Shown: piece by piece, positions 1-64,000 of the stretch | How the letters are laid out: each line of letters begins with the position of its first letter | How positions within the stretch are numbered: the first letter of the stretch is position 1 | Source: Candidatus Omnitrophota bacterium | GTDB lineage: Bacteria; Omnitrophota; Gorgyraeia; JAGLLT01 | Assembly (NCBI GenBank): GCA_030632085.1 | Contig: DAOVJY010000001.1 | Span: forward strand, 2,125-66,124 | DNA: 64,000 bases | Reading direction: 5' to 3' | Notes under the pieces: model-generated | What the model saw: the letters and a program-made list of their open reading frames with translations, nothing else | Databases searched by the model: none | What the model was told of the DNA's origin: nothing | Translations under genes and position numbers: made by a program

Positions 1-613
1 GATCCGAATGTAAGCATAGCGGCTTCCCTGCTCTTAACCATCTTAACGACTCAACTACAGCTCTTCTTCTTGGGCGAGCTGAAATAACATTAATACCGAC
101 ATTACGCATGACCTTTTTCCACATATCGGTCACTCCTTCATCGTCAGCAAACCTCATCACTAAAGTAAAAGGATATCCTTCTAAGCTCAGGCGAGATGTC
201 ATAATAGGAAAACTACCAAAATGAGCGCTAATACATATAAGTCCCTTACCTTTTTTTAACTCACTATCAAGGTGTTCGGCGCCTTCAATCTCAATTAAAT
301 CTTTTAACTTTTGATGTACATTTTTATCTAAAGCTAGCTTTATAATTTCCAGAGCTCCCCAAGTAATCTCACAATAGCTTTCAACGGCTATTTTCCGTAT
401 TTCAGAAAGAGTTTTTTCTTTAAAAGATTCTTTTAAATTATCAAGAGTAATCCTTCTGTATCTTGGCACAACCCAAAAGGCCAAATATCCCATAAATCTT
501 GAAAAGGGATAAAGTAGGCACTCCGGCAGCCATTTAATAATATCCATAGAGAATTTTATAAAATATCTACCGGCAACTCTTTCAAGCCTTCTTATTTTTT
601 CGTTTCGCTTCAT
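1..613 (-). CDS. Lipid A biosynthesis lauroyl/myristoyl acyltransferase (LpxL/HtrB-like), 3' part runs off window
   Basis: Manual minus-strand translation from ATG at 613: MKRNEKIRRLERVAGRYFIKFSMDIIKWLPECLLYPFSRFMGYLAFWVVPRYRRITLDNLKESF... This is the characteristic N-terminal region of LPLAT-superfamily Kdo2-lipid IVA acyltransferases. It is absent from the ORF track because it is truncated by the window edge. Confidence 0.55.
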   Translation of the reverse strand, partial: MKRNEKIRRLERVAGRYFIKFSMDIIKWLPECLLYPFSRFMGYLAFWVVPRYRRITLDNLKESFKEKTLSEIRKIAVESYCEITWGALEIIKLALDKNVHQKLKDLIEIEGAEHLDSELKKGKGLICISAHFGSFPIMTSRLSLEGYPFTLVMRFADDEGVTDMWKKVMRNVGINVISARPRRRAVVESLRWLRAGKPLCLHSD

Positions 614-676
614 TTATAACATCCTTTAAATTATATATAACACTATCAAGATAAATAAGTTAAGTCAATGACTAAA

Positions 677-1333
677 TCAGGCCATGAACCCTTTTTGCCT
701 AAGAAAGTCAATTGTAATCTTCGTATCTTTTTTACCGGGCGCATATGAATTACTTTTAGAAGCATTGATATACTTTGCGAGAATATCAAATTCCAGATTA
801 ACCTTATCTGCCCTTTTCGCGAACCGCAGAGTAGTAGCCATCATGGTTTGAGGCAGGGCGTTGAAAGTAAAAGAGCGATTATCAACGCTTGAAACAGTAA
901 GACTGATGCCATTTACCGCAATACTGCCCTTTTCTACAATAAGCTCCGCGAATTTATCGGGAAAACTTATGTTGAATACTGTCGCGTCATTTTTTTTGTT
1001 AATATTGGTAATTTCACCTAAACAGTCTACATGCCCGGTTACAAAATGTCCGCTAATTTTACTTGCGGCTTTAAGTGAAAATTCAATATTAACCATATCA
1101 AAAGCGCGCAAATTACATATATTTGTATCACTTAAGGTTTGCTTCATAGCATAAAAAGAAACCTGATTATCATTTATCGCGTTTACAGTTTGACAGACTC
1201 CATTTACGGCAATGCTTTCCCCTATTGATACCTCTTCGGATAATTTATCAAGCTTGACCGAAAATATTTTTTTATCAAGCGAATCCTTAACAAACCCTAC
1301 AGGGACAACCTGCTCAATAATGCCGGTAAACAT
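677..1333 (-). CDS. ribE: Riboflavin synthase alpha subunit
   Basis: Starts MFTGIIE, with an internal duplicated lumazine-binding half (GHVDCLG...), the classic riboflavin synthase signature. Last gene of the rib operon. Confidence 0.9.
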   Translation of the reverse strand: MFTGIIEQVVPVGFVKDSLDKKIFSVKLDKLSEEVSIGESIAVNGVCQTVNAINDNQVSFYAMKQTLSDTNICNLRAFDMVNIEFSLKAASKISGHFVTGHVDCLGEITNINKKNDATVFNISFPDKFAELIVEKGSIAVNGISLTVSSVDNRSFTFNALPQTMMATTLRFAKRADKVNLEFDILAKYINASKSNSYAPGKKDTKITIDFLRQKGFMA

Positions 1334-2442
1334 TAGATATAAGCCTCCATCATTATCTCTTTGCCTAAAATACTATAAGATACATTCTTTAATTCTATAG
1401 ACTCTTTCATTTTTTTCTTTAAACCGCAATCAATAGCTAACGCATCCCTATCAGCCAACAATTTTGGAGCTATAAAGAAAATAAATTTATCCGCCAATTT
1501 CCGCTTAATAAAAGAACATAATAGTTTAGGGCCGGCTTCAACAATAATATTCGCGATACCCATTCTACCTAATACTTTTATTATTTCATTAAGGGATAGC
1601 CCTTCCTTCGTTTCCTTAACCTTGATAATTTTCACATGCTTAAACTGAGTTATTTTTTTAAATTTTTTAAGAGCGGGTTTTTCAGATGTAAATATTATAA
1701 CTTCAGGGCAATTATTTTTAAGAATATGCGCCGTTAGGGGGACTTTTAACTTAGAATCCAGTAGAATTCTTCGAGGATTATTTTTTTTTGAATAAAGGCG
1801 GCAAGTCATTTTCGGATTATCACTTAGCACTGTACCGATACCCGTCAAGACAGCTCCTGTTTGATATCGTAATTTGTGCACAATTTTTCTACAGGCAAGA
1901 GAAGTTATCCACTTAGAATCACCTGTTTTCGCGGCCATCTTTCCGTCTAACGTTTGAGCAATTTTCAGTGTAATGAAAGGTATTTTATATTTAATAAATT
2001 TATCAATATCTTCATTTATTTTACTTGCTTCAGTTTCGAGAACTCCAATTTTTACCGCAATATCATTCTCGCTTAATATTTTGACACCTCTATTTCTATT
2101 AACCGGATTGGAATCAAGAGTAGCGATAACTACTTTTTTTATACCTGATTTAATAATTGCTTCAGTACAAGGAGGTGTTTTTCCGAATGTCCCGCATGGC
2201 TCAAGCGTAACATACATACACGCCCCCTGAGCGCGCTTACCGGCCTTATTTAGAGCGTTAACCTCGGCATGAGCTTCGCCGGCTTTTCTATGATAAGCTC
2301 TGGCGATAATTTTATTTGATTTAACTATCACAGCTCCCACGCTGGGATTGGGATATGTGAGCCCCTTAGCTTTTTTAGCCAGTCCTAGAGCTTGCCGCAT
2401 ATAATATTGATCATCAACTTTTTGCTTTGATTTGCCCGGCAT
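1333..2442 (-). CDS. ribD: Bifunctional diaminohydroxyphosphoribosylaminopyrimidine deaminase / 5-amino-6-(5-phosphoribosylamino)uracil reductase
   Basis: N-terminal CMP/dCMP deaminase zinc motifs (HAEVNAL, TLEPC) followed by a RibD C-terminal reductase domain. Confidence 0.9.
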   Translation of the reverse strand: MPGKSKQKVDDQYYMRQALGLAKKAKGLTYPNPSVGAVIVKSNKIIARAYHRKAGEAHAEVNALNKAGKRAQGACMYVTLEPCGTFGKTPPCTEAIIKSGIKKVVIATLDSNPVNRNRGVKILSENDIAVKIGVLETEASKINEDIDKFIKYKIPFITLKIAQTLDGKMAAKTGDSKWITSLACRKIVHKLRYQTGAVLTGIGTVLSDNPKMTCRLYSKKNNPRRILLDSKLKVPLTAHILKNNCPEVIIFTSEKPALKKFKKITQFKHVKIIKVKETKEGLSLNEIIKVLGRMGIANIIVEAGPKLLCSFIKRKLADKFIFFIAPKLLADRDALAIDCGLKKKMKESIELKNVSYSILGKEIMMEAYI

Positions 2443-2887
2443 CTATATCTCTTTTTATCTTATCAAGGATTCCGTTAACAAATTTACCGGATTCTTCATC
2501 CCCATATTTTTTAGCCAAATTAATCGCTTCATTTATGGAAACCTTAGCCGGAACTTCAGACTCATATATCAATTCATAGGCTGCCATGCGCAGAATATTC
2601 CTATCAACCGTTGCCATTCTTTTTAGCTGCCAATTCTGAGCACTTTTTGAGATTATGTCATCCAGAGTAGATATATTTTCAAGAGCACCCTTCATGAGAG
2701 AATTAGCAAAACTAGCAATGTCGTCCTCTACATCTTTTAAAGGCTCAAAGTCAAATATATTATTAGACCAATCATCATTTCTAATATCTTGCTGGTAAAG
2801 AAATTGCAAAGCTATCTCTCTCGCCTTAGTCCTCTTCCTCAATTTATCTCTCCTGGTATAAGTTTCAAGTATAAAGTCATAAGTCAC
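2414..2887 (-). CDS. nusB: Transcription antitermination factor NusB
   Basis: AREIALQFLYQ motif and ~150 aa size. The GTG start in the ORF track is encoded by the AC-rich repeat tract, so the true start is uncertain. Confidence 0.8.
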   Translation of the reverse strand: MTYDFILETYTRRDKLRKRTKAREIALQFLYQQDIRNDDWSNNIFDFEPLKDVEDDIASFANSLMKGALENISTLDDIISKSAQNWQLKRMATVDRNILRMAAYELIYESEVPAKVSINEAINLAKKYGDEESGKFVNGILDKIKRDIDAGQIKAKS

Positions 2888-3090
2888 AAGTCACAAACAA
2901 GAACTAAGAGCAAATAAAAAACAAACACCAATAATCAAATAGTTGTTTCTGTTTTAGTTTGGTTATTTGAATTTGGTCATTGGTTATTATTTGGTTATTG
3001 TATCTTGTATCTTGTATCTTGTGTCTTATGTCTTGCAACTTGTGTCTTATTTCTTGCGTCTTGTGTCCTGTGACTTATGACTTATTTCTT
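2876..3090. repeat. AC-rich arm (2876-2940) abutting a GT-rich arm (2941-3090): an imperfect large inverted repeat of the tract family
   Basis: aaacaccaataatcaaatag | ttgtttctgttttagtttggttatttgaatttggtcattggttattatttggttattgtatcttgtatcttgtgtcttatgtcttgc. Overlaps the annotated nusB start. Confidence 0.6.
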
Positions 3091-3180
3091 GCTTCTAACT
3101 TAATCCTTAGAGCTCACCATCAGTTTACTAACAGTGAGCGCCTTAATCCCTGTCCGCCTATGGCGGGCTTAATCCTGTTT
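3088..3180. repeat. Hairpin element D, copy 1, followed by a ccgcctatggcgg hairpin
   Basis: ttgcttctaacttaatccttagagctcaccatcagtttactaacagtgagcgccttaatccctgtccgcctatggcgggcttaatcctgtttt, between ribH and nusB. Confidence 0.65.
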
Positions 3181-3188
3181 TAGGATGT

Positions 3189-3653
3189 CTATATAAGCTT
3201 CTGTAAGTTTGCGAGTTCTATGGCACTCATAGCAGCTTGAAAACCTTTATTGCCTTCTTTGGCTCCGGCTCGATCAATAGCTTGTTCTAAATTTTCAGCC
3301 GTTATCACACCGAACGTTAAAGGTTTTTTACCTTTAAGCTGCAAAGCGGCAATACCTTTAGATACTTCAGAAGCCACATAATCAAAATGCGGAGTCTGCC
3401 CCTTAATAACCGCTCCCAGGCAAATTATAGCATCTTCATTGCCTTTTTCAACCAGTTTTGCCGCTACAAACGGAATCTCAAAAGAACCGGGCACCCAGAT
3501 AACTTTAATATCAGTTTCTTTAACGCCATGTCTCTTCAGGCAATCAAGCGCTCCATCAATAAGCCTGGATGTAATGAACTCATTAAACCTTGAAGCTACA
3601 ATAGAAAACTTACTTCCTTTGCCGATTAAATCCGCTGAAACTATCTTTACCAT
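3189..3653 (-). CDS. ribH: 6,7-dimethyl-8-ribityllumazine synthase
   Basis: MVKIVSADLIGKGSKFSIVASRFNEFIT... is canonical RibH. GGAGG RBS upstream. Confidence 0.9.
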   Translation of the reverse strand: MVKIVSADLIGKGSKFSIVASRFNEFITSRLIDGALDCLKRHGVKETDIKVIWVPGSFEIPFVAAKLVEKGNEDAIICLGAVIKGQTPHFDYVASEVSKGIAALQLKGKKPLTFGVITAENLEQAIDRAGAKEGNKGFQAAMSAIELANLQKLI

Positions 3654-3667
3654 GTTTTCCTCCTCGC

Positions 3668-3758
3668 GTTTTGTTTTTTTGTTCTTTACTTGTGTCTTAT
3701 TTCTTGTTTCTTATTTGTTTTTTTGCTTGTGACTGGTGACTTATAACTTATTTCTCTG
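3668..3758. repeat. CT/GT-rich degenerate tract forming the ribBA-ribH intercistronic spacer
   Basis: ttgtttttttgttctttacttgtgtcttatttcttgtttcttatttgtttttttgcttgtgactggtgacttataacttatttctc. Confidence 0.6.
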
Positions 3759-3759
3759 C

Positions 3760-4962
3760 TTACAGGTCCAATAAATGTCCTAATTTTTCTTTTTTTACCT
3801 TTAAATATTTATCATTATATGCAGTTGGTTTTATAACCAACGGAATTCTTTTTGTAATCACAAGGCCGTAACCTTCAAGTCCAACAACCTTTTTAGGGTT
3901 ATTAGTGATTAACTGTATTTTTTTAAGGCCTAAGTCGGCTAAAATTTGCGCGCCGGTACCATAATCTCTCAAGTCCGCTTTAAAACCGAGAGCTTCATTA
4001 GCCTCAACAGTATCTAACCCCTTATCTTGCAGGTGATAAGCTTTAAGCTTGTTAGCTAAACCTATTCCCCTTCCTTCCTGGCGCATGTACAAAAGAACAC
4101 CTTTTTTTCTTTTTTTAATCATATTTAATGACTTTTCCAGCTGCTGCCCGCAATCACATCTTCTCGAAAAAAGCACATCTCCGGTAAGGCATTCCGAGTG
4201 CACCCGCACCAGAACTTCACCGTTTAGTTTCCCCGTAGTCAGGGCAATATGCTCAAAATTATCAATAAGTGCCTTATAAAGATACATTTTAAAATTACCA
4301 AATTTAGTAGGTAGCTTTGTTTGAGTAAGGCGTACTACGAGTTTATCGCGCTTCATCCTGTATTTAATTAAATCTTTAATGGTGCAAATTTTTAATTTAT
4401 GTTTCGCGGCAAACTCTTTGAGTTCGGGCAAGCGGGACATTTCACCATTAGAACTCATAATTTCACATATAACACCGGCTGGGTATAATCCGCCAGCCTT
4501 CATTAAATCGATACAAGCTTCAGTATGCCCGGCTCTAAGTAAAACGCCGCCTTTTTTAGCTTTTAAAGGAAACATATGGCCCGGTTTAATTAAATCCTCA
4601 GGTTTGGTCTTAGGATTAATAAGCGCTTTAATGGTTCTTGCTCGATCAGCCGCCGATATTCCGGTAGTAACATTCTTTTTAGCATCAACAGAAATAGCCC
4701 AATCGGTTCTATAGGCATCCATTTCTCCCTGATGCGAAACATGCCTCATAGGAGGTATTTTCAATTCGTCAAGGCGATTAGCTTCCAAGGGCACGCAAAT
4801 AAGCCCCCTCCCGTAAGTTGCCATGAAATTTATATTATCTTTTGTGGCAAATTCGGCAGCTAAAATAAGGTCACCCTCATTTTCTCGGTCTTCATCATCA
4901 ACCACTATCACCATTTTGCCTTTTTTTAGGTCTTTAATGATATCTTCAATTTTATCTGGCAT
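3760..4962 (-). CDS. ribBA: Bifunctional 3,4-dihydroxy-2-butanone-4-phosphate synthase / GTP cyclohydrolase II
   Basis: 400 aa. DHBP synthase N-half and GTP cyclohydrolase II C-half (CxxC...C zinc motif CDCGQQL). First gene downstream of the FMN riboswitch. Confidence 0.9.
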   Translation of the reverse strand: MPDKIEDIIKDLKKGKMVIVVDDEDRENEGDLILAAEFATKDNINFMATYGRGLICVPLEANRLDELKIPPMRHVSHQGEMDAYRTDWAISVDAKKNVTTGISAADRARTIKALINPKTKPEDLIKPGHMFPLKAKKGGVLLRAGHTEACIDLMKAGGLYPAGVICEIMSSNGEMSRLPELKEFAAKHKLKICTIKDLIKYRMKRDKLVVRLTQTKLPTKFGNFKMYLYKALIDNFEHIALTTGKLNGEVLVRVHSECLTGDVLFSRRCDCGQQLEKSLNMIKKRKKGVLLYMRQEGRGIGLANKLKAYHLQDKGLDTVEANEALGFKADLRDYGTGAQILADLGLKKIQLITNNPKKVVGLEGYGLVITKRIPLVIKPTAYNDKYLKVKKEKLGHLLDL

Positions 4963-5015
4963 ATATTAATCCCTTTTATCCCACGAATAAAATTTGGCGC
5001 GCACTGCGCTCAATA

Positions 5016-5046
5016 AAAAAACCCGGAGTGGTCTCCGGGATATAAA
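5016..5046 (-). terminator. Intrinsic terminator hairpin, the expression platform of the FMN riboswitch
   Basis: Minus-strand cccggagaccactccggg stem followed by tttttttat, located between the riboswitch aptamer and the ribBA start. Confidence 0.55.
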
Positions 5047-5061
5047 TCAATACATTCTAAA

Positions 5062-5185
5062 CAAACCTTCTCTCATCTAGACTTTAACTATTGGCAACGG
5101 AATTTAACCGTTTCTGTCCGCATGAGGCGGACTCGTGGGCTTTTACCACCAGTTGGGAATCGCACCCATATCCCGAAGGCTGTAG
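5062..5185 (-). promoter_or_regulatory. FMN riboswitch (RFN element) aptamer
   Basis: Minus-strand sequence GGGTGCGATTCCCAACTGGTGGTAAAAGCCCACGAG...GGTTAAATTCCGTTGCCAATAGTTAAAGTCTAGATGAGAGAAGG matches the conserved RFN cores (GGGTGAAATTCCC / CGGTGGTA.AGCCC.CGAG / GGT.AAATTCC / AGTC..GATG.GAGAAGG). It lies directly upstream of ribBA. Confidence 0.75.
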
Positions 5186-5187
5186 GT

Positions 5188-5216
5188 ATAATATGTTATA
5201 ATCTTCAATCTGTCAA
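5188..5216 (-). promoter_or_regulatory. Putative sigma70-type promoter of the rib operon (TTGACA-17-TATTAT)
   Basis: Minus strand: TTGACA gattgaagattataaca TATTAT, ~8 nt upstream of the riboswitch. Confidence 0.35.
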
Positions 5217-5270
5217 TGGTTTTATTGTTTTTTTGTAGCTTGACTTTTTTGCGCGGCTTGTATACCATCA

Positions 5271-6449
5271 ATGGATATGACCGATAATAAATATAAAAAT
5301 ATAGCTGAGGAATTAAAGCGTGCCAAACACGAGCTTTTTCTTTTTTGTGAAATTAGCAATGCTATGCGCGCGTCATTAAAATTAGATCATATCCTTTACG
5401 CAATTTTAACCGGCGTAACGGCTAAAGAAGGATTAGATTTTGATAGGGCCTTTCTTTTCCTGGTCAGCGAAGACAAAAAAAAGCTTGTTGGTAAAATGGC
5501 TATTGGCCCTAAAAGCGGTCAAAAACCTGATAAAATATGGCATCAAATAAAACAGGAAAAGAAAAATTTAGGCGACCTGGTCCGGTCTTACGACCAGTTT
5601 AGCGGTAAACTTCACAAAGGGTTATCAAGTTTGGTGAGAAAAATCTCTATACCGCTTAATGAAGACGCGGGCATTCCGGTATTAACCGTCCTTGAGAACA
5701 TGCCCCATAAGGTTAAACTCACGACAGCGGCAAAAAAAGTAAATAAAGACTTCTTGGAAACTCTTCAGATATCTGACTTTATAGCCATGCCTCTTAGAGG
5801 TAAAAACGAAGTTCATGGTGTCTTGATAGCTGATAATCCAATTACAAAAAAGGCCATTGACAAAAACGACATAAGAATTCTTGGTTTATTCGCGAACCAA
5901 GCCGGCTTAGCAATTGATAACTCTAAGCATTATGAAGATACTAGAAAACTTACCGAGCTGGATTCGCTGACATTTTTATATAATCATGGAAAATTTCAAC
6001 AGCTCTTAAACGATGAAGTAAAGAAAGCTTTTAGATATAAAGGTAATTTATCACTTTTATTTATTGACATGGATAATTTTAAAAAATTTAATGACACGTA
6101 CGGCCACCAAGCGGGAGACGAGGTACTAAGGCAACTTTCCGGTATACTTAAAAAAAATGCCAGGACATCCGATATGATTGCCAGATACGGCGGTGAAGAA
6201 TTTGGTATAATATGCGTGCGTACAAAAAAAGAACATGCTTTAAAATTAGCGGAAAGAATAAGAAAAGCCGTTGAAGTTCATAATTTCCGCCTAAATAATC
6301 ACAAAACGAAACACAAGCTAACTGTGACTATTGGTATCTCAACCCTGCAACCACCTATCAGTGATAAAAATAGCCTAATCAAAAAAGCTGACCAGGCACT
6401 TTACAAAGGCAAAGATAAAGGAAGAAACACAATTGAAGCTTCAAGCTAG
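5271..6449 (+). CDS. GAF-domain diguanylate cyclase (GGDEF)
   Basis: C-terminal GGDEF domain with an RYGGEEFGI active-site motif; N-terminal GAF-like sensor region. Confidence 0.85.
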   Translation: MDMTDNKYKNIAEELKRAKHELFLFCEISNAMRASLKLDHILYAILTGVTAKEGLDFDRAFLFLVSEDKKKLVGKMAIGPKSGQKPDKIWHQIKQEKKNLGDLVRSYDQFSGKLHKGLSSLVRKISIPLNEDAGIPVLTVLENMPHKVKLTTAAKKVNKDFLETLQISDFIAMPLRGKNEVHGVLIADNPITKKAIDKNDIRILGLFANQAGLAIDNSKHYEDTRKLTELDSLTFLYNHGKFQQLLNDEVKKAFRYKGNLSLLFIDMDNFKKFNDTYGHQAGDEVLRQLSGILKKNARTSDMIARYGGEEFGIICVRTKKEHALKLAERIRKAVEVHNFRLNNHKTKHKLTVTIGISTLQPPISDKNSLIKKADQALYKGKDKGRNTIEASS

Positions 6450-9400
6450 GCAACTACCGCGGGCTCTTTCTCCTCTGACTCAATAAACTTAACTGAAACT
6501 ATTTTAGATATACCGGACTCTTCCATGGTGACCCCATACATAACGTCAGCCATGTCAATCGTCTTCTTGTTGTGCGTTATAATGATAAACTGAGAGCTTT
6601 TAATGAACTCACTCAAGACTCTGGTAAATCTAACCACATTTGCCTCATCCAACGGAGCATCTATTTCATCTAAAACGCAGAATGGACTAGGTTTAACCTT
6701 AAATACCGCAAACAACAAAGCTATAGCACAAAGAGCCTTTTCCCCGCCGGATAATAAACTTATGTTCTGAAGTTTTTTCCCTGGAGGCCTGGCAATAATC
6801 TCAATACCACTTTCTAAAACATTTCTTTCATCAACCAAATATATTTTCGCGCTGCCGCCGCCAAACAATAATTTAAAGAATTCTTCAAAAGTTACCTTAA
6901 TCTGCTCAAAAGTTTCTTTGAACATAGCCGTTGTGGTTTTGTTTATTTTGATAATTGCTTTATGTAATGATTCACGCGCGTCTTCAAGGTCTTGTTTTTG
7001 ATGGCTCAGAAAATCAAATCTATCCCGCAATTCCTGGTGTTCTTCTATAGCCACTAAATTAACAGCTCCCATGCCTTGCAATTTTTTCTTTAAAACATCA
7101 ACTTCTCTTTCAAGCTCATCCCAGTTAATATTATCCTCAAGCTGCAATTCAACCTTAGAAATATTAATCTGATAAGCGTTTTCAACTCTATCGCATAAAT
7201 TTTCTATTTTAAACGAAGATTCGGTATTTTTCACATCGTAAGTGTGTAAATTATTTCTTAAATTATTTAAGTCGTCCTGCTTTTTCCGTAAATTAATATT
7301 ATGCTCCTTAAGCGCGGTAAGTATATTGTTTCTCGCCAAACTCAATGATTGAATTTCGCTTTCAATACCGCTTTTACTTTGATCACATTGTTCATTGTCA
7401 AGCTTTAGCTTTTCAACCTCACATGTAAGTTCCGCTATCTTATGCACTGAAATACTTCTCTCATTGCGGTTATTTTCTAAAACCCCGTTAGACTCTTCAA
7501 TGGAATGCTCAACAACTCCGCACATATCCGCTTTATTGGCATATAACTTATCTATGGATGATAATTCAGTTTTAATCTGAGTAAGACTAACCAGAATATC
7601 CTGGATTTTTTGGTTGCTTTCTTTAATAACAGATTCGTTTTCTGAAATTAAAGCTTGCAGCACGACGCTTCTTTCCTTTGTTTCATGAAGCTTTTGCTCA
7701 TTTTCAATCTGTCTCCGGGAAAGTTTAGACCGCTCTTCTTGCGACTCTTGGGCTTCAGCGTCAATTAACAAAACTTCTTCTTCAAATTTCTTATGCTCAC
7801 CGTTAAGCGCGTTAAGCTTTGATTCAAAATTAGCCTTTTTAATCTCATCTTGATGAATAACATCTTCCAATGCCCTTATTTTGTCTTCCAGTAATTTTAT
7901 CTCTGTTTCTTTTTCAACTGTAAGTTTTTTCTTTTGTTCAACTTCAGTTGACTTAATTTTTAATTCATCCGCGAGTTTATTAATTCTAGCATCCCGCCCG
8001 ATAAGGCTGGTCTCCTCGGAAAGATTACAAGCTCCACCGGATATCCTTGCCAGAGAATAAATCTCACCCGCTTTAGTTATAATTCTTATTTTCGGAGATA
8101 ATTGACTATTCTTAAGTATGCTTTTTGCCTCAGAAGCGCTGTTAACTATATATGTATCTTTGGCAACGTATTTAATAATACCGCTATATCTTTCGTCAAC
8201 ATCAATAAAATCACATAAAGGGCCCAAGGTTTGCGCTTTCAAATTGGCGTCGGGCCGCAATTCAAGATGGTCAATTTTATCAAGTATAAGAAAATTAATA
8301 CGCCCAAGCCCCCCGGCATCAATATGCTCAATAGCTTCTTTTAGCCGCTCAACATTGTCAATAATAATATCCTGAGCATAGCTGCCTATGGCTATTTCAG
8401 CACAAATCTCATAACCATCCTTTACTTTTATCAAATTAGCTAAGGAATCACAAATCCCAACAAAAGGTAATTCTTGCGACTTAGCTTGCATGAGTAATGA
8501 TTTAACGGAATTTGAATAACCCTCGTATCTTTCTTTTAAATCTTTGAGAAAATCAAGTTTCGATTTTAAGGATGTCATTACATGCTGCAGTTCATCAATC
8601 TCGTTTTTTAATTTATTAAAAGCATTTCTGTCACTTTCCAGATTTTCCGATAAAGTTATCTTCTCTCTTTTAAGATCATCCAAATCGGTGTTTATGCGTT
8701 CATACTCCGCGTCTAAATTCTTCTTCCTTTCATCGATAAGCTCTTGCTCTTTTAATGTGTCATCTTTATCAATGTTCAATCTTCTTAGGCGAGAATTAAT
8801 ATTCTGGAGATTAGCCTTAAGCTCCACTAACTCGTTATTAAATTTAGTTTCTTCAGCCGCTAAATTAATTAACTCATCTTTACCTTCTTTAATCTCACGA
8901 GTTTTTTCTTCTACGCCTCGAGATAATTCATTTTGCGTTGTTTCAAACTCAGTTAACTTACTGTTTTTTTCAGTTGTGCTGCTTTCAATTTTCTCGAGTT
9001 CTTCTTTAGCCAGCTTTATTTGTTCATTTAATTTTGAAAGCTTCTCATCTGAAGCGCTGCTTTGCGTATCTAAATAGTTAATCCTGTCATTTAGCTCGGC
9101 GGAACGCTCTTTGTTCAAATCAATTTTTGATAAATTCTTCTCTAAGATTGAACTGACTTCAACTTTTTTTGAATGGAATCCGGATAAGCGTTCCTCAAAG
9201 TTATTAAGTTTTTGCCTGAGACTCTCGACCTGAGCATCCATCTCCTTTGTGCTACTCAAAAGAGCGGATTCTTTATCTTTAAGATCGCTTTTCCGGTTAT
9301 CGCTTGATAATCTTTGCTTTTTTAAATCAATAAATTTTCTATAAGCGGATTTAATTTCTAAACTTTTTAATGTTTCAAATTGCTCCTTATAACGCTCAGC

Positions 9401-10033
9401 TTTTCTGGCTTGGCGTTCAATTGACTTAATTTGCCTATTGACTTCATTAACAACATCATTAACTCTTTGTAAGTTAACTTTGGTATGCTCCAGTTTTCTG
9501 AGAGCTTCTTGTTTCTGAGATTTATATTTTGTAATTCCCGCGGCTTCATCAAAAATAAACCTTCTGTCTTCCGGTTTTGTGCTCAGGATTAAATCCATTT
9601 TTCCTTGTTCAATTAAAGAATAAGCAACCGTACCCACACCGGTTCCGTGAAATAAATCCTGCACATCCTTCAGGCGCACCCTTGTTTTATTTAACAAGTA
9701 TTCACTTTCTCCCGACCTGTGAAGCCGCCTGGTTACGGTAACCTCACTATAATCAATAGGTAATACTTTGTCATCATTACTAAGCGTCAAAGAAACCTCA
9801 GCTATATTAATAGGCTCACGATTATTAGTGCCGTTAAAAATAACATCTCCCATGGCAGCGCCCCTAAGAGCTGTAGGCTTTTGTTCGCCAAGTACCCATT
9901 TAATAGAGTCGGCGATATTAGATTTACCACAACCATTAGGGCCCACAATAGCAGTAACGCCGGGTTCAAAATTAATCTTTGTTTTTTCGGCGAACGATTT
10001 AAAACCGAATATTTCAAGCTTTTTTAAGCGCAT
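6446..10033 (-). CDS. smc: Chromosome segregation protein SMC
   Basis: 1195 aa. N-terminal Walker A FGPNGCGKSN, long coiled coils, hinge, C-terminal LSGGEK signature and Walker B. Confidence 0.9.
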   Translation of the reverse strand: MRLKKLEIFGFKSFAEKTKINFEPGVTAIVGPNGCGKSNIADSIKWVLGEQKPTALRGAAMGDVIFNGTNNREPINIAEVSLTLSNDDKVLPIDYSEVTVTRRLHRSGESEYLLNKTRVRLKDVQDLFHGTGVGTVAYSLIEQGKMDLILSTKPEDRRFIFDEAAGITKYKSQKQEALRKLEHTKVNLQRVNDVVNEVNRQIKSIERQARKAERYKEQFETLKSLEIKSAYRKFIDLKKQRLSSDNRKSDLKDKESALLSSTKEMDAQVESLRQKLNNFEERLSGFHSKKVEVSSILEKNLSKIDLNKERSAELNDRINYLDTQSSASDEKLSKLNEQIKLAKEELEKIESSTTEKNSKLTEFETTQNELSRGVEEKTREIKEGKDELINLAAEETKFNNELVELKANLQNINSRLRRLNIDKDDTLKEQELIDERKKNLDAEYERINTDLDDLKREKITLSENLESDRNAFNKLKNEIDELQHVMTSLKSKLDFLKDLKERYEGYSNSVKSLLMQAKSQELPFVGICDSLANLIKVKDGYEICAEIAIGSYAQDIIIDNVERLKEAIEHIDAGGLGRINFLILDKIDHLELRPDANLKAQTLGPLCDFIDVDERYSGIIKYVAKDTYIVNSASEAKSILKNSQLSPKIRIITKAGEIYSLARISGGACNLSEETSLIGRDARINKLADELKIKSTEVEQKKKLTVEKETEIKLLEDKIRALEDVIHQDEIKKANFESKLNALNGEHKKFEEEVLLIDAEAQESQEERSKLSRRQIENEQKLHETKERSVVLQALISENESVIKESNQKIQDILVSLTQIKTELSSIDKLYANKADMCGVVEHSIEESNGVLENNRNERSISVHKIAELTCEVEKLKLDNEQCDQSKSGIESEIQSLSLARNNILTALKEHNINLRKKQDDLNNLRNNLHTYDVKNTESSFKIENLCDRVENAYQINISKVELQLEDNINWDELEREVDVLKKKLQGMGAVNLVAIEEHQELRDRFDFLSHQKQDLEDARESLHKAIIKINKTTTAMFKETFEQIKVTFEEFFKLLFGGGSAKIYLVDERNVLESGIEIIARPPGKKLQNISLLSGGEKALCAIALLFAVFKVKPSPFCVLDEIDAPLDEANVVRFTRVLSEFIKSSQFIIITHNKKTIDMADVMYGVTMEESGISKIVSVKFIESEEKEPAVVA

Positions 10034-10084
10034 ATTTTAAGAATCCTTCTTGCTTTTAAACATAACGCATTCAACTACAAGACA

Positions 10085-10113
10085 AATATATCATAATTCC
10101 TCGTATCTGTCAA
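10085..10113 (-). promoter_or_regulatory. Putative sigma70 promoter for smc (TTGACA-17-TATATT)
   Basis: Minus strand: cTTGACAgatacgaggaattatgaTATATTtg, ~50 nt upstream of the smc ATG. Confidence 0.35.
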
Positions 10114-10140
10114 GACTGCAAAGAGTTATGTAATTTCTAA

Positions 10141-10180
10141 AAAAATTGTATTAAAATAGACCACAATATATAGTGGTCTA
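10141..10180 (-). terminator. Rho-independent terminator after etfA
   Basis: Minus strand: tagaccac-tatatatt-gtggtcta hairpin followed by ttttaatacaattttttt. Confidence 0.5.
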
Positions 10181-10223
10181 TTAACACAACATATTGTGGC
10201 TTAAGAGATTAGACTAAATAAAA

Positions 10224-11435
10224 TTATTCGCTGGAGGATTGAATACTCTTTATGAGTGCTGGAATTATTTTAAATAAATCTCCAACAACCCCATAATTAG
10301 CAACTTTAAATATGGGAGCATCGGGGTTTTTATTAATCGCGATAATTACATCCGAAGACTGCATTCCGACTAAATGCTGAATCTGGCCCGATATGCCGCA
10401 AGCAATATATAGTTTAGGGCAAACCGTCCGCCCTGTCTGGCCTACTTGATGAGAGTAAGGAACCCAGCCGGCATCAACTATAGACCTTGAAGCCCCCACC
10501 GCCCCGTTTAACGCTTTCGCGAGTTCCTCAATTAATGTTATGTTTTCCCTGGAACCAATACCTCTTCCCGCGGCAACTATAATATCAGCTTCTGTAATGT
10601 TAACTGTCTCTTCAATTTCCTCAATAATATCCTTAAGAATAATGTCGGTATTTAAAAGTTCGCTTGATACTTTTTCTTCAATTATTTCACCCTTGCGGTT
10701 CTCATCTTCCTTTGCCTCAGCAAAAACTTTATGCCTGACTGTTGCCATTTGCGGCCTATGCTTCTGACACATAATCGTCGCCATAATATTACCGCCAAAG
10801 GCGGGCCTTGTCTGAAGTAATAATTTACTTTTTTTATCAATTTCAAGAGCGGTGCAGTCAGCAGTTAAGCCGGTATTAAGTTTTATTGCCAGGCGCGGAA
10901 CCAGAGACCTGCCAATGGTTGTTGCTCCGGCAAGAATTATTTCAGGTTTATATTTTTTTATAATCTCGGTAATTACCGCTGAATAAGGCCCGCTTTGGTA
11001 ATGATTTAATATTGTATTTTCTACGATTATTACTTTATCAGCTCCTCTATGAATTAAACACTGAGCCTCTTGTTTGACGCTAGACCCTAATAAAACTGCC
11101 GTTAAATCAACCTTCAATTCATCGGCTAATTCTCTGCCTTTATTTAACAGTTCATATGACACCGATTGTACTTTATTATTTTTTTGCTCGGCTAATATCC
11201 AGACACCCATGGCTTCTTTGAGAGACACCGCCGATTCAAAACCGGCCTGTTTTTGCATTTCGATAGCTTCAAATTTACATTTTGATATGCACGCTCCGCA
11301 TAAAGTACATTTATCATAATCTATCTTTACTTTTTTACCTTGCATATAAAGAGCATTATACGGGCAAGCATCCAGGCAAGCCCGGCAACCGACGCATTTA
11401 TCTTCAAGTATCCGGATACTCTTTAAAACTTTCAC
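10224..11435 (-). CDS. etfA: Electron transfer flavoprotein alpha subunit with N-terminal 2x[4Fe-4S] ferredoxin domain
   Basis: N-terminus has CVGCRACLDACP and CTLCGACISKC ferredoxin motifs. The rest is ETF-alpha (FAD-binding C-terminal domain). Confidence 0.85.
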   Translation of the reverse strand: MKVLKSIRILEDKCVGCRACLDACPYNALYMQGKKVKIDYDKCTLCGACISKCKFEAIEMQKQAGFESAVSLKEAMGVWILAEQKNNKVQSVSYELLNKGRELADELKVDLTAVLLGSSVKQEAQCLIHRGADKVIIVENTILNHYQSGPYSAVITEIIKKYKPEIILAGATTIGRSLVPRLAIKLNTGLTADCTALEIDKKSKLLLQTRPAFGGNIMATIMCQKHRPQMATVRHKVFAEAKEDENRKGEIIEEKVSSELLNTDIILKDIIEEIEETVNITEADIIVAAGRGIGSRENITLIEELAKALNGAVGASRSIVDAGWVPYSHQVGQTGRTVCPKLYIACGISGQIQHLVGMQSSDVIIAINKNPDAPIFKVANYGVVGDLFKIIPALIKSIQSSSE

Positions 11436-12214
11436 TTTATCTCCTTGATCACATTTGATAACTTCTCAACAATATCAGATACTTCCCCCGTAAACATCTC
11501 ACCCTTTTCACGGGCCGGTGGTGAGAAAATTTTAACTACCTGCGTAGGTGAACCATCTAATCCTAAATATTCCGATTTAACATCCAGGTCATCGGCTCTT
11601 ATAGTTTTGATTTGGGCCTTTTTAGACCTCATCATACCTTTCAATGAAGGAATTCTGGGCTCATTTATTTCCTTAACAACGCTCATCAAACAAGGAAGCG
11701 AAGCTTCAATAATTTCATAACCTTCTTCTATTAATCTTTCCACTGTTATCTTGCCATTTTCTATATTTTCAACTTTCTTGACATATGTAATTTGCGGTAT
11801 ATTTAAATGAACGGCAATACCGGGGCCAACTTGAGCCGTATCTCCGTCCGCCGCCTGTTTTCCGCAGATAATAATATCAAATTGACCTATGGATTGAATA
11901 CCCTTAGCAAGAGTATAACTTGTAGCCCAGGTGTCACTTCCCGCGAAAGCCCTGTCGGACAAAAGAACGCCATCATCAACTCCCATGGAAATCGCTTCTC
12001 TTAAAATACTTTCAGCTTGAGGCGGGCCCATACTTATAACCGTGACTTTACCTTCATGCTTTTCTTTTATGCGCAGAGCTTCTTCCACAGCGTACATATC
12101 AAACGGATTCATAATAGAGTCCACGCCTTCTCTAATTAAAGTGTTAGTTTCCGGATCAATTCTGACATCCGTTGTATCAGGTACCTGTTTTACGCAGACT
12201 ACAATATTAAGCAA
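11432..12214 (-). CDS. etfB: Electron transfer flavoprotein beta subunit
   Basis: MLNIVVCVKQVPDTTDVRID is canonical EtfB. Overlaps etfA by 4 nt. Confidence 0.85.
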   Translation of the reverse strand: MLNIVVCVKQVPDTTDVRIDPETNTLIREGVDSIMNPFDMYAVEEALRIKEKHEGKVTVISMGPPQAESILREAISMGVDDGVLLSDRAFAGSDTWATSYTLAKGIQSIGQFDIIICGKQAADGDTAQVGPGIAVHLNIPQITYVKKVENIENGKITVERLIEEGYEIIEASLPCLMSVVKEINEPRIPSLKGMMRSKKAQIKTIRADDLDVKSEYLGLDGSPTQVVKIFSPPAREKGEMFTGEVSDIVEKLSNVIKEIK

Positions 12215-12232
12215 AGTACACCTCTTCTTATA

Positions 12233-13387
12233 TTATTTTTTTCGAGATTCTTTAATTAGACTAGCAGCGATAATGCTTCGCTGAATCTGGTTGGTGCCTT
12301 CATATATTTGAGTAATCTTGGCATCTCTCATATATTTCTCTATGGGATAATCTTTCATGTAACCATAACCGCCATATATTTGAATACAATCTACGGTTAC
12401 TTTCATGGCAACATCTGAAGCGTACATTTTACTCATAGCGGAAGCGCCGGCTACATTGTTTTTTTTCGCGTCAATCATTCTGGCGGTTGAATAAACCAAA
12501 GCTCTGGCGGCTTCTATTTCCGTCGCCATATCGGCCAACATAAACTGAATTCCTTGAAAATTTGAAATAGATTTACCGAACTGCTTACGTTCGGTAGCAT
12601 ATTTAACCGTAAGATCTAACGCTCCCTGCGCGATACCTAAGGCTTGAGCCGCGACACCGGGCCTGGACGCATCAAAAGTCCTCATAGTCGCAATAAAACC
12701 CATCCCTTCCTTACCGAGAACATTTTCTGCCGGCACCTTGCAATCATTGAAGACCAATTCGGTAGTAGTCGAAGCTCTTATACCCAATTTATCCTCCTTT
12801 TTACCAAAAGTAAAACCCTTAGTACCCTTCTCGATAATAAATGCTGTTGCCCCTCTGGCGCCTTTAGTTTTATTTGTCGTCGCGATAACGACATAGGTAT
12901 CAGCTACACCACCATTAGTAATAAAGTGCTTCATACCGTTAATAACATAATGATCGCCTTCTTTTTTGGCTGTGGTTTGAATAGCGGAAGCGTCACTTCC
13001 GGCCTCCGGTTCGGTAACCGCGAAGGCGGCAATTTTTTTACCACTGGCTAAATCGGGAATGTATTTCTTTTTCTGTTCTTCATTGCCCATAATAAGAATC
13101 GGAATTGTACCTAAGGCACTAGCCGCGTAGCAAACTGCTATACCACCACACGCCTTAGAAAGCTCTTCAGTGATTAAACAAAGCTCAAAAACTCCTCCGC
13201 CAAAACCTCCATACTTTTCAGGAAGATACACACCAAAAAGGTCGCTATCAGCCAAGGCTTTCATAACTTCATAAGGAAACTCACTTTTTTCATCCAGTTC
13301 CTTAGCAACAGGCCTAATTTTCTCGTCGGCAATCTTACGAGCTAAATCCTGCATCATCTTCTGTTCTTCAGTCAAAAGATAATCCAT
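12233..13387 (-). CDS. Short-chain acyl-CoA dehydrogenase (butyryl-CoA dehydrogenase-like)
   Basis: 384 aa ACAD fold with C-terminal catalytic YEGTNQIQR. Adjacent to etfBA. Confidence 0.85.
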   Translation of the reverse strand: MDYLLTEEQKMMQDLARKIADEKIRPVAKELDEKSEFPYEVMKALADSDLFGVYLPEKYGGFGGGVFELCLITEELSKACGGIAVCYAASALGTIPILIMGNEEQKKKYIPDLASGKKIAAFAVTEPEAGSDASAIQTTAKKEGDHYVINGMKHFITNGGVADTYVVIATTNKTKGARGATAFIIEKGTKGFTFGKKEDKLGIRASTTTELVFNDCKVPAENVLGKEGMGFIATMRTFDASRPGVAAQALGIAQGALDLTVKYATERKQFGKSISNFQGIQFMLADMATEIEAARALVYSTARMIDAKKNNVAGASAMSKMYASDVAMKVTVDCIQIYGGYGYMKDYPIEKYMRDAKITQIYEGTNQIQRSIIAASLIKESRKK

Positions 13388-13396
13388 AATTTTCTC

Positions 13397-14644
13397 CTAA
13401 CTTTCATTAAATTTCTTTATAGCGATAGTCGCGTTGTGTCCGCCAAAGCCCAAACTATTACTGAGAGCTATACTAAAATCAACTTTTCTAGCTTCATTGG
13501 GAACATAATCAAGATCGCAATCCGGATCCGGTACACTATAGTTAATTGTTGGAGGAATGATTCCTTCTTTTAAGGCTAGAGCCGTCGCGGATGCTTCAAT
13601 GGCTCCCGCGGCGCCCAACATATGACCGGTCATAGATTTAGTTGAACTTACCATCAATTTCTTAGCGTGTTCTTTAAAGGCTAGCTTAATGGCCTTAGAT
13701 TCTATTTTATCGTTTAAACGAGTTGAGGTTCCATGCGCGTTGATATAATCTACTTTATCAGGAGATATACCGGCATCTTCAAGAGCCAACTCCATTGAAC
13801 GAACAGCGCCTCTTGCTCCAGGATCGGGCGCGGTCATATGATATGCATCGCATGTGGCCCCATATCCCACAATTTCAGCTACTATATCAGCATTCCTTGC
13901 TAAAGCATGTTCTAATGATTCTAAAATAATAATTGCCGCCCCTTCAGCCATAATAAACCCATCTCTTTCTTTGTCAAAAGGACGGCTGGCATGTTCGGGG
14001 TCATCATTTCTTGTGGAAAGAGCTCTAGCGGAACAAAATCCTGCAAGGCCTAAAGGCGTTATCGCGTTTTCGCTGCCGCCAACAACCATCACATCAGCTT
14101 TTGAGTTTTGAATAATACGATAAGCTTCACCTATACCATGATTACTTGAAGCACAAGCGGTCACCACCGCAAGATTAGGGCCTTTTAAGTTATAATTTAT
14201 AGCTATCTGGCCCGATGCCATATTTATAATAAGCATCGGAATAAGAAAAGGAGATATCCTTTTAGGGCCTTTCTCAAGAAGAATTTTATGTTGCTCTTCA
14301 ATGGTTATAAGGCCGCCGATACCCGAAGACACTATACAGCCCATTCTCTCGGGATTTTCATTCTGTAAATCTAATTTGGCATCTTTAATAGCTTCATCGG
14401 CGGCTACAAGCGCGTACTGAACAAAACCATCCATGCGCCTGGCTTCCTTGGAATTAATCAAATGAGATGCGTCAAAATTCTTTACCTCACCAGCTATTTT
14501 ACTGGTATGTTCTGAAACATCAAACTTTGTATTCGGTCCAATTCCACCCTTACCGCCAATAAGCGATGACCAAAAATCTGATTTTGAATTACCTATAGGT
14601 GATATTATACCTATACCGGTAATAACAACTCTTTTAGTATTCAT
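13397..14644 (-). CDS. fabF: 3-oxoacyl-ACP synthase II
   Basis: KAS II with active-site Cys (AVVTACASS) and His/His motifs. Confidence 0.9.
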   Translation of the reverse strand: MNTKRVVITGIGIISPIGNSKSDFWSSLIGGKGGIGPNTKFDVSEHTSKIAGEVKNFDASHLINSKEARRMDGFVQYALVAADEAIKDAKLDLQNENPERMGCIVSSGIGGLITIEEQHKILLEKGPKRISPFLIPMLIINMASGQIAINYNLKGPNLAVVTACASSNHGIGEAYRIIQNSKADVMVVGGSENAITPLGLAGFCSARALSTRNDDPEHASRPFDKERDGFIMAEGAAIIILESLEHALARNADIVAEIVGYGATCDAYHMTAPDPGARGAVRSMELALEDAGISPDKVDYINAHGTSTRLNDKIESKAIKLAFKEHAKKLMVSSTKSMTGHMLGAAGAIEASATALALKEGIIPPTINYSVPDPDCDLDYVPNEARKVDFSIALSNSLGFGGHNATIAIKKFNES

Positions 14645-14667
14645 TAGTTTTAATTAAAATAAACTAT

Positions 14668-14904
14668 TCACTTTTTAGCTTTTTCTTCAATATATTTAAT
14701 GGCCAAATCAACCGTAGTCATCTTTTCCGCGTCTTCATCCGGAATCTCAATTCCAAATTCATCCTCCAAGGCCATTACTAATTCAACTGTATCAAGCGAA
14801 TCCGCGCCTAAGTCATCTATGAAAGAAGACTGAGTTGTAACTTCCTCTTTTTTAACGCCTAATTGCTCCGCGATTATAGATATAACCTTTCCTTCTGTGG
14901 ACAT
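14668..14904 (-). CDS. acpP: Acyl carrier protein
   Basis: 78 aa with an [16 protein letters not shown] phosphopantetheine-attachment motif. Confidence 0.9.
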
Positions 14905-15037
14905 TTCAATGTCCTCCTTTCTTAATGATCCGCCTTAGGCGGAGAATTAATCCCGCACTCATTCAAAGTTTTTATTTGCGGGATAAGTTCAGACATAGAA
15001 CTTGGTCTCGCTTTGCTCGCCTAAGTTCTATCTTTAC

Positions 15038-15778
15038 TTACATAAGCATTCCGCCATCCACCTGAATAACCTGGCCGGTTATATATCTGGATTGCGGTGA
15101 ACATAAAAATAGAACTAAATTTGCAATATCTTCCGTGGTGCCCAACTCACCTAAAGGTATCATTTTAAGCATAGCTTCTTTTACCGAATCACTTAACTCA
15201 TCCGTCATTTTTGTTTTTATATATCCGGGGGCAATAGCATTAGCCCTGACGCCTTTAGATCCAAGCTCTTTGGCTACTGTTTTAGTAAGAGCAATTAATC
15301 CCGCCTTAGAAGCGGCATAATTAGCCTGGCCGGGATTACCCATCAAGCCAATTATTGAAGCTATACTTATAATCACCCCGCCTCTTTGTTTTAACATGGG
15401 CCTGGAAACAGCTTTAATCAGGTTAAATGCCCCTTTTAGATTTATAGCCAAGACGCTATCCCAGTCTTTTTCTTCCATGCGAAGGAGTAATTTATCACGG
15501 GTAATTCCGGCATTATTGATAAGTATATCTATCTTTTGAAATTTGTCAAGGACATTGTTGATAAATTCCGTAACTTGTTGAGATGATGATACATCAACTA
15601 CAACAATCATAACTTCAACGCCTAATTTAGCAATATCCTTTTGAGCATTTTTAAGCTCATCCCGGTCGATATCACAAATTACTATCTTTGAACCTTCGCG
15701 GGCCAGTTTTAAGGCGATTTCCTTACCTATGCCTCTGGCAGCCCCTGTAATAACTGAAACTTTATCCTTTAATATCAT
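15038..15778 (-). CDS. fabG: 3-oxoacyl-ACP reductase
   Basis: SDR with TGAARGIG glycine-rich motif and YAASKAG catalytic motif. Confidence 0.9.
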   Translation of the reverse strand: MILKDKVSVITGAARGIGKEIALKLAREGSKIVICDIDRDELKNAQKDIAKLGVEVMIVVVDVSSSQQVTEFINNVLDKFQKIDILINNAGITRDKLLLRMEEKDWDSVLAINLKGAFNLIKAVSRPMLKQRGGVIISIASIIGLMGNPGQANYAASKAGLIALTKTVAKELGSKGVRANAIAPGYIKTKMTDELSDSVKEAMLKMIPLGELGTTEDIANLVLFLCSPQSRYITGQVIQVDGGMLM

Positions 15779-16704
15779 GTCTTTAATTCCTTTTTTACCT
15801 TTTCGATATCTTCTGATGAGCCAATATTATGAACTGTAAGTTCCGGATTTATCCGCTTTAACAACCCCTTCAAAACCCGCCCGGGCCCAATCTCAAAAAA
15901 TACAGTTACACCATTAGCTACCATACATTCCACGGATTTCTGCCAGTATGTTATTTGGCTGACCTGTTTAAAAAGATTAGTTTTAATACTTTCAGGATTA
16001 TCCTCTGTTTCTCCGGTTACATTAAAAACAATTTCACAGACAGGTTCTTTAATATTTATATCTTCCAGTTCATTCTTAAGCTTTAAACTAGCCTCCCGCA
16101 TAAGAACTGTATGAAAAGGGCCGCCCACCTTCAAAAGAAGGACTCTCTTAGCTCCCTTTTTTTTAGCTAAAACTTCAGCATCTTTTAAATTATTATGTTT
16201 CCCGGAGATTACAATTTGACCGGGACAATTTAAATTAGCTATATATGTCTGTGTTTCGCGGACGATTTCATTAATTTTTTCTAAATCTAAACCAAGTATT
16301 GTTAACATACTTCCCGGATTAGCAGCTGAGGCTTCCTGCATAAACTTACCGCGCTTAGCCACCAAGTTTATAGCATCCACAAAATCTATGCTGCCCGCGG
16401 CTGCCAAAGCACTGTATTCCCCCAAACTAAGGCCCGCTACATAGTCCGGCGTTACATCTAAACCGGATGAGCGCATAGCCGTTAAAGCCGCGATGCTGGC
16501 CGTCAATATAGCCGGTTGAGAAATGTTTGTTAAAGATAACTCCTCAAGAGGGCCGTGAAAACAAACTTTATTAATATCAAAATCAACTATAGCTTGCGCT
16601 TTATCAAAAATATCTTTAGAGGCGGGTATATTATTATATAAGCTTTCGGACATACCCACAAATTGAGCTCCCTGTCCCGGAAAAATAAAAGCCTTTTTTA
16701 CCAT
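15775..16704 (-). CDS. fabD: Malonyl-CoA:ACP transacylase
   Basis: GQGAQ and GLSLGEYSAL active-site serine motif. Confidence 0.9.
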   Translation of the reverse strand: MVKKAFIFPGQGAQFVGMSESLYNNIPASKDIFDKAQAIVDFDINKVCFHGPLEELSLTNISQPAILTASIAALTAMRSSGLDVTPDYVAGLSLGEYSALAAAGSIDFVDAINLVAKRGKFMQEASAANPGSMLTILGLDLEKINEIVRETQTYIANLNCPGQIVISGKHNNLKDAEVLAKKKGAKRVLLLKVGGPFHTVLMREASLKLKNELEDINIKEPVCEIVFNVTGETEDNPESIKTNLFKQVSQITYWQKSVECMVANGVTVFFEIGPGRVLKGLLKRINPELTVHNIGSSEDIEKVKKELKT

Positions 16705-17687
16705 CTGATAACAGCTCCTCCCCAGGTAAGGCCTCCGCCAAAAGTGGAAAGAACTACAATATCATCAGATTTAATAACCTTTTTTAACACCGCTTCATTA
16801 AGAGCCGTTACGGTTGATGCCGCTGACATATTGCCATATTTCTCTAAATTGATAAAAACTTTTTTATCTTCCAGGTTAAGGCGCTTACCAACCGCCTTTA
16901 TAATTCTTATATTTGCTTGATGCGGGACTAACATATCAATATCATCAGTAGTCATCTTACATAATTTTAAAGCTTCGTGAGCGCAATCAACCATCTTCTT
17001 AACAGCTATCTTAAAAAGCTCACTACCGCGCATTTTAATATACTGCATGCGTTCATCGATAATCCTGTAGGAGGCGGGATTCAAAGAACCTCCTCCCGGT
17101 ACATATAACAAGTCAGCTTTCCTGCCATCACTTCCCAAGTAAACTGATAATACGCCTTTATTGGAATTAGTTGGCCTTAAAATGCAAGCTCCGGCGCCAT
17201 CTCCAAATAAAACACAAGTGTTCCTGTCCTTCCAATCAGTTATCGAAGAGAGTTTATCGGCTGCTATTACCAAAATCGTCTTGTATTGAGCTGACTTTAT
17301 AAGAGCTTGAGAAACGCAAAGCGCGTACGGAAAACCGGCACACGCGGCGGATAAATCCATACAAGCGGCATTACTTGCCTTAATTCTTTGCTGAACAAAA
17401 CAGGCCGTTGAGGGAAAATTCATATCCGGAGTTACAGTTACCACTATTATTAAATCTATTTCGGAGGGGAGTATTTGAGCGTTTTTCATTGCTTCTTTAG
17501 CCGCCTTAGCCGCCATATGAGAAGTCGCTTCACCCGGAGCCGCTATTCTACGCTCTTTAACACCTGTTCTGGTTATAATCCATTCATCAGATGTATCAAC
17601 CATCTGCTCAAGGTCATGATTAGTAAGGATTTTTTCGGGGTAATAATTCCCTACTCCTATAATCTTTGCCCGTATTTCTTTATTCAT
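16698..17687 (-). CDS. fabH: 3-oxoacyl-ACP synthase III
   Basis: KAS III with Cys (ACAGF) and His-Asn catalytic residues. Sits between plsX and fabD as in the canonical cluster. Confidence 0.9.
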   Translation of the reverse strand: MNKEIRAKIIGVGNYYPEKILTNHDLEQMVDTSDEWIITRTGVKERRIAAPGEATSHMAAKAAKEAMKNAQILPSEIDLIIVVTVTPDMNFPSTACFVQQRIKASNAACMDLSAACAGFPYALCVSQALIKSAQYKTILVIAADKLSSITDWKDRNTCVLFGDGAGACILRPTNSNKGVLSVYLGSDGRKADLLYVPGGGSLNPASYRIIDERMQYIKMRGSELFKIAVKKMVDCAHEALKLCKMTTDDIDMLVPHQANIRIIKAVGKRLNLEDKKVFINLEKYGNMSAASTVTALNEAVLKKVIKSDDIVVLSTFGGGLTWGGAVIRW

Positions 17688-17745
17688 AATCCCCTTTTAA
17701 TCAACTTATACCCTTATATGGCACAAGCAAGATACAAACAATATT

Positions 17746-17798
17746 CAATCCTTCGATACTGCTCAGGATTGACCCTGAGTAAATTGAAGGGTCAAATA
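17746..17798. repeat. Nested palindromic element B, copy 1 (caatccttcgatactgctcaggattgaccctgagtaaattgaagggtcaaata)
   Basis: Near-identical copies at 45316-45367 and, inverted, at 54433-54485. Contains nested inverted repeats (ccttcRat/attgaagg, ctcagg/cctgag, ttgaccc/gggtcaa). Confidence 0.7.
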
Positions 17799-17802
17799 AC
17801 CA

Positions 17803-17915
17803 TACAAGAATAGCGACTTATGACTTATGACTTTGCACTTGCGTTTTGCATCTTGTCTTTTGTTTTTGTTTTTTTGCTTTTCATTTCTTGTGGCTTATGA
17901 CTTGTGTCTTGTGAC
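17803..17915. repeat. Degenerate CT/GT-rich tandem tract (cttatgacttatgact...cttgtgtcttgtgacttg)
   Basis: Member of a tract family also at 2876-3090, 3668-3758, 36091-36168, 36528-36810, 41575-41652 and 54320-54550. Confidence 0.7.
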
Positions 17916-17943
17916 TTGTTTTTTATACGTTAAACGCTATTTT

Positions 17944-18939
17944 TCAGCTGTGATTATTTTTTATTGAATCAATAATATGTTGATTTATATCATGTATTAC
18001 AGCTTCCGCGGCCACCCTGATGCCATTCTTTATAGCCTTAGCGGAAGAACGGCCGTGCCCTACAATGCAAATACCATCTATGCCTAAAAGCGGCGCGCCT
18101 CCATGTTCGGCGTAATCCACTTTTCTTTTTAACTTTTTAAAAGCCGGCATACTTAAAAGGCCGCCAATCATCGTAAGTAAGTTGCTGCTTAATTGCTGCT
18201 TAAATAAGCCGGCTACAGTTTCAGCTACGCTTTCTAAGACTTTTAAAATAATATTGCCGGTAAATCCGTCGCAAACAATTACATCCGCCTTGCCCGAAAA
18301 TATATCGCGGCCCTCAACATTGCCTACAAAGTTTAAATTGCTGTTACTCAATAAATCATGAGCCAATTTAATAAGTTCATTGCCTTTAGACTTCTCCTCA
18401 CCAATGCTAAGCAAACCTACTTTTACCTCTTTTTTTGCCAAAACATAACGGCAATAAACACTGCCCATAACGGCATATTGAAACATATGTTCCGGCTTGC
18501 AATCAACATTAGCTCCCACATCAATCAATAATGAATTATTGAGAAGCGTTGGCAAGACAACGCTGATCCCGGGCCTATCTATAGCCTCGAGAGTCCTCAG
18601 CTTTAGAGCCGCGCTGCAAACAACGGCCCCTGTATTTCCGGCGGTAAATAACGCGTCCGCCTTTTTTTCTTTTACAAGGTTAACAGCTACATTAATTGAA
18701 GAGTCCTTCTTCTTTCTGATAGTAGCTGCCGGTGATTCATCCATGCCTATAATTTCAGAGGCATGCTTAATAGATATCGTAGAAGGCACTTTCTTATGCC
18801 GAGAAAGCTCTTTTTCAATAGAATACTGTTCCCCTACAAGTATAATTTCATATCCATATTCAGAAGCTGCTAAAATTGAACCGTCTATAGCATTGTGCGG
18901 CGCGAAATCACCACCCATAGCATCTACCGCTATTATCAT
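17944..18939 (-). CDS. plsX: Phosphate:acyl-ACP acyltransferase
   Basis: 331 aa, PlsX family. Conserved rpmF-plsX-fabH context. Confidence 0.9.
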   Translation of the reverse strand: MIIAVDAMGGDFAPHNAIDGSILAASEYGYEIILVGEQYSIEKELSRHKKVPSTISIKHASEIIGMDESPAATIRKKKDSSINVAVNLVKEKKADALFTAGNTGAVVCSAALKLRTLEAIDRPGISVVLPTLLNNSLLIDVGANVDCKPEHMFQYAVMGSVYCRYVLAKKEVKVGLLSIGEEKSKGNELIKLAHDLLSNSNLNFVGNVEGRDIFSGKADVIVCDGFTGNIILKVLESVAETVAGLFKQQLSSNLLTMIGGLLSMPAFKKLKRKVDYAEHGGAPLLGIDGICIVGHGRSSAKAIKNGIRVAAEAVIHDINQHIIDSIKNNHS

Positions 18940-18949
18940 ACGCTTACCT

Positions 18950-19156
18950 TTAGCTTTCTTTCTTTGATTCTTTTTTCTTTTCTTTTATCTCAATCACTTG
19001 CTTGCCTCTATAATATCCGCAATAAGGACAAACCGCGTGCGGCTTTTTCATTCTACCGCAATGCTTACATTTGCTGAGACTGCAAACGCTTAATTTTTTA
19101 TGTGTCTTCTTTTTATCTCTTCTCGCCTTGGAAATCTTTCTTTTTGGTAACGCCAT
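18950..19156 (-). CDS. rpmF: 50S ribosomal protein L32
   Basis: MALPKRKISKARRDKKKTHKKL N-terminus and CxxC...CxxC zinc ribbon. Lys/Glu-rich C-terminal tail. Confidence 0.85.
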   Translation of the reverse strand: MALPKRKISKARRDKKKTHKKLSVCSLSKCKHCGRMKKPHAVCPYCGYYRGKQVIEIKEKKKESKKES

Positions 19157-19256
19157 ATCAACTCCTCCTGAATTATAATACTGATTTATTATTTGTTTTT
19201 AAGTTTACACCTTCACCTACAATAAAACTTAAATCAATGCCCTTTTTACTATTGAC

Positions 19257-19285
19257 TTTATATTCGAATTTAAAAGATTTGTCAA
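19257..19285 (-). promoter_or_regulatory. Putative sigma70 promoter upstream of rpmF (TTGACA-17-TATAAA)
   Basis: Minus strand: TTGACAaatcttttaaattcgaaTATAAAg, ~100 nt upstream of rpmF. Confidence 0.3.
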
Positions 19286-19342
19286 GTTCATAATTGAATT
19301 CTTCGCGGTATCTTAAACATATTGCCCTAAAATTTACTTTTT

Positions 19343-20497
19343 TTACTTCTTTTTAATAATGTTGCGGGTATCTTGCGCGATCATTAATTCTTCATCAGTT
19401 GGTATTACAAGCACTTTTAACGCCGGTTTGATAAAATTATTAAGCCCTTCAACAACTTTATTTCTTATAAAAGCGCAGTTCTCACCGATACCCCCGGTAA
19501 AAATCAGAGCATCCGCCCCGCCCAAAGCGACAATATAAGCTCCAACGTATTTCCTGACTCTATATATAAATAGATCAAGGGCAATTCCCGCCTTCTTATT
19601 TTTCTTTTTCGCCGCGGCTTCGATGTCTCTCATATCACTACTCAACTCCGAAAGGCCCAGTAAGCCGCTCTTCTTATTTAAAATGTTGTCCATCTCACTC
19701 GGGGTAAGATTGTCTACTTTCATAAGATACATGAGAATCGCGGGATCTAAGTCACCGCTTCTTGTACCCATCAACAATCCTTCAAGCGGCGTAAGGCCCA
19801 TAGATGTATCAATGCATTTACCATTCTTAACAGCGGATATACTGCAGCCGTTACCCAGGTGACATGTTATAATTTTTAAATCTTTGCGCGGCTTCTTTAA
19901 TAATCTAGTTGCTTTCATGGAAACATATCTATGGCTTGTACCGTGAAATCCATACCTCCTTATACCGCGTTTCGCGTAATATTTGTACGGAATCCCATAT
20001 AAATAAGCGTGAGCGGGCATTGTCTGCCCAAAGGCGGTATCAAAAACGGCAACCTGTGAAATATTTTTTAATTCCTTCTCACAGGCGATTATACCCTGAA
20101 GATTTACGGGATTATGCAAAGGGCCAAATTTTATATATTCCCTAATAATTTTTTTTACGGTTTTATTTATAATACACGGTTGGGTAAACTTTTCCCCTCC
20201 GTGAAGCACTCTATGGCCTACGGCATCTATCTCATTTCGCGATTTTAAAACCCTATATGTGTCGTGCTCGGCTAAATAAGATACAAGTATCTTTATAGCG
20301 GATTGATGATCCGGCGCCTTCACTTTTTTCTTATTAATGCTTGGTTTATTTACCGGATAATGACTAAAAAGCTGGGTCGCCTGCCCAATTTTTTCAATTA
20401 ATCCTTTGGCCATTATTTTATAAACCAAGCCGCCCTTAACGTCATACAGCCTATATTTAACCGATGAGCTTCCACAGTTTACAACAAGAATCTTCAT
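19343..20497 (-). CDS. ackA: Acetate kinase
   Basis: MKILVVNCGSSSVKYRLYD ASKHA N-terminus; ~385 aa. Confidence 0.9.
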   Translation of the reverse strand: MKILVVNCGSSSVKYRLYDVKGGLVYKIMAKGLIEKIGQATQLFSHYPVNKPSINKKKVKAPDHQSAIKILVSYLAEHDTYRVLKSRNEIDAVGHRVLHGGEKFTQPCIINKTVKKIIREYIKFGPLHNPVNLQGIIACEKELKNISQVAVFDTAFGQTMPAHAYLYGIPYKYYAKRGIRRYGFHGTSHRYVSMKATRLLKKPRKDLKIITCHLGNGCSISAVKNGKCIDTSMGLTPLEGLLMGTRSGDLDPAILMYLMKVDNLTPSEMDNILNKKSGLLGLSELSSDMRDIEAAAKKKNKKAGIALDLFIYRVRKYVGAYIVALGGADALIFTGGIGENCAFIRNKVVEGLNNFIKPALKVLVIPTDEELMIAQDTRNIIKKK

Positions 20498-20511
20498 GAG
20501 TAATATTAACC

Positions 20512-21504
20512 TTATTGATTTCTAATAGCTGTTATAGCTACAGCATCTATTACAGCTTGAACATTGCACCCTCGCGATAAATCACTGCAGGACTTTTTTA
20601 AGCCCTGAAGCAAGGGGCCTATCGCCTTAGCTTTTGAAAGCCTTTGAACGAGCTTATAAGATATATTCCCGGATTCAAGCCCGGGAAAAATCAAAACATT
20701 AGCCTTACCCTTAAGGCAACTGTCAGGTGATTTCTTTTGAGCTACCTCGGGAATAATAGCCGCGTCTACCTGTATTTCTCCATCGAGAATTAACTTTGGA
20801 CGCATTTTTTTGGCAATCTCAACCGCTCTGCGAACCTTATCCACAGGAGCACCTTTGGCGCTTCCTTTAGTGGAATAACTTAAAAAAGCTACCCTGGGAT
20901 CAATACTAAATACTTTTTGGAGCAGTTGGGCGCTGGATATCGCAATCGCGGCTAGTTGTTCTGAAGTAGGCTCCGGTACAATCCCGCAATCAGCAAAGAC
21001 AAAAACTCCATCCTCACCCAAATTACAATCAGGCACTGCCATAATAAAAGAGCTTGAAAGAGTCTTGATTTCATCATCAACTCCAATACAATGCAATGCC
21101 GCTCGAGCTACATTTGCGGATGTAGTTACAGCTCCGGCAACAAACCCGTCCGCCCCGCCTTGCGCCACCAGCATCGCGGAATAAAAAAGAGGATCTTTCA
21201 TAACTTCTCTGGCATCCTCTAAAGTAATCCCTCTATGCTTTCTGTTTTCAAAATAAGAAGCGGCAAACTCTTCAAAATTCGCCGCTTTTTCATTATCTAT
21301 TATTTCAACCTTATCCAAACTTACGGAACAGTCTTTAGCCGCCTTAATAACCTCTTCCTTTATGCCAATCAATACAGGGGCAGCCAAATTTTCCTGAGTT
21401 ATCTTCGCAACCGCCTCAATGATTCTTTTATCATACGACTCCGGTAAAACGATCCTTTTGAGATTAGATTTTGCGTTTGCGTAGATACTATCTAATATAT
21501 TCAT
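20512..21504 (-). CDS. pta: Phosphate acetyltransferase (short form; acetyl/butyryl specificity unresolved)
   Basis: 330-aa PTA_PTB family protein immediately downstream of ackA. Confidence 0.8.
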   Translation of the reverse strand: MNILDSIYANAKSNLKRIVLPESYDKRIIEAVAKITQENLAAPVLIGIKEEVIKAAKDCSVSLDKVEIIDNEKAANFEEFAASYFENRKHRGITLEDAREVMKDPLFYSAMLVAQGGADGFVAGAVTTSANVARAALHCIGVDDEIKTLSSSFIMAVPDCNLGEDGVFVFADCGIVPEPTSEQLAAIAISSAQLLQKVFSIDPRVAFLSYSTKGSAKGAPVDKVRRAVEIAKKMRPKLILDGEIQVDAAIIPEVAQKKSPDSCLKGKANVLIFPGLESGNISYKLVQRLSKAKAIGPLLQGLKKSCSDLSRGCNVQAVIDAVAITAIRNQ

Positions 21505-21993
21505 TTACTCCGGTCTTAATTTCTTAGTTAGCGCTTCGGCAATCTCTTTAGGAACAAATTGCTCAACATTAGCTCCCAATAAAACAGCTTCTTTTATCAA
21601 TTTTGAAGATAAATAGCAATAAGATTCATTGGGCATCATAAAAATGGTTTCTACTTCCGGTTCCAATTGCCTATTGGTTAGCGCCATTTGAAACTCATAT
21701 TCAAAATCGGAAATCATTCGTATTCCTCGAATAATAGTCCTTGCCTCTGCCGCTTTCACATAATTAACAACTAAACTATTAAAGTCATCCACTTTAACAT
21801 TTTCTATGCCCTCAACAGCTTTTTTAACCATAAAAACTCTCTCTTCAATGCTAAATAGAGGCTGTTTATTGACAGAATGAGCCACAGCCACAACTACCTC
21901 ATCGAATATTTTAGCTGCTCTTTTGAGGAGATCAAGGTGGCCGTATGTGATAGGATCAAAGGTTCCTGGATATACCGCTTTTCTTTTAATCAC
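21505..21993 (-). CDS. coaD: Phosphopantetheine adenylyltransferase
   Basis: AVYPGTFDPITYGHLDL nucleotidyltransferase motif; 162 aa. Confidence 0.9.
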   Translation of the reverse strand: MIKRKAVYPGTFDPITYGHLDLLKRAAKIFDEVVVAVAHSVNKQPLFSIEERVFMVKKAVEGIENVKVDDFNSLVVNYVKAAEARTIIRGIRMISDFEYEFQMALTNRQLEPEVETIFMMPNESYCYLSSKLIKEAVLLGANVEQFVPKEIAEALTKKLRPE

Positions 21994-22007
21994 TGTTTTT
22001 GCTTGCG

Positions 22008-22569
22008 TTACGCTTGTTTTTTAAAAAAAGTTACAGATGTTTTGCCGGCTTCAATTTGCTTAAGCTTTATATACTCTATTATATCTAAATCCTTGAGAGC
22101 ATTTTTCTCATATTCAGCTATAATCAAGCCATCGGGCAGCAGTATATCATAGTCCAAAAGTAGATGCAAGCTTTTTTTTATCAAGCCTTTACGATAAGGA
22201 GGGTCTAAAAATATTAAATCAAATTTGAGCTCTTTTTTTTTTCGCCTTTTTGATGAATTCCAGGGCATCCCGCTTTAAAATTTGAGCCTTAGAAGCGTCA
22301 TTTTTGTCAAAAATTCGTACATTTTCAAGCAAGCTGGATATATCAATGTCAACCATATAGGCCTTCTTGGCTCCCCTGGAAATAGCTTCTATGCCAAAAG
22401 CACCGCTGCCGGAATACAAATCAAGCACCAGAGCACCCTCAATTTTTGCCATCAATAGATTAAAAAGACATTCCCGCAGACTATCCTTTGTGGGGCTCAC
22501 TACGCTTGATAAAACTTTCAGCTTCCTTCTACTATATTTACCACCTATTATTCTCATAAAAAAACTCAA
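22008..22569 (-). pseudogene. rsmD: 16S rRNA (guanine966-N2)-methyltransferase RsmD, split by a frameshift in a homopolymer
   Basis: ORF 22219-22569 encodes the N-terminal half (MRIIGGKYSRRKL...DLYSGSGAFGIEAISRGA). ORF 22008-22268 encodes the C-terminal half with the FDLIFLDPPY motif, in another frame. The junction lies in a run of 10 T (plus strand 22233-22242; A10 on the coding strand). Confidence 0.6.
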
Positions 22570-22946
22570 TAATATTTCATAAAGCTGGAAATAATGTCAT
22601 CTCTTGTAATGACTCCAATTACCTTTTTGTGCTTAACAACAGGTAATCTTCTTAGAATTTTTTCACTGAATATCTTGGCAACTTTCTCCAGGGCATCCGA
22701 CTCTTTAACAAAAACAACCTTAGCGGTCATAATATCCCTGGCCTTAAGATGCAAAAAATCAGCTCTGGAAAAACTTTTAATGATATCCTTCTCGGACACA
22801 ATTCCTGACAAGTAACCCTTTTCACTAACTACGGGAATATTGGTAATCTTCTTATCGGTTAGTATTTTACCTATTTTCTTTACCGGGGTGCTGTCCGTAA
22901 CCGTAAAAAATTTCCTTCCCTTAAGCACATCTTTTACAACGGCCAT
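22566..22946 (-). CDS. CBS-domain pair protein
   Basis: Two tandem CBS motifs (ITNIPVVSEKGYLSGIVSEKDI ... RLPVVKHKKVIGVITRDDI). Confidence 0.7.
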   Translation of the reverse strand: MAVVKDVLKGRKFFTVTDSTPVKKIGKILTDKKITNIPVVSEKGYLSGIVSEKDIIKSFSRADFLHLKARDIMTAKVVFVKESDALEKVAKIFSEKILRRLPVVKHKKVIGVITRDDIISSFMKYY

Positions 22947-22951
22947 TTAAA

Positions 22952-25267
22952 TCACCTCACTTTTTTTCGCATAGGTATGACAATCCTTTTACCTGGTTCT
23001 AAATAATAATCCTTCTCTTCATGCCTTAATTTGACTTGCTTACAGTGATTAACTCTACTAAATAAACGCGAAGATACCTCTATCTGCTTTTTATTTATCC
23101 TGAAATTTAAAACAAAATTCCTGTACCTAAATTTAAATTGTAACAATTTCCAGTGACTCGGCAAATTGGGCCTTAATTGAATGCCTAATTCATCAATCAC
23201 GATACCGCCAAAGCCCCTTATAACAACTTGGTATGTTCCCCCCAAAGAAGCTCCATGGACGCCATCGCCGGTATTACCGTGTTTATTTTGAATATCACTT
23301 AAAACAGAATATATAAAGTAAACATATGCCCTTAAATCATCCTCTATCCAGGATGCCACCGTGGCATGAACACTGGGGCTCAAAGAAGATTTGTGCAAAG
23401 TCCTCTCAACATAATAATAGTAATTCCTTTTAGTCTGTTCATGGGTAAAATTCTGCGGGAATAAAAAGAACAACATAACTACATCGGCCTGCTTCACAAA
23501 TTGAGTAGCTCCGATATTCTTTAAAGGTACCGCCTTGGGCGTGGCCGGAATAAAATCTCTTTCCCATTCGGATATAGTTATCGACTTTTTCTTAAAATAA
23601 CCGTCGAATTGTTCAATTAATTTATTCTTTTTTGAAAATTCAAAATAAATCTTCTGGCCGATTTTAAACCATGAGGCTACTTCTTTATCGGTTACCCCTA
23701 ATTTTTTCTTAATTCTTTTGAATCTGGCTTTGGCCTTTTTTCCATAGTAATCATTTAAAGCCACCGCGTACAATAAATTCCACTTAGCCATATAATTGGT
23801 AAAAGCGTTATTATTAACATTTATATGGAACTCATCAGGGCCAATGACTCCATTTATATCATATCTATCTTTGGCCTTATTATATGTAACTCTACTCGCG
23901 TAAAATCGGGCCGATTCAAAAACCATCTCTATGCCATATCTTAAAAGAAAATTTTCATCATTGGTGTGCAGGACATAATTGTAAATACTATAGGCGATAT
24001 CAGCCGAGATATGCTGTTCATAATCCTGGGTATGGATTTCAATAATCGTCCCGTCCAGATCCTTTGAATAACCGGGAGTTGTCTCAATTCCGGTAGCAGC
24101 AGACTCCCAGGGGAAAAGCGCCCCTTTGTAATTAAATTTCAGAGCTCTCCGGCGGGCATTATCAAGCCGGCGGTATCGATACAATAATAACTTCCTGCTG
24201 ACTTCAGGATTAGTCATATTAAAAAAAGGCATAATGAATATTTCAGTATCCCAGAATACATGCCCTCTATAACCTTCGCCGGAAAGTGTCTTGGCGGCAA
24301 CGCTGACATCTTTACTCCAACGCCCGGCCGCGATCAACAAATGATAAATGTTAAACCGTACCGCTTTTTGAATATCCTTATCACCCTGAATTACTACATC
24401 TGATTCTTTCCACAGTTGAGTCCAGACATTTTTATGCTCCCTTAAAAGCTTTTCAAATCCGCTTTTATAGGCATCTTTTACTTCCCGAGAAGAAACGGCC
24501 CTAATTTTTTTTCGGCTGATATGCCTTGAGGTATGAACTGTTATGTACTTAGTTAAAGTAACGCTGGCGCCCTTCTTTAAGAATAAGTTTTGAACTCTGC
24601 TATTAGCCAATTTCCGCTTTTGGCCGGACTTCATTGATAAAAGTGTCGAATACGCGATCCAGGTTTTATATGTATAACTACGCATGCATAGATAATTTAA
24701 TTTTGTTTCGCCATCAGCTTCAACAACTTTCACATGCCTCTTTCGCCCTTCCAATATCCCTCCCTGATTAGCTACCGAATCATCAATGCAATCCTGGATA
24801 ATCAGGTGCATAGGCGCGTTTACAGCCGTCAACTTAACCCTCATTATAATTAAATGGTGATTAGCATAACTTATAAACCTGGTCGATTCATAATTAATCT
24901 TTCTACCCCAGGCATCTTTATATAACGTATTTCTGTATAAGAGGCCGTTTTTCATATCTAAACAACGGCTATGCTTTAAAACCTTCATACTCCTGACATC
25001 TAATTTTTCACCTTCTGAAGCAATTCTCATATCCAATGGGTTAGGGAGATTAATTAACTCCTCAACCTGGGCAACACTCTTATCGAAAACTCCAGCTATA
25101 AAAGTCCCCGGAGTATAACCCTCAGGCGATTCTTCAAAAATTCCCCTAATTCCCATATAACTATTACCCAAGGTGAAAATAGACTCATAAGCTCTTTGGG
25201 TATCCGGGTTAAAATCATGCATTTTTTCTTCAATTATCCAGTCATTGCCGGAAAGTAACTTTTTCAT
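22952..25267 (-). CDS. Glycoside hydrolase family 65 disaccharide phosphorylase (maltose/kojibiose/trehalose phosphorylase-like)
   Basis: 771 aa with GH65 N-terminal beta-sandwich and central (alpha/alpha)6 catalytic domain. Adjacent beta-phosphoglucomutase is the classic partner. Confidence 0.8.
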   Translation of the reverse strand: MKKLLSGNDWIIEEKMHDFNPDTQRAYESIFTLGNSYMGIRGIFEESPEGYTPGTFIAGVFDKSVAQVEELINLPNPLDMRIASEGEKLDVRSMKVLKHSRCLDMKNGLLYRNTLYKDAWGRKINYESTRFISYANHHLIIMRVKLTAVNAPMHLIIQDCIDDSVANQGGILEGRKRHVKVVEADGETKLNYLCMRSYTYKTWIAYSTLLSMKSGQKRKLANSRVQNLFLKKGASVTLTKYITVHTSRHISRKKIRAVSSREVKDAYKSGFEKLLREHKNVWTQLWKESDVVIQGDKDIQKAVRFNIYHLLIAAGRWSKDVSVAAKTLSGEGYRGHVFWDTEIFIMPFFNMTNPEVSRKLLLYRYRRLDNARRRALKFNYKGALFPWESAATGIETTPGYSKDLDGTIIEIHTQDYEQHISADIAYSIYNYVLHTNDENFLLRYGIEMVFESARFYASRVTYNKAKDRYDINGVIGPDEFHINVNNNAFTNYMAKWNLLYAVALNDYYGKKAKARFKRIKKKLGVTDKEVASWFKIGQKIYFEFSKKNKLIEQFDGYFKKKSITISEWERDFIPATPKAVPLKNIGATQFVKQADVVMLFFLFPQNFTHEQTKRNYYYYVERTLHKSSLSPSVHATVASWIEDDLRAYVYFIYSVLSDIQNKHGNTGDGVHGASLGGTYQVVIRGFGGIVIDELGIQLRPNLPSHWKLLQFKFRYRNFVLNFRINKKQIEVSSRLFSRVNHCKQVKLRHEEKDYYLEPGKRIVIPMRKKVR

Positions 25268-25926
25268 ATATTTTTTTTGATTTTCTCCTCTATTAGAGCG
25301 ATATCAAGCTTACTGAAATCATTAATAACAATATCCGCGCCGCGCAAAATCTCAGGTTTATCAACCCGATCAACCCCCACGCACACCATGTTTCCGTTTT
25401 TAGCCGCTTCAACGCCTTTCTTGGCATCTTCAAAGACCACAGCATTTAAAGGATTGACATTTATCATTTTGGCCGCGTTTAAAAATATCTCCGGGTCCGG
25501 TTTTCCATTCTTAAATCCGTATCCGTCAATCACAGCATCAAATATTTTAAATATACCTATCTTATTTAGAATATCTTTGCAGTTTTTACTTGAAGAAGCT
25601 ACGGCAAGCATAAATTTGCCCTTCTCCAGGGAATCAATAAATTTAATTGCATCTTCATAAACATCAACATTATCATTAGTTAGAAGTTCTACAAAATAGT
25701 TTTGTTTTTTCTTTGCCGCCGCCTTTAATTCCTCATCTGTTAAATCTGTTAATATGGCTCCGGCCCCATCCAATCTGGGAATACCGTCAACCCTTTCTTT
25801 ATACATTTCAAACGTAAAATCAATACCATAACCGGCAAACATTTTTTTCCAGGCCTTGAAATGCAAAGGAACCGTATTGGTTATAACACCGTCCATATCA
25901 AAGATTAATCCAATTTTTGAACTCAT
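25264..25926 (-). CDS. pgmB: Beta-phosphoglucomutase (HAD superfamily)
   Basis: GLIFDMDGVITNT HAD motif I. 220 aa. Overlaps the GH65 gene by 4 nt. Confidence 0.8.
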   Translation of the reverse strand: MSSKIGLIFDMDGVITNTVPLHFKAWKKMFAGYGIDFTFEMYKERVDGIPRLDGAGAILTDLTDEELKAAAKKKQNYFVELLTNDNVDVYEDAIKFIDSLEKGKFMLAVASSSKNCKDILNKIGIFKIFDAVIDGYGFKNGKPDPEIFLNAAKMINVNPLNAVVFEDAKKGVEAAKNGNMVCVGVDRVDKPEILRGADIVINDFSKLDIALIEEKIKKNI

Positions 25927-27140
25927 TAGCCGTCTTTCTTTAAAACTTTTTCATAAATTTTCAGAGTGGCATCTGTCATTTTCTCAACAGTAAAATTACT
26001 TACAACCATCTCTCTTCCGTTTTCGCCTAAGCGCCTTCTTAAATCTTCATCCTTAAGAAGCCTGATTATCCTATCGGCCAGCTCAAGATGCCTCTTCACC
26101 CGGACGACATAGCCGTTTAAACCCTCTTTAATAATCTCCGGCATGCCGCCGGTATCCGTAACCACCATAGGAACTCCGCTAGCCAGAGATTCCAGCATGG
26201 TAATTCCGAAAGGCTCAGAAGCTGTTGAGGGATACAGAGAAACAGATGAAATATTATAAAATTTAGGTATTACTTTATGCGGAATCATATTTACAAAAAC
26301 ATTCTTTTCAAGCTTTAATATCTTTACCAGGTGCAACAAGTAAGCAATATCTTTCTCCTGAGTAGAATTCCAATCAATAATATGTTCAGTGCCGCATAAG
26401 ACAAGCATGGCTTCAGGCACCTCCTTAACTACTTCAGTCATAGACTTAATGCTGGTATCACATCCCTTAGCCAAACCCATTCTGGCCGGATGAAATATAA
26501 CCTTACGGCCTTTAAGCTGCGGATACTTTTTGATTATCTCAACTGATGCGGCATCCGGCTTAAAAAGATTAACGTCAACTCCATGATAAACTACGCTGAT
26601 ATCCTTTTCTTTTAAGCCTACTCCGCAAAGCTCATCTTTAATATATTGACTAACGGCAATAATATGGCTCCACTTTACAATTTTAGTCGTTAAATTCAGA
26701 AAAAGGCCGTCATCCCAAACGTTGTGCGCCGTAAGAACGAGGGGTATTTTATTTATCTTGGCATACTCATTTAATAACTCAGCGTGAACGGTGCTAAAAT
26801 AGTGCATATTATGAGCATGGATAATATCAGGTTTAATCTTATCCAAAACACCGTACATATATTCTCTTAAAGCCGGCTCTATGCCCTCAAAGCCTCTTTT
26901 TGCTAACCAGTTGAGATCAAAATAGGAACTACGAATTACCTTCATTCCTTTATAATCTTCCTCTTGCGCCGTATCAGGCGGCATGCCGGTTAATAAATAA
27001 ACCTTATGCTTTCTTCTAACCAAAGCCGGCCCTATAAGAGTTAAATGCGTTTCAACTCCCCCTATTATTGGCGGAAAACCCCAGTGCATTTGAACAATCT
27101 TTAAACTATTTAATTTTTTGGACTTAGCCATAACACTCAA
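25926..27140 (-). CDS. Family 4 glycosyltransferase (GT4, retaining)
   Basis: 404 aa GT-B fold with C-terminal E...E GT4 motif region (EPFGITMLESLASGVPMV). Confidence 0.8.
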   Translation of the reverse strand: MSVMAKSKKLNSLKIVQMHWGFPPIIGGVETHLTLIGPALVRRKHKVYLLTGMPPDTAQEEDYKGMKVIRSSYFDLNWLAKRGFEGIEPALREYMYGVLDKIKPDIIHAHNMHYFSTVHAELLNEYAKINKIPLVLTAHNVWDDGLFLNLTTKIVKWSHIIAVSQYIKDELCGVGLKEKDISVVYHGVDVNLFKPDAASVEIIKKYPQLKGRKVIFHPARMGLAKGCDTSIKSMTEVVKEVPEAMLVLCGTEHIIDWNSTQEKDIAYLLHLVKILKLEKNVFVNMIPHKVIPKFYNISSVSLYPSTASEPFGITMLESLASGVPMVVTDTGGMPEIIKEGLNGYVVRVKRHLELADRIIRLLKDEDLRRRLGENGREMVVSNFTVEKMTDATLKIYEKVLKKDG

Positions 27141-27259
27141 CCCTTCCCGTAGTGACGGTTAGTAATGGTCAATTTATTCATAGTCTTTAAAGATTTAAAC
27201 GAAAGATTACCCTATAATGGTATTTTTGTCAAGACGCGGCAAATTGTTATAAAAATAAA

Positions 27260-27853
27260 TCACATACCATTTTTAAGCGCTTGAAATTCCATGGAAAAAT
27301 CTGATATTTTAACCATAGCTTCCTTCCAGCTTTTTACCCTGTAAATATTTGATTTAGTTGTGAGGTGCTCATTCCACGGATACTCAAACATAATCACTTT
27401 AATTCCGGAATTTGCGATTCTCTCAATATAAATCGGATGATCTTCCAGGAAAACATCCACTTTTTCGTTGTGATTTTCCGATAAAAGGTGTTTATCGGCT
27501 AAGGTAAAATATATCTCTTGATAATTAATATCATGTCTTGCCAACCATTCTATCGTAACCTTCTTGACCTGCCTCGGCCTGGCTGTGACAATGATTATAC
27601 GGTTTTCCTTGGAAAGATTTTTGACACATTCGACCGCGCCTTCAAGAGGCCTCATATCCAACCAAAGCTGCTCATCAAGAAACATTTCATAAAGTCTTTT
27701 TATTTCAGCCTCGGATAAATAGAACGAATTCTCATAATGAAAACTTTTAACTTTATGTTTTGGGAAGGGCATCTTGAATAAACGCCGCATCGCGCTTCTA
27801 AATGTGACATCCGCGTTGGCCAAAATACCATCTATATCTAAAGCTATATTCAT
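27260..27853 (-). CDS. HAD-superfamily phosphatase (NT5C-like 5'(3')-nucleotidase family or sugar-phosphate phosphatase)
   Basis: MNIALDIDGILAN motif I (DxD) and small size. Substrate cannot be inferred from sequence. Confidence 0.5.
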   Translation of the reverse strand: MNIALDIDGILANADVTFRSAMRRLFKMPFPKHKVKSFHYENSFYLSEAEIKRLYEMFLDEQLWLDMRPLEGAVECVKNLSKENRIIIVTARPRQVKKVTIEWLARHDINYQEIYFTLADKHLLSENHNEKVDVFLEDHPIYIERIANSGIKVIMFEYPWNEHLTTKSNIYRVKSWKEAMVKISDFSMEFQALKNGM

Positions 27854-27872
27854 AATTGTCCGCTTTTAATTT

Positions 27873-28040
27873 TACTTACTTTCAAGAATAAAAGTTACCG
27901 GGCCGTCGTTCTCAATCATTACTTTCCATTTATCCCGCGGAATTCTAAAATAATGCACCTCACCTGAAAACATAATAAAAGGCTTCTTATCTATAAAGAG
28001 CTGTTTATCATTTAAACGTATCGTACGCTTATTTGTCATT
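27873..28040 (-). pseudogene. 55-codon remnant of a GH35/GH42-type beta-galactosidase N-terminus
   Basis: Minus-strand translation MTNKRTIRLNDKQLFIDKKPFIMFSGEVHYFRIPRDKWKVMIENDGPVTFILESK*. The F.DGKPF.I.SGE.HYFR.PR pattern is typical of beta-galactosidase N-termini. Too short to be functional. Confidence 0.35.
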
Positions 28041-28067
28041 GTTTTATCTCCATTTAAAGGTTATTAT

Positions 28068-28212
28068 AACAACGATTATTTATTTTGCAACTTAAATAAA
28101 AAAGGCGCTAACTTTTTATCAATCAGCACCTTTAACATTTGTCACATTTTTTGCTTATTTTTTTAGTTGCTTATAAACAAAAGCTTAACCCATTACAACT
28201 TTAACCTTATGC
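28068..28212. repeat. Direct repeat copy A (~145 bp) containing a degenerate terminator hairpin
   Basis: ~93% identical to 33903-34052 (aacgattatttattt..aaataaaaaaggcgctaactttttatcaatcagc.cctttaa..tttgtcacattttttgcttatttttt..ataaacaaaagcttaacccattacaactttaacctta). Confidence 0.7.
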
Positions 28213-28421
28213 GGTAAAAGTAAACCCCTCGCCTCACCTTTGTAAAAGAAATTCTGCAAGGTGGGAGATTGATTTTCTTTATCCGTTGCTTCTGCGAAGA
28301 AATCAAGAATGCGCTCAGATCTTTCTTTTTCTCCTTTTAAAATATATGCTATAGCTACTAAAGAATTATTGAAGGTTTGAAACTGACTTCCTTCCATAGA
28401 AGGGAGCAATTTCTTATCCAT
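28185..28421 (-). CDS. Hypothetical 78-aa ORF, probably a C-terminal remnant of a larger gene
   Basis: Its last ~8 codons and the downstream hairpin fall inside the duplicated 145-bp segment. No recognisable domain. Confidence 0.25.
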   Translation of the reverse strand: MDKKLLPSMEGSQFQTFNNSLVAIAYILKGEKERSERILDFFAEATDKENQSPTLQNFFYKGEARGLLLPHKVKVVMG

Positions 28422-28567
28422 AGAAGAACTATCCTGTATTTACTTAAGCCATTCCAGCACCAAGGGATCTTCAGGTGTCATTTTTTCATGCCGCCATTGC
28501 CTAAAACCAATACCGGCCAACTCTCTATCAGGATCGAGTATCGGGTCTGCCGGCGGAAAAGAAGCTG

Positions 28568-28816
28568 CTAATTCGGAATCTCCCTTATTAAATGCTCGCC
28601 GGCACAAGCATAAACTATAGCAATATACCTAAAGGCCGGCGCGTACATACCACTTTGCCTGGCTTTAATATAGGGAGCATAACCCTCTCTCAAGGCAATT
28701 TTTTCAATCTTGCGTTTAAGAAGAAGGCCTACTCCGCCTCGATTATTGAGAGCTTTTGAGACTGCCGCGGGAGAAGCACCGGCCTCTCTCGCGATATCTT
28801 TAATTGTTACTGACAT
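28568..28816 (-). pseudogene. LacI-family regulator remnant (HTH domain only)
   Basis: MSVTIKDIAREAGASPAAVSKALNNRGGV... is a LacI-type HTH. The ORF stops after 82 aa. The ~300-aa periplasmic-binding-fold effector domain is absent: only ~145 nt remain before the next ORF. Confidence 0.55.
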
Positions 28817-28906
28817 AGATAAATCCTTTTTGTTAAAATTAACCTTTTAACCAACTTTTAATAGAATATTAACATATTCTATTCTCATATTGTAAAAAAA
28901 ATAAAT

Positions 28907-30151
28907 TCACTTCTCTAACTTTTCAAAACATCGAGCCCAGCCATACAAACCTACCTTTTCAACCTCTGATTGCTCTGGAAAAGAATTAGCCAAAACTAAA
29001 TAGCAATAGAGGGCTTTATTTAATGCTGTCTGTCTATTCTTGACTCTTGATTCATACTCTTTTGCGACCTCATAATACCATGAGGCGGAAAGTCTTCTCT
29101 CTTCACCTCTGGTTTCTATTCCTTCAATAAATGCCTCCGCCCATTTTAGCTTGCTTAAAGTAAGTGGAGCTGAGAGTTTACTTTGAAAATTCTCATTTAT
29201 TTTTTTCCTAATTTCCCGCCTAAAAGTCTCTACATCTCCGGACAAATCTCTATCATAAGCGGCAATCTCATAACAATAAAGCGCGATTTGAAAATCTCTC
29301 CAGCGCTCGGCGCCCATATCAGATTCCGCGGTTTCTAAATAGCTATTAGCCATTACTAAGTATCTCGTACAATATTCCTTTAGTCTGCTTTTACTATCAT
29401 CATCTTCACTTTTTATAAGATCTGCTAAATATGAATTAATCGCTTTTACCGTTTCGGCGGTATAGGGCACAAGAAATTCTCTTTTTTTAAGCTTTTCTTT
29501 GATCTCTTTCTCGGTCATCACAGGGGCAAAGATTAGTCTCTCTTTGCTTAATTCAATCATCTCTTGCAACTCTTCAAGCATACTGCTGTCCGGATATGCC
29601 TTAAGAGCTTCCTTAAAGATATTCAATGCTATTTTATATTTACCGTTATTATAATAATATAGGCCTATATCATACGCGCCTTTTACTTTTGCCTTATATA
29701 TCTTTTGAAGTTGAACATCAATTATTGCCGCGCATCTATTATCTAACTTTTTTGCTTTATCAAACTCTACGGCCGCGTAATCAAAGAGGTTTCTTTCCAG
29801 GCAAAAGAGGCCTAACCTATATTGGGCTTCCGCGTCATCCTGATCTATGCGAAGAGTCATCTTTTTATACAGCTCTTCGGGAGGAAGGAGAAGTCCGCCG
29901 CGGGGCTGCCTCTTTTTGATAGATTTGATATCTATTCGCTTAAAGGTATGGATCTTATTTTCCGACTTTACGGTAATACTACTGTCATTGCCGCTAATTA
30001 CCTCGCCCCTTATCTCTGCCCCGTCCTTAAGGACAATTATTTTTTCCGCGTATAGAAAGGTTGAGGTTAATATTATTGTAATCATGAAGATAAAACTACT
30101 TATCAATCCGCGCTTATACATCTTGCCTCTTTTTTTTATAAGTTTCGCCAA
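28907..30151 (-). CDS. Secreted TPR-like repeat protein with small N-terminal beta domain
   Basis: Signal/TM segment (LISSFIFMITIILTSTFLYA), then an IIVLKDG..I.G.VI..D....VK domain, then helical repeats including an internally repeated ~60-aa unit (ALYCYEIAA / ALYCYLVLA). Confidence 0.55.
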   Translation of the reverse strand: MAKLIKKRGKMYKRGLISSFIFMITIILTSTFLYAEKIIVLKDGAEIRGEVISGNDSSITVKSENKIHTFKRIDIKSIKKRQPRGGLLLPPEELYKKMTLRIDQDDAEAQYRLGLFCLERNLFDYAAVEFDKAKKLDNRCAAIIDVQLQKIYKAKVKGAYDIGLYYYNNGKYKIALNIFKEALKAYPDSSMLEELQEMIELSKERLIFAPVMTEKEIKEKLKKREFLVPYTAETVKAINSYLADLIKSEDDDSKSRLKEYCTRYLVMANSYLETAESDMGAERWRDFQIALYCYEIAAYDRDLSGDVETFRREIRKKINENFQSKLSAPLTLSKLKWAEAFIEGIETRGEERRLSASWYYEVAKEYESRVKNRQTALNKALYCYLVLANSFPEQSEVEKVGLYGWARCFEKLEK

Positions 30152-32358
30152 TATAAGACCCTTGTTGGCGGTAAATAGGTTATATACACATCCTCTAAGA
30201 CCGGCGTTTCTCTAAATTGCTGGTCACCCGGGTTATACCAGTACCAGCGATCACCCGGATAACTCTGGTTTGGGTCAATCTCAAAATTGGCTTTATACTG
30301 AATCTGGGTTCCTGTCAGGTTAACTGCTCCCTGTGTCTCTAAGCCGGGTTCAGCCGGACTCCAGTTTAAGCCGCCGTCTGTTGATAGTTGAAAATAAACC
30401 TTTTCAGTAGCCGAACTGGCACTGCTTGGAATAGTCACCGTGCCCCAAACCGCGCCCCACTCTACATCAGAATCAAAAGCGGCTGTTGGTAACTCGGTAG
30501 ATACAAAATGGGCATAATCTCCGTTGCCGTCAGGGCTTTTAGGAATTATCCTTATATTGTCAAAACGCGCCTGCACACCCCAACCCCAAAAACCAACCGC
30601 TCCGCTAATTACGCCCCCCACATTATCAGTTCTAAAGGAGCCCTTTAAACTATGGCTATTGTTTCTAAAATAGTACTTTACAGTTGAACCATCGCAGACA
30701 AACTTTACCCTCATCACCGTCCACCAATAATAATTAGGCCAAATAGTGGCGAAAGAGGAATGCCAAGGATACCATCTCTCGTGAGATGTGAAATGGAGAT
30801 GCCGCCACCAGGTTTCGTCTTTTATGCCTGATGCAAGAGTAGTCCTGTATGCAGGAAATGCTACATACCACGGAGGAGCGCCGCGGGCTCTACAACTACT
30901 CACACTATCTTCCTGTAAACTGTAAGAAAAGTCGGTCCATGTCATGCCGGATGAGGGGCTACTGCTTTCAAGCCAGACCGGACTCCAATAACTACCGGTT
31001 GTAAGCTCCAATTCTTTATCTGCTCCCGGCCTTAAGTCAGCATCTGTTATACTATACAAAGCTCCTCCCCATACATTTCCATCGGCACTTCCGGTGCCGC
31101 GTTTAGCCCAACTCGTATTGTTCATAAAAAAAAGAGCATTTTGCCCGCCTTCATCAAAATCATCCCAAAAACCTATCTTTATAGAGTCCGGGATAGTCTC
31201 AAAAGCGGACGAACCGCTATCATACAAAGTCTGTTGGTCTCCTCTTACCGGGCAATTATTAAGAGCGGTTACTTTCCAGGCAATAGGAAGCACAGCGCCG
31301 TCACTACCCTGAAAATCACTCTTCTTTGTCTGATTCTCGATGCCGTAGATATCTACAACCGCTTCTATCTTCTTCTCGGCAATTATTCTTATCTTCAAAG
31401 AGGTAGCATATAATATTCCTGTGGATGTCAGGGTGTATTTTCCTCCGGAATGAAAACAGAAGTCAGTTGTATAAGGAGAGGGTTTTAGCCTGTTGGGGTT
31501 AGCGTTGCTTTTAATATTATCTCTATCGCTGCTATTTAGAGGGGGAGTGGTTGTGACCATATTAATAAAATTATCAAATTTAGACCAGCTATCAAAAGAA
31601 TTGGTCTGTCTTTCAGCAATAATCTCATCTGCCAAACTATCTGCCCTCGGACCATTAATTACCCCTTCTAAAACCGCCTTTAATACTTCCTTTGAAGCAG
31701 TATTTATATTAATCGGGCATCTTGCCTCAGAACCGCCTGCGCTATTTATGGTGTTTGGATCCCGGTAAGAATAAATAGTAATGTCATTTTTGATGCTCTG
31801 ATAGACTGCGTCATCTATACCCGCGGCCCGCATGATCTGTTCTTTAGTTTCAAACGGACGAGCGCTAATAATCGCGTCCGCTCTTGTATAGTCGCCATCA
31901 CCCAGTAAACTCTTTAATAAATTCCTATTAACTTTATCTATATTTATCTTTCTCTGTTCATCTTCAATATCTACCGAGTAAAAACCGCGATTCACGCAAA
32001 GAGTACCGTCTGAATAATTACTTATGCTGCCCGTATAAATAAAGTTAACCTTGCCGTCAACCTTTAACCGGCTGATGGCATCGTTAATACCCGCCTCAGC
32101 TAAATATGTAGCTTTAGCGCCATTTATATAATTTGATGCAATAGCGTGCCCTAAACGCGCGTTTACAACAACAGCAAGGCAAATAAGCGTAAGAATTCCT
32201 AAAATACCTACGGTTAGTATTAATACATATCCTCTGCTATTATTTGCCTTTGTCATCATATCAACCTCAGTCAGGTCACGGTCAAAATCACTTATTTCTA
32301 AAATTATTCCCTTAACGCTCAAATAAAAAATCAAGACACTCGCTAAAAGAATTAACAA
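30136..32358 (-). CDS. GspK/PilX-like minor pseudopilin fused to a C-terminal beta-jelly-roll (LamG/DUF1080-like) domain
   Basis: Likely true start near 32259 (MMTKANNSRGYVLILTVGILGILTLICLAVVV hydrophobic pilin-like helix, then YLAEAGINDAI as in PilX_N/GspK). INTASKEVLKAVLEGV resembles the GspK helix-hairpin-helix. The ~450-aa Trp-rich C-terminal region ends in a ...ARFDNIRIIP jelly-roll motif. Confidence 0.55.
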   Translation of the reverse strand: MLILLASVLIFYLSVKGIILEISDFDRDLTEVDMMTKANNSRGYVLILTVGILGILTLICLAVVVNARLGHAIASNYINGAKATYLAEAGINDAISRLKVDGKVNFIYTGSISNYSDGTLCVNRGFYSVDIEDEQRKINIDKVNRNLLKSLLGDGDYTRADAIISARPFETKEQIMRAAGIDDAVYQSIKNDITIYSYRDPNTINSAGGSEARCPININTASKEVLKAVLEGVINGPRADSLADEIIAERQTNSFDSWSKFDNFINMVTTTPPLNSSDRDNIKSNANPNRLKPSPYTTDFCFHSGGKYTLTSTGILYATSLKIRIIAEKKIEAVVDIYGIENQTKKSDFQGSDGAVLPIAWKVTALNNCPVRGDQQTLYDSGSSAFETIPDSIKIGFWDDFDEGGQNALFFMNNTSWAKRGTGSADGNVWGGALYSITDADLRPGADKELELTTGSYWSPVWLESSSPSSGMTWTDFSYSLQEDSVSSCRARGAPPWYVAFPAYRTTLASGIKDETWWRHLHFTSHERWYPWHSSFATIWPNYYWWTVMRVKFVCDGSTVKYYFRNNSHSLKGSFRTDNVGGVISGAVGFWGWGVQARFDNIRIIPKSPDGNGDYAHFVSTELPTAAFDSDVEWGAVWGTVTIPSSASSATEKVYFQLSTDGGLNWSPAEPGLETQGAVNLTGTQIQYKANFEIDPNQSYPGDRWYWYNPGDQQFRETPVLEDVYITYLPPTRVLYWRNL

Positions 32359-32625
32359 TTACCGCGTGTCTTCTCATTCTTCACTTCCGCTTTTTGCAAC
32401 CTTAGCGTGATTATCTAAAGTATATCTTATATAATAAAAAAATTCAAGAGCTATCATAACTTATGTCAAGCCAAAGTTAAAATGTTCCCTTTTTAATAAA
32501 CTATAATGAAATCTCAAAAGAGGCATTATCTCAGCGGGAGGCATGATCGTAATGAAGCGAAAAGAGGTTATTTCTATTTTCTTAACTGCAGAAGGCTTTT
32601 ATTTTCTTCACTTGATAATCGCTCT

Positions 32626-32952
32626 TCACACTCGAATCTTTGCTTCAATAAGACCGCTGCCTAAAATACTTCCAATGTAAGCGCTTTTAGCAATTTGATA
32701 ACAGTATAAGGCAACTCTTAAATTTTTTTGTTCTTCTTTTTGAGGCGATTCGCGATCTTTCATCTTAGCGTTAAACTCGTCGCCCATATAATAATATCTG
32801 CCATAACATGAACTTCTCTCAGTTTCACACTCTAATTTTCTAATAAATATGATTATGGCATCCCTGTCTGATTTAGAATAAGGAATCAGGAGATCTCCTA
32901 TTTTATTTTTTTCCGCGTATTTTCTAATACTTACAATCTTCTGTTGAGCCAA
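32626..32952 (-). pseudogene. Truncated paralog of the C-terminal repeat unit of the TPR-like protein at 28907-30151
   Basis: LIPYSKSDRDAIIIFIRKLE...RVALYCYQIAKSAY aligns with LTLSKLKWAEAFIEGIE...KALYCYLVLANSF. Additional out-of-frame repeat-unit fragments lie at 32953-33190. Confidence 0.4.
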
Positions 32953-33193
32953 AGCGTTAGTCTGCGGATATTGGGCGGTTTTATGAGCTATGTTATAGCA
33001 AAAAAGGGCGATATCCGGTTTTTTGTTATTCCTTGCCTGAAGCCTTTTTATCGGCGCCTTTTCTAAATAGCTGCCTAACTCTATGTATCTCTGGGCATAC
33101 TCTTATTTTAATTCATTATTACTTAGGCCATTAATAACCTTTATTATTACCTCCGCGTCTTTACGGCTATAAGGTATATGTAGGTCACCTTTT

Positions 33194-33628
33194 TTAATGT
33201 CTTGAGTTACTCTGATAGGCCGCGTCATCTATACCCGCGACCTGCCTTATCTGCTCCTTAGTCACAAGCGGATAAGCGGCAATAATCGCGTCCGCTCTTG
33301 TATAGTCGCCATCCCCCAACAAACTCCTTAAAAGGTTTCTGTTGGCATCATCTAAATTAACCTTCCTCTGCTCATCTTCAATAACCACGGTATAAGAACT
33401 AACGCCATCTAAAAACTGCTCGACTCCATTAATAGAAATATTGCTATCAGAATAGTCAAATTTAAGTTTAGCATCAGCCCTTAACAGGCTAATGGCATCA
33501 TTAATACCCGCCTCAGCTAAGTATTTAGCTTTAGCTCCATCCATATATACAGCCACCTCATTCTGCTCTAAGCGCGTATTCATAGCAAAAGAGAGGCTGA
33601 TAAGCGTAAGCACAGCTAAGATGCCCAC
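33194..33628 (-). pseudogene. Truncated paralog (N-terminal ~140 aa) of the GspK/PilX-like protein
   Basis: YLAEAGINDAISLLRADAKLKF...VVIEDEQRKVNLDDANRNLLRSLLGDGDYTRADAIIAAYPLVTKEQI matches the 740-aa protein. DNA 33215-33665 is ~75% identical to 31800-32255. Confidence 0.5.
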
Positions 33629-33902
33629 GGTTAATATTAAAGCAATACCGGGCTTATTGTTATTTGTTAAAAGAATATTTTTTATCGTTTTCTCCTGGTA
33701 TAAAGTTCACCCTATACAGATAGAATAATTCGCTCTTATGGCCCGCCCGAAGCGGAAACAATTGAAATGACTTATTATTAAAATAATTTAGGAGCAATTA
33801 AATGTTTTATCAAACAATCAAAAAAAGGGTTTAATAATATCATGATCCTATTCATCTGTCAATAATAAATTATTAACTTTTGATAGTAAATTTTTGCTTC
33901 CT

Positions 33903-34052
33903 AACGATTATTTATTTCGCGACTTAAATAAAAAAGGCGCTAACTTTTTATCAATCAGCGCCTTTAATATTTGTCACATTTTTTGCTTATTTTTTTTAGT
34001 TGTTTATAAACAAAAGCTTAACCCATTACAACTTTAACCTTATACGGTTTTT
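33903..34052. repeat. Direct repeat copy B (~145 bp) with intact terminator hairpin downstream of the 662-aa gene
   Basis: Same sequence as 28068-28212. Minus strand: aggcgct-N15-agcgcct stem followed by TTTTTT. Confidence 0.7.
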
Positions 34053-34096
34053 TGCGCGGCTTTTGCGCCTTAATCACTTTATTATTTTTGCTTGTT

Positions 34097-36085
34097 TTAA
34101 GGCCGGGGCCGCTTAATAGAATCTACCAGCTCTAAGGTACCCAGTTTGCTGCATCCCTGCTGATTTATAAAATACCATGTAAGTTTAGCCGTCGCTGAAC
34201 CATCGCAATCATCTAAGTCATTAACCTTGGGACAAAGCCCCATAATCAAACCAACCCTTGGTTCAACTTTAAGAAACTCCCATTTTATAGCGGCTTCAAT
34301 AATATAACCGTTTTCGGTTTCAAGAAAGGCAAGCTTAATGTTATCTCCTATTTCCTGCCTCTGGAACCATGCCAAGGCCTGGGGTTTTTTATCTTTGCCG
34401 GATATAGTCAGGCCTATCTGGAAATCAAGCGGATTACCCCAAATTAATTTATTATTCTCAGGATCAATAAAAAGTTCAATGGTGTCATTGCGATATATCA
34501 TATTATCCTTATAGAAACTGAGTATCTGATTATCGGTTACTTTAAAAGCCGCGTAAAAATAATCATTATCCCACATAAACATACAATCACTTAATAAATC
34601 CTTATCTCTATCCGTAAGGTTGCCGTACTCCAGGTGTTGTTTTGGCTCTAACGCGATACATTCCGCGTGAGACCATTCGCTAAGTTTGCCGTCAATAAGC
34701 ATGCCTTGCGAGGTTTTAACAGCTAATATTCCGGGAACATCAGGTAACGCAACAACCTTAGAGCCGGGCTTAAAACCTATTTCCATAAGTGACTTTTGGA
34801 TGTCTTCATTTCTCATAAAATAATCCCAGAGCATTCCTGACCTGGCGTTTTCTATTCCTAAGATCATAGCACCTACATCAATTCCAATTACATCCTTCGC
34901 GTACCAATTACGAGTTACATTATAAGCGTCTGAAAAACCATACTTACCCCATATTTTATCCCCATGATTATCATACATAAACCTGAGGGCCGAAATAGAT
35001 TCTTCGGGAGTAAACATCATTGAGCCCGCGGCCGCTGTAGGGGCTACAGTCCCATCATGAACAGCCAGTCTCGTAGCCGGCGGGGCACCATACACCTTAT
35101 AACCTCCCGGGCCGTCACAAGCCGTCAAGCCCCAGGAGTCTTCTCCGTAAGACTTGTAACTTTTAGAATTATTAACGCAAAATTCTCTGTTAGCTAAAGT
35201 AGCTATTGTTGAATTCGCGTAGTAATCCGCGTATTTATCATGAATACCTCTTAAGTCAACCCAGAGCTGAGGAAACTGATGAGTAAATAAAGGTGAACAG
35301 ACAATACAGGTATATCCTTTATAACTTCTTATAGGGCGGTTAATCTCATCCCAGGCCGCGGCCGCGATAGGATAAGTCGGTGATCCAATTGCTAAAATAT
35401 AGCACAATATACCTTCGTTGTAATGATTCCAGCGAGCCATAAGCATTTTACCTCTATGATCCCAACCCATACTTAGGGTCCTGCCGCCAGCCAACATCCA
35501 CTGCCAGTCAGCTCTGTTGTAAAGTTCATTAGCTATCTCTTCAACTTCAGTACCTTTATAATACTCAGCGGCAGTTAAGGCGCCCGCTAAAAATATAGCT
35601 GTATCCATGGAAGATCCTTCTGAATTTGGTAAATGCCGGCCTGTATCCATGTGAACGAAATGGTAATAAAACCCGTGATTGCTTTCCATTTCATCCCGAA
35701 AATATTTAAGGGTACTTAAGACTCTTTCGTAAGCGGCTTTCTTGCTTACCCAGCCCCTTTCCTGAGCCACACAAATGGCACCCAAGCCATAACCTACGGA
35801 GGCCACAGACGCAATTTTCCTATCATCGGAAAAATTAAAATTATCAGCCCTGTCTTTAATTAAACCTGTTTCGGGATTAGCTTCATTCCATATAAAGAGA
35901 AAACACTTTTTTTGGACCATATCCAAAAATTCATCATCGCTCATAACTGAAACATCCGGTTTTGTAATCTCCGTAACCGGCTTAGGACGAGGAGCGGCGC
36001 AACCAAAAATTAGGGATACCGCAAAACATAAAATTGCCAATAACATTAAACCTAATTTATCCCGCTTCATTAAAAATCTCCTCAT
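34097..36085 (-). CDS. Glucoamylase-like (six-hairpin, putative beta-glucan/beta-1,2-glucanase-type) lipoprotein with C-terminal CBM9/DOMON-like domain
   Basis: Lipobox LIFGC. FIWNEANPETGLIKDR...GYGL..A...A..RGW region shared with the 855-aa paralog at 60454-63021. C-terminal IDGKLSEW... sugar-binding-like domain. Family assignment is by motif memory only. Confidence 0.55.
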   Translation of the reverse strand: MRRFLMKRDKLGLMLLAILCFAVSLIFGCAAPRPKPVTEITKPDVSVMSDDEFLDMVQKKCFLFIWNEANPETGLIKDRADNFNFSDDRKIASVASVGYGLGAICVAQERGWVSKKAAYERVLSTLKYFRDEMESNHGFYYHFVHMDTGRHLPNSEGSSMDTAIFLAGALTAAEYYKGTEVEEIANELYNRADWQWMLAGGRTLSMGWDHRGKMLMARWNHYNEGILCYILAIGSPTYPIAAAAWDEINRPIRSYKGYTCIVCSPLFTHQFPQLWVDLRGIHDKYADYYANSTIATLANREFCVNNSKSYKSYGEDSWGLTACDGPGGYKVYGAPPATRLAVHDGTVAPTAAAGSMMFTPEESISALRFMYDNHGDKIWGKYGFSDAYNVTRNWYAKDVIGIDVGAMILGIENARSGMLWDYFMRNEDIQKSLMEIGFKPGSKVVALPDVPGILAVKTSQGMLIDGKLSEWSHAECIALEPKQHLEYGNLTDRDKDLLSDCMFMWDNDYFYAAFKVTDNQILSFYKDNMIYRNDTIELFIDPENNKLIWGNPLDFQIGLTISGKDKKPQALAWFQRQEIGDNIKLAFLETENGYIIEAAIKWEFLKVEPRVGLIMGLCPKVNDLDDCDGSATAKLTWYFINQQGCSKLGTLELVDSIKRPRP

Positions 36086-36090
36086 ATATT

Positions 36091-36168
36091 GTTTATTTCT
36101 TGCTTCTTGCTTGTGCCTTTAAACTTGTGTCTTGTGACTTATTTCTTGTGACTGGTGACTTGTTTATT
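36091..36168. repeat. CT/GT-rich degenerate tandem tract
   Basis: cttgcttcttgcttgtgcc...cttgtgtcttgtgacttatttcttgtgactggtgacttg, directly upstream of the minus-strand gene at 34097-36085. Confidence 0.6.
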
Positions 36169-36488
36169 TATCTCCAAGAGGCCTGGCCTATCCATTCTCT
36201 CTTAAAAAACTTTTTCTTTAATTTAAGCCGCCTTACAATACTTTTAATTAATTTATTTCCGGCGCTTCCGGATATTAATATTTTCACAGATAAACTATTT
36301 ATGGCGGAAAGTTTGGCCTTTATTTCAAGTCCATCAACTTTTTTTCTTAAAAGAATGATTTTATCAAGGGGTATATAGGTGCTGGAGGAAACGCTACTAG
36401 ATTGAATATAAAGACGGCTTTCGTCAAGGATAAGCTCACCCTCTATAAGCCTGCCGCCTTCAATATATTTCGCTTCTCCAAAATTCAT
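36168..36488 (-). CDS. Hypothetical protein (106 aa)
   Basis: ORF only; no recognisable motif. Confidence 0.3.
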   Translation of the reverse strand: MNFGEAKYIEGGRLIEGELILDESRLYIQSSSVSSSTYIPLDKIILLRKKVDGLEIKAKLSAINSLSVKILISGSAGNKLIKSIVRRLKLKKKFFKREWIGQASWR

Positions 36489-36527
36489 AATTTAACTCTA
36501 AGCCTTTTACAGTCTACAATCTATGGT

Positions 36528-36810
36528 CTATGTCTAAAGTCTGTTTTTGTTTTTTTGTTTCTTGTCTCTTGTTTTTTGTTCTTTTTTTTGTTTTTGCTTT
36601 GTGCTTTTACTATGAGCCATCAGCTAAGAGCTACTTGCTTTTTGTTTTTTTGCTTTTTCTATCCGCTATCCGCTCTTCGCTGACAACTGATAACTGATAG
36701 TTGTAAGCTCTATGCTTTTTTGCTTTTTGTTTTTTGTTTTTGCTTGTGCCTTGTGCCTTGTGACTTGTGACTTGTTTCTTGTGACTTGTCTCTTATGACT
36801 TTATACTTGA
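36528..36810. repeat. Long CT/GT-rich degenerate tandem tract with embedded agccatcagcta / atccgctatccgctc motifs
   Basis: ttgtttcttgtctcttgttttttg...cttgtgccttgtgccttgtgacttgtgacttgtttcttgtgacttgtctcttatgactt. Confidence 0.65.
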
Positions 36811-36849
36811 ATATATTACCATAAAAATTAGGCCTAGGTCAAATTTTTG

Positions 36850-39800
36850 TTATCTATTAAAAAAAGTCATAAAACCGCTTGAATTCCGCCCATTTTTTTT
36901 AACTGTAGCATGTCCCGCGATTTTTTCCCAAAAATCATCAATTATAGCATATATACAAGGAAGAACGATTAAAGTGAGAGCCGTAGCGCACATAATACCC
37001 CAAACAATAGTCAAAGCTAGGGGCTTCAAAAAAGGATCACCTCCGCCAATGCCATAAGCAACCGGTATTAATCCGAAAACTGTTGTAACGGTTGTTAAAA
37101 TAACCGGCCTGAGCCTTAATTGCCCGCCTTCAATAATTGACTTCCCGCGCTCTACACCTTGCCGCCTGAGACGATTTATAAATTCAACCAAAACGATAGA
37201 ATCATTAACCACAATTCCGGTTAAACCGATAAAACCAACCATCATAAAAAATCCGAGCGGTAAACCATGAAAAAAGAAGGCCCAGATAACTCCAATGAGC
37301 CCAAAGGGTATAGCCATCATAACAATGAAGGGTTGAATCATTGAATTAAACGTCGCGGCTAAAATCATAAATATCAAAAATAATGCCAAACCAAAAGCTA
37401 AAATAAAATACTTAGCAACGTCTTCATTTTCCTTTTGCTCGCCACCGTAAGTTACATCATAACCGGGATATTTATTCTCTACACCGGTAAACTCTTTAGC
37501 TAGCATTTTATTAGCCGCGACTGATGTAATATTTTTATTATCTACATTGGCTCTAACAGTTATAACACGTTTACCGTCTAAGTGGCTAATTGACGATACC
37601 GCCTTTTTTTCTTTTAGGTGAGCAACTTTCTTTAGCGGTATCAGGTGGCCATATTGGTTAGGAATCATTATTTTATCAAATAAATTCTTATCAGTTCTTA
37701 ATTCCTCCGGAAACCTGACAACAACATCGATTTCTTCTTCAGCCTTAGTAGGTTTAATGGATGTAGCTACTCCTCCTTTAAAGGCAAATCTTACTGATGC
37801 GGCGATATCCTCTATAGTTACATATGAACTGGCAGCCGCCTTTTCATCAACAACCACCTGTATTTCTTTTCGCCCAACTTCGTGTGTATTTTGAACATCG
37901 GAAACACCTTTAATTGTGCCTAGATATTTCATAATTGACTCTGCTATTTCATTTAGAATTTCAAAGCTCTCACCCCTTATCTCAACAGCAATAGCCATAC
38001 CCACCGGAGGGCCTTCCTGCTCTTTTTCAAAATAAAGGTTATTGAACCCTTCTACGCGAGCCATTTGCGGCCTTAAGGCCTCAATTATCTCAGATACACT
38101 TTTAGACCTCTCCGTATAAGGTGTTAAATAAACAGTTACCTGAGCAACATGAGACCCGCTTTTACCATATTCATCAAACATCCAACTCTGGCCCATCATA
38201 CCTACCTGAGTAGTGTAAGACGCAAGTTGAGCTTCAGGCATTTCGGCAATCATTTTCTCAACCTGCTCTATTAATTCATTGGTCTTACTTAGAGGAGTAC
38301 CTACCGGAGCCTCTGCCCTTATATAGAACTGCTCAATACCTTCTTCAGAGCCAAAAAGGACAAAATTCATTAAAAAAGCTAAAACAAAGGTAGCGATTAG
38401 GGCCATAAATACACCGCCAATAACCCAATAACGCTTATTCAGCGCCTTTTTTAACACCCGCGTATAAAACTTAAGCAAATGCCTAAACCAGTGTGACTCT
38501 TTTTTAGAATCCAACTTACCTTTCTTGGGCACTTTTATAAAATCGGTAAAATGTGAAGGCAAAATTATAAGAGCCTCCAATAACGAAGCCACCAAAGCAA
38601 TGATTACTACCGCGGGTATATTTTTTAAGAACTTGCCCATCATGCCCGGAAAGAAAAATAAAGGAAAAAATGTGGCAATAGTGGTTAATACAGCTGTAAT
38701 AACCGGTTTCAAAACTTCATTCGTTCCTTTTATAGCGGCATCTCTGGGGCTATATCCCTTCTCAACATAACGTGAGCAGTTTTCAGCTACAATAATACCG
38801 TCATCAACTACCATACCCAAAACAATAATTAAACCAAACATACTTATGAGATTAATGCTAATTCCCAGGCAAGCCATAATTGTTACGGTAGCGGCAAAAG
38901 CAATTGGTATGCCCAAAGCAGTTAATAACGCGGTTCTGTGGTTTAGGAAAAACATAAGCACACAAATAACTAAAATAAAGCCTACGATTCCGTTATTCTT
39001 TAACACACCGAGGCGCCGCTTGATATAATAAGACAAATCATCAATATATGATACCCGGAGATTTTCATCTTCACGGCTTATAAATTCTTCGGTTCGCCTT
39101 ACAGCCTCATCGACTATCGTGACCGCGTCTCCGCTTGAACGTTTTATAACCGTCAGAGCAATCGACCTGCTGCCGGAGCTTTTATTAATGATATCCTCAT
39201 CCTCAAAAGTAAACTTAACTTTAGCAACATCTTTAATCTTAAGCGCGTTACCCAAATCATTAGCCCTGATGATAACATTTTCTATCTCATCCAAAGTAAA
39301 AAATTCACCCGTTGTTCTAATGGTAATTTCTTCAGCGCCTCTAATTTTACCGGCCGGTATACTGACATTCCTTTTACCTAAGGCATTCATAACCTCCCGC
39401 AAACTTACATGTACTTCCTTTAGTTTAGCGGGATCGATCTCGATCCAGACTTCCCTATCTCGCCAGCCGGTCCTGGAGATTGAAGACACACCCGGAACAT
39501 CCTCTATTTCATCTTCTAAGCGCTCAGCGATGCCCTGTAGTTTTTCTTCACTCATCTGCCCGCTTAAAACGATTTTAACAATGGGAATTACACCTGAAGT
39601 AATTTCTGTAACAATAGGCTCTTCGGCATCATCAGGCAAACCGGTTACTCTATTAATTGCCTGCTCTATATCATCAACTACCTTATCTTTATCTTTTACA
39701 TCCTGGCTAATATCCAGTTGTATTGAAGAAACATTATCAATTGAGCTGGATACCATGGTTTCAATACCATCAACACCTTTAAGCTCTTTCTCCATAGGTA

Positions 39801-39999
39801 CTGTAACTAACTTCTCCACTTCTTGGGGAGCCGCTCCGGGATAAACTGTCTGAACAATAACCATATCAAAAGATACTTCAGGAAAGGCCTCACGCCTGAT
39901 ATGATAAACATAGATAGTAACCAGGCCCGCGATAATTATAAATATTGATATAAGATTAACGAGTAATGAATGCCTGACTGAAAATTCTGATATTTTCAT
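36850..39999 (-). CDS. RND-family efflux transporter (AcrB/HAE1-like)
   Basis: 1049 aa, 12-TM RND architecture with two large periplasmic loops. Adjacent TolC-like gene. Confidence 0.9.
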   Translation of the reverse strand: MKISEFSVRHSLLVNLISIFIIIAGLVTIYVYHIRREAFPEVSFDMVIVQTVYPGAAPQEVEKLVTVPMEKELKGVDGIETMVSSSIDNVSSIQLDISQDVKDKDKVVDDIEQAINRVTGLPDDAEEPIVTEITSGVIPIVKIVLSGQMSEEKLQGIAERLEDEIEDVPGVSSISRTGWRDREVWIEIDPAKLKEVHVSLREVMNALGKRNVSIPAGKIRGAEEITIRTTGEFFTLDEIENVIIRANDLGNALKIKDVAKVKFTFEDEDIINKSSGSRSIALTVIKRSSGDAVTIVDEAVRRTEEFISREDENLRVSYIDDLSYYIKRRLGVLKNNGIVGFILVICVLMFFLNHRTALLTALGIPIAFAATVTIMACLGISINLISMFGLIIVLGMVVDDGIIVAENCSRYVEKGYSPRDAAIKGTNEVLKPVITAVLTTIATFFPLFFFPGMMGKFLKNIPAVVIIALVASLLEALIILPSHFTDFIKVPKKGKLDSKKESHWFRHLLKFYTRVLKKALNKRYWVIGGVFMALIATFVLAFLMNFVLFGSEEGIEQFYIRAEAPVGTPLSKTNELIEQVEKMIAEMPEAQLASYTTQVGMMGQSWMFDEYGKSGSHVAQVTVYLTPYTERSKSVSEIIEALRPQMARVEGFNNLYFEKEQEGPPVGMAIAVEIRGESFEILNEIAESIMKYLGTIKGVSDVQNTHEVGRKEIQVVVDEKAAASSYVTIEDIAASVRFAFKGGVATSIKPTKAEEEIDVVVRFPEELRTDKNLFDKIMIPNQYGHLIPLKKVAHLKEKKAVSSISHLDGKRVITVRANVDNKNITSVAANKMLAKEFTGVENKYPGYDVTYGGEQKENEDVAKYFILAFGLALFLIFMILAATFNSMIQPFIVMMAIPFGLIGVIWAFFFHGLPLGFFMMVGFIGLTGIVVNDSIVLVEFINRLRRQGVERGKSIIEGGQLRLRPVILTTVTTVFGLIPVAYGIGGGDPFLKPLALTIVWGIMCATALTLIVLPCIYAIIDDFWEKIAGHATVKKNGRNSSGFMTFFNR

Positions 40000-40014
40000 G
40001 AGTTTTTCTTAATC

Positions 40015-41493
40015 TTACTCTGTTATTTTTATTAAATCATCCGTATCTAAATTAATTATAATATTATTTTTGGCTAATTCAAGCTCTATCCTGGAAACGC
40101 GGTATTCAAGGTATGACGCGGCCAGTGACATCTGCGCGTTTAGTAAATCATTTTGGTATCTTATTAAGATGTCTGAGTTTGATCTGCCGTATTTAGCTCT
40201 TTTTTCTTCGGCTATAAGTTTCTCGGCCTGCAATCTTACAATCTCTTCCCATCTTCGTATTTTCTCCGCGTCAATATTGACCCGTCGAACTCTAATATTT
40301 AATTCACTCGCAATCTCAACTTCCAGTTTTTTTAAGTTGATAAGCGCCTTTTCCTTCAAAAGAACCGCTTGCTTCTTTTGTGCCGCGGCGCTTCTGTTCT
40401 CTAAGGGCATACTAATACTAACTCCTAGATAATATTCAGAATTGTCTTTATCCGCGATATCTTTCAATGACCCCTTGCCGTCGGTGTCTATACCGTTTCT
40501 CTCGTATGTGGCCACCAGATCAATTTCCGGCCAGAGATTATTCTTCTTTATAACCAAATTTATATCTTGAGCCTCAACATTTTTTAAGGCTGCCCGATAA
40601 TCTCTTCTTTTGGCCACGGCATCTTTTAAGTGCGCAATATAATCAGCATTTGTATATGAAGTTACAAGGCTTTCGCTGGGCTTTATGATTTCGCCGGTAT
40701 CAATATTCAACTTAACCTTCAAGAGATTAGAGGCATTAACTATGTTATTTTGGGCTATTTCATAATGTATATTGCTAATGTTAAGGTTAGCTTCACTGGC
40801 ATAGAGATCCGGCTCCTCAGCAATTCCCCTATCAAATCTATCCTGATATATTTCATAAAGATGCTCGGCTCTCTTGAGCATATTATAATTAATCCCTGCC
40901 GCTTTATAAGTATAAACTAAATTCCAATAAGCAATTTCGCAATTAGCCAATGAAGCTTCTATCTTATTTAAACTATCCAGGCTTGCTTGTTCGTAGTTTA
41001 AAGTAGTTATCTTTACATTTCCCCTGTCTTCTAAACCAAAAAAGTTTTTACCCAAAGACTGCCTAATGGTAACTTTTGCCGATGACTCATATGAAGGGCT
41101 GATTATTACCAACTTCGAATCAGAATAGTCTCTTTGGTGAATAAAGTCGGCTTCAATCTTTGTACCGGTAGGAAGTTTTTTACTAATCCCGAAGTTATAC
41201 TCCGTTTCAGTAGATTTACTGGCTGAAGAACTGCTCACTGAGACTAACTCATCATCAGTATAACCGCCGCCGGCTTCAATTAGAATATCAAAAACCGACT
41301 TAGCGCTTTCTATGCTCGCTTTGGAATACTCGGCATCTATTTTAGCTAATTTAATATCTAAATTATTAGCTATAGCTAATTTTAGAGCGTCATCTCTTGA
41401 TAGCTCTATATTCAGATTTTCTGCTCGCGCAAAAATAGGGCAAGCGCAAAATAAGAATATTATGGATACGTATATATATTTTTTAAGGCTCAT
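40015..41493 (-). CDS. TolC-like outer membrane efflux protein
   Basis: 492 aa with signal peptide and duplicated OEP repeats. Upstream of the RND gene on the same strand. Confidence 0.8.
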   Translation of the reverse strand: MSLKKYIYVSIIFLFCACPIFARAENLNIELSRDDALKLAIANNLDIKLAKIDAEYSKASIESAKSVFDILIEAGGGYTDDELVSVSSSSASKSTETEYNFGISKKLPTGTKIEADFIHQRDYSDSKLVIISPSYESSAKVTIRQSLGKNFFGLEDRGNVKITTLNYEQASLDSLNKIEASLANCEIAYWNLVYTYKAAGINYNMLKRAEHLYEIYQDRFDRGIAEEPDLYASEANLNISNIHYEIAQNNIVNASNLLKVKLNIDTGEIIKPSESLVTSYTNADYIAHLKDAVAKRRDYRAALKNVEAQDINLVIKKNNLWPEIDLVATYERNGIDTDGKGSLKDIADKDNSEYYLGVSISMPLENRSAAAQKKQAVLLKEKALINLKKLEVEIASELNIRVRRVNIDAEKIRRWEEIVRLQAEKLIAEEKRAKYGRSNSDILIRYQNDLLNAQMSLAASYLEYRVSRIELELAKNNIIINLDTDDLIKITE

Positions 41494-41574
41494 TTTATTT
41501 ACCTATGCCGTTATATAAAACATTGTACATAAAGTAACTATATCATTTATTTACTATGAAATCAAATGAAGAGA

Positions 41575-41652
41575 AAGCAAGACACAAGACACAAGACACA
41601 AAACACAAGTCATAAGTCATAAGTCATAAGTCACAAGCAAAAAACAAAAAGC
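41575..41652. repeat. AC-rich degenerate tandem tract (same family, opposite orientation)
   Basis: gcaagacacaagacacaagacacaaaacacaagtcataagtcataagtcataagtcacaagc on the plus strand, upstream of the plus-strand MATE gene. Confidence 0.65.
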
Positions 41653-41768
41653 TTACAGCTCTCAGCTATCAGCCATCAGCTAAACGCTAAAAAAATAGCG
41701 GTAAAAAGGAAAGTCAAAAATATATTCCTTGAAATCTCCTGAGTTATATAAGATAATAAATCCTAATT

Positions 41769-43151
41769 ATGATTAAATTCTTCAAAAGAAATAAAACTAC
41801 TCCCAACCTAACAGAGGGTGATATTCTAAATAGCATTTTCATACTTGCCCTGCCCCTTTTAGTCCGGGCTGTCCTTGGTTCTTTTCAGTCGGTTATAGAT
41901 ATGTTCTGGGTCGGAAAACTTGGCCCAACGGCGCTAGCGGGCGTAGCTATGGGTGGAACTATTGTAATGGTCCTGTTTCCGCTTTTAATAGGTATCGGCA
42001 CCGGTACGACTGTAATGGTGGCTAGAGCCATAGGCGCGAAAAATCAGGAAGCGGCTGATAACGCGGCCACTCAATCAATTATTATAGCTCTCATTACAGC
42101 CGCGATTTTATGTTTAATTGGAATCTTATTTTCACGACAACTTCTAGAGTTACTGCAGGCAAGCCCCGAAGTTACAATTATAGGCCAAGGGTACCTTAAA
42201 GTTATTCTAGCGGGTGGTATTGCTATGACCATGCTTTTTCTGTGCGGTTCCATTTTACAAGGCGCCGGGGATACTATAACTCCTATGAAAATTATGGGGC
42301 TGTCTGTTGTCGTGAATATTATCATTGACCCTTTTTTGATTTTTGGCTGGTGCGGCCTGCCGGCATTAGGAGTCAAAGGCGCGGCCCTGGCTACTATTAT
42401 CGCGGAAGGCGCGGGAGCAATCATTTTACTGTATATATTATTTAAAGGTAAATCACATATACATATCAGGTTTGATAAATACAAAATAAATTTTGCGGCT
42501 ATCTGCCAGATATTTAAAATAGGCATACCTTCTTCTCTTCAAATGTTATTTCGGCACTTGATGAATTTAGTCCTAATGGGCATAGTGGCTACTTACGGAA
42601 CTTATGCCGTAGCCGCCTACGGCATTGGTTTGCGCCTGAGAATGATGTTTTTACTGCCCGCCTTCGCGTTTGGAACCGCGGCCGCGACCCTGGTTGGCCA
42701 AAACCTTGGAGCCCAACAACCTGAAAGAGCGCACAAAACAACCTGGCTGGCTGTACTGATAAATGCGGCTGTTATGGCATTTATAGGTATAGTCTTATTT
42801 ATATTTTCAGATACTATTATTAGCATCTTTAATAAAAATACTGACGTGGTCTTAATCGGGACAAGATACCTAAAAATAACTTCTCTCTTCTTCCCGGCCA
42901 TCGCCTTTGGGGTGGTTTGCGGAAGAGCTATTAACGGCGCCGGGGACACTATCCCGCCTATGATAATATCCTTTGTTTCTCTCTGGCTTATTCAAATACC
43001 CCTGGCTCTTATTTTGCCAAAATATACAATTTTAGGGCTTGACGGCATCTGGTGGGCTATATCAATAGCCACACTCACACAAGGCATATTAGCTTTCTTG
43101 TGGTTTGAAAGAGGAACCTGGAAACTAAAAAAGGTACATTTATATACATAA
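41769..43151 (+). CDS. MATE-family efflux transporter (NorM/DinF-like)
   Basis: 460 aa, 12 TM, MatE duplicated halves. Confidence 0.85.
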   Translation: MIKFFKRNKTTPNLTEGDILNSIFILALPLLVRAVLGSFQSVIDMFWVGKLGPTALAGVAMGGTIVMVLFPLLIGIGTGTTVMVARAIGAKNQEAADNAATQSIIIALITAAILCLIGILFSRQLLELLQASPEVTIIGQGYLKVILAGGIAMTMLFLCGSILQGAGDTITPMKIMGLSVVVNIIIDPFLIFGWCGLPALGVKGAALATIIAEGAGAIILLYILFKGKSHIHIRFDKYKINFAAICQIFKIGIPSSLQMLFRHLMNLVLMGIVATYGTYAVAAYGIGLRLRMMFLLPAFAFGTAAATLVGQNLGAQQPERAHKTTWLAVLINAAVMAFIGIVLFIFSDTIISIFNKNTDVVLIGTRYLKITSLFFPAIAFGVVCGRAINGAGDTIPPMIISFVSLWLIQIPLALILPKYTILGLDGIWWAISIATLTQGILAFLWFERGTWKLKKVHLYT

Positions 43152-45352
43152 TGGAAATCAAAGAGCTGTGCGAAAAGTTTAATTTAACACAAGAAGTAGC
43201 TGATATTCTCGCTAAAAAAGGCTATAAAAAGTTACATCCTCCTCAAGTGACGGCCTTAAAATCAGGCGTCTTAGAAGGTAAAAACTTTGTACTTGCCATG
43301 CCGACAGCCAGCGGCAAAACACTTATCGCTGAATTAGCTATGGTAAAATCAATTTTATCTAAAAACGGTAAGGCCTTATATGTTGTTCCTTTAAGGGCAT
43401 TAGCCAGTGAAAAATACGAAGACCTCAAAGAAAAGTATTCACAGTTGGGGCTTAAAATAGCTTTAGCTACAGGCGACTATGATATACCATCAAAGTCTTT
43501 AGCAAATTATGATATTATTGTATCTACTTCGGAAAAAGTTGACTCACTCTTAAGATTCAGGGCTCGGTGGCTGACTGAAAGTTTAACTATAGCCGTTTTT
43601 GATGAAATTCACCTTATAGATGACAGTTCCAGGGGCCCAACATTAGAAATCCTTATAGCCAGGCTCAAACAAGCTAACTCCTCCATACAGCTTGTTGGCT
43701 TATCGGCTACTATAAAAAACGCGAACCAAATCGCCTCCTGGCTTGAGGCTGAGTGCTTCTTGAGCAGCTGGCGGCCGGTTAAACTCAAAGAAGGTGTCTA
43801 TTATGATAAGGTTATCTATTTTGAAGATGGAGATAAAAGGGAGGTTTCCGGCTCCTCAACCACGGGCATTAACTCTCTCTGCATTGAAACAATCCGGGAA
43901 AACGGCCAGGTCTTAGTTTTTGTAAGCACCAGGCGTTCCACTCAAGCGGAAGCCAGACGCATCGCGACTATCTTAAGTAAAGCCTTAACTGACGAAGAAA
44001 AAATCATCTTGAATCACCTTTCTAAAAAAATAAAAACCTCTTCCTCTGAATCCACTAAAGTAGCGATTGAATTAGCCGAGTGTATAAATAGCGGCGTTGC
44101 CTTCCATCATGCGGGCCTAACTCACAATCTAAGAAAACTCGTTGAAGATAACTTTAAGAAAAATATTATAAAGGTTATTTGCTGCACACCTACCCTGGCC
44201 GCGGGCGTCAACTTACCGGCCAGAAGAGTAATCATCAGAGATTATAAAAGATTTGAATCAAGTATCGGCTCTCATTATATCGCGGTTTTTGAATATAAAC
44301 AAATGCGCGGACGCGCGGGAAGGCCTAAATATGATACCTATGGCGAGTCCATATTAATCGCCAAGTCGCAAGATGAAAAAGATGCTCTTTTTGAAGACTT
44401 TGTCCACGCTGAACCTGAACCTATTATTTCAAAATTAGGACAAGAAAACGTCCTTTGCACGCATATACTTTCATCTATCGCGGCCGGATATGTACATACT
44501 GAAAAAGGCCTTATGGATTTTTTATCAAACACCTTCTTCGCCATCCAGGAAGACCCGCAAGTACTTTGCTATTTGACTGATAAAGTTATTGATTTTTTAT
44601 GCTTTGAGGAACTAATCACCTCCGATAATGGAAAATACAGAGCAACGGCTTTTGGCAACCTGATCTCAAGGCTATATATTAACCCTCAAACAGGGGTTAT
44701 TATCAGAAAAGGCCTTAAGAACTCAATGGAAATACATCCCTCAACTATAGCCTTATTACATTTAATCAGCAGTTGCCCTAATATGCCTAATATAAGATTA
44801 AATAAAAAGAATAAAGATGAAGTAGAAATGTTTTTCGGCCTCAACAGCGATAATCTTTTACTGCCGTTTCAAAGATACTACAGCCATTCGGACTATAATA
44901 TGTATTTACAATCGTTAACCACCGCTTTAATGTTCAATGAATGGGTGGAGGAAACAAAAGAAGACAGTATCTGCGATAAATATCCTGTAGGCCCGGGAGA
45001 CATCAGGCGACTAATCGAAACAGCCAAATGGCTTTTATATTCCAGCGAACAGATAGCCGCTCTTTTTAACATCAATATTGTCGCCTCTAAGCTCCAAGCC
45101 CTTCAAAAAAGAATTCAATATGGCATAAAAGAAGAACTGCTTTCATTGGTCAGCATTAGAAGCGTGGGGCGTGTAAGGGCCAGAAACTTATTTTCCGCCG
45201 GCATAAAAAACCCCTTTGATATTAAGAGAGTTAATCTTGACGCCCTCATAAAAGCGGGCGGAATCGGTAAGACGGTTGCCGCGGGAATTAAGAAACACGT
45301 CGAAAGTGATAAATTCAATCCTTCAATACTGCTCAGGATTGACCCTGAGTAA
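43151..45352 (+). CDS. Ski2-like superfamily-2 DNA helicase of the Hel308/Hjm type
   Basis: Motif I MPTASGKT, motif II FDEIHLIDD, SAT motif LSATIKN, motif VI QMRGRAGR, winged-helix/ratchet region and C-terminal HhH domain (VSIRSVGRVRARNLFSAGIKNPFD). ~730 aa as in archaeal Hel308. Its start ATG overlaps the MATE stop (taATGg). Confidence 0.8.
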   Translation: MEIKELCEKFNLTQEVADILAKKGYKKLHPPQVTALKSGVLEGKNFVLAMPTASGKTLIAELAMVKSILSKNGKALYVVPLRALASEKYEDLKEKYSQLGLKIALATGDYDIPSKSLANYDIIVSTSEKVDSLLRFRARWLTESLTIAVFDEIHLIDDSSRGPTLEILIARLKQANSSIQLVGLSATIKNANQIASWLEAECFLSSWRPVKLKEGVYYDKVIYFEDGDKREVSGSSTTGINSLCIETIRENGQVLVFVSTRRSTQAEARRIATILSKALTDEEKIILNHLSKKIKTSSSESTKVAIELAECINSGVAFHHAGLTHNLRKLVEDNFKKNIIKVICCTPTLAAGVNLPARRVIIRDYKRFESSIGSHYIAVFEYKQMRGRAGRPKYDTYGESILIAKSQDEKDALFEDFVHAEPEPIISKLGQENVLCTHILSSIAAGYVHTEKGLMDFLSNTFFAIQEDPQVLCYLTDKVIDFLCFEELITSDNGKYRATAFGNLISRLYINPQTGVIIRKGLKNSMEIHPSTIALLHLISSCPNMPNIRLNKKNKDEVEMFFGLNSDNLLLPFQRYYSHSDYNMYLQSLTTALMFNEWVEETKEDSICDKYPVGPGDIRRLIETAKWLLYSSEQIAALFNINIVASKLQALQKRIQYGIKEELLSLVSIRSVGRVRARNLFSAGIKNPFDIKRVNLDALIKAGGIGKTVAAGIKKHVESDKFNPSILLRIDPE

Positions 45353-45367
45353 ATTGAAGGGTCAAAA
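45316..45367. repeat. Nested palindromic element B, copy 2
   Basis: caatccttcaatactgctcaggattgaccctgagtaaattgaagggtcaaaaa. It encodes the last ~12 codons (NPSILLRIDPE) and the stop of the helicase ORF. Confidence 0.7.
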
Positions 45368-45417
45368 AAACTAGGCCAAAAAAGAGATAAAAAAACGGTC
45401 GCTGTCCCTATTTTACA

Positions 45418-47556
45418 CTATTTTTTGTGCACTTGCTCCAGCCTACCGTCCTGGCTCCGGGGCGCAGTAGGAGCTCGCCAGTTCCAATCAACATTGGGCT
45501 CCCAGTTACTGTCTTTCATAGGTGAAATAATAATATCAATCGGCTCACTAAAGAGACCGCTGCAGTTAAAGACGGCTTCTAAATTACTTCCATTACTGAG
45601 GCTAAATAAACCAATTGATAACATATCGCGTAAATCATCAAAACCATCAATATCATAGGCGTCAAGGAGGTTATCGAGATCATCAACGCCGTCAGCACCA
45701 CCCGCTTTATTTATAACATAAAATTCAGCTTTTAAAGTACGCTCATCGCCAATCTTAATCTCAAACCCATCGCCTACTTGCTCTACATCCCCATAATAAT
45801 CATTAATATTGCTATATTCAACCATGTCGTTCACCTTAAACTCATAATCTGAAACAGCTTGATACCGGTCCCCGACTCCACCATTTATCCCACCAAAGTA
45901 AACAGTCTCCTTAATAGAGTCATTATTATGGGCTAAATCTATTTCCATTTTTGTCGGATAAGCAAGTTTAGAATTACTCATCTTCACTTGATAATAAGTC
46001 CCGTTATCACTGGTAATTATATAAATATCGTCATCCTCAAACACATTTAAATAATCCTGCCAAGGCAATTCATTTAGCTCATCACCTTCAATATCTCTAT
46101 TAAAGGTAGTTGTGAAACTCAATGTCGATAACCCATGCCTGCCGCCTTGTTCGCTGGCATCAGCCGTACGTAAGTTTATATCCAGAATCTGAACCTGATT
46201 ATCAGCCGGGCGCATGATGTATTGCTCAACCCTTACTCTATTGCCATGCATATCTTTCATGACTTTATGCATTTGAGCATCAGATAATTGAGTCACGCGG
46301 GCATCCATATCGCGCCAATAAATATCTTTCCTATGTTGAGCAATATCATTCCTGATATCGCCTTCTTCAATAAGGTTGTAAAACTCCTGCCTCATTTCAT
46401 ATCGAGAACCATATCTATCTGAATGAATTGCACTATCATCAGCAAACGCGTCTTCATTATTACCCCAACCATCCGAATCAGAATCATACTGATCGTAATA
46501 ATCCCTCGGGAAGGCATCGCCGGAATTAACAACTCCATCACCGTCTATATCACCATCAAACTCATCATCAACTCCATCACCATCTAAATCATTGCCTGAG
46601 GCACGGTTTGGATCGGTAGGATATAAATCGTCTTTATCTAAAACGCCATCGCCATCACTATCCTTATCCGTATCGCCTCTTAAAGCTGAACCCTGAACAT
46701 TCTGTTCATTTTTCTTATTATCTCTGGCGTCTTTAGATTTACTATCTAAATTTTTACTCATATTGGAAGCATCTTTATTAAGATTACTGCCGGCACCTTC
46801 AGGAGGCGCTGTGTATGGGTCGGCGGTTTTACCTGACGGCCTGGAAAGGTTTTCATTGCAGAATTCACCCAAATCTTTCACCCACGAATTCCATCTTCTT
46901 TTCTGCCAGGAACCAATTCTTTTAGTTGGGCCTATAAAGCCTCCGCCTCCCATAGTTTTCTTATGGCCTTCATTTATATTAGACTGATCGCCTCTTGGCC
47001 GTCCCTGATCATCTAAGGGCTGCATGAATATTTTATTTTCAAAACAATAAGCGATGGTTTTAGGATTATGGGTTACTTTCCAGCCGGTACCCTTGGCGCC
47101 GCAAATAGCCACAGGTGTCTTTATTTCAAAATGAGTACCTTTACCGGTTTTTTGTAAAATACAGGAGAGTTCACCTTTATCAAGTAAAATTTGCGTATTA
47201 TCAGGTGATATTCTGGTAAGTTCAATAAAAGAAGCGCGTTCTACGCGTACCACATTTTTCTTAGCTGATTCCTCGGCATAGTTAAGCATAAGCTCAATAT
47301 AAGAAGCGGTTTTACCTGTCTTAATCCTAGTGCCGCTTTTTAACTTCATACCTACCGCGGGTATCATCCAGTCATTATCGTTCTTTTTCTGGATTTTAAC
47401 GTTGCCTTTGTAGCGAATTACCACAGCATCAGTTCCGGTAAATTTAATATCGCTAAGACTACTATCGTCCGCGGAACATATATCCGCCACGATAAACAAT
47501 GTCCCGATAAAGCCAAAGACTATAAATATAAAGAGACAAAAACGAATGAATTTCAT
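45418..47556 (-). CDS. Secreted FecR-like domain protein with Asp-rich thrombospondin-type-3-like calcium-binding repeats
   Basis: Signal peptide; FecR-like beta domain near the N-terminus; DTDKDSDGDGVLDKDD / DLDGDGVDDEFDGDIDGDGVVNSGD repeats. Confidence 0.5.
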   Translation of the reverse strand: MKFIRFCLFIFIVFGFIGTLFIVADICSADDSSLSDIKFTGTDAVVIRYKGNVKIQKKNDNDWMIPAVGMKLKSGTRIKTGKTASYIELMLNYAEESAKKNVVRVERASFIELTRISPDNTQILLDKGELSCILQKTGKGTHFEIKTPVAICGAKGTGWKVTHNPKTIAYCFENKIFMQPLDDQGRPRGDQSNINEGHKKTMGGGGFIGPTKRIGSWQKRRWNSWVKDLGEFCNENLSRPSGKTADPYTAPPEGAGSNLNKDASNMSKNLDSKSKDARDNKKNEQNVQGSALRGDTDKDSDGDGVLDKDDLYPTDPNRASGNDLDGDGVDDEFDGDIDGDGVVNSGDAFPRDYYDQYDSDSDGWGNNEDAFADDSAIHSDRYGSRYEMRQEFYNLIEEGDIRNDIAQHRKDIYWRDMDARVTQLSDAQMHKVMKDMHGNRVRVEQYIMRPADNQVQILDINLRTADASEQGGRHGLSTLSFTTTFNRDIEGDELNELPWQDYLNVFEDDDIYIITSDNGTYYQVKMSNSKLAYPTKMEIDLAHNNDSIKETVYFGGINGGVGDRYQAVSDYEFKVNDMVEYSNINDYYGDVEQVGDGFEIKIGDERTLKAEFYVINKAGGADGVDDLDNLLDAYDIDGFDDLRDMLSIGLFSLSNGSNLEAVFNCSGLFSEPIDIIISPMKDSNWEPNVDWNWRAPTAPRSQDGRLEQVHKK

Positions 47557-47705
47557 AATACACCTCTTGTCCTGAGTTTCGCTTGTAGAATTAAATACAC
47601 GTTATAAAGTCATAAAAAACTATTTATACTATATCAGAGAGGCTTATTCCAGTCAAGTAAAAATTCTTGCTATTCTTCTTCAAAAAATTGCTATTAAATA
47701 ACAAC

Positions 47706-48311
47706 TTAATCTTTAAGATGATAATCAATAAACTGTGAGAGGAGTTCTCTGACAGTTTCCGGCGGACGGACAATAAAGTAGTGGTTTACAATCGCGTGGC
47801 CCAACTCATGCGCCAAAACATTCTCATTAATTCTATCTTCCGTAGTATATATCGTGTTATTTTCATATACGTAAAACGAATAAAGATGTCTACGCTCACC
47901 CATAATTTCTTCATAGGCATCATCGAGCATTTTTGTGGCTTTATAAAAAACCACGTTAACATGAAAATCGGCGGGATACATATCAAGTATCTGCTCCGAC
48001 CTTAAAAGAATTATGTCACATTTCAGGGCAACTCTTTTCGAAACACTGCCCTCGGCTTTAAGAGCGTTTTTTTCTGTCGCGAGGATATTAATAAATTTAA
48101 TGTTCAAACGCTTATCTAATTTATCAAAGTCGATATTGCCCACAAAATAAAGCGTACAATATTCACCTTCAACCTTATAAGCATTGTTCAATTCATCCGC
48201 CGGTACCCCGGATGAAAAAACAGAAATAAGCAAGGCGCTTATAAATAGAACTAACGCGAAAGCACGAGTTCCATTAAAGCTTGAACGTATTGATTTCCCG
48301 GGAGATATCAT
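47706..48311 (-). CDS. Secreted putative zinc metallopeptidase-like protein (HExxH)
   Basis: Signal peptide and a single HELGHAIVNH motif near the C-terminus. No other family assignment possible. Confidence 0.4.
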   Translation of the reverse strand: MISPGKSIRSSFNGTRAFALVLFISALLISVFSSGVPADELNNAYKVEGEYCTLYFVGNIDFDKLDKRLNIKFINILATEKNALKAEGSVSKRVALKCDIILLRSEQILDMYPADFHVNVVFYKATKMLDDAYEEIMGERRHLYSFYVYENNTIYTTEDRINENVLAHELGHAIVNHYFIVRPPETVRELLSQFIDYHLKD

Positions 48312-48831
48312 CTATAAGCTCTTTAGCCTCTTTACTTGTTTGATTTTTATCAGACTGTTTTTCCGCAATCAGAGAAAGAGCGTCTATCTTCTCTCTAAGT
48401 GATGAAATTCGCCTATTTAACGATTTGACCATTATATCTAAACTTTCGGCTACAATTTGCAGCTGATCCGCGGAACGCAGTTTTACTTCAAGGCTCAAGT
48501 TTCCATCTGTCACCTCTCGCGCCACTCTCTCAAATCTATATGCCGGGCCAACTATTTTATGTGATAAAAATAATGTAATTGAAATTACAGCCAAACTAAT
48601 TATAACTGTTGTAATTAGAGCTGTTAAAACCATCGAAGGTAAAAGGTAGTCCGCGGTAGACTTAATCACCAGCCTCGAATTTTCAAAAGCGGTAGTGCAG
48701 CTGGTCATTGAAAACATATACACCAAAGCGCCAAATACCAAACACGCCAAAGCTATAAGAAGGCAAAACTTAATTATAAATTTTGATTGAAAACTCTTGT
48801 TAATGTAATATTTTCTTCTTTTATTTGACAT
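48274..48831 (-). CDS. Membrane protein with HAMP domain
   Basis: Two TM segments flanking a short loop, followed by a HAMP-like amphipathic region (VGPAYRFERVAREVTDGNLSLEV...). Its 3' end overlaps the downstream ORF by ~38 nt, so the start is uncertain. Confidence 0.4.
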   Translation of the reverse strand: MSNKRRKYYINKSFQSKFIIKFCLLIALACLVFGALVYMFSMTSCTTAFENSRLVIKSTADYLLPSMVLTALITTVIISLAVISITLFLSHKIVGPAYRFERVAREVTDGNLSLEVKLRSADQLQIVAESLDIMVKSLNRRISSLREKIDALSLIAEKQSDKNQTSKEAKELIDDISREINTFKL

Positions 48832-48846
48832 TCAAAGCCTCCAATT

Positions 48847-49419
48847 TTATTCTAAGTTAATTTGCTTAAGAACCTCTTCATTAATTTTGATGTAAGATTT
48901 ATCTTTTAATTCTTCAATCCAGCCTCTCATCATGGCAGTCTCTTTTTCACATCTGATGATTCTTTTAATCTCGGGCTTAACTTCCGCCAAAATCTCCACA
49001 TCGGGATTCTTCTCCTTGAGAACTTTGTAATACGCCTGAATCTCATTATCATAAATAAAAACCTGATCAGATATCTCTTTTGCCTTTTTTTCAATTAACA
49101 TAATAAGTAAAGTTTGTTTCCAGTAACTCTCTATTTTTTTTCTGAACCTTTCATCTTTATCTAAGTTGAGGCTCTGAGCCTCCCGCAAAAGTACTTCTTT
49201 CTCTATGACATCATTTAAGGCGTTTAGCCTGCCCGCGTACGTTTTTATGCTCCGCGGCCTATAAAGAGATAGGCTTTTAATATCCTCCTTAAAATCATTA
49301 ACACTCATATAATAGGAATCAATTTGGGCGACCGTTTCAGAACTTTTTGAATTTTCCGAACAATTAATTTGTAAAATGGCTAAAATTGATATGCTAACGC
49401 AAAGTAAAATTTTACGCAT
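48847..49419 (-). CDS. Periplasmic SurA-N-terminal-domain-like chaperone lipoprotein (hypothetical)
   Basis: Signal peptide with ...LQINCSE lipobox-like cysteine; helical domain resembling the SurA N-terminal chaperone domain. Confidence 0.35.
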   Translation of the reverse strand: MRKILLCVSISILAILQINCSENSKSSETVAQIDSYYMSVNDFKEDIKSLSLYRPRSIKTYAGRLNALNDVIEKEVLLREAQSLNLDKDERFRKKIESYWKQTLLIMLIEKKAKEISDQVFIYDNEIQAYYKVLKEKNPDVEILAEVKPEIKRIIRCEKETAMMRGWIEELKDKSYIKINEEVLKQINLE

Positions 49420-49627
49420 TACATCTCTCCCTTGAGTAGTTTAAGTTAACGTCACATGACATAACGTAAATAAAAAACCGCCTTTAAAATCAATATATTA
49501 CGCTTCTTATAAGCCATTTGTCAAGCGCCATTAAATAAGGTAGATTTATCTTTACATAATAAATAGTATATACTATAATTATTAATTAGTGTAAGTAATG
49601 ATTCAATATTTATAAAGGGGCGGGAGG

Positions 49628-50962
49628 ATGAAAAAAATTAAAAAGGAATTATCTTTACTTGCGTTTTTACTGGTTATATGTTTTTTAGCTTGTAATTTAG
49701 TATACGCGGACGACAATATAGCCGGGGCTAAAGATACAAGAGACCTTGAGCTCTCAGATGAGAATAAAGCGAAACAAAGTGATATTAGGTTTTTTGGAAA
49801 AAAAGTAATTCCGATTTTAAATTTAGACCTTTTAGGTACTTATTCCAAAATTCAGGGACACAATGACACTACCGGCGCCATTGTTGACGTACTCGCCTCA
49901 CCCGCGATTAAAATTAATGATAACCATTATGTAATTCCGCTTTATAATTTCAACTATACCAGAGAACAACAAATTATAACTGAAGAAGAAGGCGGTTACT
50001 CCGTCCAACAAACACTTAACCACAACGTTTATTTAACTAATAAACTGAAATTAAATGATAAACTCACTACAAAAATAAGTGGTTTTGGAAGCTGGTCATA
50101 CAATAAAGAAACTAAAGATGAAAATTGGTCAAACGGACTTTATAACTATACCGATGTTGGCGGTATTATGGATTTCGAGTATGAACTGGGCGATATCCGG
50201 GATAACGTCTTTGATGAAGCCGGCTTAGAACTGGAATATTACAAGCGTAAATATCCTAACTTCAAATCTCTAATATCTCTTGCTTCTCCCACAGCTTCTG
50301 AAGAAGATGAAAAAGACTATGACGGCTTCAAGTTAATCTTCGGTTATTTAAGGGATAATCCTCAAGGATTATCTGTCGAAGCTGCATACCAGCCCCTCTG
50401 GAAAAAATATATTGACAAACTGGTTATTGGTTCTGACGGCGTTTTAATTGATGGAGATAAACGCGAGGACAACCGGCACGCCTTTGATCTAAACTTAAAA
50501 TATCCTACAACAAAACGCCTTACCTTATATCTTGAGAATGAACTCACGATTAACAACAGTAATCAAAACTTTTATGATTCTAAAGGTACTACAAGCCTAT
50601 CTGATGATGAATACATTTCCAACTATTATGATTACAACTCTTATATGATTAGGCCGAAAGTATCCTATGCTATCCCAGTTAAGGAAGAAAAAGACCTGAC
50701 TGTTCATCTTGCCTACGCGTATTTAGATAAACAATACAACGATCGCAAGGCTCAAAGTTCAACCGGCCTTTATATGAGTGAGGACGAAGAAGATCAATTC
50801 CACACCTTCAGCTTCGGGCTGTCATATCCTATAACTGAAAAAGTTAAAGCTATAGCTCTATTTGATTACACCATTGCCAAATCAAACATGGAATACGAGA
50901 AGTACTACAGATATAACTATGATTTGATGAGTATAGCTTGCGGTATATCCTGCAGATTTTAA
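49628..50962 (+). CDS. Putative outer-membrane beta-barrel protein
   Basis: Signal peptide; alternating amphipathic beta-strand pattern with Tyr/Asn-rich composition; C-terminal ...GISCRF ending in Phe, as in OMP sorting signals. Confidence 0.45.
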   Translation: MKKIKKELSLLAFLLVICFLACNLVYADDNIAGAKDTRDLELSDENKAKQSDIRFFGKKVIPILNLDLLGTYSKIQGHNDTTGAIVDVLASPAIKINDNHYVIPLYNFNYTREQQIITEEEGGYSVQQTLNHNVYLTNKLKLNDKLTTKISGFGSWSYNKETKDENWSNGLYNYTDVGGIMDFEYELGDIRDNVFDEAGLELEYYKRKYPNFKSLISLASPTASEEDEKDYDGFKLIFGYLRDNPQGLSVEAAYQPLWKKYIDKLVIGSDGVLIDGDKREDNRHAFDLNLKYPTTKRLTLYLENELTINNSNQNFYDSKGTTSLSDDEYISNYYDYNSYMIRPKVSYAIPVKEEKDLTVHLAYAYLDKQYNDRKAQSSTGLYMSEDEEDQFHTFSFGLSYPITEKVKAIALFDYTIAKSNMEYEKYYRYNYDLMSIACGISCRF

Positions 50963-50965
50963 GAG

Positions 50966-51469
50966 TTACTGATCTCCAAATATCTGAAATTCAAATATTG
51001 AATAGCCGTAGTCAGAGTTTGCTTTCTGACTACACTGAATACGCACGTATCTGCCTTTAACTCTGCTGGAAAACTGAATGACTTGCAGCCCTTCATGGCC
51101 ATGATGTTCCGTAAAGACTGTTTTCCAAAGCTCACCATCTTCAGAAACCTGTATATGGTAAACTTTAGCGTACGCCGCCTCCCAAGCGATAATTATAGTT
51201 TTAATATATTTTCTCAGTCCATAGTCAAACTTAATCCAACTCTTGGCCTCACTATGATCCGAATCCCACCGAGTTACAAGACTATTATCAGCGGCCATAA
51301 TTGCCAAGCATTCACTACCGTTATCCGAAGAAGCAATTATCGTCCAGGGTTCATACCTATCTAAGTCCACAGTCATAGCACTGTCTGCCGGGGGCGTAAT
51401 TAAAAATATTGACACCAAAGATAATACCCCTATAAATAAAAACACGGCAATCTTACTTGATTTAATCAT
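50966..51469 (-). CDS. Secreted F5/8-type C (discoidin) domain protein
   Basis: Signal peptide, then a galactose-binding-like domain (VTRWDSD..SWIKFDYG....I..I.I.WE.AYAK.Y.IQVSEDG..W). Confidence 0.55.
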   Translation of the reverse strand: MIKSSKIAVFLFIGVLSLVSIFLITPPADSAMTVDLDRYEPWTIIASSDNGSECLAIMAADNSLVTRWDSDHSEAKSWIKFDYGLRKYIKTIIIAWEAAYAKVYHIQVSEDGELWKTVFTEHHGHEGLQVIQFSSRVKGRYVRIQCSQKANSDYGYSIFEFQIFGDQ

Positions 51470-51502
51470 CTCACATCTCCAATTAAATAACAGTTATTAA
51501 GG

Positions 51503-52069
51503 TCATATCGGCGTTCGGCCAACTTTTATAAAATATATATCTTTGTCTTTTAATTGATGAATAAAAGCTTTTAATTCCGCGTCTCCACGGTAGGGCCAGA
51601 AACCTAAAGCCTTAGCTTCCTGATAAGCCTCTTTAATAGTCCATGAGTCGGCAACAACCCTATACATAGCTATCATCGCGCCGGTAATGTCCCTGCCGTT
51701 TTTACAATGAACAAACACGGGAAAATTATTTTGATTAATCACAATATCTAAAAAAAGTAACACCTGTTCATCGGTCGGAGTCTCTTTCGCGCTCATAGGT
51801 ATATTGTAAAATTCCATACCAAAGGCTTGCGTCATAGCCCTTTCACTATTAACATCATCCGATGACTGCTGAAAGCTAACTATTGTTTTAATGCCCATAT
51901 TTTTAAGCCGGGTAAGCCCATCCATATCAGGCTCTCCGCCTCTATATAAATTTTGATTAACCTTATAGAAAGCGGGAATACTCTTAAAATTATCCGCGGC
52001 ATAATCAGCATGCGCGCAGCCGCAAATCATAAATAAAAAAACTAATAAAACGTTTATATATTTTTTCAT
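51503..52069 (-). CDS. Secreted dual-specificity/tyrosine protein phosphatase (CX5R)
   Basis: Signal peptide and P-loop VHCKNGRDITG (HCx5R) with upstream Asp. Confidence 0.65.
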   Translation of the reverse strand: MKKYINVLLVFLFMICGCAHADYAADNFKSIPAFYKVNQNLYRGGEPDMDGLTRLKNMGIKTIVSFQQSSDDVNSERAMTQAFGMEFYNIPMSAKETPTDEQVLLFLDIVINQNNFPVFVHCKNGRDITGAMIAMYRVVADSWTIKEAYQEAKALGFWPYRGDAELKAFIHQLKDKDIYFIKVGRTPI

Positions 52070-53475
52070 TAAATTAATTCCGCCTCTTCACCTGTTTGAG
52101 GCAGATGAGCGTTATAACCCCGCCTTAGCAGGGAATCATGTAAACTCGTTGACTGATCTTCATCACCATGAACAATATATATATCTTTCAAAGATGTATT
52201 TGACTTTCTTACATAGTTAATCAAATCTTCTTTATCAGCATGGGCGCTAAACGCGTTTATTACCTCAACTTCCGCTTTAAGATTATATTCAACACCGAAG
52301 ATCTTCACTCGCGGATACCTCTCAACAAGGCGCCGTCCTAATGTATTTTTTGCCATATAGCCCACAATTAAAACCATATTCCTTTCATCCTCGATATTAT
52401 TCTTTAAGTGATGCAGTATTCTTCCGGCTTCACACATACCTGAAGCGGAAATAATTATCATGGGCCTTTTATCATCGTTAATCTTCTTTGATTCCTCAAC
52501 GCTCCTCGTAAGATGAAGGTTCTTTATGCCAAAAGGGCTCTCATCATTATAAAACATAGCTCGAGCTTCTTCGTCAAAGCATTCAACGCTCTTTTTAAAA
52601 ACACCGGTCACATTAACAGCCATGGGGCTATCTACATATATCGGCAGCTCGGGAATTCTTTTGCTCTTCATCAGCTCACCCAGATAATAGATTATCTCCT
52701 GCGATCTACCTAAGGCAAACGAAGGAATAATCACCTTGCCTCCGCGCTCCACCGTCCGATTGATATAAAATGTTAAATCATCCTCGGCGTACTTAATATC
52801 TCCACGAAGCCTGCCGCCATAAGTACTCTCAATTATTAAATAATCCAAAAAGCCTTTGGGTAAAAAAACCGGGTCTTTCAATAGAGGCATATTAGCCCTG
52901 CCTAAATCAACGGCATATGCCAGGTTAATCTCTTTTCCGCCCTTTGCCTTAATGTTAAGCACAACTATAGCCGAGCCAAGAATATGCCCGGCATCTATAA
53001 AAGTACAGCTGATATCTTCAGTCACCTGAAACTTACTATTATAAGCCTTGCCTTCAAATAAGTCGAGTGAGAGTTCGGCAATCCGGGTTGTATAAAGCGG
53101 CTTTCGCAAGGGCAGCCCTCTCCTTTTATTTATCTTATTTAAAAATTTAATGTTTTCTTCCTGTATATGGGCTGAATCTAAAAGCATAATTTTACACAAA
53201 TCAGCTGTAGCTTCAGTCGCGTATATCTTATTTTTAAAACCTTGCTTGGTGAAATTAGGGATATTGCCGCAATGGTCTATGTGGGCGTGGGAAACTATCA
53301 AGGCGTCTATCTTGGACGGCTTAAAAGCGAATTCACTGTTTATTCGATAGTAATCAGCTCTTTTACCTTGAAATAAACCGCAATCAATTAGAACCTTGCT
53401 TTTAGGAGTCTCAATCAAATGAGTGGAGCCGGTCACGGTTCTGACCCCTCCGCAAAATTTAACTTTTACTGCCAT
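52069..53475 (-). CDS. MBL-fold beta-CASP family metallo-hydrolase (putative RNA-processing nuclease)
   Basis: HAHIDHCG motif 2, further His/Asp motifs and a C-terminal beta-CASP-like region. 468 aa. Confidence 0.65.
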   Translation of the reverse strand: MAVKVKFCGGVRTVTGSTHLIETPKSKVLIDCGLFQGKRADYYRINSEFAFKPSKIDALIVSHAHIDHCGNIPNFTKQGFKNKIYATEATADLCKIMLLDSAHIQEENIKFLNKINKRRGLPLRKPLYTTRIAELSLDLFEGKAYNSKFQVTEDISCTFIDAGHILGSAIVVLNIKAKGGKEINLAYAVDLGRANMPLLKDPVFLPKGFLDYLIIESTYGGRLRGDIKYAEDDLTFYINRTVERGGKVIIPSFALGRSQEIIYYLGELMKSKRIPELPIYVDSPMAVNVTGVFKKSVECFDEEARAMFYNDESPFGIKNLHLTRSVEESKKINDDKRPMIIISASGMCEAGRILHHLKNNIEDERNMVLIVGYMAKNTLGRRLVERYPRVKIFGVEYNLKAEVEVINAFSAHADKEDLINYVRKSNTSLKDIYIVHGDEDQSTSLHDSLLRRGYNAHLPQTGEEAELI

Positions 53476-53487
53476 ATTACGCCTTTC

Positions 53488-53958
53488 TTATCGAGTTTTT
53501 TTTATATTTTTAAAACGTGGTAATATTTTATAAGCATCAAAATTATACCACATTCTATAGAATAATGAATATGGTAAAAAAGCTTTTCGAAAGGTGCTAT
53601 CAATAATCAGGTGCCCCAACATCCCCAAAGAAAGGGCCATGGAATACTTGCCCCACCCAAAAAAGAGGCCCGTTATATAAATTAATATAATTAATTCCCA
53701 AGAATGAAAATATACATATATTTTTCCTGATTTTAAATAACCGATAAAAACAAACTTTTTTAAATCAAATTTAAATCCGTAATGGCTAAAGTAATCTATG
53801 AAGTGATCTAAATCTATTAAAATACCGCCAATTACCACCAGAACAACCAATATAAAGCTTGAATAAAATTTGTATATCAATAATGATAATATTGATGTTA
53901 CGATTAAATGAGTTGATAAATCAACGGCAAGATGCTTATATTTATTAGTGCTAATCAA
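53488..53958 (-). CDS. Membrane-bound metal-dependent hydrolase, YdjM/DUF457 family
   Basis: 156 aa, 4-5 TM, conserved His residues (HLAVD..., GHLIIDS). Confidence 0.55.
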   Translation of the reverse strand: MISTNKYKHLAVDLSTHLIVTSILSLLIYKFYSSFILVVLVVIGGILIDLDHFIDYFSHYGFKFDLKKFVFIGYLKSGKIYVYFHSWELIILIYITGLFFGWGKYSMALSLGMLGHLIIDSTFRKAFLPYSLFYRMWYNFDAYKILPRFKNIKKTR

Positions 53959-54292
53959 AATTCAAATCTTCCCTTTTGATTACTTTTATACCTGAGTCTT
54001 CATCTTTTTCTTTTAAAACATCTACGATATCAAACTTCTCACCTGTCGCCATACGAGAGTCAAGAGAAGGATAGTCTCTCTGAATTGCTTGAACTTCATT
54101 CTTGTTTAAAACTATTATCATAATGGAGGTTTTAACCGCCATTTTTTCATCATCCTCTTTTATTATCCGGCCTTCATAAATATTACCGTTTTTAAGATGA
54201 ATTATATCGGCCGCCGCCGCGCTCACAAGAAACAAACAAAGAAAACATACCATTAATACAATTCTCTTCATATCTTTCACCTCATATATCAA
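53951..54292 (-). CDS. Small secreted protein sharing an N-terminal beta domain with the TPR-like protein
   Basis: Signal peptide; IIHLKNGNIYEGRIIKEDDEKMAVKT parallels IIVLKDGAEIRGEVISGNDSSITVKS of the 414-aa protein. Confidence 0.35.
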   Translation of the reverse strand: MIYEVKDMKRIVLMVCFLCLFLVSAAAADIIHLKNGNIYEGRIIKEDDEKMAVKTSIMIIVLNKNEVQAIQRDYPSLDSRMATGEKFDIVDVLKEKDEDSGIKVIKREDLNFD

Positions 54293-54319
54293 GACGTTCG
54301 CCTTCGCTCACTCTAAGAA

Positions 54320-54550
54320 TTAAGACACAAAATATAACCAATCATCAATAATCAAGTTACAAGATACAAACAATATTCAAATTCCAACATCCAAGCACCA
54401 AACTGCTATCCTTGCTTTGCTTCGGTTTGATTATTTGACCCTTCAATGTTAATCAGGGTCAATCCTGAGCGCAATCGAAGGATTGAATTTGTTATGGTTA
54501 TTGGTCATTGTTTGGTTATTGTCTCTTGTATCTTGTTTCTTGTTTTTTTT
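54320..54550. repeat. Composite repeat: AC-rich arm, palindromic element B copy 3 (54433-54485, inverted), GT-rich arm
   Basis: Left arm aagacacaaaatataaccaatcatcaataatcaagttacaagatacaaacaatattcaa. Right arm ttgttatggttattggtcattgtttggttattgtctcttgtatcttgtttcttg, which is roughly the reverse complement of the left arm and nearly identical to 2970-3010. Confidence 0.65.
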
Positions 54551-54677
54551 ATCCGCTCTAAAAATTAAGTTTTTTTATTTAATCCCGTGTTCAAATCCTG
54601 CTTTTAACTTAATCCCATTTTTTAGCACTTAGCATATAGTAAGTTTACAAATAATTATCTTTTTAGTTTTTTGTCTT

Positions 54678-54750
54678 TTGCTTCTAACTTAATCCTTAGA
54701 GCTCACCATCAGTTTGTTGGTGGTGAGCGCCTTAATCCCTAATCCTATTT
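54678..54750. repeat. Hairpin element D, copy 2 (cttctaacttaatccttagagctcacca...tggtgagcgccttaatccctaatcc)
   Basis: Copy 1 at 3088-3180. Central 6-8-bp inverted repeat gctcac(ca)/(tg)gtgagc flanked by repeated cttaatcc motifs. Differences between the copies change stem length. Confidence 0.65.
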
Positions 54751-54769
54751 TATTATATCATATAAAGAA

Positions 54770-55309
54770 TTAATCGGAAGCCTTAAAATCCTTGAAATCA
54801 TAAACCTTTAGTAAATTTATAGCTCGCTTATCTTTTCTAATCTCAAAGTGTAAATGCGTTATCATATCAGTTATATTGGCATTGCCGCTCTTGCCCACCT
54901 CGCCAATAACCTGTCCTTGCCTAACCCAACGCTTAGGCTTAATATAGACTTTATTAAGATGCAGATAATATGATTTAGTCCCATCGCGATGGCTAACAAC
55001 CAAATAGCTGCCTGATAAATCATCATACGAAACCTTCTCCACCCATCCGCATTTACAGGCTAAAACGGGCGTTCCAACCTCAGCCGTTAAATCAATCCCT
55101 CGATGCCTGTAGCCTCTCCTGGGCGCCCCAAAGTGCCCATCTCCGTACTTATCCACTCTTATAACTATAGGAATCTCCGCTGGTAGAGGTTTAATGATAT
55201 CGTATTCATCAATAAAATAATAATCATAAAAAAAGCAGGCACCCAAAACCAATGCGGCTATGATTATGACTGCTATGATTGTTTTCTTAAAGTTATATTT
55301 TAATTTCAT
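54770..55309 (-). CDS. M23-family metallopeptidase
   Basis: N-terminal TM anchor; HRGIDL...G.PV ... HLHFEI motifs. Confidence 0.75.
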   Translation of the reverse strand: MKLKYNFKKTIIAVIIIAALVLGACFFYDYYFIDEYDIIKPLPAEIPIVIRVDKYGDGHFGAPRRGYRHRGIDLTAEVGTPVLACKCGWVEKVSYDDLSGSYLVVSHRDGTKSYYLHLNKVYIKPKRWVRQGQVIGEVGKSGNANITDMITHLHFEIRKDKRAINLLKVYDFKDFKASD

Positions 55310-55316
55310 TAGGTAT

Positions 55317-57251
55317 TTATAGCACCTTTAGCGCGATTATGGTTATATCATCATGCTGAGGCGCTTTACCGCAGAATTCGGCAAGATCGGCTCTTAAGGC
55401 CTCCAGAATGCCGGCCGCGCCCTTTTGATGATTGGCCTTCGTAACCTCTTTTATCCTTTGAAATCCATACTCTTCTTTTTTTAGGTTTCTCGCTTCACTA
55501 ACCCCGTCAGTATAAAAAATTAAGGCATCTCCGTGAGCCAGCGTAAACTCTTTCTCGTCAAATTCAACATCAGGCATCAGGCCTAAGGGCATACCTTTAG
55601 TGGGCCTTTCCTCAACAACCTCATTATCAACGGCTTTATAATGCATTAAGGGCAAATGCCCACCATCAGCTAAAATAACTTTTTTACTCTTAGCATCAAT
55701 TATAGGATACGACACCGTAACAAATAATCCCGTTTTAGTTCCTTTTTGAAGCTCATTATTTAGACGCTTTAAGACTTCATCCGGCTTATCAACCTCATTT
55801 GACCAACTCTTAAATTCAGTAACAATCCTTACCATAAATAAAGCTGCCGGAATACCTTTACCAGAAACATCGGCTATCATAATACCAAACTTATCATTAG
55901 GTAACTTTACGAATTGATACAGGTCGCCTCCCACCTGCTTGGCGGCATTCATGTTAGCGGCTACATCAAACCCCTCAATCTTAAGAGGTTCCTGCGGCAG
56001 AAAACTTTCCTGGATGCGGCGGGCCACTTCTAATTCTTTTCCCAGGAACTCCCCTCTGTGCATTTCTAAAATAAGCCCGTAAAAGGTCATCGCCAAATAA
56101 AGAAAAACACTAAATGATACCGGATAAAATAAATCTATCCATATTCCCTTATATATAAACAAAACGAAACTTAATACAATAAAGCCCGCGATAGCGATAA
56201 TATTAAGAAATAAGCCTTTGTAGACAGTATGCCTGCTAAGCGCGATTACAACAAAAGACAACCCCAGAAGAATCAGGATGTTTATCCAGCGCTCTACTCT
56301 TACAACATACTGATTAGTGGTTATTGAATTAAAAAGATTGAGGTGGGCTCCCACGCCCGGATACCTTTCCTCAACGGGAGCCGGATGCATATCAAAAAGG
56401 CCGGTAGCGGTTAAAGCTACATAACAAACCTTATCTTTAAGATCTTTTAAGTCAACAACACTCTTGCCCATAACTTCCGTAGACTCAGAATAACAATGCG
56501 CGTCTAAAATATCTATAAAGGAATAGTGTTTATATATTTTACCCCATTTATCTATATAGTTTATTAAAGCCTCATTTTTATTGTTTATAGGAATAACGGC
56601 CTTATCCGCCAACTTGATATAATCACCTTTATCAAAAATAATTTCATCATCCCTAAGGCCATAATAATCCTTAACGGCTGTTAAGGTCAAATGAGGATAA
56701 TAGTTATCTTCATACTTCACATAAAGGGGTATCTTCCTATACTTTCCGTCAATATCAGGCACTATATTAATGTGCCCGCTTCCGGCAGCCGCTTTATTTA
56801 ATCTTTTAATAATAACATCCTCATAGCATTCAGCCGTAACTTCATCATCTTTTGAATAATCAATGATAAAACTATAAGGGTAATAGGCCTTACCGTAATC
56901 CTTTGTAGCTTTTATCAAATGGTCATCAAAATCGCTCGGCTCGGAAAATAGAATATCAAAAATTGCCATTCTTGCCCCGGCCTGCCTTAAGGCCTCAATA
57001 AGATGGGCATGATATATTCTCTGAAAAGGCCAAGAACCAATTCTCTCAATATCATAAGAAGATATCTCAATAATTACAATATCGGAATTTACTTTCTGTG
57101 ATTTATTAAAGGCGGGCCTTAACTGAAAACGCCGGTCAAGAGTTTGGAGTTCAAATATCTCAAATATCCTAAAATAACTTAATAATAGGATAATTACCGC
57201 GCATAGAGATAAAAGAAAATATTTTATTATCTGTTGTCGATATTTACGCAT
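55317..57251 (-). CDS. CHASE2 sensor domain - PP2C-type (SpoIIE/RsbU-like) serine phosphatase
   Basis: N-terminal TM plus CHASE2-like extracytoplasmic region and several TM helices. C-terminal PP2C motifs (GGDLYQF, IADVSGKGIPAALFM, DGVSEARN). Confidence 0.7.
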   Translation of the reverse strand: MRKYRQQIIKYFLLSLCAVIILLLSYFRIFEIFELQTLDRRFQLRPAFNKSQKVNSDIVIIEISSYDIERIGSWPFQRIYHAHLIEALRQAGARMAIFDILFSEPSDFDDHLIKATKDYGKAYYPYSFIIDYSKDDEVTAECYEDVIIKRLNKAAAGSGHINIVPDIDGKYRKIPLYVKYEDNYYPHLTLTAVKDYYGLRDDEIIFDKGDYIKLADKAVIPINNKNEALINYIDKWGKIYKHYSFIDILDAHCYSESTEVMGKSVVDLKDLKDKVCYVALTATGLFDMHPAPVEERYPGVGAHLNLFNSITTNQYVVRVERWINILILLGLSFVVIALSRHTVYKGLFLNIIAIAGFIVLSFVLFIYKGIWIDLFYPVSFSVFLYLAMTFYGLILEMHRGEFLGKELEVARRIQESFLPQEPLKIEGFDVAANMNAAKQVGGDLYQFVKLPNDKFGIMIADVSGKGIPAALFMVRIVTEFKSWSNEVDKPDEVLKRLNNELQKGTKTGLFVTVSYPIIDAKSKKVILADGGHLPLMHYKAVDNEVVEERPTKGMPLGLMPDVEFDEKEFTLAHGDALIFYTDGVSEARNLKKEEYGFQRIKEVTKANHQKGAAGILEALRADLAEFCGKAPQHDDITIIALKVL

Positions 57252-57263
57252 TAAATAAGTATC

Positions 57264-57977
57264 TTAATTTAAAGTTCCCTTTTGTATATCACTTCCGCTA
57301 TCTTGAGATTTCTTAATCTTTCTATCTTTCTTTTTAGAAGCCTTAGTGTCTGTATCATCAGACTTGATAAGAAGTTTCCAGGGGTGAGCTTTTAAGTCGG
57401 CGCTAAAATCTTTAAAGTTTTCCGTAGTCGCTTCGATATTTTTAAGTGTCATATCAACTTCTTTTCTACTTACCATTTCATTAATATGCCCGGTTAATTT
57501 ATTAACATTTTTTATAGCTTCATCTAAATTCACAGCCATATCATCAGCCTTATCCATAAGAGCTTCCAATCTGAAAGGATCTTCACCTCTGATAGGTTTT
57601 GCGGGATTTCTAAAGGGACTGCCGGTACTGCCGCCGCTTATTTCAATATATTTCTCACCCATTAATCCCAGGGTCGTAATATAAAACTTTGAATCATCTC
57701 TAACTTTAGCCCCATCATTCATAAAGAGATCAACGGCAACATGAGTTTTTTCCTGATCACAAATAATCCGGATATTTTTAACATATCCAACTTCCGCTCC
57801 GCAAAGCCTAACCGGAGAATGAGTTCTGAGGCCGCTGACGTAGTCATAAAAGACACGCAAAGTATACCCATCCTTTTTAAAATGCAGAGCACCGGTTGAA
57901 TAAATAAATGTAAGAACAATAAAAAAGACAACGATAAGCATTAATCCCGTTTTAAATTCATTTGTAACCTTGGGCAT
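57264..57977 (-). CDS. mlaD: MCE-domain protein MlaD
   Basis: N-terminal TM anchor followed by an MCE domain; downstream of mlaE-mlaF. Confidence 0.75.
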   Translation of the reverse strand: MPKVTNEFKTGLMLIVVFFIVLTFIYSTGALHFKKDGYTLRVFYDYVSGLRTHSPVRLCGAEVGYVKNIRIICDQEKTHVAVDLFMNDGAKVRDDSKFYITTLGLMGEKYIEISGGSTGSPFRNPAKPIRGEDPFRLEALMDKADDMAVNLDEAIKNVNKLTGHINEMVSRKEVDMTLKNIEATTENFKDFSADLKAHPWKLLIKSDDTDTKASKKKDRKIKKSQDSGSDIQKGTLN

Positions 57978-57988
57978 AGTTTAACTCC

Positions 57989-58795
57989 TTATTTCTCGGT
58001 TAATTCTTTTAAATAATTATCGCCTTTTTGTAAAAACGAAATCGGGCCTTCCGGCTTACCGTTAATAAACTGCTGAACAAGTTCATCCTTTGAATTTTTT
58101 ATTTCTTCCCGTGTGCCCACGGTGACAATTTCTCCTTTATGAAGCATGGCTATACGGCTGGCTATTCTAAAAACACTCTGCATATCATGGGTTACCACCA
58201 CGGAAGTTACAGCAAGCTTCTTAGAAAAATCAAGTATGAGCTGGTCTATAACACCGGCAACAACCGGGTCTAAACCGGCTGTGGGCTCATCATAAAATAC
58301 AAAGACCGGATCAAGCGCGATAGCTCTGGCTAAGGCGGCCCTCTTGTTCATACCGCCGGAAATTTCACATGGTAAAAGGCTGCCCATACCGCGCATACTT
58401 ACCATACTTAGCTTCAAATTAACTATAATATCTATTACACTTTCATCTAAATTAGTATGCTCTCTCAAGGGCAAGGCAATATTATTCCTAATATTCATAT
58501 AATCAATTAAACCGCCTGACTGAAAAAGCATACCTATTCTGCGCCTTATCTTATCAAGCTCTCTCTGAGGCACAGCATTAATATCCTGGCCTTCAATTAA
58601 CACCTGCCCTTCATCCGGGCGCAATATTCCGATAATATGCCTTAAAAGCGTACTCTTGCCGCAGCCGGAACCTCCCATAATAACCATAACTTCACCTTTA
58701 TAAATCTGAAGGTCGACACCGTTTAAAATACGCCGCCCGGCAAAACTCTTAACTAAATTTTTCACTTCTATAACCGGTTTTTCTTTATCTTCCAT
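57989..58795 (-). CDS. mlaF: ABC transporter ATP-binding protein MlaF
   Basis: Walker A GGSGCGKST, signature ISGGMNKRAALARA, Walker B VFVFYDEPTAGLD. Confidence 0.85.
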   Translation of the reverse strand: MEDKEKPVIEVKNLVKSFAGRRILNGVDLQIYKGEVMVIMGGSGCGKSTLLRHIIGILRPDEGQVLIEGQDINAVPQRELDKIRRRIGMLFQSGGLIDYMNIRNNIALPLREHTNLDESVIDIIVNLKLSMVSMRGMGSLLPCEISGGMNKRAALARAIALDPVFVFYDEPTAGLDPVVAGVIDQLILDFSKKLAVTSVVVTHDMQSVFRIASRIAMLHKGEIVTVGTREEIKNSKDELVQQFINGKPEGPISFLQKGDNYLKELTEK

Positions 58796-58803
58796 AATCT
58801 TCC

Positions 58804-59616
58804 TTACATATTACCAAAGTAAAATATAGCGGTTAATATCGCGTCAGCTAAAATTATCAAAACAAACGAAGTAACTACGCTCTCAGTTGTCGCCCTACCA
58901 ACACCCTCAGCGCCTCCTTCTGTATTTAAACCCTTATAGCAAGCAATAAGGCAGATAATTACACCAAAAACGGCACTTTTAAATAGTCCTGTCATGATAT
59001 CTTTTAAGGCCAGAAACTCCTTTGTCATCTCAATATACAAATGGCCGTTAATATTTAAGTTCGTAACCCCTATAATAAAACCACCTAAAATACCGCTTAA
59101 ATCAGCTATTGCCGTTAATGCCGGCATCATAATCAACAAAGCCAAAAATCTGGGAACAACTAAAAATCTAATCGGATTTATAGCCATGGTTTCCAAAGAC
59201 TCTATCTGCTCGGTCACTTTCATGCTGCCTAATTGAGCGGTAATAGCCGCGCCCACTCGGCCGGCTACAACCAGAGCGGTCAATACCGGCCCCAGTTCTC
59301 TTGTTATAGAAACGGCAACCAATCCGGTTACATAGATAACCGCGCCTAACTGCTGTAGTTGATAGGCGCTCTGCATAGCTAATACAAAACCGGTAAATAT
59401 GGCAATAAAAAAGACAATGATGATTGACTTAACACCAACAAAGACCATTTGCTCAAAAATAGTTTCTCGGTTGGCCGCCTTACCTTTAAAAGGGCCGATA
59501 AAAAGCCAATGCAGCACCTGCATAAAAAGATAAAATATATCCGTGATAGTCCTAAGCAAGGAATTAACTTTTGCTCCTAAAGAACTTATGAAATCAACCG
59601 GTTTTTTATTTTCCAT
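58804..59616 (-). CDS. mlaE: ABC transporter permease MlaE
   Basis: 270 aa, 5-6 TM, MlaE/YrbE family (conserved GPVLTALVVAGRVGAA). Confidence 0.85.
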   Translation of the reverse strand: MENKKPVDFISSLGAKVNSLLRTITDIFYLFMQVLHWLFIGPFKGKAANRETIFEQMVFVGVKSIIIVFFIAIFTGFVLAMQSAYQLQQLGAVIYVTGLVAVSITRELGPVLTALVVAGRVGAAITAQLGSMKVTEQIESLETMAINPIRFLVVPRFLALLIMMPALTAIADLSGILGGFIIGVTNLNINGHLYIEMTKEFLALKDIMTGLFKSAVFGVIICLIACYKGLNTEGGAEGVGRATTESVVTSFVLIILADAILTAIFYFGNM

Positions 59617-59619
59617 ATC

Positions 59620-59952
59620 TTAAAATGAGGTTATCGCTTTTTCTTCGGAATCTTCAAAATCGAAAATATCTTTTAATCTGACCATATCAAGAATTTCTTT
59701 TATCTTCTCAGGCGTCTCGGCCAGCTTTAAATCACCTTCAGCGCTTTTTACTTTTTGTAAAAGCTCTACCAGTGTAGCCATTCCGGAACTATCTATATAT
59801 CCTACATTCTTCAAATTAATAACTACTTTTTTTACTCCCTGATCTACAGCCTCAATAAGTTTTTTTCTCAAATCGGGTGATGTCGAAAATGTAATCTCTC
59901 CGCTAACTCTACAGATAATCATATCATCTTTTTTTTCTATAAGAATATCCAC
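59620..59952 (-). CDS. STAS-domain anti-sigma-factor antagonist (RsbV/SpoIIAA-like), in the MlaB position
   Basis: 110 aa with the phosphorylatable serine motif YIDSSGMATLV. Confidence 0.8.
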   Translation of the reverse strand: MDILIEKKDDMIICRVSGEITFSTSPDLRKKLIEAVDQGVKKVVINLKNVGYIDSSGMATLVELLQKVKSAEGDLKLAETPEKIKEILDMVRLKDIFDFEDSEEKAITSF

Positions 59953-59954
59953 CT

Positions 59955-60404
59955 TTAATCTCCCTTTTTTATTTTTTTTATCATAGTAATTTGATTGCCC
60001 TTATCATTAAAACATACTTCATCCATCAGGCGGCGTATCAAATAAACACCTCTGCCTTTTAACTCCTGACGATTTTCTTCTAATGTCGGATCCGGAAGGT
60101 TTTCATAATCAAAACCCTCACCCGCGTCAGTTATGATGATTTTTAAAATATCGTTATCTACATTATAGGCTATTTCAATAGGTAGGCCGGAATTTAGTTT
60201 ATTGCCGTACTTCATGGCATTTATCAATGCTTCTTCTATACAAAGGCGTATATCCAATAAATCATAGGCGGTTAAATTATATGGTAGGAGAGATTGCAGT
60301 ATTCGCGCGCTTGCTTCTTTAACTTTTTTAAGCTCACTGGGAATTTTCATCGCTTCAGATAGTCTCACATCCGCCCCTTTGTTTAGTTTTTTATTATTAT
60401 ACAT
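59955..60404 (-). CDS. RsbW/SpoIIAB-like anti-sigma regulatory serine kinase (GHKL ATPase)
   Basis: N-box EEALINAMKYG, G1 ITDAGEGF, G2 GRGVYLIRRLMDEV; 149 aa. Confidence 0.75.
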   Translation of the reverse strand: MYNNKKLNKGADVRLSEAMKIPSELKKVKEASARILQSLLPYNLTAYDLLDIRLCIEEALINAMKYGNKLNSGLPIEIAYNVDNDILKIIITDAGEGFDYENLPDPTLEENRQELKGRGVYLIRRLMDEVCFNDKGNQITMIKKIKKGD

Positions 60405-60453
60405 AATTTATGGGTATCTTGTAAACCGTTTTCTTTGCTTTTCTTAAAATATA

Positions 60454-63021
60454 ATGTATAATAATTCTATGAAAAGATATTTATTATTTGTACTTCCTTT
60501 TTTATTAATAGCACTTTTCTCTTGCGATTATCCTAAAGTTAAAAAGAGAGACACGCAAGCACCTCTTATCCCCGCACGGGAAGCTCTCAAGCTTAATGAT
60601 GATCAACTCCTTGATGAAATAGAGTACCGCATTTTTAATTATTTCTGGAATGAAATATATCCTGAGACGGGAATTGCCTATGATCACACCCGGAACAAAA
60701 TAGGCAAGGTGGCGGCAACGGGCTTTGAATTAGTCGCCGTTTGCATCGGGATTGATAGAGGTTGGGTTAGTTATGAAGAGGGTTACAAAAGATGCCTGCT
60801 TATCTTAAATACCTTTTGGGATGACCCGGACGACCCGGATGATATATTCGCTGAGGGAAAATACGGCCTCTACTGGCACTTTATTGACGGCCGCACGGGA
60901 AAGAAAAGTCCCATAGACTGTGTCGCCATGTGTGATAGCGCCGATTTTATCGCGGGCGCTTTAATCGCGGGGGAGTACTTTAAAGGAACTGAAATTGAAG
61001 AACTTTCAAAAAAAATATACGATAACGTTGAGTGGGATAAATTTGCCGCCTACAATGATAACGGACAAGCGGGACTGTTGTCTTACGGCTGGGTGCCGCC
61101 GGAGATATCAGAAAGTTATTATGATATAGACGGACTCATACCTATGAATATGGGGTTCCTAAATGATAACTCCCTACTTATATACGCGATGGCCTTAGGG
61201 TCTAAAACGCACCCTATATCTAAAAATACCTGGCAAGCTTACGTGAATACTTATGCCAAAGGAGAATACGCGGGTTACAACTGCCATATGGCGGGAGCTC
61301 TTTTTGAACGGGAAGTGCCCTTTTCGTTTATTGACCCCAGACGAAAACGAGATTTGAATATAGATTATTATCAAGATACTATAAATGCTATATTAGCCGA
61401 TATGGCCTTCAATCAAAAAGAAAACCGGTATCCCTCCTGGGCCTGGGGCCTAAGCGACTGCTTCGGTAAAAATACATACTCGCATGCCGCTCCCCCGGGA
61501 TATACCGCCAACGACGGCACTATAGCCACCAACGCCTTTGTCTGCTCCCTGCCCTTTGTGCCTGAAATATCTTTGAGGTCTATCAGAAAATCAATAGAGC
61601 GCTACGGTGATAAATATTGGGGAAAATACGGCCTGCCCAGCTCATATAACTTAAAAACGGATTTTATCAGCCCCTATTATGTAGGCATAGAAACCGGCCC
61701 TATGATATGCATGATTGAAAATTACAGAAGCGGCATGGTCTGGGATTTATTCGCGCGAACGGATGTTATGCGTAATTTTATTAAACGAGGTAACTTCTCC
61801 GGAGTAATTGACGACTTTGAACTGCCGCCGGAAGCTCCATCGTATGCCTTATGGAATTCCACTGATGGAAGTTTTGAAATACGCGCGGGCAACAACCCTC
61901 AACACGGAAGCAAATGCCTTTCAATTACATCCACCGCCAACCGTATTATCTTAATCGCGAAACTCTCCGAAAACGATTTATTAAAATATAATTTCAATAA
62001 ATATATTTCTTTATGGAGCCGCAATATCGAAATTAATTCCGTCTCAATTAAAACCGGGCGCTTCTTTTTTAAAAAACTTCAACCCTCGGGTTATGTAGAT
62101 TCGCAAATCTGGCGGCATTATTATTTTAAACTACCTGAAAATATAACCGGCAGACAGCTAAAGTCCATATCACTTGACTGCAAAACAACAGGACGGAGTC
62201 CCGCCATAGATAACATAACCTGTGAATTTAAAAATATAACCCAAGTTCCCGCGAAAGTAAAATTTATCTTAGCCCAAGAGGGCAAAATTGGTAAAACCAT
62301 CAAACTTAACTGGAAAAAATCCGACGACGAAAATATAAAAGAATATATTATTTACGTAAGCAAAAAACCAATAGTAAATAATGAAGATTTTAAAAACGCG
62401 GAAAAAATAGTACTGGCCAATTCTAATAATAATTCCGAGGTAATTGGTAAAACCATCCTCAAAAAAGATAACGGCCTTTACTATTTCAACGTAAGAACAA
62501 AAAATAAATGGGGCCATATAAGCCCGCCTTCGGATTGCCTTTCATCAAAAAGCAATCCCGGCAGCTGCAATCCCATGCTTTATGATTTTAGCTCCCCCTG
62601 CTTATCTAAATGGCAGCCCAGCAACCCCGACTGGAAACTTGAGATAGTTAAAATCATAAATGAGCAAGCCGCGGAAACCGATGCCCTTAAAATTCATTTT
62701 ATTAAAACGGATAACGCCTGGGATTATATTGAGATTGAAGTTGATCCGGAACTGCTGGCTATTCACCGCTATTTAGCTATCAAAGTCAAAGGTAAAGCAA
62801 AAATATTAGCTAAATTGTTTATTAAAAAGAGTGAACAGCAGGATATTGAAATAATCGAAGCTAAAAATGAGGGCTGGAATTTATTAATCTTTGATATGCG
62901 GCTGGCTTCTCAATTAAGAGACCGCCTGGATAAGGTTGTTAAAATACTTCTTTTTATTGAACCCGGTTCAGTAAATGTTGAAGGTGACATTTATATCGAC
63001 GAAATTAAAATGCTGAATTAA
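60454..63021 (+). CDS. Glucoamylase-like (six-hairpin) lipoprotein with C-terminal Ig/FN3-like domains; paralog of 34097-36085
   Basis: Lipobox LFSC. YFWNEIYPETGIAYDH...GFEL.AVCIGIDRGW region parallels the 662-aa paralog. C-terminal beta-rich region (KLNWKKSDDENIKEYIIYVSKK). Confidence 0.55.
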   Translation: MYNNSMKRYLLFVLPFLLIALFSCDYPKVKKRDTQAPLIPAREALKLNDDQLLDEIEYRIFNYFWNEIYPETGIAYDHTRNKIGKVAATGFELVAVCIGIDRGWVSYEEGYKRCLLILNTFWDDPDDPDDIFAEGKYGLYWHFIDGRTGKKSPIDCVAMCDSADFIAGALIAGEYFKGTEIEELSKKIYDNVEWDKFAAYNDNGQAGLLSYGWVPPEISESYYDIDGLIPMNMGFLNDNSLLIYAMALGSKTHPISKNTWQAYVNTYAKGEYAGYNCHMAGALFEREVPFSFIDPRRKRDLNIDYYQDTINAILADMAFNQKENRYPSWAWGLSDCFGKNTYSHAAPPGYTANDGTIATNAFVCSLPFVPEISLRSIRKSIERYGDKYWGKYGLPSSYNLKTDFISPYYVGIETGPMICMIENYRSGMVWDLFARTDVMRNFIKRGNFSGVIDDFELPPEAPSYALWNSTDGSFEIRAGNNPQHGSKCLSITSTANRIILIAKLSENDLLKYNFNKYISLWSRNIEINSVSIKTGRFFFKKLQPSGYVDSQIWRHYYFKLPENITGRQLKSISLDCKTTGRSPAIDNITCEFKNITQVPAKVKFILAQEGKIGKTIKLNWKKSDDENIKEYIIYVSKKPIVNNEDFKNAEKIVLANSNNNSEVIGKTILKKDNGLYYFNVRTKNKWGHISPPSDCLSSKSNPGSCNPMLYDFSSPCLSKWQPSNPDWKLEIVKIINEQAAETDALKIHFIKTDNAWDYIEIEVDPELLAIHRYLAIKVKGKAKILAKLFIKKSEQQDIEIIEAKNEGWNLLIFDMRLASQLRDRLDKVVKILLFIEPGSVNVEGDIYIDEIKMLN

Positions 63022-63031
63022 TTCTAAAAAA

Positions 63032-63841
63032 TTACAAATTATTTTTTTTACCGTTAAAAAAATCCTTAATAATACTTTGCAGGTATTTCTCGCCGGTTAA
63101 ACCCCTCTTTTTAAAAAGCGGAGATAAATCTAAGCCGTAAATAAGCGCCTTTTTTCCGGAAAACTTATGACTCTTATTAAATATAGCGTTAGCTCTTAAT
63201 CTTCCCAAAACAGCCTCATCATAACGATGCCCTTTATAGTATTGTGATTTATAAACAGCTAAAAGCTTCTTTATTAAATCAACTGATGAACTCACGTCAA
63301 AAGCCGCTTTGTACTTCTCCGGCAGCCATTCCAGCGAACCCCAGACTTCCATGCCGTAAATAGCTTTAGGACGTTTATTTAAAGGTAGTTTTTTAATCGA
63401 AGAAATGACAGCTTGGGTTACAGCCACATGGGTAGGATGATTATCAAATAAGCTATGAGTATAAATAGTTTCTATAGACATTTGCTTAATAAGATTAAAT
63501 ATTTTATCTACCACCTCGCGTTTCTTTTGAAAATTCTTTATATCTCTACTTGAAATTCGCAAAAAAGCAACACCGCTATATCTTCCCGCGCGCGCGGCCA
63601 GCTCTTGCTCCTTTTCTCTAATCCCTTGAATTTTATCAGGAGATAAATTCTTATAATCGGGCTTTATGGGCGCTCCTTTATTATCACCTACAACAATCCC
63701 AAAAAAGCCCCCGGGCTTTTGGGCTATGGGCTTAAGGGCTAATATCTCAATGTCATCCGCGTGGGCTACTATGGCCAGATGCTTATTTCTTTTATATACC
63801 GCGCCTAAGGGCTGTTTATCCGGAATATATATCTTAATCAT
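63032..63841 (-). CDS. PIG-L/LmbE-family N-acetylglucosaminyl deacetylase
   Basis: HLAIVAHADDIEI...HPTH motifs typical of LmbE-like zinc deacetylases. Confidence 0.7.
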   Translation of the reverse strand: MIKIYIPDKQPLGAVYKRNKHLAIVAHADDIEILALKPIAQKPGGFFGIVVGDNKGAPIKPDYKNLSPDKIQGIREKEQELAARAGRYSGVAFLRISSRDIKNFQKKREVVDKIFNLIKQMSIETIYTHSLFDNHPTHVAVTQAVISSIKKLPLNKRPKAIYGMEVWGSLEWLPEKYKAAFDVSSSVDLIKKLLAVYKSQYYKGHRYDEAVLGRLRANAIFNKSHKFSGKKALIYGLDLSPLFKKRGLTGEKYLQSIIKDFFNGKKNNL

Positions 63842-64000
63842 TTAAAACCTTATGAAGAAATCGACGTAAGGATTATCCGCTCTCTTTGACATCTTTTTGT
63901 AGTAGTAACTCATCGACATCAGAATGAATCCCGTTACGATAAGCAAAAAGGCTACAATTACTCTTAGAAGCGGTTCAAAGACAACTATTAATATGCCTGA
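63842..64000 (-). CDS. C-terminal end of a membrane protein (5' part outside window)
   Basis: Minus-strand translation ...FEPLLRVIVAFLLIVTGFILMSMSYYYKKMSKRADNPYVDFFIRF* ends 1 nt before the PIG-L start. Confidence 0.3.
   Translation of the reverse strand, partial: SGILIVVFEPLLRVIVAFLLIVTGFILMSMSYYYKKMSKRADNPYVDFFIRF

Follow-up and report, generated by a model that had tools for sequence, protein, structure and literature searches.

Mosaic intergenic repeats are known from E. coli, in which BIMEs/REP combine short palindromic units with linker motifs and also occur in operon spacers, and heptamer arrays of Nostoc reportedly contain nested small dispersed repeats. Tandem heptanucleotides are represented by the cyanobacterial STRR (short tandemly repeated repetitive heptanucleotides) and by the heptamer long simple-sequence repeats (LSSR; Mrazek et al. 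2007), here considered as far as they are set out in PMC4679880 and PMC4692102. Other heptamer families correspond to intergenic TAACTGA direct repeats of marine Beggiatoaceae, Cyanobacteria and Bacteroidetes (MacGregor 2015, PMC4679880) and to the GGGAATC / GGGGAYT repeats of Xanthomonas and Nostoc (Rehm et al. 2015, PMC4692102). PMC4679880 and PMC4692102 already describe heptamer arrays between genes, tracts of mixed heptamers, pairs in inverted orientation and relatives without arrays.

Seven such tracts occur in the window, i.e. the whole stretch of 64,000 nt of Omnitrophota DNA analysed here. With a probability of roughly 55%, they represent Omnitrophota intergenic heptanucleotide tandem repeats of the STRR/long-SSR class, that is derived, recently acquired insertions with a fast turnover rather than conserved regulatory parts.

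Repeat unit and placement in the window

A preliminary description had proposed a modular intergenic repeat family with seven tracts, all of which were recovered at or near their proposed positions. Each is a degenerate tandem array with a 7-nt period and the consensus unit AAGWCAY; Tandem Repeats Finder (TRF) returned periods of 7, 14 and 21 at each locus, and the seven tract spacers have a period-7 self-match of 0.42-0.63, versus 0.27 for the whole window. The two-unit motif AAGNCAYAAGNCAY, with at most one mismatch, has 34 matches for 1.14 expected, a number reached in none of 100 shuffles. All 34 are intergenic, as the proposed family would have it, and are confined to six of the seven tract spacers, the tract near 54 kb (54k) having period-7 arrays made of other units. 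Non-coding DNA makes up 10.9% of the window and contains all seven loci, for which the chance probability is ca. 2e-7 if they are counted as seven independent loci. The gene calls for ribBA, ribH, nusB, plsX, fabH, AcrB, OEP and MATE are right, and a clear Shine-Dalgarno-like site is kept by four downstream genes, that of ORF106 being weak.

Overall, the tracts are mosaics of heptamer arms and small dispersed hairpin modules. Facing AC and GT arms had been proposed at two loci; such inverted arms do exist and occur at three, namely ribH-nusB, plsX-fabH and 54k. Just past the end of the window, a contig begins within another GT arm. Across 53 units, conservation is uneven (A 92%, A 92%, G 89%, W, C 68%, A 89%, Y), positions 1-3 and 6 being more conserved than the remaining ones.

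Layout of the tracts and state of the spacers in relatives

As had been claimed, two tracts lie inside the rib operon. Because an FMN riboswitch (5061-5184, minus strand; Rfam RF00050, 95.1 bits, E 1.2e-20) and a promoter-like site (5216-5188) are found upstream of ribBA, both tracts are within a riboswitch-controlled operon, the leader of which also has a terminator-like hairpin (5039-5022). The ribBA-ribH tract (3665-3759, minus strand; 95 nt) is a single-arm AC-rich heptamer array with periods of 7, 14 and 44 (TRF) that fills exactly the interval between the ribBA stop codon and the ribH Shine-Dalgarno sequence (AGGAGG, 3659-3664); its RNA is predicted to be unstructured (MFE -0.1 kcal/mol) and to leave the ribosome-binding site exposed. 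The ribH-nusB spacer (2843-3188, minus strand; 346 nt) is composed, in sense order, of a GGATTAAG/hairpin module (3188-3095), a long AC arm (ca. 3094-2940) and a short GT arm (ca. 2935-2860), and its tract stops ca. 10 nt upstream of the nusB ribosome-binding site. The two inverted arms, 2866-2896 and 3061-3091, show 84% complementarity, the predicted fold is a long RNA hairpin (MFE -94.5 kcal/mol, z -8.4) and the tract is bordered by an imperfect direct repeat, GAAGCTTATATAG and GAAACTTATACCAG. Both rib spacers measure only 10-11 nt in strains at 96-98.6% identity; in the 98.6% identical strain (L003) they are tract-free, with 11 nt for ribBA-ribH and 10 nt for ribH-nusB. Since the latter is also 10 nt long in a syntenic outgroup at 78% identity (L126), the ribH-nusB tract is an insertion.

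The plsX-fabH tract (17688-17943, minus strand; 256 nt) has a sense AC arm, a nested 57-nt hairpin module (17743-17799) and a short GT arm that adjoins fabH, while the orthologous spacer of a 90% identical genome (L211) is 20 nt long without a tract. Two other tracts lie on either side of ORF106. The first (ORF106-glucoamylase; 36086-36167, minus strand) is an 82-nt single-arm AC-sense array running from stop codon to ribosome-binding site. L210, a strain of ca. 95% identity, also has this tract, built from different units, and the corresponding spacer in L209 is a tract-free 24 nt. The second, an AC-sense array in the ORF106 leader (36489-36811, minus strand), begins ca. 5 nt past the -10 box of a sigma-70 promoter predicted by consensus scan directly upstream (36813-36842, minus strand; TTGACC, 18 nt, TG-TAATAT), the -35 and -10 columns of which are invariant in an alignment of the window, L210, L207 and L209. 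Within this array, a nested block of TCAGTTA, GCGGATA and AGCTGAT heptamers is predicted to make a separate hairpin. The AcrB-ORF106 spacer measures 361 nt in the window (100%), 174 nt in L210 (ca. 95%) and 66 nt in L209 (72%), where it is tract-free; those of the window and L210 have the same ends, and their differences in the alignment include a block of ca. 180 nt and a 13-nt indel (ca. two units).

The OEP/MATE tract (41566-41700), AC-rich on the plus strand, occupies a divergent spacer and comprises AAGACAC and AAGTCAT units followed by CAGCTAT units. It sits between predicted promoters for MATE (41729-41757, plus strand) and OEP (41565-41537, minus strand). Because it is upstream of the predicted MATE promoter, whose sequence is kept in L208 and L209 (both with tetR between MATE and OEP), this tract is probably not part of the MATE mRNA.

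The 54k composite spacer (54272-54769, no strand assigned; 498 nt) is formed by an AC arm (54320-54400), an inverted copy of the 57-nt hairpin module (54449-54503), a GT arm (54490-54550) and, last, CTTAATCC/hairpin modules (54550-54745). Its AC-type units are balanced between strands (5 vs 4), and Logan contigs break within it. The extended RNA hairpin previously suggested for facing arms is borne out by folding at ribH-nusB; the fold of 54k has a z of -3.7, and that of the plsX-fabH sense strand is weak (z -1.3).

Several segments are shared between loci. The 57-nt hairpin module occurs in three copies (96% identical) dispersed in both orientations; the third (45313-45369, plus strand; 96% identical to 17743-17799, DNA fold z -3.8) occurs on its own at the 3' end of a helicase gene, to which it provides the stop codon. 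A 70-nt module (54671-54740) is 87% identical to 3082-3151, and a non-periodic segment, TTCAAGTATAAAGTCATAAG, is common to positions 2866 and 36801.

Overall, a short spacer without a tract is found in at least one relative (72-98.6% nucleotide identity) for five of the seven loci, including plsX-fabH, AcrB-ORF106 and ORF106-glucoamylase in relatives of 72-90% identity, and L126 and L211 provide 15-20 kb of syntenic sequence that is array-free where the window has an array. The outgroups show the tracts to be insertions, located after a stop codon and ahead of the next ribosome-binding site or just 3' of a promoter.

Strand orientation, origin and alternative readings

Contrary to the preliminary description, the unit is not genome-specific: more than ten phyla contribute to the at least 120 stretches in which the same heptamer array is found. 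The exact heptamer occurs in genomes of 32% to 71% GC, which slippage alone does not explain and which counts against our preferred reading. A tract may be seeded by copying from sequence at another locus, to which the shared TTCAAGTATAAAGTCATAAG segment and the 70-nt (87%) and 57-nt (96%, three copies) modules point. Later changes involve unit-sized indels and nested insertions, as seen between strains, and tracts would persist only at low-harm sites, i.e. between stop codon and ribosome-binding site, between transcription start and ribosome-binding site, or between divergent promoters. Their effect is probably passive, a longer spacer uncoupling the translation of neighbouring genes and hairpin-type tracts contributing a stable stem.

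The AC strand had been described as the sense strand at all seven loci. In the six co-directional spacers, AC-type units (sense/antisense) number 13/4, 7/0, 9/2, 7/0, 14/0 and 4/5: three loci are pure, two have an AC-sense majority and one is balanced, the seventh being the MATE tract upstream of its promoter. Both majority loci carry a GT arm adjoining the downstream start. In other Omnitrophota genomes, all nine loci are AC-sense; elsewhere, sense and antisense loci number 2 and 11 in Gammaproteobacteria, 1 and 7 in Cyanobacteriota, and 14 and 14 in Bacteroidota. The AC-sense bias, partial in the window, holds at the nine loci of other Omnitrophota; it is reversed in the first two of these groups and absent in the third.

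Judging from composition, the AC-sense bias probably reflects a survival filter set by mRNA tolerance. Read as RNA, the AC strand is nearly devoid of AUG, GUG and UUG and practically unstructured; within genes, pure-unit AC arrays are open in all three frames, and in two other Omnitrophota an AC-sense array lies in frame within a conserved enzyme gene (encoding QVTSHKSQVT and QVTSHKSQDT). The GT strand has TGA in every frame and ca. one start codon per 10 nt. In single-arm tracts, sense and antisense start codons number 0/10 (ribBA-ribH), 0/13 (ORF106-glucoamylase), 3/35 and 1/17, and GT arms occur only beside an AC arm, with which they are usually hairpin-paired. The window has a negative GC skew over its whole length, and its minus strand carries 48 of the 53 genes; transcription and replication direction are fully confounded here, which counts against the survival filter.

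An unlikely alternative, the main idea of the preliminary description, is that the tracts are cis-acting post-transcriptional elements, with AC-rich leaders free of structure serving as ribosome standby sites, S1-type enhancers or arrays of sites for a heptamer-reading RNA-binding protein, and hairpin versions as processing or stabilising stems. A like role has been suggested for TAACTGA repeats (PMC4679880), and the AC-sense bias of the window and of the other Omnitrophota, the location within operons or leaders and the exposed ribosome-binding site after an unstructured tract all agree with it. Two further observations count against our preferred reading: the uneven conservation within the unit could reflect a binding protein, and several hairpins, in the window and in other phyla, end 10-35 nt upstream of a ribosome-binding site, which fits an mRNA role. 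However, housekeeping operons are tract-free in strains at 96-98.6% identity and in outgroups, strains vary freely in tract length and composition, other phyla with the same unit show a reversed or random orientation, arrays are found in convergent and divergent as well as co-directional spacers and the OEP/MATE tract is probably untranscribed. The CA-rich enhancer or RNase III polarity element initially considered finds no comparative support, five of the seven spacers being tract-free in at least one relative and downstream Shine-Dalgarno sites being kept (weak for ORF106). As judged from these sequence comparisons, a regulatory role has no support from conservation, and the decayed MITE or minisatellite offered as a fallback comes closer to the evidence.

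It is rather improbable that the tracts are non-autonomous mobile elements whose insertion mechanism sets orientation, for instance by replication-coupled single-strand transposition as in IS200/IS605 or REP/RAYT, the AC strand then following the leading strand and not the mRNA. Presence/absence polymorphism is sharp-edged, end segments and modules are shared and dispersed in both orientations, the AC strand is the G-rich (leading) strand in all window tracts except one, and a mechanism could explain the strong polarity of inverted pairs across phyla (15 AC-to-GT vs 2 GT-to-AC). The window nevertheless has no transposase, RAYT or integrase-like gene, no protein family recurs beside the arrays among 120 loci, and the tract at 41.5 kb is oppositely oriented on the same replichore. 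No consistent terminal repeats or target duplications were found. Our preferred reading is weakened as well, since neither a mobilising enzyme nor a clear terminal or target-site signature turned up, only one ambiguous imperfect 13-nt flanking repeat. Finally, artefacts of assembly or sequencing of the metagenome-assembled genome are extremely improbable since, although short-read contigs often break in or beside tracts, other assemblies of the source sample (ENA scaffold, Logan contigs of one run) agree at 100% wherever they cover a tract, and related tracts occur in other samples and the same arrays in the genomes of isolates, among them a complete Psychrobacter chromosome.

Comparison with known repeats

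Like BIMEs/REP and the nested repeats of Nostoc, the tracts are modular, intergenic (operon spacers included) and contain nested hairpin modules of 20-60 nt; they differ in that their bulk is a 7-nt periodic array, not a palindromic unit, and neither a REP-like consensus palindrome nor a RAYT-type gene was seen. TTGGTYA units in the window resemble STRR2 (TTGGTCA). With STRR/LSSR, as far as PMC4679880 and PMC4692102 relate them, the tracts have in common tandem 7-nt units at numerous intergenic loci scattered over each genome, the mixing of units within a tract and a length that varies among close strains; they differ in their occurrence in Omnitrophota, in the dominant unit AAGWCAY and in that many are AC-to-GT inverted pairs with nested small hairpin modules.

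The GGGAATC/GGGGAYT repeats (PMC4692102) are also intergenic heptamer arrays, some in inverted pairs capable of forming stem-loops, and the same spacer varies widely in length and sequence among close relatives; these repeats are G-rich and quadruplex-forming, whereas the AC strand here is G-poor and cannot form G4. TAACTGA repeats (PMC4679880) share with our tracts the intergenic heptamer array, a lineage-dependent "forward" orientation to the downstream start, the presence in ribosomal or housekeeping operons, the shorter repeat-free spacers of close relatives and a scattered distribution across phyla. Two TAACTGA copies occur in the window (36683-36700), in reverse orientation relative to the genes. 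The AAGWCAY tracts are distinguished from that family by their unit and by ending before a retained Shine-Dalgarno sequence instead of abutting the start codon.

Structure of the heptamer tracts

Sequence inspection, TRF and a motif scan recovered all seven AC/GT-rich intergenic tracts of the preliminary description in the places where it had located them, and its calls for the surrounding genes were correct (ribBA, ribH, nusB, plsX, fabH, the glucoamylase-like gene, AcrB, MATE and the outer-membrane factor, OEP). Periods of 7, 14 and 21 were reported by TRF at each of the seven loci, and the period-7 self-match was 0.42-0.63 in these spacers when compared to a window mean of 0.27 and to 0.23-0.34 in the other 14 spacers. 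The consensus derived from 53 in-phase units is AAGWCAY, with AAGTCAC (9), AAGTCAT (8) and AAGACAC (7) as the most frequent forms. With one mismatch at most, a two-unit motif gave 34 matches in the window for 1.14 expected, all confined to six of the seven tract spacers, the tract found at 54 kb being made of other units. The tracts are real and occur far above chance. The seven loci present in 64 kb all fall within the non-coding 10.9% of the window, and two more were found in the ca. 13 kb of flank examined beyond it. No difference from the window was seen over the covered tract parts in the ENA metagenome scaffold ZHAN22-2_SAMN18200499 (368 kb, 99.97% identity to the window) or in Logan contigs of the source sample, and the tracts are therefore not assembly artefacts. 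Short-read contigs frequently break at them and operon spacers are lengthened by them, so they matter in practice for the annotation of metagenome-assembled genomes and for operon prediction.

Four tracts have a single arm that is AC-rich on one strand; these are located between ribBA and ribH, between OEP and MATE, and on both sides of ORF106, which lies between AcrB and the glucoamylase gene. The other three (ribH-nusB, plsX-fabH and the 54-kb spacer) are hairpins in which an AC arm precedes a GT arm; such facing arms had been rightly recognised before, at two loci instead of three. Just past the window end, a contig begins within a further GT arm. RNA folding of the arm pairs predicted a long imperfect stem for either strand of the ribH-nusB tract (sense, -94.5 kcal/mol and z -8.4; antisense, z -5.6) and a fold for the 54-kb tract (z -3.7), but no clear structure for plsX-fabH in sense orientation (z -1.3). 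A long imperfect stem, which may be a candidate for RNase III processing, is predicted at ribH-nusB and at 54 kb, and none in the single-arm tracts, that of ribBA-ribH being practically structure-free (-0.1 kcal/mol over 106 nt).

The tracts as a whole do not have a length in common and are built as mosaics, in which further heptamers (TTGGTYA, CAGCTAT, GCGGATA and two copies of TAACTGA) are found together with non-periodic pieces common to several loci, namely a 20-nt end segment, a 70-nt module and a 57-nt module. The TAACTGA copies occur in tandem at 36683-36700, antisense to the genes, inside the ORF106 leader tract where they form one arm of a nested hairpin. The 70-nt module consists of repeated CTTAATCC (GGATTAAG) motifs between short G+C-rich hairpins and is found at 3082-3151 and 54671-54740 with 87% identity (see also 54550-54745); Logan short-read contigs stop inside or beside it. 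The 57-nt hairpin module occurs in three copies (17743-17799, 45313-45369 and 54449-54503), in both orientations and with up to 96% identity, two of which are nested in heptamer tracts while the third stands alone, where a helicase gene ends, and provides the stop codon of that gene. These two modules behave as discrete dispersed units.

At gathering thresholds, Rfam matched the FMN riboswitch alone in the window and nothing in any tract. This riboswitch belongs to a unit upstream of ribBA (5022-5216) that comprises a promoter-like site (TTGACA, 17 nt, TATTAT), an aptamer with a score of 95 bits, and a terminator-like hairpin with a T-run behind it. No tRNA was found in the window. A dispersed repeat of ca. 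145 nt (28071-28215 and 33903-34048; two segments, 96% and 90% identical) holds a terminator-like hairpin and has no relation to the heptamer tracts. Finally, ca. 430 nt are duplicated at 31796-32223 and 33210-33640 with 74-79% identity, one copy being located at the 5' end of a 740-aa T2SS-K-like gene and the other spanning a 144-aa ORF without Pfam matches; this segment is probably a partial gene duplicate.

Presence and absence of the tracts in related genomes

The comparison included relatives having about 96-98.6%, 95%, 90%, 87%, 78%, 75% and 72% nucleotide identity to the window. In the closest strain (L003, 98.6%), the ribBA-ribH and ribH-nusB spacers measure 11 and 10 nt, respectively, versus 106 and 346 nt in the window, and each rib gene runs from its stop codon directly into the next ribosome-binding site. 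The ribH-nusB junction has the same compact form (10 nt) in a syntenic relative at 78% (L126), indicating that this form is ancestral and that the 330 nt of the window are an insertion. The ribBA-ribH spacer of that relative (L126:9887-10000) is occupied by a ca. 105-nt non-heptamer filler with hairpins of its own, unlike the window sequence, so the same gap between stop codon and ribosome-binding site has been occupied independently. The plsX-fabH spacer, 256 nt in the window, is 20 nt long at 90% identity (L211). Boundaries are sharp and located at conserved sites for both rib spacers (L003, L126) and for plsX-fabH (L211), and the syntenic 15-20 kb of L211 and L126 have no array at the window tract sites. 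L126 has an AC-to-GT tract of its own with other heptamers such as AGCCATG (L126:17843-18100), located after an integrase-like gene in a spacer that matches none of the window tract sites.

On both sides of ORF106, the tracts differ in content as well as in presence. The AcrB-ORF106 spacer measures 361 nt in the window, 174 nt in a relative at ca. 95% (L210) and 66 nt, with no tract, at 72% (L209); the two longer alleles have both ends in common and differ by a ca. 180-nt internal block, by an indel of 13 nt, or about two units, and by substitutions of units. The ORF106-glucoamylase spacer (82 nt in the window) contains a tract with different units in L210 and consists of 24 nt without a tract in L209. 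In the 87% relative (L207), the contig terminates at the start of the AcrB-ORF106 tract. Comparison of the spacers thus indicates that a few per cent of divergence is enough for tracts to be gained or lost and for their content to be remodelled.

These pairs of filled and empty sites are unusually clean, as they concern essential operons (rib, fab) in strains that are only 1-4% apart. They show that arrays arrive as insertions, with no growth in place, at which positions they are tolerated, and that their turnover is quick. Their absence from near-identical strains further argues that the tracts are dispensable. We favour, with a probability of about 0.55, the view that they represent heptamer repeats with a fast turnover, filtered by tolerance. 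The positions of the inserts are as follows: in operon spacers they lie between the stop codon and a Shine-Dalgarno site that is kept, the SD-like site being clear for four downstream genes and weak for ORF106.

The spacer between OEP and MATE differs from the others. In the relatives at 75% and 72% (L208:7741-8503 and L209:6767-7539), a full tetR gene with palindromic operator-like repeats separates MATE from the OEP-AcrB efflux operon; tetR is truncated at 87% (L207), where a copy of the 3' end of AcrB stands before it, and is absent from the window, in which the heptamer tract alone occupies the corresponding place (41494-41768). The tract sits between two predicted divergent promoters, that of MATE being conserved in sequence and located downstream of it. 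If these predictions hold, the tract would be outside the MATE mRNA, and the sole case able to separate gene direction from replication direction would be lost.

Searches for a mobile element gave little. No transposase was detected by Pfam on 30 window proteins, and none of the RAYT or any other type was found in the window or beside arrays in at least 120 loci from other genomes. All-against-all clustering of 753 ORFs from these loci revealed no neighbour family recurring in more than six. The ribH-nusB tract is flanked by one imperfect 13-nt repeat, which is ambiguous and partly overlaps the end segment in common with the 36.8-kb tract; no clear target-site duplication flanks the ribBA-ribH tract, and no terminal-repeat or target-duplication signature could be demonstrated for the tracts. 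The preliminary description had kept a minisatellite or MITE-like family as its fallback, which comes nearer the mark; sharp presence/absence at conserved sites is a feature that the tracts have in common with MITE or REP-like elements.

Strand orientation and candidate functions

The AC strand had been described as always being the sense strand of the downstream gene. Counts of AC-type units in the six co-directional window spacers were 13/4, 7/0, 9/2, 7/0, 14/0 and 4/5 (sense/antisense), and close to the window, but outside it, a tRNA-Pro gene is followed by an additional tract of the AC-sense type. This bias is real, small in number and confounded with strand: 48 of the 53 genes of the window (38% G+C, ca. 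89% coding) are on the minus strand and the GC skew is negative throughout, which indicates a single replichore with genes co-oriented with replication. In other Omnitrophota genomes, the AC strand was the sense strand of the neighbouring genes at 9 of 9 loci among the matches listed. Sense/antisense counts for AAGTCAY in other groups, also among the matches listed and approximate since ORFs were called crudely, were 2/11 in Gammaproteobacteria, 1/7 in Cyanobacteriota, 14/14 in Bacteroidota and 5/3 in Acidobacteriota. The rule thus stands as a bias in the window and in Omnitrophota, but not at the locus with 4/5 nor in other phyla, where it is reversed or even. A universal rule was set aside, as a crude census of all phyla among the matches listed gave 21 sense versus 23 antisense; only the split by phylum is informative.

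Composition would offer a simple reason for the Omnitrophota bias, through the start and stop codon content of the two strands. The four single-arm tracts contain 0, 0, 3 and 1 start codons in sense and 10, 13, 35 and 17 in antisense, and GTGACTT brings TGA in every frame when AAGTCAC leaves all frames open. Consistent with the latter, perfect AAGTCAC arrays were found in frame, AC strand in sense, in a conserved enzyme gene of two other Omnitrophota (L122:1542-1569 and L025:3251-3278). The two arrays occupy the same loop, where the encoded peptides are QVTSHKSQVT and QVTSHKSQDT; the enzymes are 66% identical, and the peptide at this position differs in a third orthologue.

A genuine cis-regulatory role is in our view unlikely. 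Upstream of ORF106, the four genomes compared all keep a promoter-like site (TTGACC, 18 nt, TG-TAATAT), and the tract starts ca. 5 nt past the predicted -10 box, so that it would be the leader of ORF106. For the proposed CA-rich enhancer or S1 standby site, AC composition and lack of structure are the features at hand. The comparison with relatives gave no support to a conserved translational or processing device, as had been proposed. The end of the GT arm holds a possible promoter (TTGTGA, 17 nt, TATACT; 2896-2868 and 36779-36807), which was set aside because only 9 of 12 positions match and because the scan gave no more promoter-like sites than shuffled sequences do. A Rho-loading (rut) site was dropped for the AC tracts because the one sampled is A-rich (ca. 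50%) with only ca. 23% C. That orientation would instead be set by the mechanism producing the arrays is rather improbable. One regularity brought by the wider scan is the lineage-specific strand bias (sense in Omnitrophota, antisense in Gammaproteobacteria and Cyanobacteria).

Arrays in other phyla and relation to known heptamer repeats

Scanning species-representative genomes with three AAGTCAY units returned at least 120 stretches from Acidobacteriota, Bacteroidota, Cyanobacteriota, Omnitrophota, Fibrobacter, Elusimicrobia, the candidate phyla radiation, Gammaproteobacteria, Dialister, Planctomycetes and others. The same heptamer arrays thus occur in more than ten phyla, and the family is not genome-specific as had been assumed. 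Loci among the matches listed range from 32% to 71% G+C and lie in convergent, divergent and co-directional spacers. Many are hairpins in which AAGTCAC units are separated by a 20-60 nt loop from the GTGACTT units that follow; loops are alike only within one genome, and no loop conserved between genomes was found. A second regularity is the strong polarity of inverted AAGNCAY pairs, which among the matches listed run from AC to GT in 15 cases and from GT to AC in two (see L007, L010, L014, L022, L030, L050, L064, L080, L092, L095, L105, L123 and window 2874-3090). They were drawn from Acidobacteriota, Elusimicrobia, Gammaproteobacteria, Peribacteria and Omnitrophota. As this polarity is identical when read from either strand, gene direction is not its cause.

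One quite speculative reading is that arrays of the typical form 5'-(AAGTCAY)n, 20-60 nt loop, (RTGACTT)n-3' may be the footprint, in more than ten phyla, of a single hypothetical sequence-specific system that writes or moves heptamers. It would fit hosts of 32-71% G+C, in-frame arrays in conserved enzymes and the 15 versus 2 polarity, and the AC-to-GT order would agree with a process in which the AC strand is synthesised first and fold-back priming comes next. Phages as a vector were set aside, since only five matches were found in viral contigs. The identity of the unit across phyla and the AC-to-GT polarity are the points most worth following.

Knowledge of heptamer arrays goes back to 1990, and those located in intergenic regions are an established and poorly understood class. 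A literature search on the AAGWCAY unit returned no relevant description. The window tracts have in common with the STRR or long SSR class a 7-nt unit and many dispersed loci that are intergenic; changes in length at strain level are probably shared as well. They differ from canonical STRR1-3 of a cyanobacterial host, as AAGWCAY is the dominant unit and the closest named homologues of the window AcrB (65-69% identity) are all from Candidatus Omnitrophota; TTGGTYA alone among the window units resembles STRR2. A further likeness is with mosaic repeats of intergenic regions, for example BIMEs and the small dispersed repeats nested in Nostoc heptamer arrays.

Among long simple repeats, heptamers are reported to be the most abundant in many bacteria, with polymerase slippage as the proposed cause (Mrazek 2007, as cited in PMC4679880 and PMC4692102). 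The TAACTGA arrays of Beggiatoaceae are described as mostly "forward" and start-proximal (PMC4679880), with a forward unit within a few nt of a start codon that usually has no SD; in contrast, the window has only two TAACTGA copies, in antisense, and four of its downstream genes have a clear SD. According to the same source, TAACTGA is mixed with other heptamers and variable in orientation in Microcystis, and Gramella and Aequorivita have close relatives with shorter, repeat-free spacers. The GGGAATC arrays of Xanthomonas are reported to include inverted pairs and to vary between close relatives (PMC4692102).

Follow-up and report, generated by a model that had tools for sequence, protein, structure and literature searches.

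A bifurcating-type acyl-CoA dehydrogenase-EtfBA trio behind the fab cluster of an Omnitrophota bacterium: a possible enoyl-ACP reductase

The window, a 64-kb stretch of DNA from an uncultured Omnitrophota bacterium, encodes on its minus strand the gene series rpmF-plsX-fabH-fabD-fabG-acpP-fabF, followed by genes for an acyl-CoA dehydrogenase (ACAD) family flavoenzyme and for the small (EtfB) and large (EtfA) Etf subunits, and then by a hairpin (Table 1). All 10 genes of this cluster announced in a preliminary description of the locus were recovered at the positions and on the strand assigned to them, as were ackA and pta directly upstream. The products of the first seven genes all pass the NCBIfam curated cut-offs, and a 256-nt gap separates plsX from fabH. 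According to tblastn synteny, the association of ackA/pta with the fab cluster is kept in loci L002, L054 and L073.

Table 1. Features of the fab-ACAD-etfBA locus, in window coordinates
Feature	Position	Strand	Basis or remark
pta	20512..21504	-	upstream of fab cluster
ackA	19343..20497	-	upstream of fab cluster
rpmF (ribosomal protein L32), first cluster gene	18950..19156	-	TIGR01031 69.4 bits, cut-off 22.6; Pfam Ribosomal_L32p
plsX (phosphate acyltransferase)	17944..18939	-	TIGR00182 366.9 bits, cut-off 243.4
fabH (ketoacyl-ACP synthase III)	16698..17687	-	TIGR00747 431.9 bits, cut-off 292.1
fabD (malonyl-CoA:ACP transacylase)	15775..16704	-	TIGR00128 321.7 bits, cut-off 260.9
fabG (3-oxoacyl-ACP reductase)	15038..15778	-	TIGR01830 339.6 bits, cut-off 297.75
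acpP (acyl carrier protein)	14668..14904	-	TIGR00517 113.2 bits, cut-off 70.45
fabF (ketoacyl-ACP synthase II)	13397..14644	-	TIGR03150 649.9 bits, cut-off 493.75
fabF/ACAD junction, 9 nt	13388..13396	-	sequence read directly
Bcd-like ACAD family flavoenzyme, 384 aa	12233..13387	-	Pfam ACAD N/M/C domains, all three
etfB, small Etf subunit, bifurcating type	11432..12214	-	Pfam ETF domain
etfA, large Etf subunit with N-terminal ferredoxin domain	10224..11435	-	Pfam Fer4 x2 + ETF + ETF_alpha
Intrinsic-terminator-like hairpin and U run	about 10145..10190	-	RNA fold -21.1 kcal/mol, z = -4.11

The fabF stop codon (13397-13399) lies close to the ACAD start codon (ATG, 13385-13387), as previously described, although the gap is 9 nt rather than the 10 nt given there. 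A GGAG at 13394-13397, 6 nt before this ATG, overlaps the last base of the stop codon. Within the trio, etfB and etfA overlap by 4 nt, and ACAD and etfB are separated by 18 nt. The 9-nt junction holds neither a terminator nor a promoter; a simple consensus scan found no terminator-like site there, and the same scan missed the hairpin after etfA, which was recovered by RNA folding. None of 200 shuffled sequences folded as stably as this hairpin, bearing out the terminator proposed after etfA, and a promoter-like site for smc (10085-10113) lies beyond it. By its sequence, the hairpin marks the end of the predicted transcription unit. Given the 9-nt gap, the ribosome-binding site overlapping the stop codon, the lack of a terminator-like site and a strong hairpin only after etfA, fabF and ACAD are very likely co-transcribed in the window. 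Such co-transcription is not necessarily conserved, as the fabF-ACAD gap in other members of the window's clade ranges from 30 to 420 nt.

The best PDB matches of the ACAD are the butyryl-CoA dehydrogenases (Bcd) of Clostridioides difficile (5ol2_C, 419.6 bits) and Acidaminococcus fermentans (4l1f, 417.7 bits), both full-length and, judged by eye, identical at more than half of the positions, with CarC (6fah_C, 344.9 bits) scoring lower. The catalytic Glu (IYEGT) is present and is conserved in essentially all Omnitrophota orthologues, and the Etf-docking residues of C. difficile Bcd (F155, E198, E210, Y340, D345, Y346) are kept. No NCBIfam equivalog cut-off is reached: the top matches are AcrABC models, below cut-off, and MbtN, a model for acyl-ACP dehydrogenases, yields 112 bits where 700 are required. 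Among the enzymes of the neighbourhood the ACAD is conserved best, with a median identity of 75%, compared to 61% for FabF, 58% for FabG and 59% for PlsX. As to the substrate carrier, we found no feature of the ACAD sequence pointing to ACP over CoA. Full-length similarity to genuine butyryl-CoA dehydrogenases counts against the use of ACP, and so does chain length: a fatty acid synthesis reductase must take C4 to C16-18 substrates, whereas Bcd-type pockets are typically short.

Both Etf subunits find their best PDB matches exclusively among bifurcating-type Etfs. For EtfB, the top five (219-269 bits) are all bifurcating or confurcating (CarD 6fah_B, 5ol2_B, 7qh2_B, 4kpu_B and 7koe_A), whereas canonical ETFs reach at most 116 bits. 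The signature of a second, bifurcating FAD, suggested earlier as a check, was found as a DGDTAQVG motif conserved in essentially all Omnitrophota orthologues; the bifurcating-type motif GKQAADGDTAQVGP occurs in 72/72 of them. EtfA aligns with CarE (6fah_A, 403.5 bits) over its full length (residues 6-398), including the ferredoxin domain. This domain (about nt 11226-11435) contains the two [4Fe-4S] motifs (CxxCxxCxxxC) reported at the EtfA N-terminus, both retained in 59/59 full-length orthologues, and the Arg at the beta-FAD N5 (R210) is conserved. Judged by sequence, the trio carries every tested hallmark of the electron-bifurcating Bcd/EtfAB and CarCDE complexes.

The trio recurs in about 160 Omnitrophota loci, with etfB and etfA downstream of ACAD in 105 of the 108 loci that have sufficient downstream sequence. 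It is flanked by housekeeping genes, with gap-pgk-tpiA-secG...glgC-GNAT on the upstream side and smc-recA-alaS on the downstream side, and it keeps its place upstream of smc while the upstream neighbours vary. The fabF-ACAD synteny, when checked in relatives, held in the window's own deep ACAD clade but not in most of the phylum. Within the clade, fabF directly precedes ACAD in every member with upstream sequence except L081, where it lies ~4 kb away; glgC-GNAT precedes the trio in 101 of 126 informative loci, and 43 of these 101, with at least 9 kb of flank, have no fabF in it. In all, six loci have fabF 4-8 kb upstream of the trio. Because direct linkage is confined to one clade, it could represent a single inherited rearrangement. 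Among the about 160 loci, in which flanking families were mostly assigned by eye, we identified no thiolase, crotonase, hydroxyacyl-CoA dehydrogenase, CoA-transferase, CoA-ligase, 2-hydroxyacyl-CoA dehydratase or carA/carB-like gene beside the trio. Co-regulation of butyrate or beta-oxidation metabolism with lipid synthesis, one of the two roles initially envisaged, is unsupported, as the analysis turned up no genes for the partner enzymes that it would need.

In keeping with the reported local lack of FabI, FabK, FabL, FabV and FabZ, inspection of the open reading frames of the 64-kb window and tblastn with hand-entered E. coli FabI and FabZ sequences yielded no candidate; fabG, the only short-chain dehydrogenase/reductase (SDR) of the window, was the only tblastn match. 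The E. coli rpmF-plsX-fabHDG-acpP-fabF cluster likewise contains neither fabI nor fabZ, so their local absence is normal, and the unusual part of the locus is the ACAD-etfBA extension. A wider view is provided by the source tables of Seymour et al. 2023 (PMC10066038) for three other Omnitrophota genomes, MAGs 58, 231 and 221 (93.9, 92.7 and 94.6% complete). The tables of all three contain fabD, fabG and fabZ; those of MAGs 58 and 231, which are complete, also contain fabF, ACAD and etfB/etfA. By KO assignment, which would miss a divergent FabI/FabL-like SDR, K00208 (fabI), K02371 (fabK), K00209 (fabV) and the thiolase and hbd KOs are not among the entries listed for the three MAGs, and K10780 (fabL) and the crotonase KOs are absent from the complete tables of MAGs 58 and 231. 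The Pfam list of MAG 58 includes ACAD, ETF and FabA domains; it does not include PF03060, PF12242/PF07055, PF00378, PF00108/PF02803, PF02737/PF00725, PF00107, PF00724, PF06050, PF01144 or PF02515 (PMC10066038). PF00108 and PF00378 are also absent from MAG 231 (PMC10066038).

The phylum-wide conservation of the trio, taken together with the lack of a known enoyl-ACP reductase in the few published tables, raises the possibility that the trio supplies the otherwise missing final enzyme of fatty acid synthesis. We tentatively favour, with somewhat less than even confidence, a trio complex that serves as the enoyl-ACP reductase of the phylum and possibly reduces ferredoxin simultaneously. The Bcd-like ACAD, EtfB with its second FAD and EtfA with its CarE-type 2x[4Fe-4S] domain would form one complex, in which NADH would give electrons to the EtfB flavin, from where they would pass first to the flavin of EtfA and then to that of the ACAD, which would reduce a trans-2-enoyl thioester. 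If the complex works like Bcd/EtfAB and CarCDE, one electron per cycle would probably leave through the Fe-S domain to ferredoxin. We propose that the carrier is ACP rather than CoA; the physiological substrate in Omnitrophota would be enoyl-ACP made by FabZ, and the complex would replace FabI, FabK, FabL or FabV in type II fatty acid synthesis. The window's genome would then encode no other enoyl-ACP reductase, and in its lineage the complex would have been joined to the fab operon. The flavin-based Bcd/Etf(Fd) reductase proposed earlier for this pathway stays a candidate, indirectly supported by the bifurcating-type sequences, by the failure to identify beta-oxidation or CoA-activating genes beside the trio in about 160 loci, and by the MAG tables, where fabI, fabK, fabV, thiolase and hbd are not listed for any of the three MAGs, nor fabL and crotonase for the two with complete tables. 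A literature search returned no paper proposing such an enzyme, which denotes a lack of precedent rather than counter-evidence.

The main alternative, which we regard as doubtful yet sizeable, would make the trio a conventional bifurcating enoyl-CoA reductase that depends on CoA, like Bcd/EtfAB, CarCDE or acryloyl-CoA reductase, and serves fermentative redox balance or energy conservation, with fatty acid synthesis relying on an unrecognised reductase. The adjacency to fab genes would then be fortuitous, both lying upstream of smc in a housekeeping region of stable order. The trio stays there while its upstream neighbours change, and it is unlinked to fab genes in most of the phylum. The closeness of the ACAD to the two Bcds (417-420 bits), the CarD/CarE matches of the Etf subunits, the AcrABC models as top NCBIfam matches and the nearby fermentation genes ackA and pta are all consistent with this alternative. 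However, every equivalog cut-off is missed, and none of the about 160 loci has an identified gene beside the trio for making or activating an enoyl-CoA; MAG 58 lacks PF00108, PF00378, PF02737, PF00725, PF06050, PF01144 and PF02515, the first two of which MAG 231 lacks as well, and the missing reductase is left unexplained.

ACADs are dehydrogenases in most organisms, and the trio might accordingly run in the oxidative, confurcating direction, dehydrogenating scavenged or host-derived acyl chains, or acyl-ACP for unsaturated fatty acid synthesis. The host-dependent or predatory lifestyle described for many Omnitrophota (PMC10066038) would suit this reading and the fab adjacency an ACP-linked role, for which FabX of Helicobacter pylori, an unrelated flavin/Fe-S enzyme that dehydrogenates acyl-ACP as part of fatty acid synthesis (PMC8626469), offers a precedent. 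We nevertheless consider this improbable: the two Etf subunits belong to the NADH-binding bifurcating type, the characterised ACAD-linked examples of which all run towards enoyl reduction (PMC5691135, PMC6085437), the hydratase, dehydrogenase and thiolase needed to continue beta-oxidation were not found in the MAG tables (PMC10066038), FabZ, listed in these tables, is already there to make enoyl-ACP, and the missing reductase stays unsolved. Least probable is a non-bifurcating enoyl-ACP reductase (NADH to Etf to ACAD to enoyl-ACP) whose Fe-S domain serves otherwise, for example by accepting electrons from reduced ferredoxin: a canonical non-bifurcating Etf has been shown to couple to Bcd in Fusobacterium nucleatum (PMC12630350), and the role of the CarE-type domain is inferred here, but the EtfB second-FAD motif and the EtfA Arg contacting the bifurcating flavin are both conserved phylum-wide.

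Compared with known systems, the trio resembles Bcd/EtfAB of C. difficile (5OL2) and A. fermentans (4L1F/4KPU) in its full-length ACAD match with the catalytic Glu, in the docking residues, and in the EtfB second-FAD motif and the EtfA beta-FAD Arg. Unlike Bcd/EtfAB, it has the extra N-terminal 2x[4Fe-4S] domain on EtfA, follows fabF as part of a fab operon and has no identified thiolase, hbd or crotonase nearby or in the published Omnitrophota tables. The three-subunit layout, in which the larger Etf subunit bears a ferredoxin domain, is shared with CarCDE of Acetobacterium woodii (6FAH), whose CarE (403.5 bits) and CarD (269.4 bits) give the top PDB scores for EtfA and EtfB; however, the ACAD is nearer to Bcd than to CarC, and no locus has identified carA/carB-type CoA-transferase or CoA-ligase genes beside the trio. 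LctBCD, the lactate dehydrogenase/EtfAB of A. woodii (7QH2), also has a bifurcating-type Etf (279 and 241 bits) and, in LctC, an N-terminal Fe-S domain, but its partner is a GlcD-type lactate dehydrogenase rather than an ACAD, and it runs confurcating. MbtN and the prolyl-PCP dehydrogenases (4irn, 6af6) are cases of ACAD folds acting on thioesters bound to carrier proteins, although they are distant from the window ACAD (4irn, 231 bits versus 420 for Bcd), serve in oxidative tailoring within secondary metabolism and are not known to be encoded together with bifurcating-type Etf genes. With FabI/FabL (SDR), FabK (FMN, NMO family) and FabV, the trio would share the trans-2-enoyl-ACP reduction that closes each round of type II fatty acid synthesis; its position in the fab operon parallels that of fabK or fabI in many Firmicutes. 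Unlike these enzymes, it would use the unrelated ACAD fold, with three FADs and two Fe-S clusters distributed over three subunits, and would receive its electrons via Etf instead of taking them straight from NAD(P)H, with ferredoxin reduction as a possible second outcome.

The cluster rpmF-plsX-fabHDG-acpP-fabF is complete in the window, with all seven members scoring above curated NCBIfam cut-offs in an E. coli-like order on one strand, and is extended by genes for an acyl-CoA dehydrogenase-family protein (ACAD), EtfB and EtfA (hereinafter, the trio). Judged from gene calls, NCBIfam scores and the junction sequence, the preliminary description of this extended cluster requires only trivial corrections. 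The stop codon of fabF, which overlaps a GGAG sequence, is separated from the ACAD start by 9 nt, the gap between ACAD and etfB is 18 nt, and etfB and etfA overlap by 4 nt. As had been anticipated, a consensus scan of the fabF/ACAD junction gave no terminator-like site. The terminator proposed to follow etfA was recovered as a hairpin with a U run just 3' of that gene (~10145-10190, -21.1 kcal/mol, z = -4.1); it is the first convincing terminator, and a promoter-like site for smc comes after it. The trio is almost certainly part of the same transcript as fabF. A near-consensus sigma-70-like site (TTGACA-16-TATTAT, 11/12) is located within fabF at 13950-13977 (minus strand), ~560 nt 5' of the ACAD start, and may serve the trio as an internal promoter, with such matches occurring at near-chance frequency in the AT-rich DNA of the window (41 versus 32.6 ± 6.2 expected). 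In E. coli, the cluster with this gene order likewise lacks fabI and fabZ, so that their local absence is not unusual, and the unusual part is the ACAD-etfBA extension.

Genes of the extended fab cluster, arranged head to tail on the minus strand of the window (10 genes, 10224-19156)
Gene	Position	Strand	Remark
rpmF	18950-19156	-	above NCBIfam cut-off
plsX	17944-18939	-	above NCBIfam cut-off
fabH	16698-17687	-	above NCBIfam cut-off
fabD	15775-16704	-	above NCBIfam cut-off
fabG	15038-15778	-	above NCBIfam cut-off
acpP	14668-14904	-	above NCBIfam cut-off
fabF	13397-14644	-	above NCBIfam cut-off
ACAD-family protein	12233-13387	-	
etfB	11432-12214	-	
etfA	10224-11435	-	two complete CxxCxxCxxxC motifs in first ~70 residues

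Several other features of the window are worth recording. An FMN riboswitch (RF00050; 5061-5184, minus strand; 95.1 bits versus a gathering score of 66.2) upstream of ribBA (3760-4962), which is followed on the same strand by ribH, nusB, ribD and ribE, is an ordinary rib operon leader. An rsmD-like methyltransferase gene (22008-22569, minus strand) is interrupted at a run of ten A residues (~22232-22241), where it breaks into two overlapping ORFs of 116 and 86 aa. In three related loci (L002, L054 and L073), the orthologue is one ORF of ~183 aa; the break reflects either an error in assembling the homopolymer or a true frameshift. Inspection of the translations by eye revealed a partial tandem duplication at 28907-33628 (minus strand), in which a 144-aa ORF (33194-33628) repeats the N-terminal pseudopilin-like part of a 740-aa ORF (30136-32358), and a 108-aa ORF (32626-32952) is similar to the C-terminal end of a 414-aa ORF (28907-30151). 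Finally, a GH65-type glycoside phosphorylase gene (771 aa) at 22952-25926 (minus strand) is followed by one for a beta-phosphoglucomutase-like HAD protein (220 aa) and one for a glycosyltransferase; judged by eye, the three point to a module for the phosphorolysis of maltose, trehalose or kojibiose.

A search with ACAD yielded 80 loci in species-representative genomes (70-95% identity, nearly all labelled Candidatus Omnitrophota) and a further 80 on metagenome contigs; the ORFs of the former were clustered, and the latter were screened by tblastn. ACAD is followed by etfB and etfA in 105 of the 108 loci with enough downstream sequence, and smc is usually next. The upstream arrangement was scored in the 126 loci with at least 1.4 kb of 5' flank. 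Eight of these carry fabF directly upstream of ACAD (gaps of 10-424 nt); in two loci additional to the eight, a partial fabF is found at the contig edge. Six more have fab genes 4-8 kb upstream, in the order fabD-fabG-acpP-fabF-leuCDB-asd-truA-marC-glgC-GNAT-ACAD in five cases and with different genes between fab and ACAD in the sixth (L081). The predominant arrangement, with glgC-GNAT directly 5' of ACAD and usually preceded by gap-pgk-tpiA-secG, occurs in 101 loci, 43 of which have at least 9 kb of flank without fabF, and the remaining 11 loci have other arrangements. In a neighbour-joining tree of ACAD, the fabF-adjacent loci and the window form one deep clade, and the synteny spans relatives with identities to the window as low as 72% for ACAD, 61% for FabF and 48-52% for Pta. 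Thus, the linkage of fabF to acad-etfBA that had been expected in relatives is kept among divergent members of this clade but is not a phylum-wide rule, glgC-GNAT occupying the upstream position across most of the phylum.

The neighbourhoods vary in other respects. In one lineage (L052, at 11173-15049, L055 and L146), ~4 kb of unrelated genes separates ACAD from etfB, indicating that the trio is not always one tight operon; besides small secreted proteins, the insert encodes LemA, a methyltransferase and an M48-like peptidase, none of which has a link to lipid or CoA metabolism. Three fabF-adjacent loci (L054, 5456-7418; L073, 5081-7059; L145) differ from the window and from L002 and L003 in that plsX is directly followed by fabD, without fabH; in these three, a YceD/DUF177-like gene that is absent from the window lies between ackA and plsX, before a short rpmF missed by tblastn. 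The trio also occurs in many MAGs labelled 'uncultured Planctomycetales/Planctomycetia' (L003, L007, L011, L021, L025, L029 and others), as well as in single records assigned to 'Deltaproteobacteria' (L080) and 'Auribacterota' (L078). Except for L078, in which ACAD is at the contig edge, these records show the typical Omnitrophota neighbourhood (glgC-GNAT-ACAD-etfBA-smc), and their submitted taxonomy is probably wrong or a placeholder only.

ACAD is the most conserved enzyme of the region, with a median identity to the window orthologue of 75%, compared to 66% for EtfB, 57% for EtfA, 61% for FabF, 58% for FabG, 59% for PlsX and 50% for FabD; only AcpP (79%) is comparable. Across the related loci, it is also more conserved than Pta and AckA. 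An accessory catabolic enzyme would not usually be so well conserved.

The Etf subunits are most similar to those of flavin-based bifurcating complexes. EtfA aligns along its entire length, ferredoxin domain and all, with CarE from the caffeyl-CoA reductase of Acetobacterium woodii (403.5 bits), and the best match of EtfB is CarD (269.4 bits). For both subunits, the best-scoring structures are all bifurcating or confurcating Etfs (6fah, which is CarCDE of A. woodii; 5ol2, which is Bcd/EtfAB of Clostridioides difficile; 4kpu; 7koe; and 7qh2), with EtfB scoring 219-269 bits against such proteins versus at most 116 bits against canonical ETFs. Bifurcating EtfB binds a second FAD in place of AMP. 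The signature of this group is said to lie around DGDTAQVG(P), reportedly in the work of Garcia Costas et al. from 2017 and of Chowdhury et al. from 2014, and canonical ETFs differ at this site. The window EtfB contains GKQAADGDTAQVGP, which corresponds to the second-FAD region of bifurcating Etfs, and the motif is also present in CarD and C. difficile EtfB, as judged from the alignments, and in 72 of 72 Omnitrophota EtfB, so that the proposed assay for a bifurcating (group 2) signature was positive. ACAD closely matches the C. difficile and A. fermentans butyryl-CoA dehydrogenases over its full length (~420 bits) and is nearer to Bcd (419.6 bits) than to CarC (344.9 bits). At the positions of MCAD Q95 and E99, Bcd, judged by eye, seems to have small residues too, and these positions do not discriminate acyl-chain pocket depth.

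The functionally important residues are also retained. In C. difficile EtfA, R136 contacts N5 of the bifurcating flavin (PMC5691135); in the alignment with 5ol2_A, the window EtfA has R210 at this position, within the TRPAFGGN segment. The ferredoxin domain of EtfA comprises two Pfam Fer4 matches and is of the CarE type, the alignment with CarE beginning at residue 6. ACAD keeps the catalytic Glu (IYEGT in 79 of 80 orthologues) and, among the Bcd positions at which Etf domain II docks in C. difficile (PMC5691135), F155, E198, E210, Y341 (=Y340), D346 (=D345) and Y347 (=Y346), with Met at the position of T343. These hallmarks are essentially invariant among Omnitrophota orthologues (59/59 EtfA, 72/72 EtfB and 79/80 ACAD). 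All three proteins score below every NCBIfam equivalog cut-off, including those for AcrABC (NF042970-2; AcrC, 467.6 versus 640 bits; AcrB, 263.2 versus 475; AcrA, 359.6 versus 600), and the trio thus represents an unnamed subfamily of the Bcd/Car/Acr group. The score of ACAD against the MbtN acyl-ACP dehydrogenase model (112.1 bits, cut-off 700) places it outside that subfamily. The trio contains ACAD and ETF folds only, with no FabI/FabL SDR, FabK NMO/FMN or FabV domains; therefore, if it is an enoyl-ACP reductase, it constitutes a new family of these enzymes.

In line with the reported local lack of FabI, FabK, FabL, FabV and FabZ, ORF inspection and tblastn of the 64-kb window revealed no candidate for any of these. 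The window lies, in reverse orientation, on the 368-kb scaffold_2 of ENA ERZ23498525, and 16 kb of sequence beyond its ends (+10 kb and +6 kb) held no reductase candidate either. When the window and the related loci (~2 Mb) were probed with E. coli FabI and FabZ sequences, fabG was the only match; with unverified probes and with sequence from a single neighbourhood, this counts as weak evidence. Whole-genome evidence comes from KO lists that Seymour et al. (2023; PMC10066038) supply as source data for three Omnitrophota MAGs, namely, MAG 58 (DG02-5-26, 93.9% complete), MAG 231 (92.7%) and MAG 221 (94.6%; part of its list covered). In the covered portions of these tables, fabD (K00645), fabG (K00059) and fabZ (K02372) are listed for all three, and fabF (K09458) and etfB/etfA (K03521/K03522) are in the complete lists of MAGs 58 and 231. 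Absent from the lists of all three, as far as these are covered, are fabI (K00208), fabK (K02371) and fabV (K00209), as well as thiolase (K00626/K00632) and hbd (K00074); fabL (K10780) and crotonase (K01715/K01692) are absent from those of MAGs 58 and 231, the covered part of the third ending earlier. The Pfam list of MAG 58 includes ACAD, ETF and FabA domains and lacks NMO (FabK), FabV, ECH, thiolase, 3HCDH, MDR and OYE domains, and in the data for MAG 231 the ACAD C-terminal domain is present and PF00108 and PF00378 are missing (PMC10066038). Ferredoxin-dependent oxidoreductases (por/kor KOs) also appear in the published tables. The sample is small, second-hand and partial, and would not reveal a divergent FabI-like SDR; nevertheless, the same step is missing from three MAGs, each ~93-95% complete, which makes an assembly accident unlikely.

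With FabD, FabG, FabZ, FabF, AcpP and PlsX present or listed, and FabH in the window, the cell clearly makes acyl chains and, hence, trans-2-enoyl-ACP. Its sequence features suggest that the trio is an enoyl-thioester reductase complex, found phylum-wide under strong constraint and with no visible pathway supplying a CoA substrate. The simplest account would be non-orthologous displacement, with the ACAD/Etf complex reducing enoyl-ACP; by analogy with Bcd/EtfAB and CarCDE, two NADH would be oxidized per enoyl group, and low-potential electrons would pass via the Fe-S domain to ferredoxin. That the complex is an enoyl-ACP reductase, bifurcating by this analogy, is a serious possibility that falls a little short of an even chance. 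The broader proposal, that a Bcd-like ACAD/EtfB/Fd-EtfA complex has replaced every known enoyl-ACP reductase in Omnitrophota and renders each elongation cycle electron-bifurcating, is a possibility rated slightly lower. The main rival is a normal CoA-dependent Bcd/Car-type enzyme residing in a conserved housekeeping block. We consider it less likely than the enoyl-ACP reductase but a substantial possibility; the close full-length match of ACAD to true Bcd, the lack of a detected ACP-specific feature and the restriction of the fab linkage to one clade all speak for it. Near the trio, neither thiolase, crotonase nor 3-hydroxyacyl-CoA dehydrogenase was identified in the window and ~160 loci, nor CoA-transferase, CoA-ligase or 2-hydroxyacyl-CoA dehydratase in those loci, most flanking families having been identified by eye, without domain search. 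An oxidative or unsaturated-fatty-acid role for the complex and a non-bifurcating version of the reductase are minor alternatives, to be weighed against the enoyl-ACP that the cell makes and the bifurcating signatures of the Etf subunits, respectively. Co-regulation with butyrate/beta-oxidation-type metabolism, the other option initially raised, was dropped because no such gene set was found around the trio in the 80 clustered and 80 tblastn-screened loci.

The type II fatty acid synthesis cycle is thought to end with one of four reductase families, which are antibiotic targets. An Etf-dependent, possibly bifurcating enoyl-ACP reductase, a categorically new function, is a live possibility; if the trio is such an enzyme, it would be a fifth, unrelated kind, a flavin/Fe-S solution to an essential step. 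Each elongation cycle would then take in two NADH and yield one acyl-ACP and reduced ferredoxin, lipid synthesis would feed the ferredoxin pool of the cell, and flavin-based electron bifurcation would be linked for the first time to an anabolic core pathway. Automated module scoring calls fatty acid elongation incomplete when fabI/K/L/V are missing; for Omnitrophota with small genomes and possible host dependence, such a result can be mistaken for lipid auxotrophy. Should a normal reductase be encoded elsewhere, the finding shrinks to a conserved orphan Bcd/Etf complex.

The bifurcating Etf, the Bcd-like ACAD and the CarE-type ferredoxin domain are all of known kinds. What appears to be undescribed is the joining of the trio to a fab operon, its phylum-wide occurrence without beta-oxidation partners and the apparent absence, alongside it, of all known enoyl-ACP reductases; full-text literature searches found nothing relevant on an Etf/ACAD-type enoyl-ACP reductase or on the trio in Omnitrophota. 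In the Bcd/EtfAB system, crotonyl-CoA is supplied by thiolase, 3-hydroxybutyryl-CoA dehydrogenase and crotonase, which were not found beside the trio. The carA/carB CoA-transferase/ligase genes of the CarCDE system were likewise not found adjoining it, whereas the ferredoxin-type large Etf subunit is common to CarCDE and the Omnitrophota complex.

Follow-up and report, generated by a model that had tools for sequence, protein, structure and literature searches.

Organisation of the locus

Two tandem pairs of genes are located between 28.1 and 34.0 kb of the 64 kb window (the whole stretch of DNA that was analysed), each coding for a GspK-like protein (K) and a partner protein (P). The four open reading frames (ORFs) described in the initial annotation are all present at the positions given there and all lie on the minus strand. 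The intact pair, cassette A, is composed of K_A (30136..32262, minus strand) and P_A (28907..30121, minus strand). The K_A frame reaches up to a TTG at 32358 (740 aa), and an ATG at 32262 gives a protein of 708 aa; P_A comprises 404 aa from ATG 30121 within a 414-aa ORF, matching the public gene call P0022. These two ATG codons are likely the true starts. With them the gap between K_A and P_A is 14 nt, and both SD-like sites and this tight coupling are retained. Upstream in the direction of transcription lies the decayed pair, cassette B. It consists of a K_B remnant (33209..33667, minus strand), in which the leader and the first ~150 codons of another gene for a GspK-like protein survive, and a P_B remnant (32626..33210, minus strand) that represents the C-terminal half of another partner gene (aa ~161–353 out of 371).

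The whole K–P island is bracketed by a 146-bp direct repeat, of which only two copies, 95% identical, exist in the window. The upstream copy (33903..34048) holds a terminator-like hairpin and the downstream copy is found at 28071..28215. Two further remnants were detected on the minus strand. One is an 82-aa remnant of a LacI-family regulator comprising the HTH only (28568..28816; Pfam LacI 38 bits; tblastn); full-length LacI genes occur beside K–P cassettes at eight related loci. The other is a 78-aa lipoprotein remnant (28185..28421), which shares 66% identity with an inner segment of a 566-aa lipoprotein whose gene is located just upstream of K at the related locus L014. Immediately upstream of the island a 662-aa protein with the Pfam domains Glycoamylase and CBM9 is encoded (34097..36085, minus strand), carrying a lipoprotein-type signal as read from the sequence, and downstream follow genes of the GH65 phosphorylase type and the HAD (beta-phosphoglucomutase-like) type (22952..25926, minus strand). 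We interpret the 28.1–34.0 kb block as a sugar-utilisation island, now partly decayed, in an Omnitrophota genome. Because the island around it is decaying, as the LacI and lipoprotein remnants indicate, cassette A may likewise be in the course of being lost. In agreement with the initial annotation, the window contains no further T2SS or pilin gene; a PilM-N homologue was not found on the same 413,928-bp contig either, and the machine of this genome was not located.

The GspK-like protein

K_A is a GspK-family minor pseudopilin. Its N-terminal part comprises a leader and a long alpha1 helix (aa 1–72; 32262–32047, minus strand), followed by the GspK core with a helix-hairpin-helix (HhH) alpha-domain (aa 73–315; 32046–31318, minus strand). 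The GspK-like nature that had been ascribed to the 740-aa protein is borne out by Pfam T2SSK (34.3 bits, cut-off 24.2), which is also matched by 15 of 17 homologues, and by the fold. When the AF2 model (pLDDT 74, pTM 0.77) was compared with the PDB by Foldseek, the XcpX/GspK structures 9a1f_T, 6utu_C and 5vtm_X came out on top (E 2e-7 to 1.5e-6; TM on target 0.61–0.63). The leader, as read from the sequence, is prepilin-like (NSRG/YVLIL) and has no Glu5; no Pfam N_methyl match was found in K, and the NCBIfam GspK equivalog score of 32.6 stays far under the cut-off of 130. HHH_3 reaches 31.2 (cut-off 27), and the HhH of ComEA is the sole PDB sequence match (E 1.6e-8).

The C-terminal extension of about 390 residues contains a variable beta-sandwich (aa ~325–580; 31290–30523, minus strand) and a conserved Asp-box beta-sandwich (aa 581–708; 30522–30139, minus strand). 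K_A had been described as ending in ARFDNIRI; a further domain of ~125 aa follows this motif. The predicted beta-rich character of the extension is supported by ~23 strands past residue 327 in the model, and XcpX/GspK are followed, as next-best folds, by sandwiches of the ConA-like, galectin-like, DUF1080 and CBM66 types (Foldseek probability 0.9–1.0). The more specific label LamG/DUF1080 finds no counterpart at the sequence level: neither a Pfam nor a PDB profile match was obtained, and hhalign against a homologue bearing Laminin_G_3 gave a probability of 0.2%. Other members of the K family possess Laminin_G_3 or PA14 at the corresponding position. By its fold the middle beta-sandwich may be called lectin-like, in a part of the model that is of medium to low confidence (pLDDT <50 at residues 453–516). 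K_A aligns over its full length with 16 homologues. The middle module varies most within K, with a mean pairwise identity of 29.5% versus 41–45% elsewhere; conservation is highest in the N-terminal part and the core.

The partner protein

P_A is an exported protein in which a small barrel of the Sm/SH3-like type precedes a TPR-like solenoid. In the AF2 model (pLDDT 86, pTM 0.79) the barrel is five-stranded (aa 27–70) and the solenoid all-alpha (aa 75–403). A Sec-type signal or anchor helix forms the N-terminus, and an alignment with nine homologues displays a conserved C-terminal motif, GLYGWARCFEKLE. Foldseek gave weak matches only, to TPR adaptors (NlpI, BamD) and to Hfq-like barrels, and no PDB match at E 1e-3 or better. 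The name "TPR" used before for the partner goes beyond the sequence data, as the Pfam TPR matches in P_A fall under their cut-offs; Lepto_7_Nterm likewise reaches 30 bits, below its cut-off of 43.

Both K_A and P_A are full length against their orthologues. The dN/dS ratio is 0.28 for K_A, compared with the orthologue at L008, and 0.27 for P_A, at an underlying dS of ~0.66. Purifying selection acts on cassette A, whose two genes are intact.

Anatomy and ancestry of the decayed pair

The similarity reported between the 144-aa fragment of K_B and the N-terminus of the 740-aa protein is real (57% aa identity, E 4e-49), with a DNA identity of 72.3% instead of ~75% over 452 nt (33195–33640 against 31779–32223). 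The 108-aa ORF (32626–32952) does match two units within the 414-aa protein, though weakly (27–28% identity; E 2e-5 and 5e-5). It is the tail of the longer P_B remnant, 193 codons in one frame (33210–32629) equivalent to aa 161–353 of a 371-aa partner and interrupted by an in-frame TAA at 33105–33103. The remnants of K_B and P_B abut in different frames at about 33205–33215 (minus strand), where K_B ~codon 155 is joined to P_B ~codon 161 with the microhomology CCTAxCAGxxTAAC, and ~2.3–2.5 kb are missing relative to the intact pair at L009. From this joint it follows that the decay is essentially one internal deletion and one nonsense codon: a deletion of that size linked the beginning of K_B with the latter half of P_B.

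The lineage of the decayed pair is preserved intact in the metagenome contig L009. By tblastn the P_B remnant is 69% identical to the 371-aa partner there, 41% to the 365-aa partner at L002 and 38% to the 370-aa partner at L003; its DNA is 74% identical to L009 (3330–4153), and its dN/dS is 0.21. K_B is a mosaic. The stretch 33661–33356 is of the L009 type (81% nt identity to L009, 66% to K_A), whereas the following 147 nt (33355–33209) are of the K_A type (80% to K_A, 42% to L009).

The view of the initial annotation, a recent tandem duplication of one K–P pair with subsequent decay of one copy, could appeal to the same order and strand of the two pairs, to the K N-termini (72% nt and 57% aa identity) and to the 147-nt stretch. 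However, P_B shows about 30% aa identity and no DNA match to P_A, both P_B and the 5′ part of K_B are closer to L009, where an intact orthologue exists, and even the K_A-like stretch differs from K_A with a dS of 0.6, as large as between genomes. A recent duplication is accordingly very improbable. By the sequence comparisons the two pairs are instead old paralogue lineages set in tandem, and this account of anatomy and decay is highly probable.

Distribution of the pair in related genomes

The pairing of K with a partner is conserved at dozens of related loci. In most of them the partner ORF lies directly downstream of K, and the type of partner co-varies with the type of K. At many loci (L001, L002, L003, L015–17, L020, L021, L024–26, L032, L036, L037 and L090) the pair is located between gspJ and a gene for a PilM-PilN fusion, in operons of the order GspE-F-G-(H)-I-J-K-P-PilMN-…-two secretins. 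The term "orphan" holds for the locus in the window, while orthologues in complete T2SS/T4P-like operons stand at the place of gspK. Close relatives of K within operons show 45% identity, and no other K was called in L001–L003. Tandem K-P-K-P arrangements occur within operons (L020, L025), and J-K-P-P-K-P-K arrays are present at L066 and L070. Orphan or tandem cassettes are also found beside GH, CBM and LacI genes in related Omnitrophota, orphans in a sugar context being present at L004, L005, L014, L023, L043 and L049 as well as in the window. Some genomes contain 5–7 K–P loci, and the family amounts to >500 clusters at 50% identity. Short PilT-sized ATPase-like matches in some of the related operons suggest retractile pili. 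The many pairs both in secretion or pilus operons and beside sugar-degrading genes suggest swappable pilus tips.

Proposed function and alternatives

We infer that K is processed, sits at a filament tip and binds both P and glycans. K would be cut by the prepilin peptidase, and through its GspK core it would associate with minor pilins of the GspI/J type in a T2SS/T4P-like machine whose genes lie elsewhere in the genome. Thus K would cap the filament, with its extra modules projecting from the tip, and P might bind the variable module, either as a periplasmic chaperone or adaptor or as a tip-docked accessory. One machine could in this way carry different tips, depending on the cassette, each suited to the glycans on which the products of the neighbouring genes act. 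The chance of this tip-lectin mechanism on its own is put at slightly under even; for the explanation as a whole, a decaying sugar island with two tandem tip cassettes and the tip mechanism, the odds appear balanced.

Tip complexes of the T2SS are thought to contact substrates. K and P could belong to a short periplasmic T2SS pseudopilus in which the extra modules of K and the TPR-like partner bring the exo-enzymes of the locus (GH plus CBM9, PEP-CTERM/CBM proteins) to the secretin; a secretion adaptor of its own, not an adhesin, would then come with each sugar locus. The operons are indeed T2SS-like (GspE, F, G, I, J, K, the GspL-like PilM-N fusion and secretins), secreted GH/CBM proteins directly flank the orphan cassettes, and P resembles, though weakly, the periplasmic adaptors NlpI and BamD. 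Yet the PilT-sized ATPase-like matches point to retractile pili, and adhesive pili, such as those with CofB or the Streptococcus sanguinis PilC, more typically have a bulky tip of ~400 additional residues (PMC6048534, PMC9934059), which makes cargo selection unlikely. Still less probable is a K that uses its pilin-like N-terminus as a mere membrane anchor and acts with P as an envelope glycan-binding protein independently of any T2SS/T4P. Many K–P copies would then lie far from machine genes because K works without them, and the many orphan pairs and the missed NCBIfam equivalog cut-off would fit. But the entire GspK core is kept beyond the helix alone, along with the XcpX match, conservation peaks in the N-terminal part and the core, and the close relatives of 45% identity sit between gspJ and pilMN, where gspK belongs, with no other K called in L001–L003.

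Equally improbable is that cassette A merely looks intact and is functionless here, its lesions yet to accumulate. Its neighbours are remnants (cassette B, the LacI HTH, the lipoprotein fragment) and machine genes are absent nearby; against this stand full-length genes, dN/dS values of 0.27–0.28 over a dS of ~0.66, and the retained SD-like sites and 14-nt coupling. Finally, the HHH_3 score and the ComEA match could make K a competence-pilus subunit binding DNA by its ComEA-like HhH. An HhH-like alpha-domain is, however, standard in GspK, the T2SSK and XcpX matches span this region, and the context is carbohydrate metabolism with no competence genes nearby, so that a DNA-uptake tip is scarcely credible.

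Comparison with known systems

The closest known protein is GspK/XcpX, the tip minor pseudopilin of the T2SS (5vtm, 6utu, 9a1f), which shares with K the prepilin-like leader without Glu5, a long helix alpha1 and a pilin core into which an HhH-type alpha-domain is inserted, and K orthologues follow gspJ in T2SS-like operons. K differs by ~390 additional C-terminal residues forming two beta-sandwich modules, by a dedicated partner gene between K and the GspL-like gene, and by many paralogues per genome, orphans included, with an NCBIfam equivalog score far below the cut-off. In the PVC group, the pili-like cluster Amuc_1098–1102 of Akkermansia shares features with the operons: the Omnitrophota PilM-N are 26–29% identical to "Amuc_1101 family PilM-like" proteins and the following gene matches Pfam Amuc_1100, whereas we know of no GspK-lectin/partner pair in that cluster. 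In type IVa pili the GspK-equivalent minor pilin PilX is likewise followed by the gene of a tip-associated non-pilin protein, PilY1, but P is a small helical protein of about 400 aa, not a beta-propeller like PilY1.

In the CFA/III pilus of ETEC, a secreted partner (CofJ) docks into the lectin site of CofB, and TcpB–TcpF is the analogous pair (PMC6048534). As proposed for K–P, one operon encodes a minor pilin of the tip, whose C-terminal domain is of the lectin type, together with a secreted non-pilin partner; this system is of type IVb, and neither CofJ and P nor the H-type lectin of CofB and the K modules are related in sequence or fold. PilC of S. sanguinis consists of a pilin, an Ig-like and a ConA-like lectin module and is stabilised by PilA (PMC9934059, PMC8179133). 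It resembles the proposed role of K and P in its beta-sandwich or lectin-type module on a minor pilin that fits only at the filament tip, in its binding and stabilisation by a second protein of the same locus, and in carbohydrate binding as the proposed role. Unlike PilC, a short N-methyl pilin, the carrier in K is of the GspK type and belongs to a diderm T2SS/T4P-like system; unlike PilA, P is a non-pilin, Sec-exported TPR-like protein, and glycan binding by K is putative. In the Kil Tad pilus of Myxococcus, interchangeable minor-pilin Tips on one machine alter the target range of the predator (PMC12075869). This system is unrelated in sequence, but it too has one machine working with several alternative sets of tips, as proposed for K–P.

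Gene order and boundaries of the island

All genes between 22 and 41 kb of the window are located on the minus strand. In the direction of transcription a gene for a 662-aa protein with Pfam matches to 'Glycoamylase' and CBM9 (36085-34097), for which a literature search on the activity of the 'Glycoamylase' family (PF10091) was uninformative, is followed by an AT-rich spacer of 470 bp and by the remnants of cassette B, namely K_B (33667-33209), left from a GspK-like gene (K), and P_B (33210-32626), left from its partner gene (P). After a further spacer of 360 bp lies the intact cassette A. K_A, encoding a GspK-like pseudopilin of 708 aa, occupies an open reading frame from 32358 with a likely ATG start at 32262 and the stop at 30136, and P_A (30121-28907), encoding the exported partner of 404 aa, begins 14 nt after it. 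Just downstream of P_A a remnant of a LacI-family HTH protein (82 aa, 28816-28568) without the sugar-binding domain is found, as well as a 78-aa gene fragment (28421-28185) which is 66% identical to the middle of the 566-aa lipoprotein gene preceding K in the related locus L014. NT5C, GT4, HAD/beta-phosphoglucomutase-like and GH65 genes follow in this order. Proteins identical to K_A and P_A (public records P0001 and P0022) are both encoded on one public contig of 413,928 bp, and the homologues of the K-P proteins all come from Omnitrophota MAGs.

A direct repeat of 146 bp (95% identity, 33903-34048 and 28071-28215), present in just two copies in the window, 5.8 kb apart, brackets both K-P cassettes together with the LacI and lipoprotein-like remnants. 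It contains a terminator-like hairpin with a 13-bp stem, and the repeats could mark a boundary at which the island was inserted or recombined. As the LacI and lipoprotein-like remnants demonstrate, decay affects the whole island and not cassette B alone. The Rfam scan of 27-42 kb gave no match; promoter and terminator predictions were not above the shuffled expectation, the repeated hairpin being their sole useful output.

In the close relative L008 (77-86% nucleotide identity) a K_A-P_A-type cassette is located directly upstream of the OEP-AcrB genes (L008 1-6762 versus window 28906-31929 and 38087-41513), whereas in the window these genes lie 4.5-9 kb from the cassette on its other, upstream side and on the same strand. 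This different placement indicates that the cassette (or its surroundings) was rearranged between close relatives. The intergenic spacers around OEP-AcrB also harbor tandem heptamer repeats (36123-36163, 36743-36801 and 41578-41637) of the types CTTGTGA/ACTTGTG (six to eight copies) and CAAGACA (8.6 copies), and stretches of about 50 nt of these spacers match intergenic DNA of L008 and of the metagenome contig L009 at 84-87%.

K_A as a GspK-type subunit

The GspK-like character of K_A proposed in the initial annotation is borne out by the Pfam model T2SSK (PF03934; 34.3 bits, gathering score 24.2), which is also matched by 15 of 17 K homologues, and the helix-hairpin-helix model HHH_3 is likewise above threshold (31.2 versus 27). 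The similarity to PilX_N proposed at the same time holds in part: seven of the 17 homologues match, and K_A itself does so weakly (E 0.35). With the NCBIfam equivalog model T2SS_GspK (NF037980) K_A reaches 32.6 bits at a cut-off of 130, the alignment being limited to the part of the alpha-domain. A class III prepilin signal consists of a short basic leader ending in glycine followed by about 20 hydrophobic residues, and the N-terminus of K_A, MMTKANNSRG followed by YVLILTVGILGILTLICLAVVV (beginning YVLILTVGIL), has this form when read from the sequence. The K alignment shows conservation of the leader glycine as well as of the hydrophobic tract. At position +5 K_A has Leu and the homologues have Ile, Met, Val or Leu; Glu does not occur. 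GspK lacks Glu5 (restated in PMC9934059), and this absence is a hallmark of the tip subunit. N_methyl (IPR012902) gave no Pfam match in K_A at E values up to 1, and a motif of the G-F-T-L-I-E type is absent from every ORF of the window.

The AF2 model of K_A (17 sequences; pLDDT 74, pTM 0.77) comprises an N-terminal helix of 64 residues, an alpha/beta core and an alpha-domain to about residue 315, followed by about 23 beta strands. In a Foldseek comparison with the PDB the three best matches are chains of XcpX, a GspK (E 2e-7 to 1.5e-6, probability 1.00, target-normalised TM 0.61-0.63), and the GspK-fold part is modelled with a pLDDT of about 75-94. K retains every sequence and fold feature of the GspK tip subunit, and where a complete machine is encoded, the place of gspK is taken by relatives of K.

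In the window itself K_A is an orphan, as already noted from the sequence: E, F, G, I, J, L and secretin genes were all not found there, K_A is not placed after gspJ in a T2SS operon, and the 413,928-bp contig yielded no PilM-N homologue.

Two additional sandwich modules

The GspK core (aa 1-315) is followed in the AF2 model and the Foldseek results by two beta-sandwich modules (aa ~325-708). After XcpX, Foldseek lists ConA-like, galectin-like, DUF1080 and CBM66 sandwiches and reelin repeats (probability 0.9-1.0, E 5e-5 to 1e-2). The jelly-roll of the LamG/DUF1080 type that had been proposed for the C-terminus may be present, judged by the modelled fold, and is not supported by family models at the sequence level: Laminin_G_3 and DUF1080 gave no Pfam match in K_A at E values up to 1, a profile of the sandwich region found nothing among PDB sequences, and hhalign against the public record P0017, which bears Laminin_G_3, gave a probability of 0.2%. 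Laminin_G_3 is matched by one of the 17 K homologues. Because sequence backing is missing in K_A and residues 453-516 are poorly modelled, the predicted 'lectin-like' nature of the middle module is moderately supported.

Contrary to the initial annotation, K_A does not end at ARFDNIRI, since a further sandwich of about 125 residues comes after this strand. This last sandwich contains an Asp-box-like motif (STDGGLNW) with weak Pfam matches to BNR and Reelin_subrepeat-B. It is conserved across the K family. Variability is highest in the middle module, which has a mean pairwise identity of 29.5% versus 41-45% elsewhere and whose position is taken by Laminin_G_3 or PA14 in other K members.

The exported partner

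P_A begins with a hydrophobic helix and has, by reading, a plausible signal-peptidase site between LYA and EK. In the AF2 model (pLDDT 86) an Sm/SH3-like barrel of five strands (aa 27-70) is followed by an all-alpha region (aa 75-403, pLDDT about 90), a putative solenoid. A Foldseek search of the PDB with P_A gave no match at an E value of 1e-3 or better; the nearest structures are TPR proteins (CTPR, NlpI, BamD and P58IPK; E 1.8e-3 or weaker, low TM) and, for the barrel, Hfq. No TPR model of Pfam reaches its gathering score in P_A (TPR_16 28.7 versus 32.7, TPR_2 25.5 versus 27, for one repeat only, aa 158-190). The barrel resembles the NCBIfam model Lepto_7_Nterm (30 bits, cut-off 43). An ORF of 118 aa elsewhere on the minus strand of the window (53954-54307) has the same small N-terminal beta-barrel, with 47 bits for Lepto_7_Nterm and hence above the cut-off of 43, and also matches positions 7-76 of the partner HMM.

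For K_A and P_A dN/dS values of 0.27-0.28 were obtained, and this purifying selection speaks for cassette A being in use.

Operons, arrays and orphan pairs in related genomes

Scanning the species representatives of GTDB yielded 140 relatives, the source genome not being among them; 79 loci were retained and classified by tblastn and HMMs. The pairing of K and P recurs in related genomes, as had been expected, in operons, tandem arrays and orphans, and the type of partner follows the type of K. In L001 (K 45% identical to K_A), L002 and L003 the pair is part of an operon with the order GspE-GspF-GspG-(H)-I-J-K-P-PilM/N fusion-two unknowns-TPR protein-two secretins, and altogether at least a dozen loci have K-P in the gspK slot of T2SS-like operons (e.g. 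L001-L003, L015-17, L020-21, L024-26 and L090). Tandem K-P-K-P arrangements within the operon exist in L020 and L025 (6-18 kb), where two partner genes and three K genes stand in succession (J-K-K-P-K-P-PilMN). L066, L070 and L074 have longer arrays of the type J-K-P-P-K-P-K, which lack genes for an ATPase or a platform protein. In L090 two further genes lie between gspJ and K-P of a T2SS-like operon (1327-5988), for a PA14-domain protein of 990 aa and a protein of 557 aa with a beta-helix match; both are further bulky components, possibly associated with the tip.

The gene after the PilM-N fusion matches Pfam Amuc_1100 in L002 (8758-9510) and L090 (11651-12406); the one in L001 (9220-9972) has no Pfam match. 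Moreover, the PilM-N protein of Omnitrophota has relatives in Akkermansiaceae, namely proteins of the 'Amuc_1101 family', and on these two grounds the Omnitrophota machine appears to be homologous to the pili-like cluster of Akkermansia.

Many K-P pairs are orphans, with up to seven loci per genome. Their neighbours include GH130, ROK, PEP-CTERM, an ABC transporter and LacI (L004), GH2 with F5/8 type C domains (L005), LacI and PEP-CTERM (L014), GH94 and GH9 with CBM30 (L043) and GH26 (L049); L023 has CBM11/PEP-CTERM upstream, and GH26 with CBM9 and GH94 downstream. The window, with its CBM9 and GH65 neighbours and the remnants of LacI and of the L014-type lipoprotein, fits this sugar-gene pattern of the orphan cassettes. 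When 1.84 billion cluster representatives were searched with a profile, 522 clusters had E values of 1e-30 or below, and among the top 150 nearly all are 650-1040 aa long; the K family comprises more than 500 clusters, counted at 50% identity.

Origin of the decayed cassette

As described initially, a second, degraded copy of the pair is present: the K fragment is 57% identical to K_A at the amino acid level (E 4e-49; 72.3% nucleotide identity over 452 nt) and the 108-aa ORF of P_B matches two internal units of P_A (27-28%, E ~1e-5). The P_B remnant exceeds this ORF and comprises 193 codons (33210 to 32632) if read through one TAA (33105-33103). Over its full length it aligns with the C-terminal halves of the partners from L002 (41%), L003 (38%) and L009 (69%). 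K_B ends where P_B begins, in a different frame, and the joint at about 33205-33215 shows short microhomology.

The metagenome contig L009 (4.2 kb) carries an intact pair, a K of at least 732 aa and a partner of 371 aa, which is the orthologue of the cassette B remnant. Two blocks match, L009 521-868 with window 33703-33356 (81% nucleotide identity) and L009 3330-4153 with window 33217-32387 (74%), and the 2.46 kb between them are absent from the window. The 5' part of K_B has only 66% nucleotide identity to K_A, P_B does not match P_A at the DNA level, and the L009 partner is only 30% identical to P_A at the amino acid level. A recent tandem duplication, as originally suggested, is therefore contradicted: the copies are not each other's closest relatives, and since the remnant is closer to L009 than to cassette A, both cassettes are old paralogues in tandem. 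With dN/dS of 0.19-0.21 against L009, the remnant was constrained for most of its history, and the deletion came late compared with the divergence from L009.

A stretch of 147 nt of K_B (33355-33209) is 80% identical to K_A versus 42% to L009. Recent gene conversion of K_B by K_A is ruled out by a dS to K_A of 0.6; either the paralogues recombined long ago, or the stretch was replaced in the lineage of L009. Furthermore, neither K_B (33640-33700) nor the intact L009 gene (540-620) has an ATG, GTG or TTG before the prepilin-like leader; ATA or ATT stands at the expected start behind a good AGGAG/GGGAG site. The ATA of K_B is not a lost ATG, because intact L009 has ATA/ATT there too, and the missing canonical start is thus not a lesion. 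It is either a feature of this lineage or possibly reflects the use of a rare start codon. For lack of a canonical start the public call P0012 begins inside the hydrophobic helix.

A possible role of the cassettes

In the proposed mechanism K_A would be processed by the prepilin peptidase, associate with I-J-like minor pilins belonging to a machine whose genes lie elsewhere in the genome, and cap the filament with its two additional sandwiches exposed. P would bind the variable module of K as a chaperone, an adaptor or a tip accessory. One T2SS/T4P-like machine might in this manner be retargeted by exchangeable, locus-encoded tip cassettes, each composed of a GspK core, a variable glycan-binding module and a cognate exported partner, so that each polysaccharide-utilisation-like (or prey-glycan) locus would bring its own tip; we put this forward tentatively. 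The main rival explanation accommodates the same anatomy and has the cassette select cargo for a T2SS pseudopilus in the periplasm; we regard it as rather unlikely. Should the retargeting by tip cassettes hold true, it would represent the pilus-based equivalent of surface glycan-binding proteins in the PULs of Bacteroidota, and cassettes would be gained, shuffled and lost, as in the window.

Omnitrophota are uncultured nano-sized bacteria, thought to be attached to or preying on other cells, and a large GspK-type tip family would give them a concrete, testable recognition device. The K family combines predicted variable lectin-type modules with a cognate partner and is scattered among glycoside-hydrolase loci. 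Most of its genes are unnamed or carry the plain annotation 'GspK', and the family of the partner is altogether unnamed. T2SS-like loci of Omnitrophota were noted beside giant adhesin genes (10.1101/2023.11.21.568195; 10.64898/2026.06.07.730766, in which 176 complete Omnitrophota genomes are reported); the Omnitrophota papers examined mention such loci and not the K-P pair.

Comparison with known systems

Modular type IV pilins consist of an N-terminal pilin module and an extra module which is not specific to pilus biology (Raynaud et al. 2021, PMC8179133). K_A, with its GspK core and two sandwiches, resembles them in the combination of a pilin module with extra modules, but they carry the IPR012902/N_methyl motif, which is lacking in K_A. 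Modular pilins are an already established concept (PMC8179133), and a GspK tip subunit of diderm systems would be an extension of this idea. Further parallels are PilC of S. sanguinis, a lectin-module pilin stabilised by PilA (PMC9934059), and CofB of ETEC, a minor pilin with a lectin domain which docks CofJ, a secreted protein encoded in the same operon (PMC6048534). The pair PilX-PilY1 parallels K-P, and interchangeable minor-pilin tips are represented by the Kil pilus of Myxococcus (PMC12075869).
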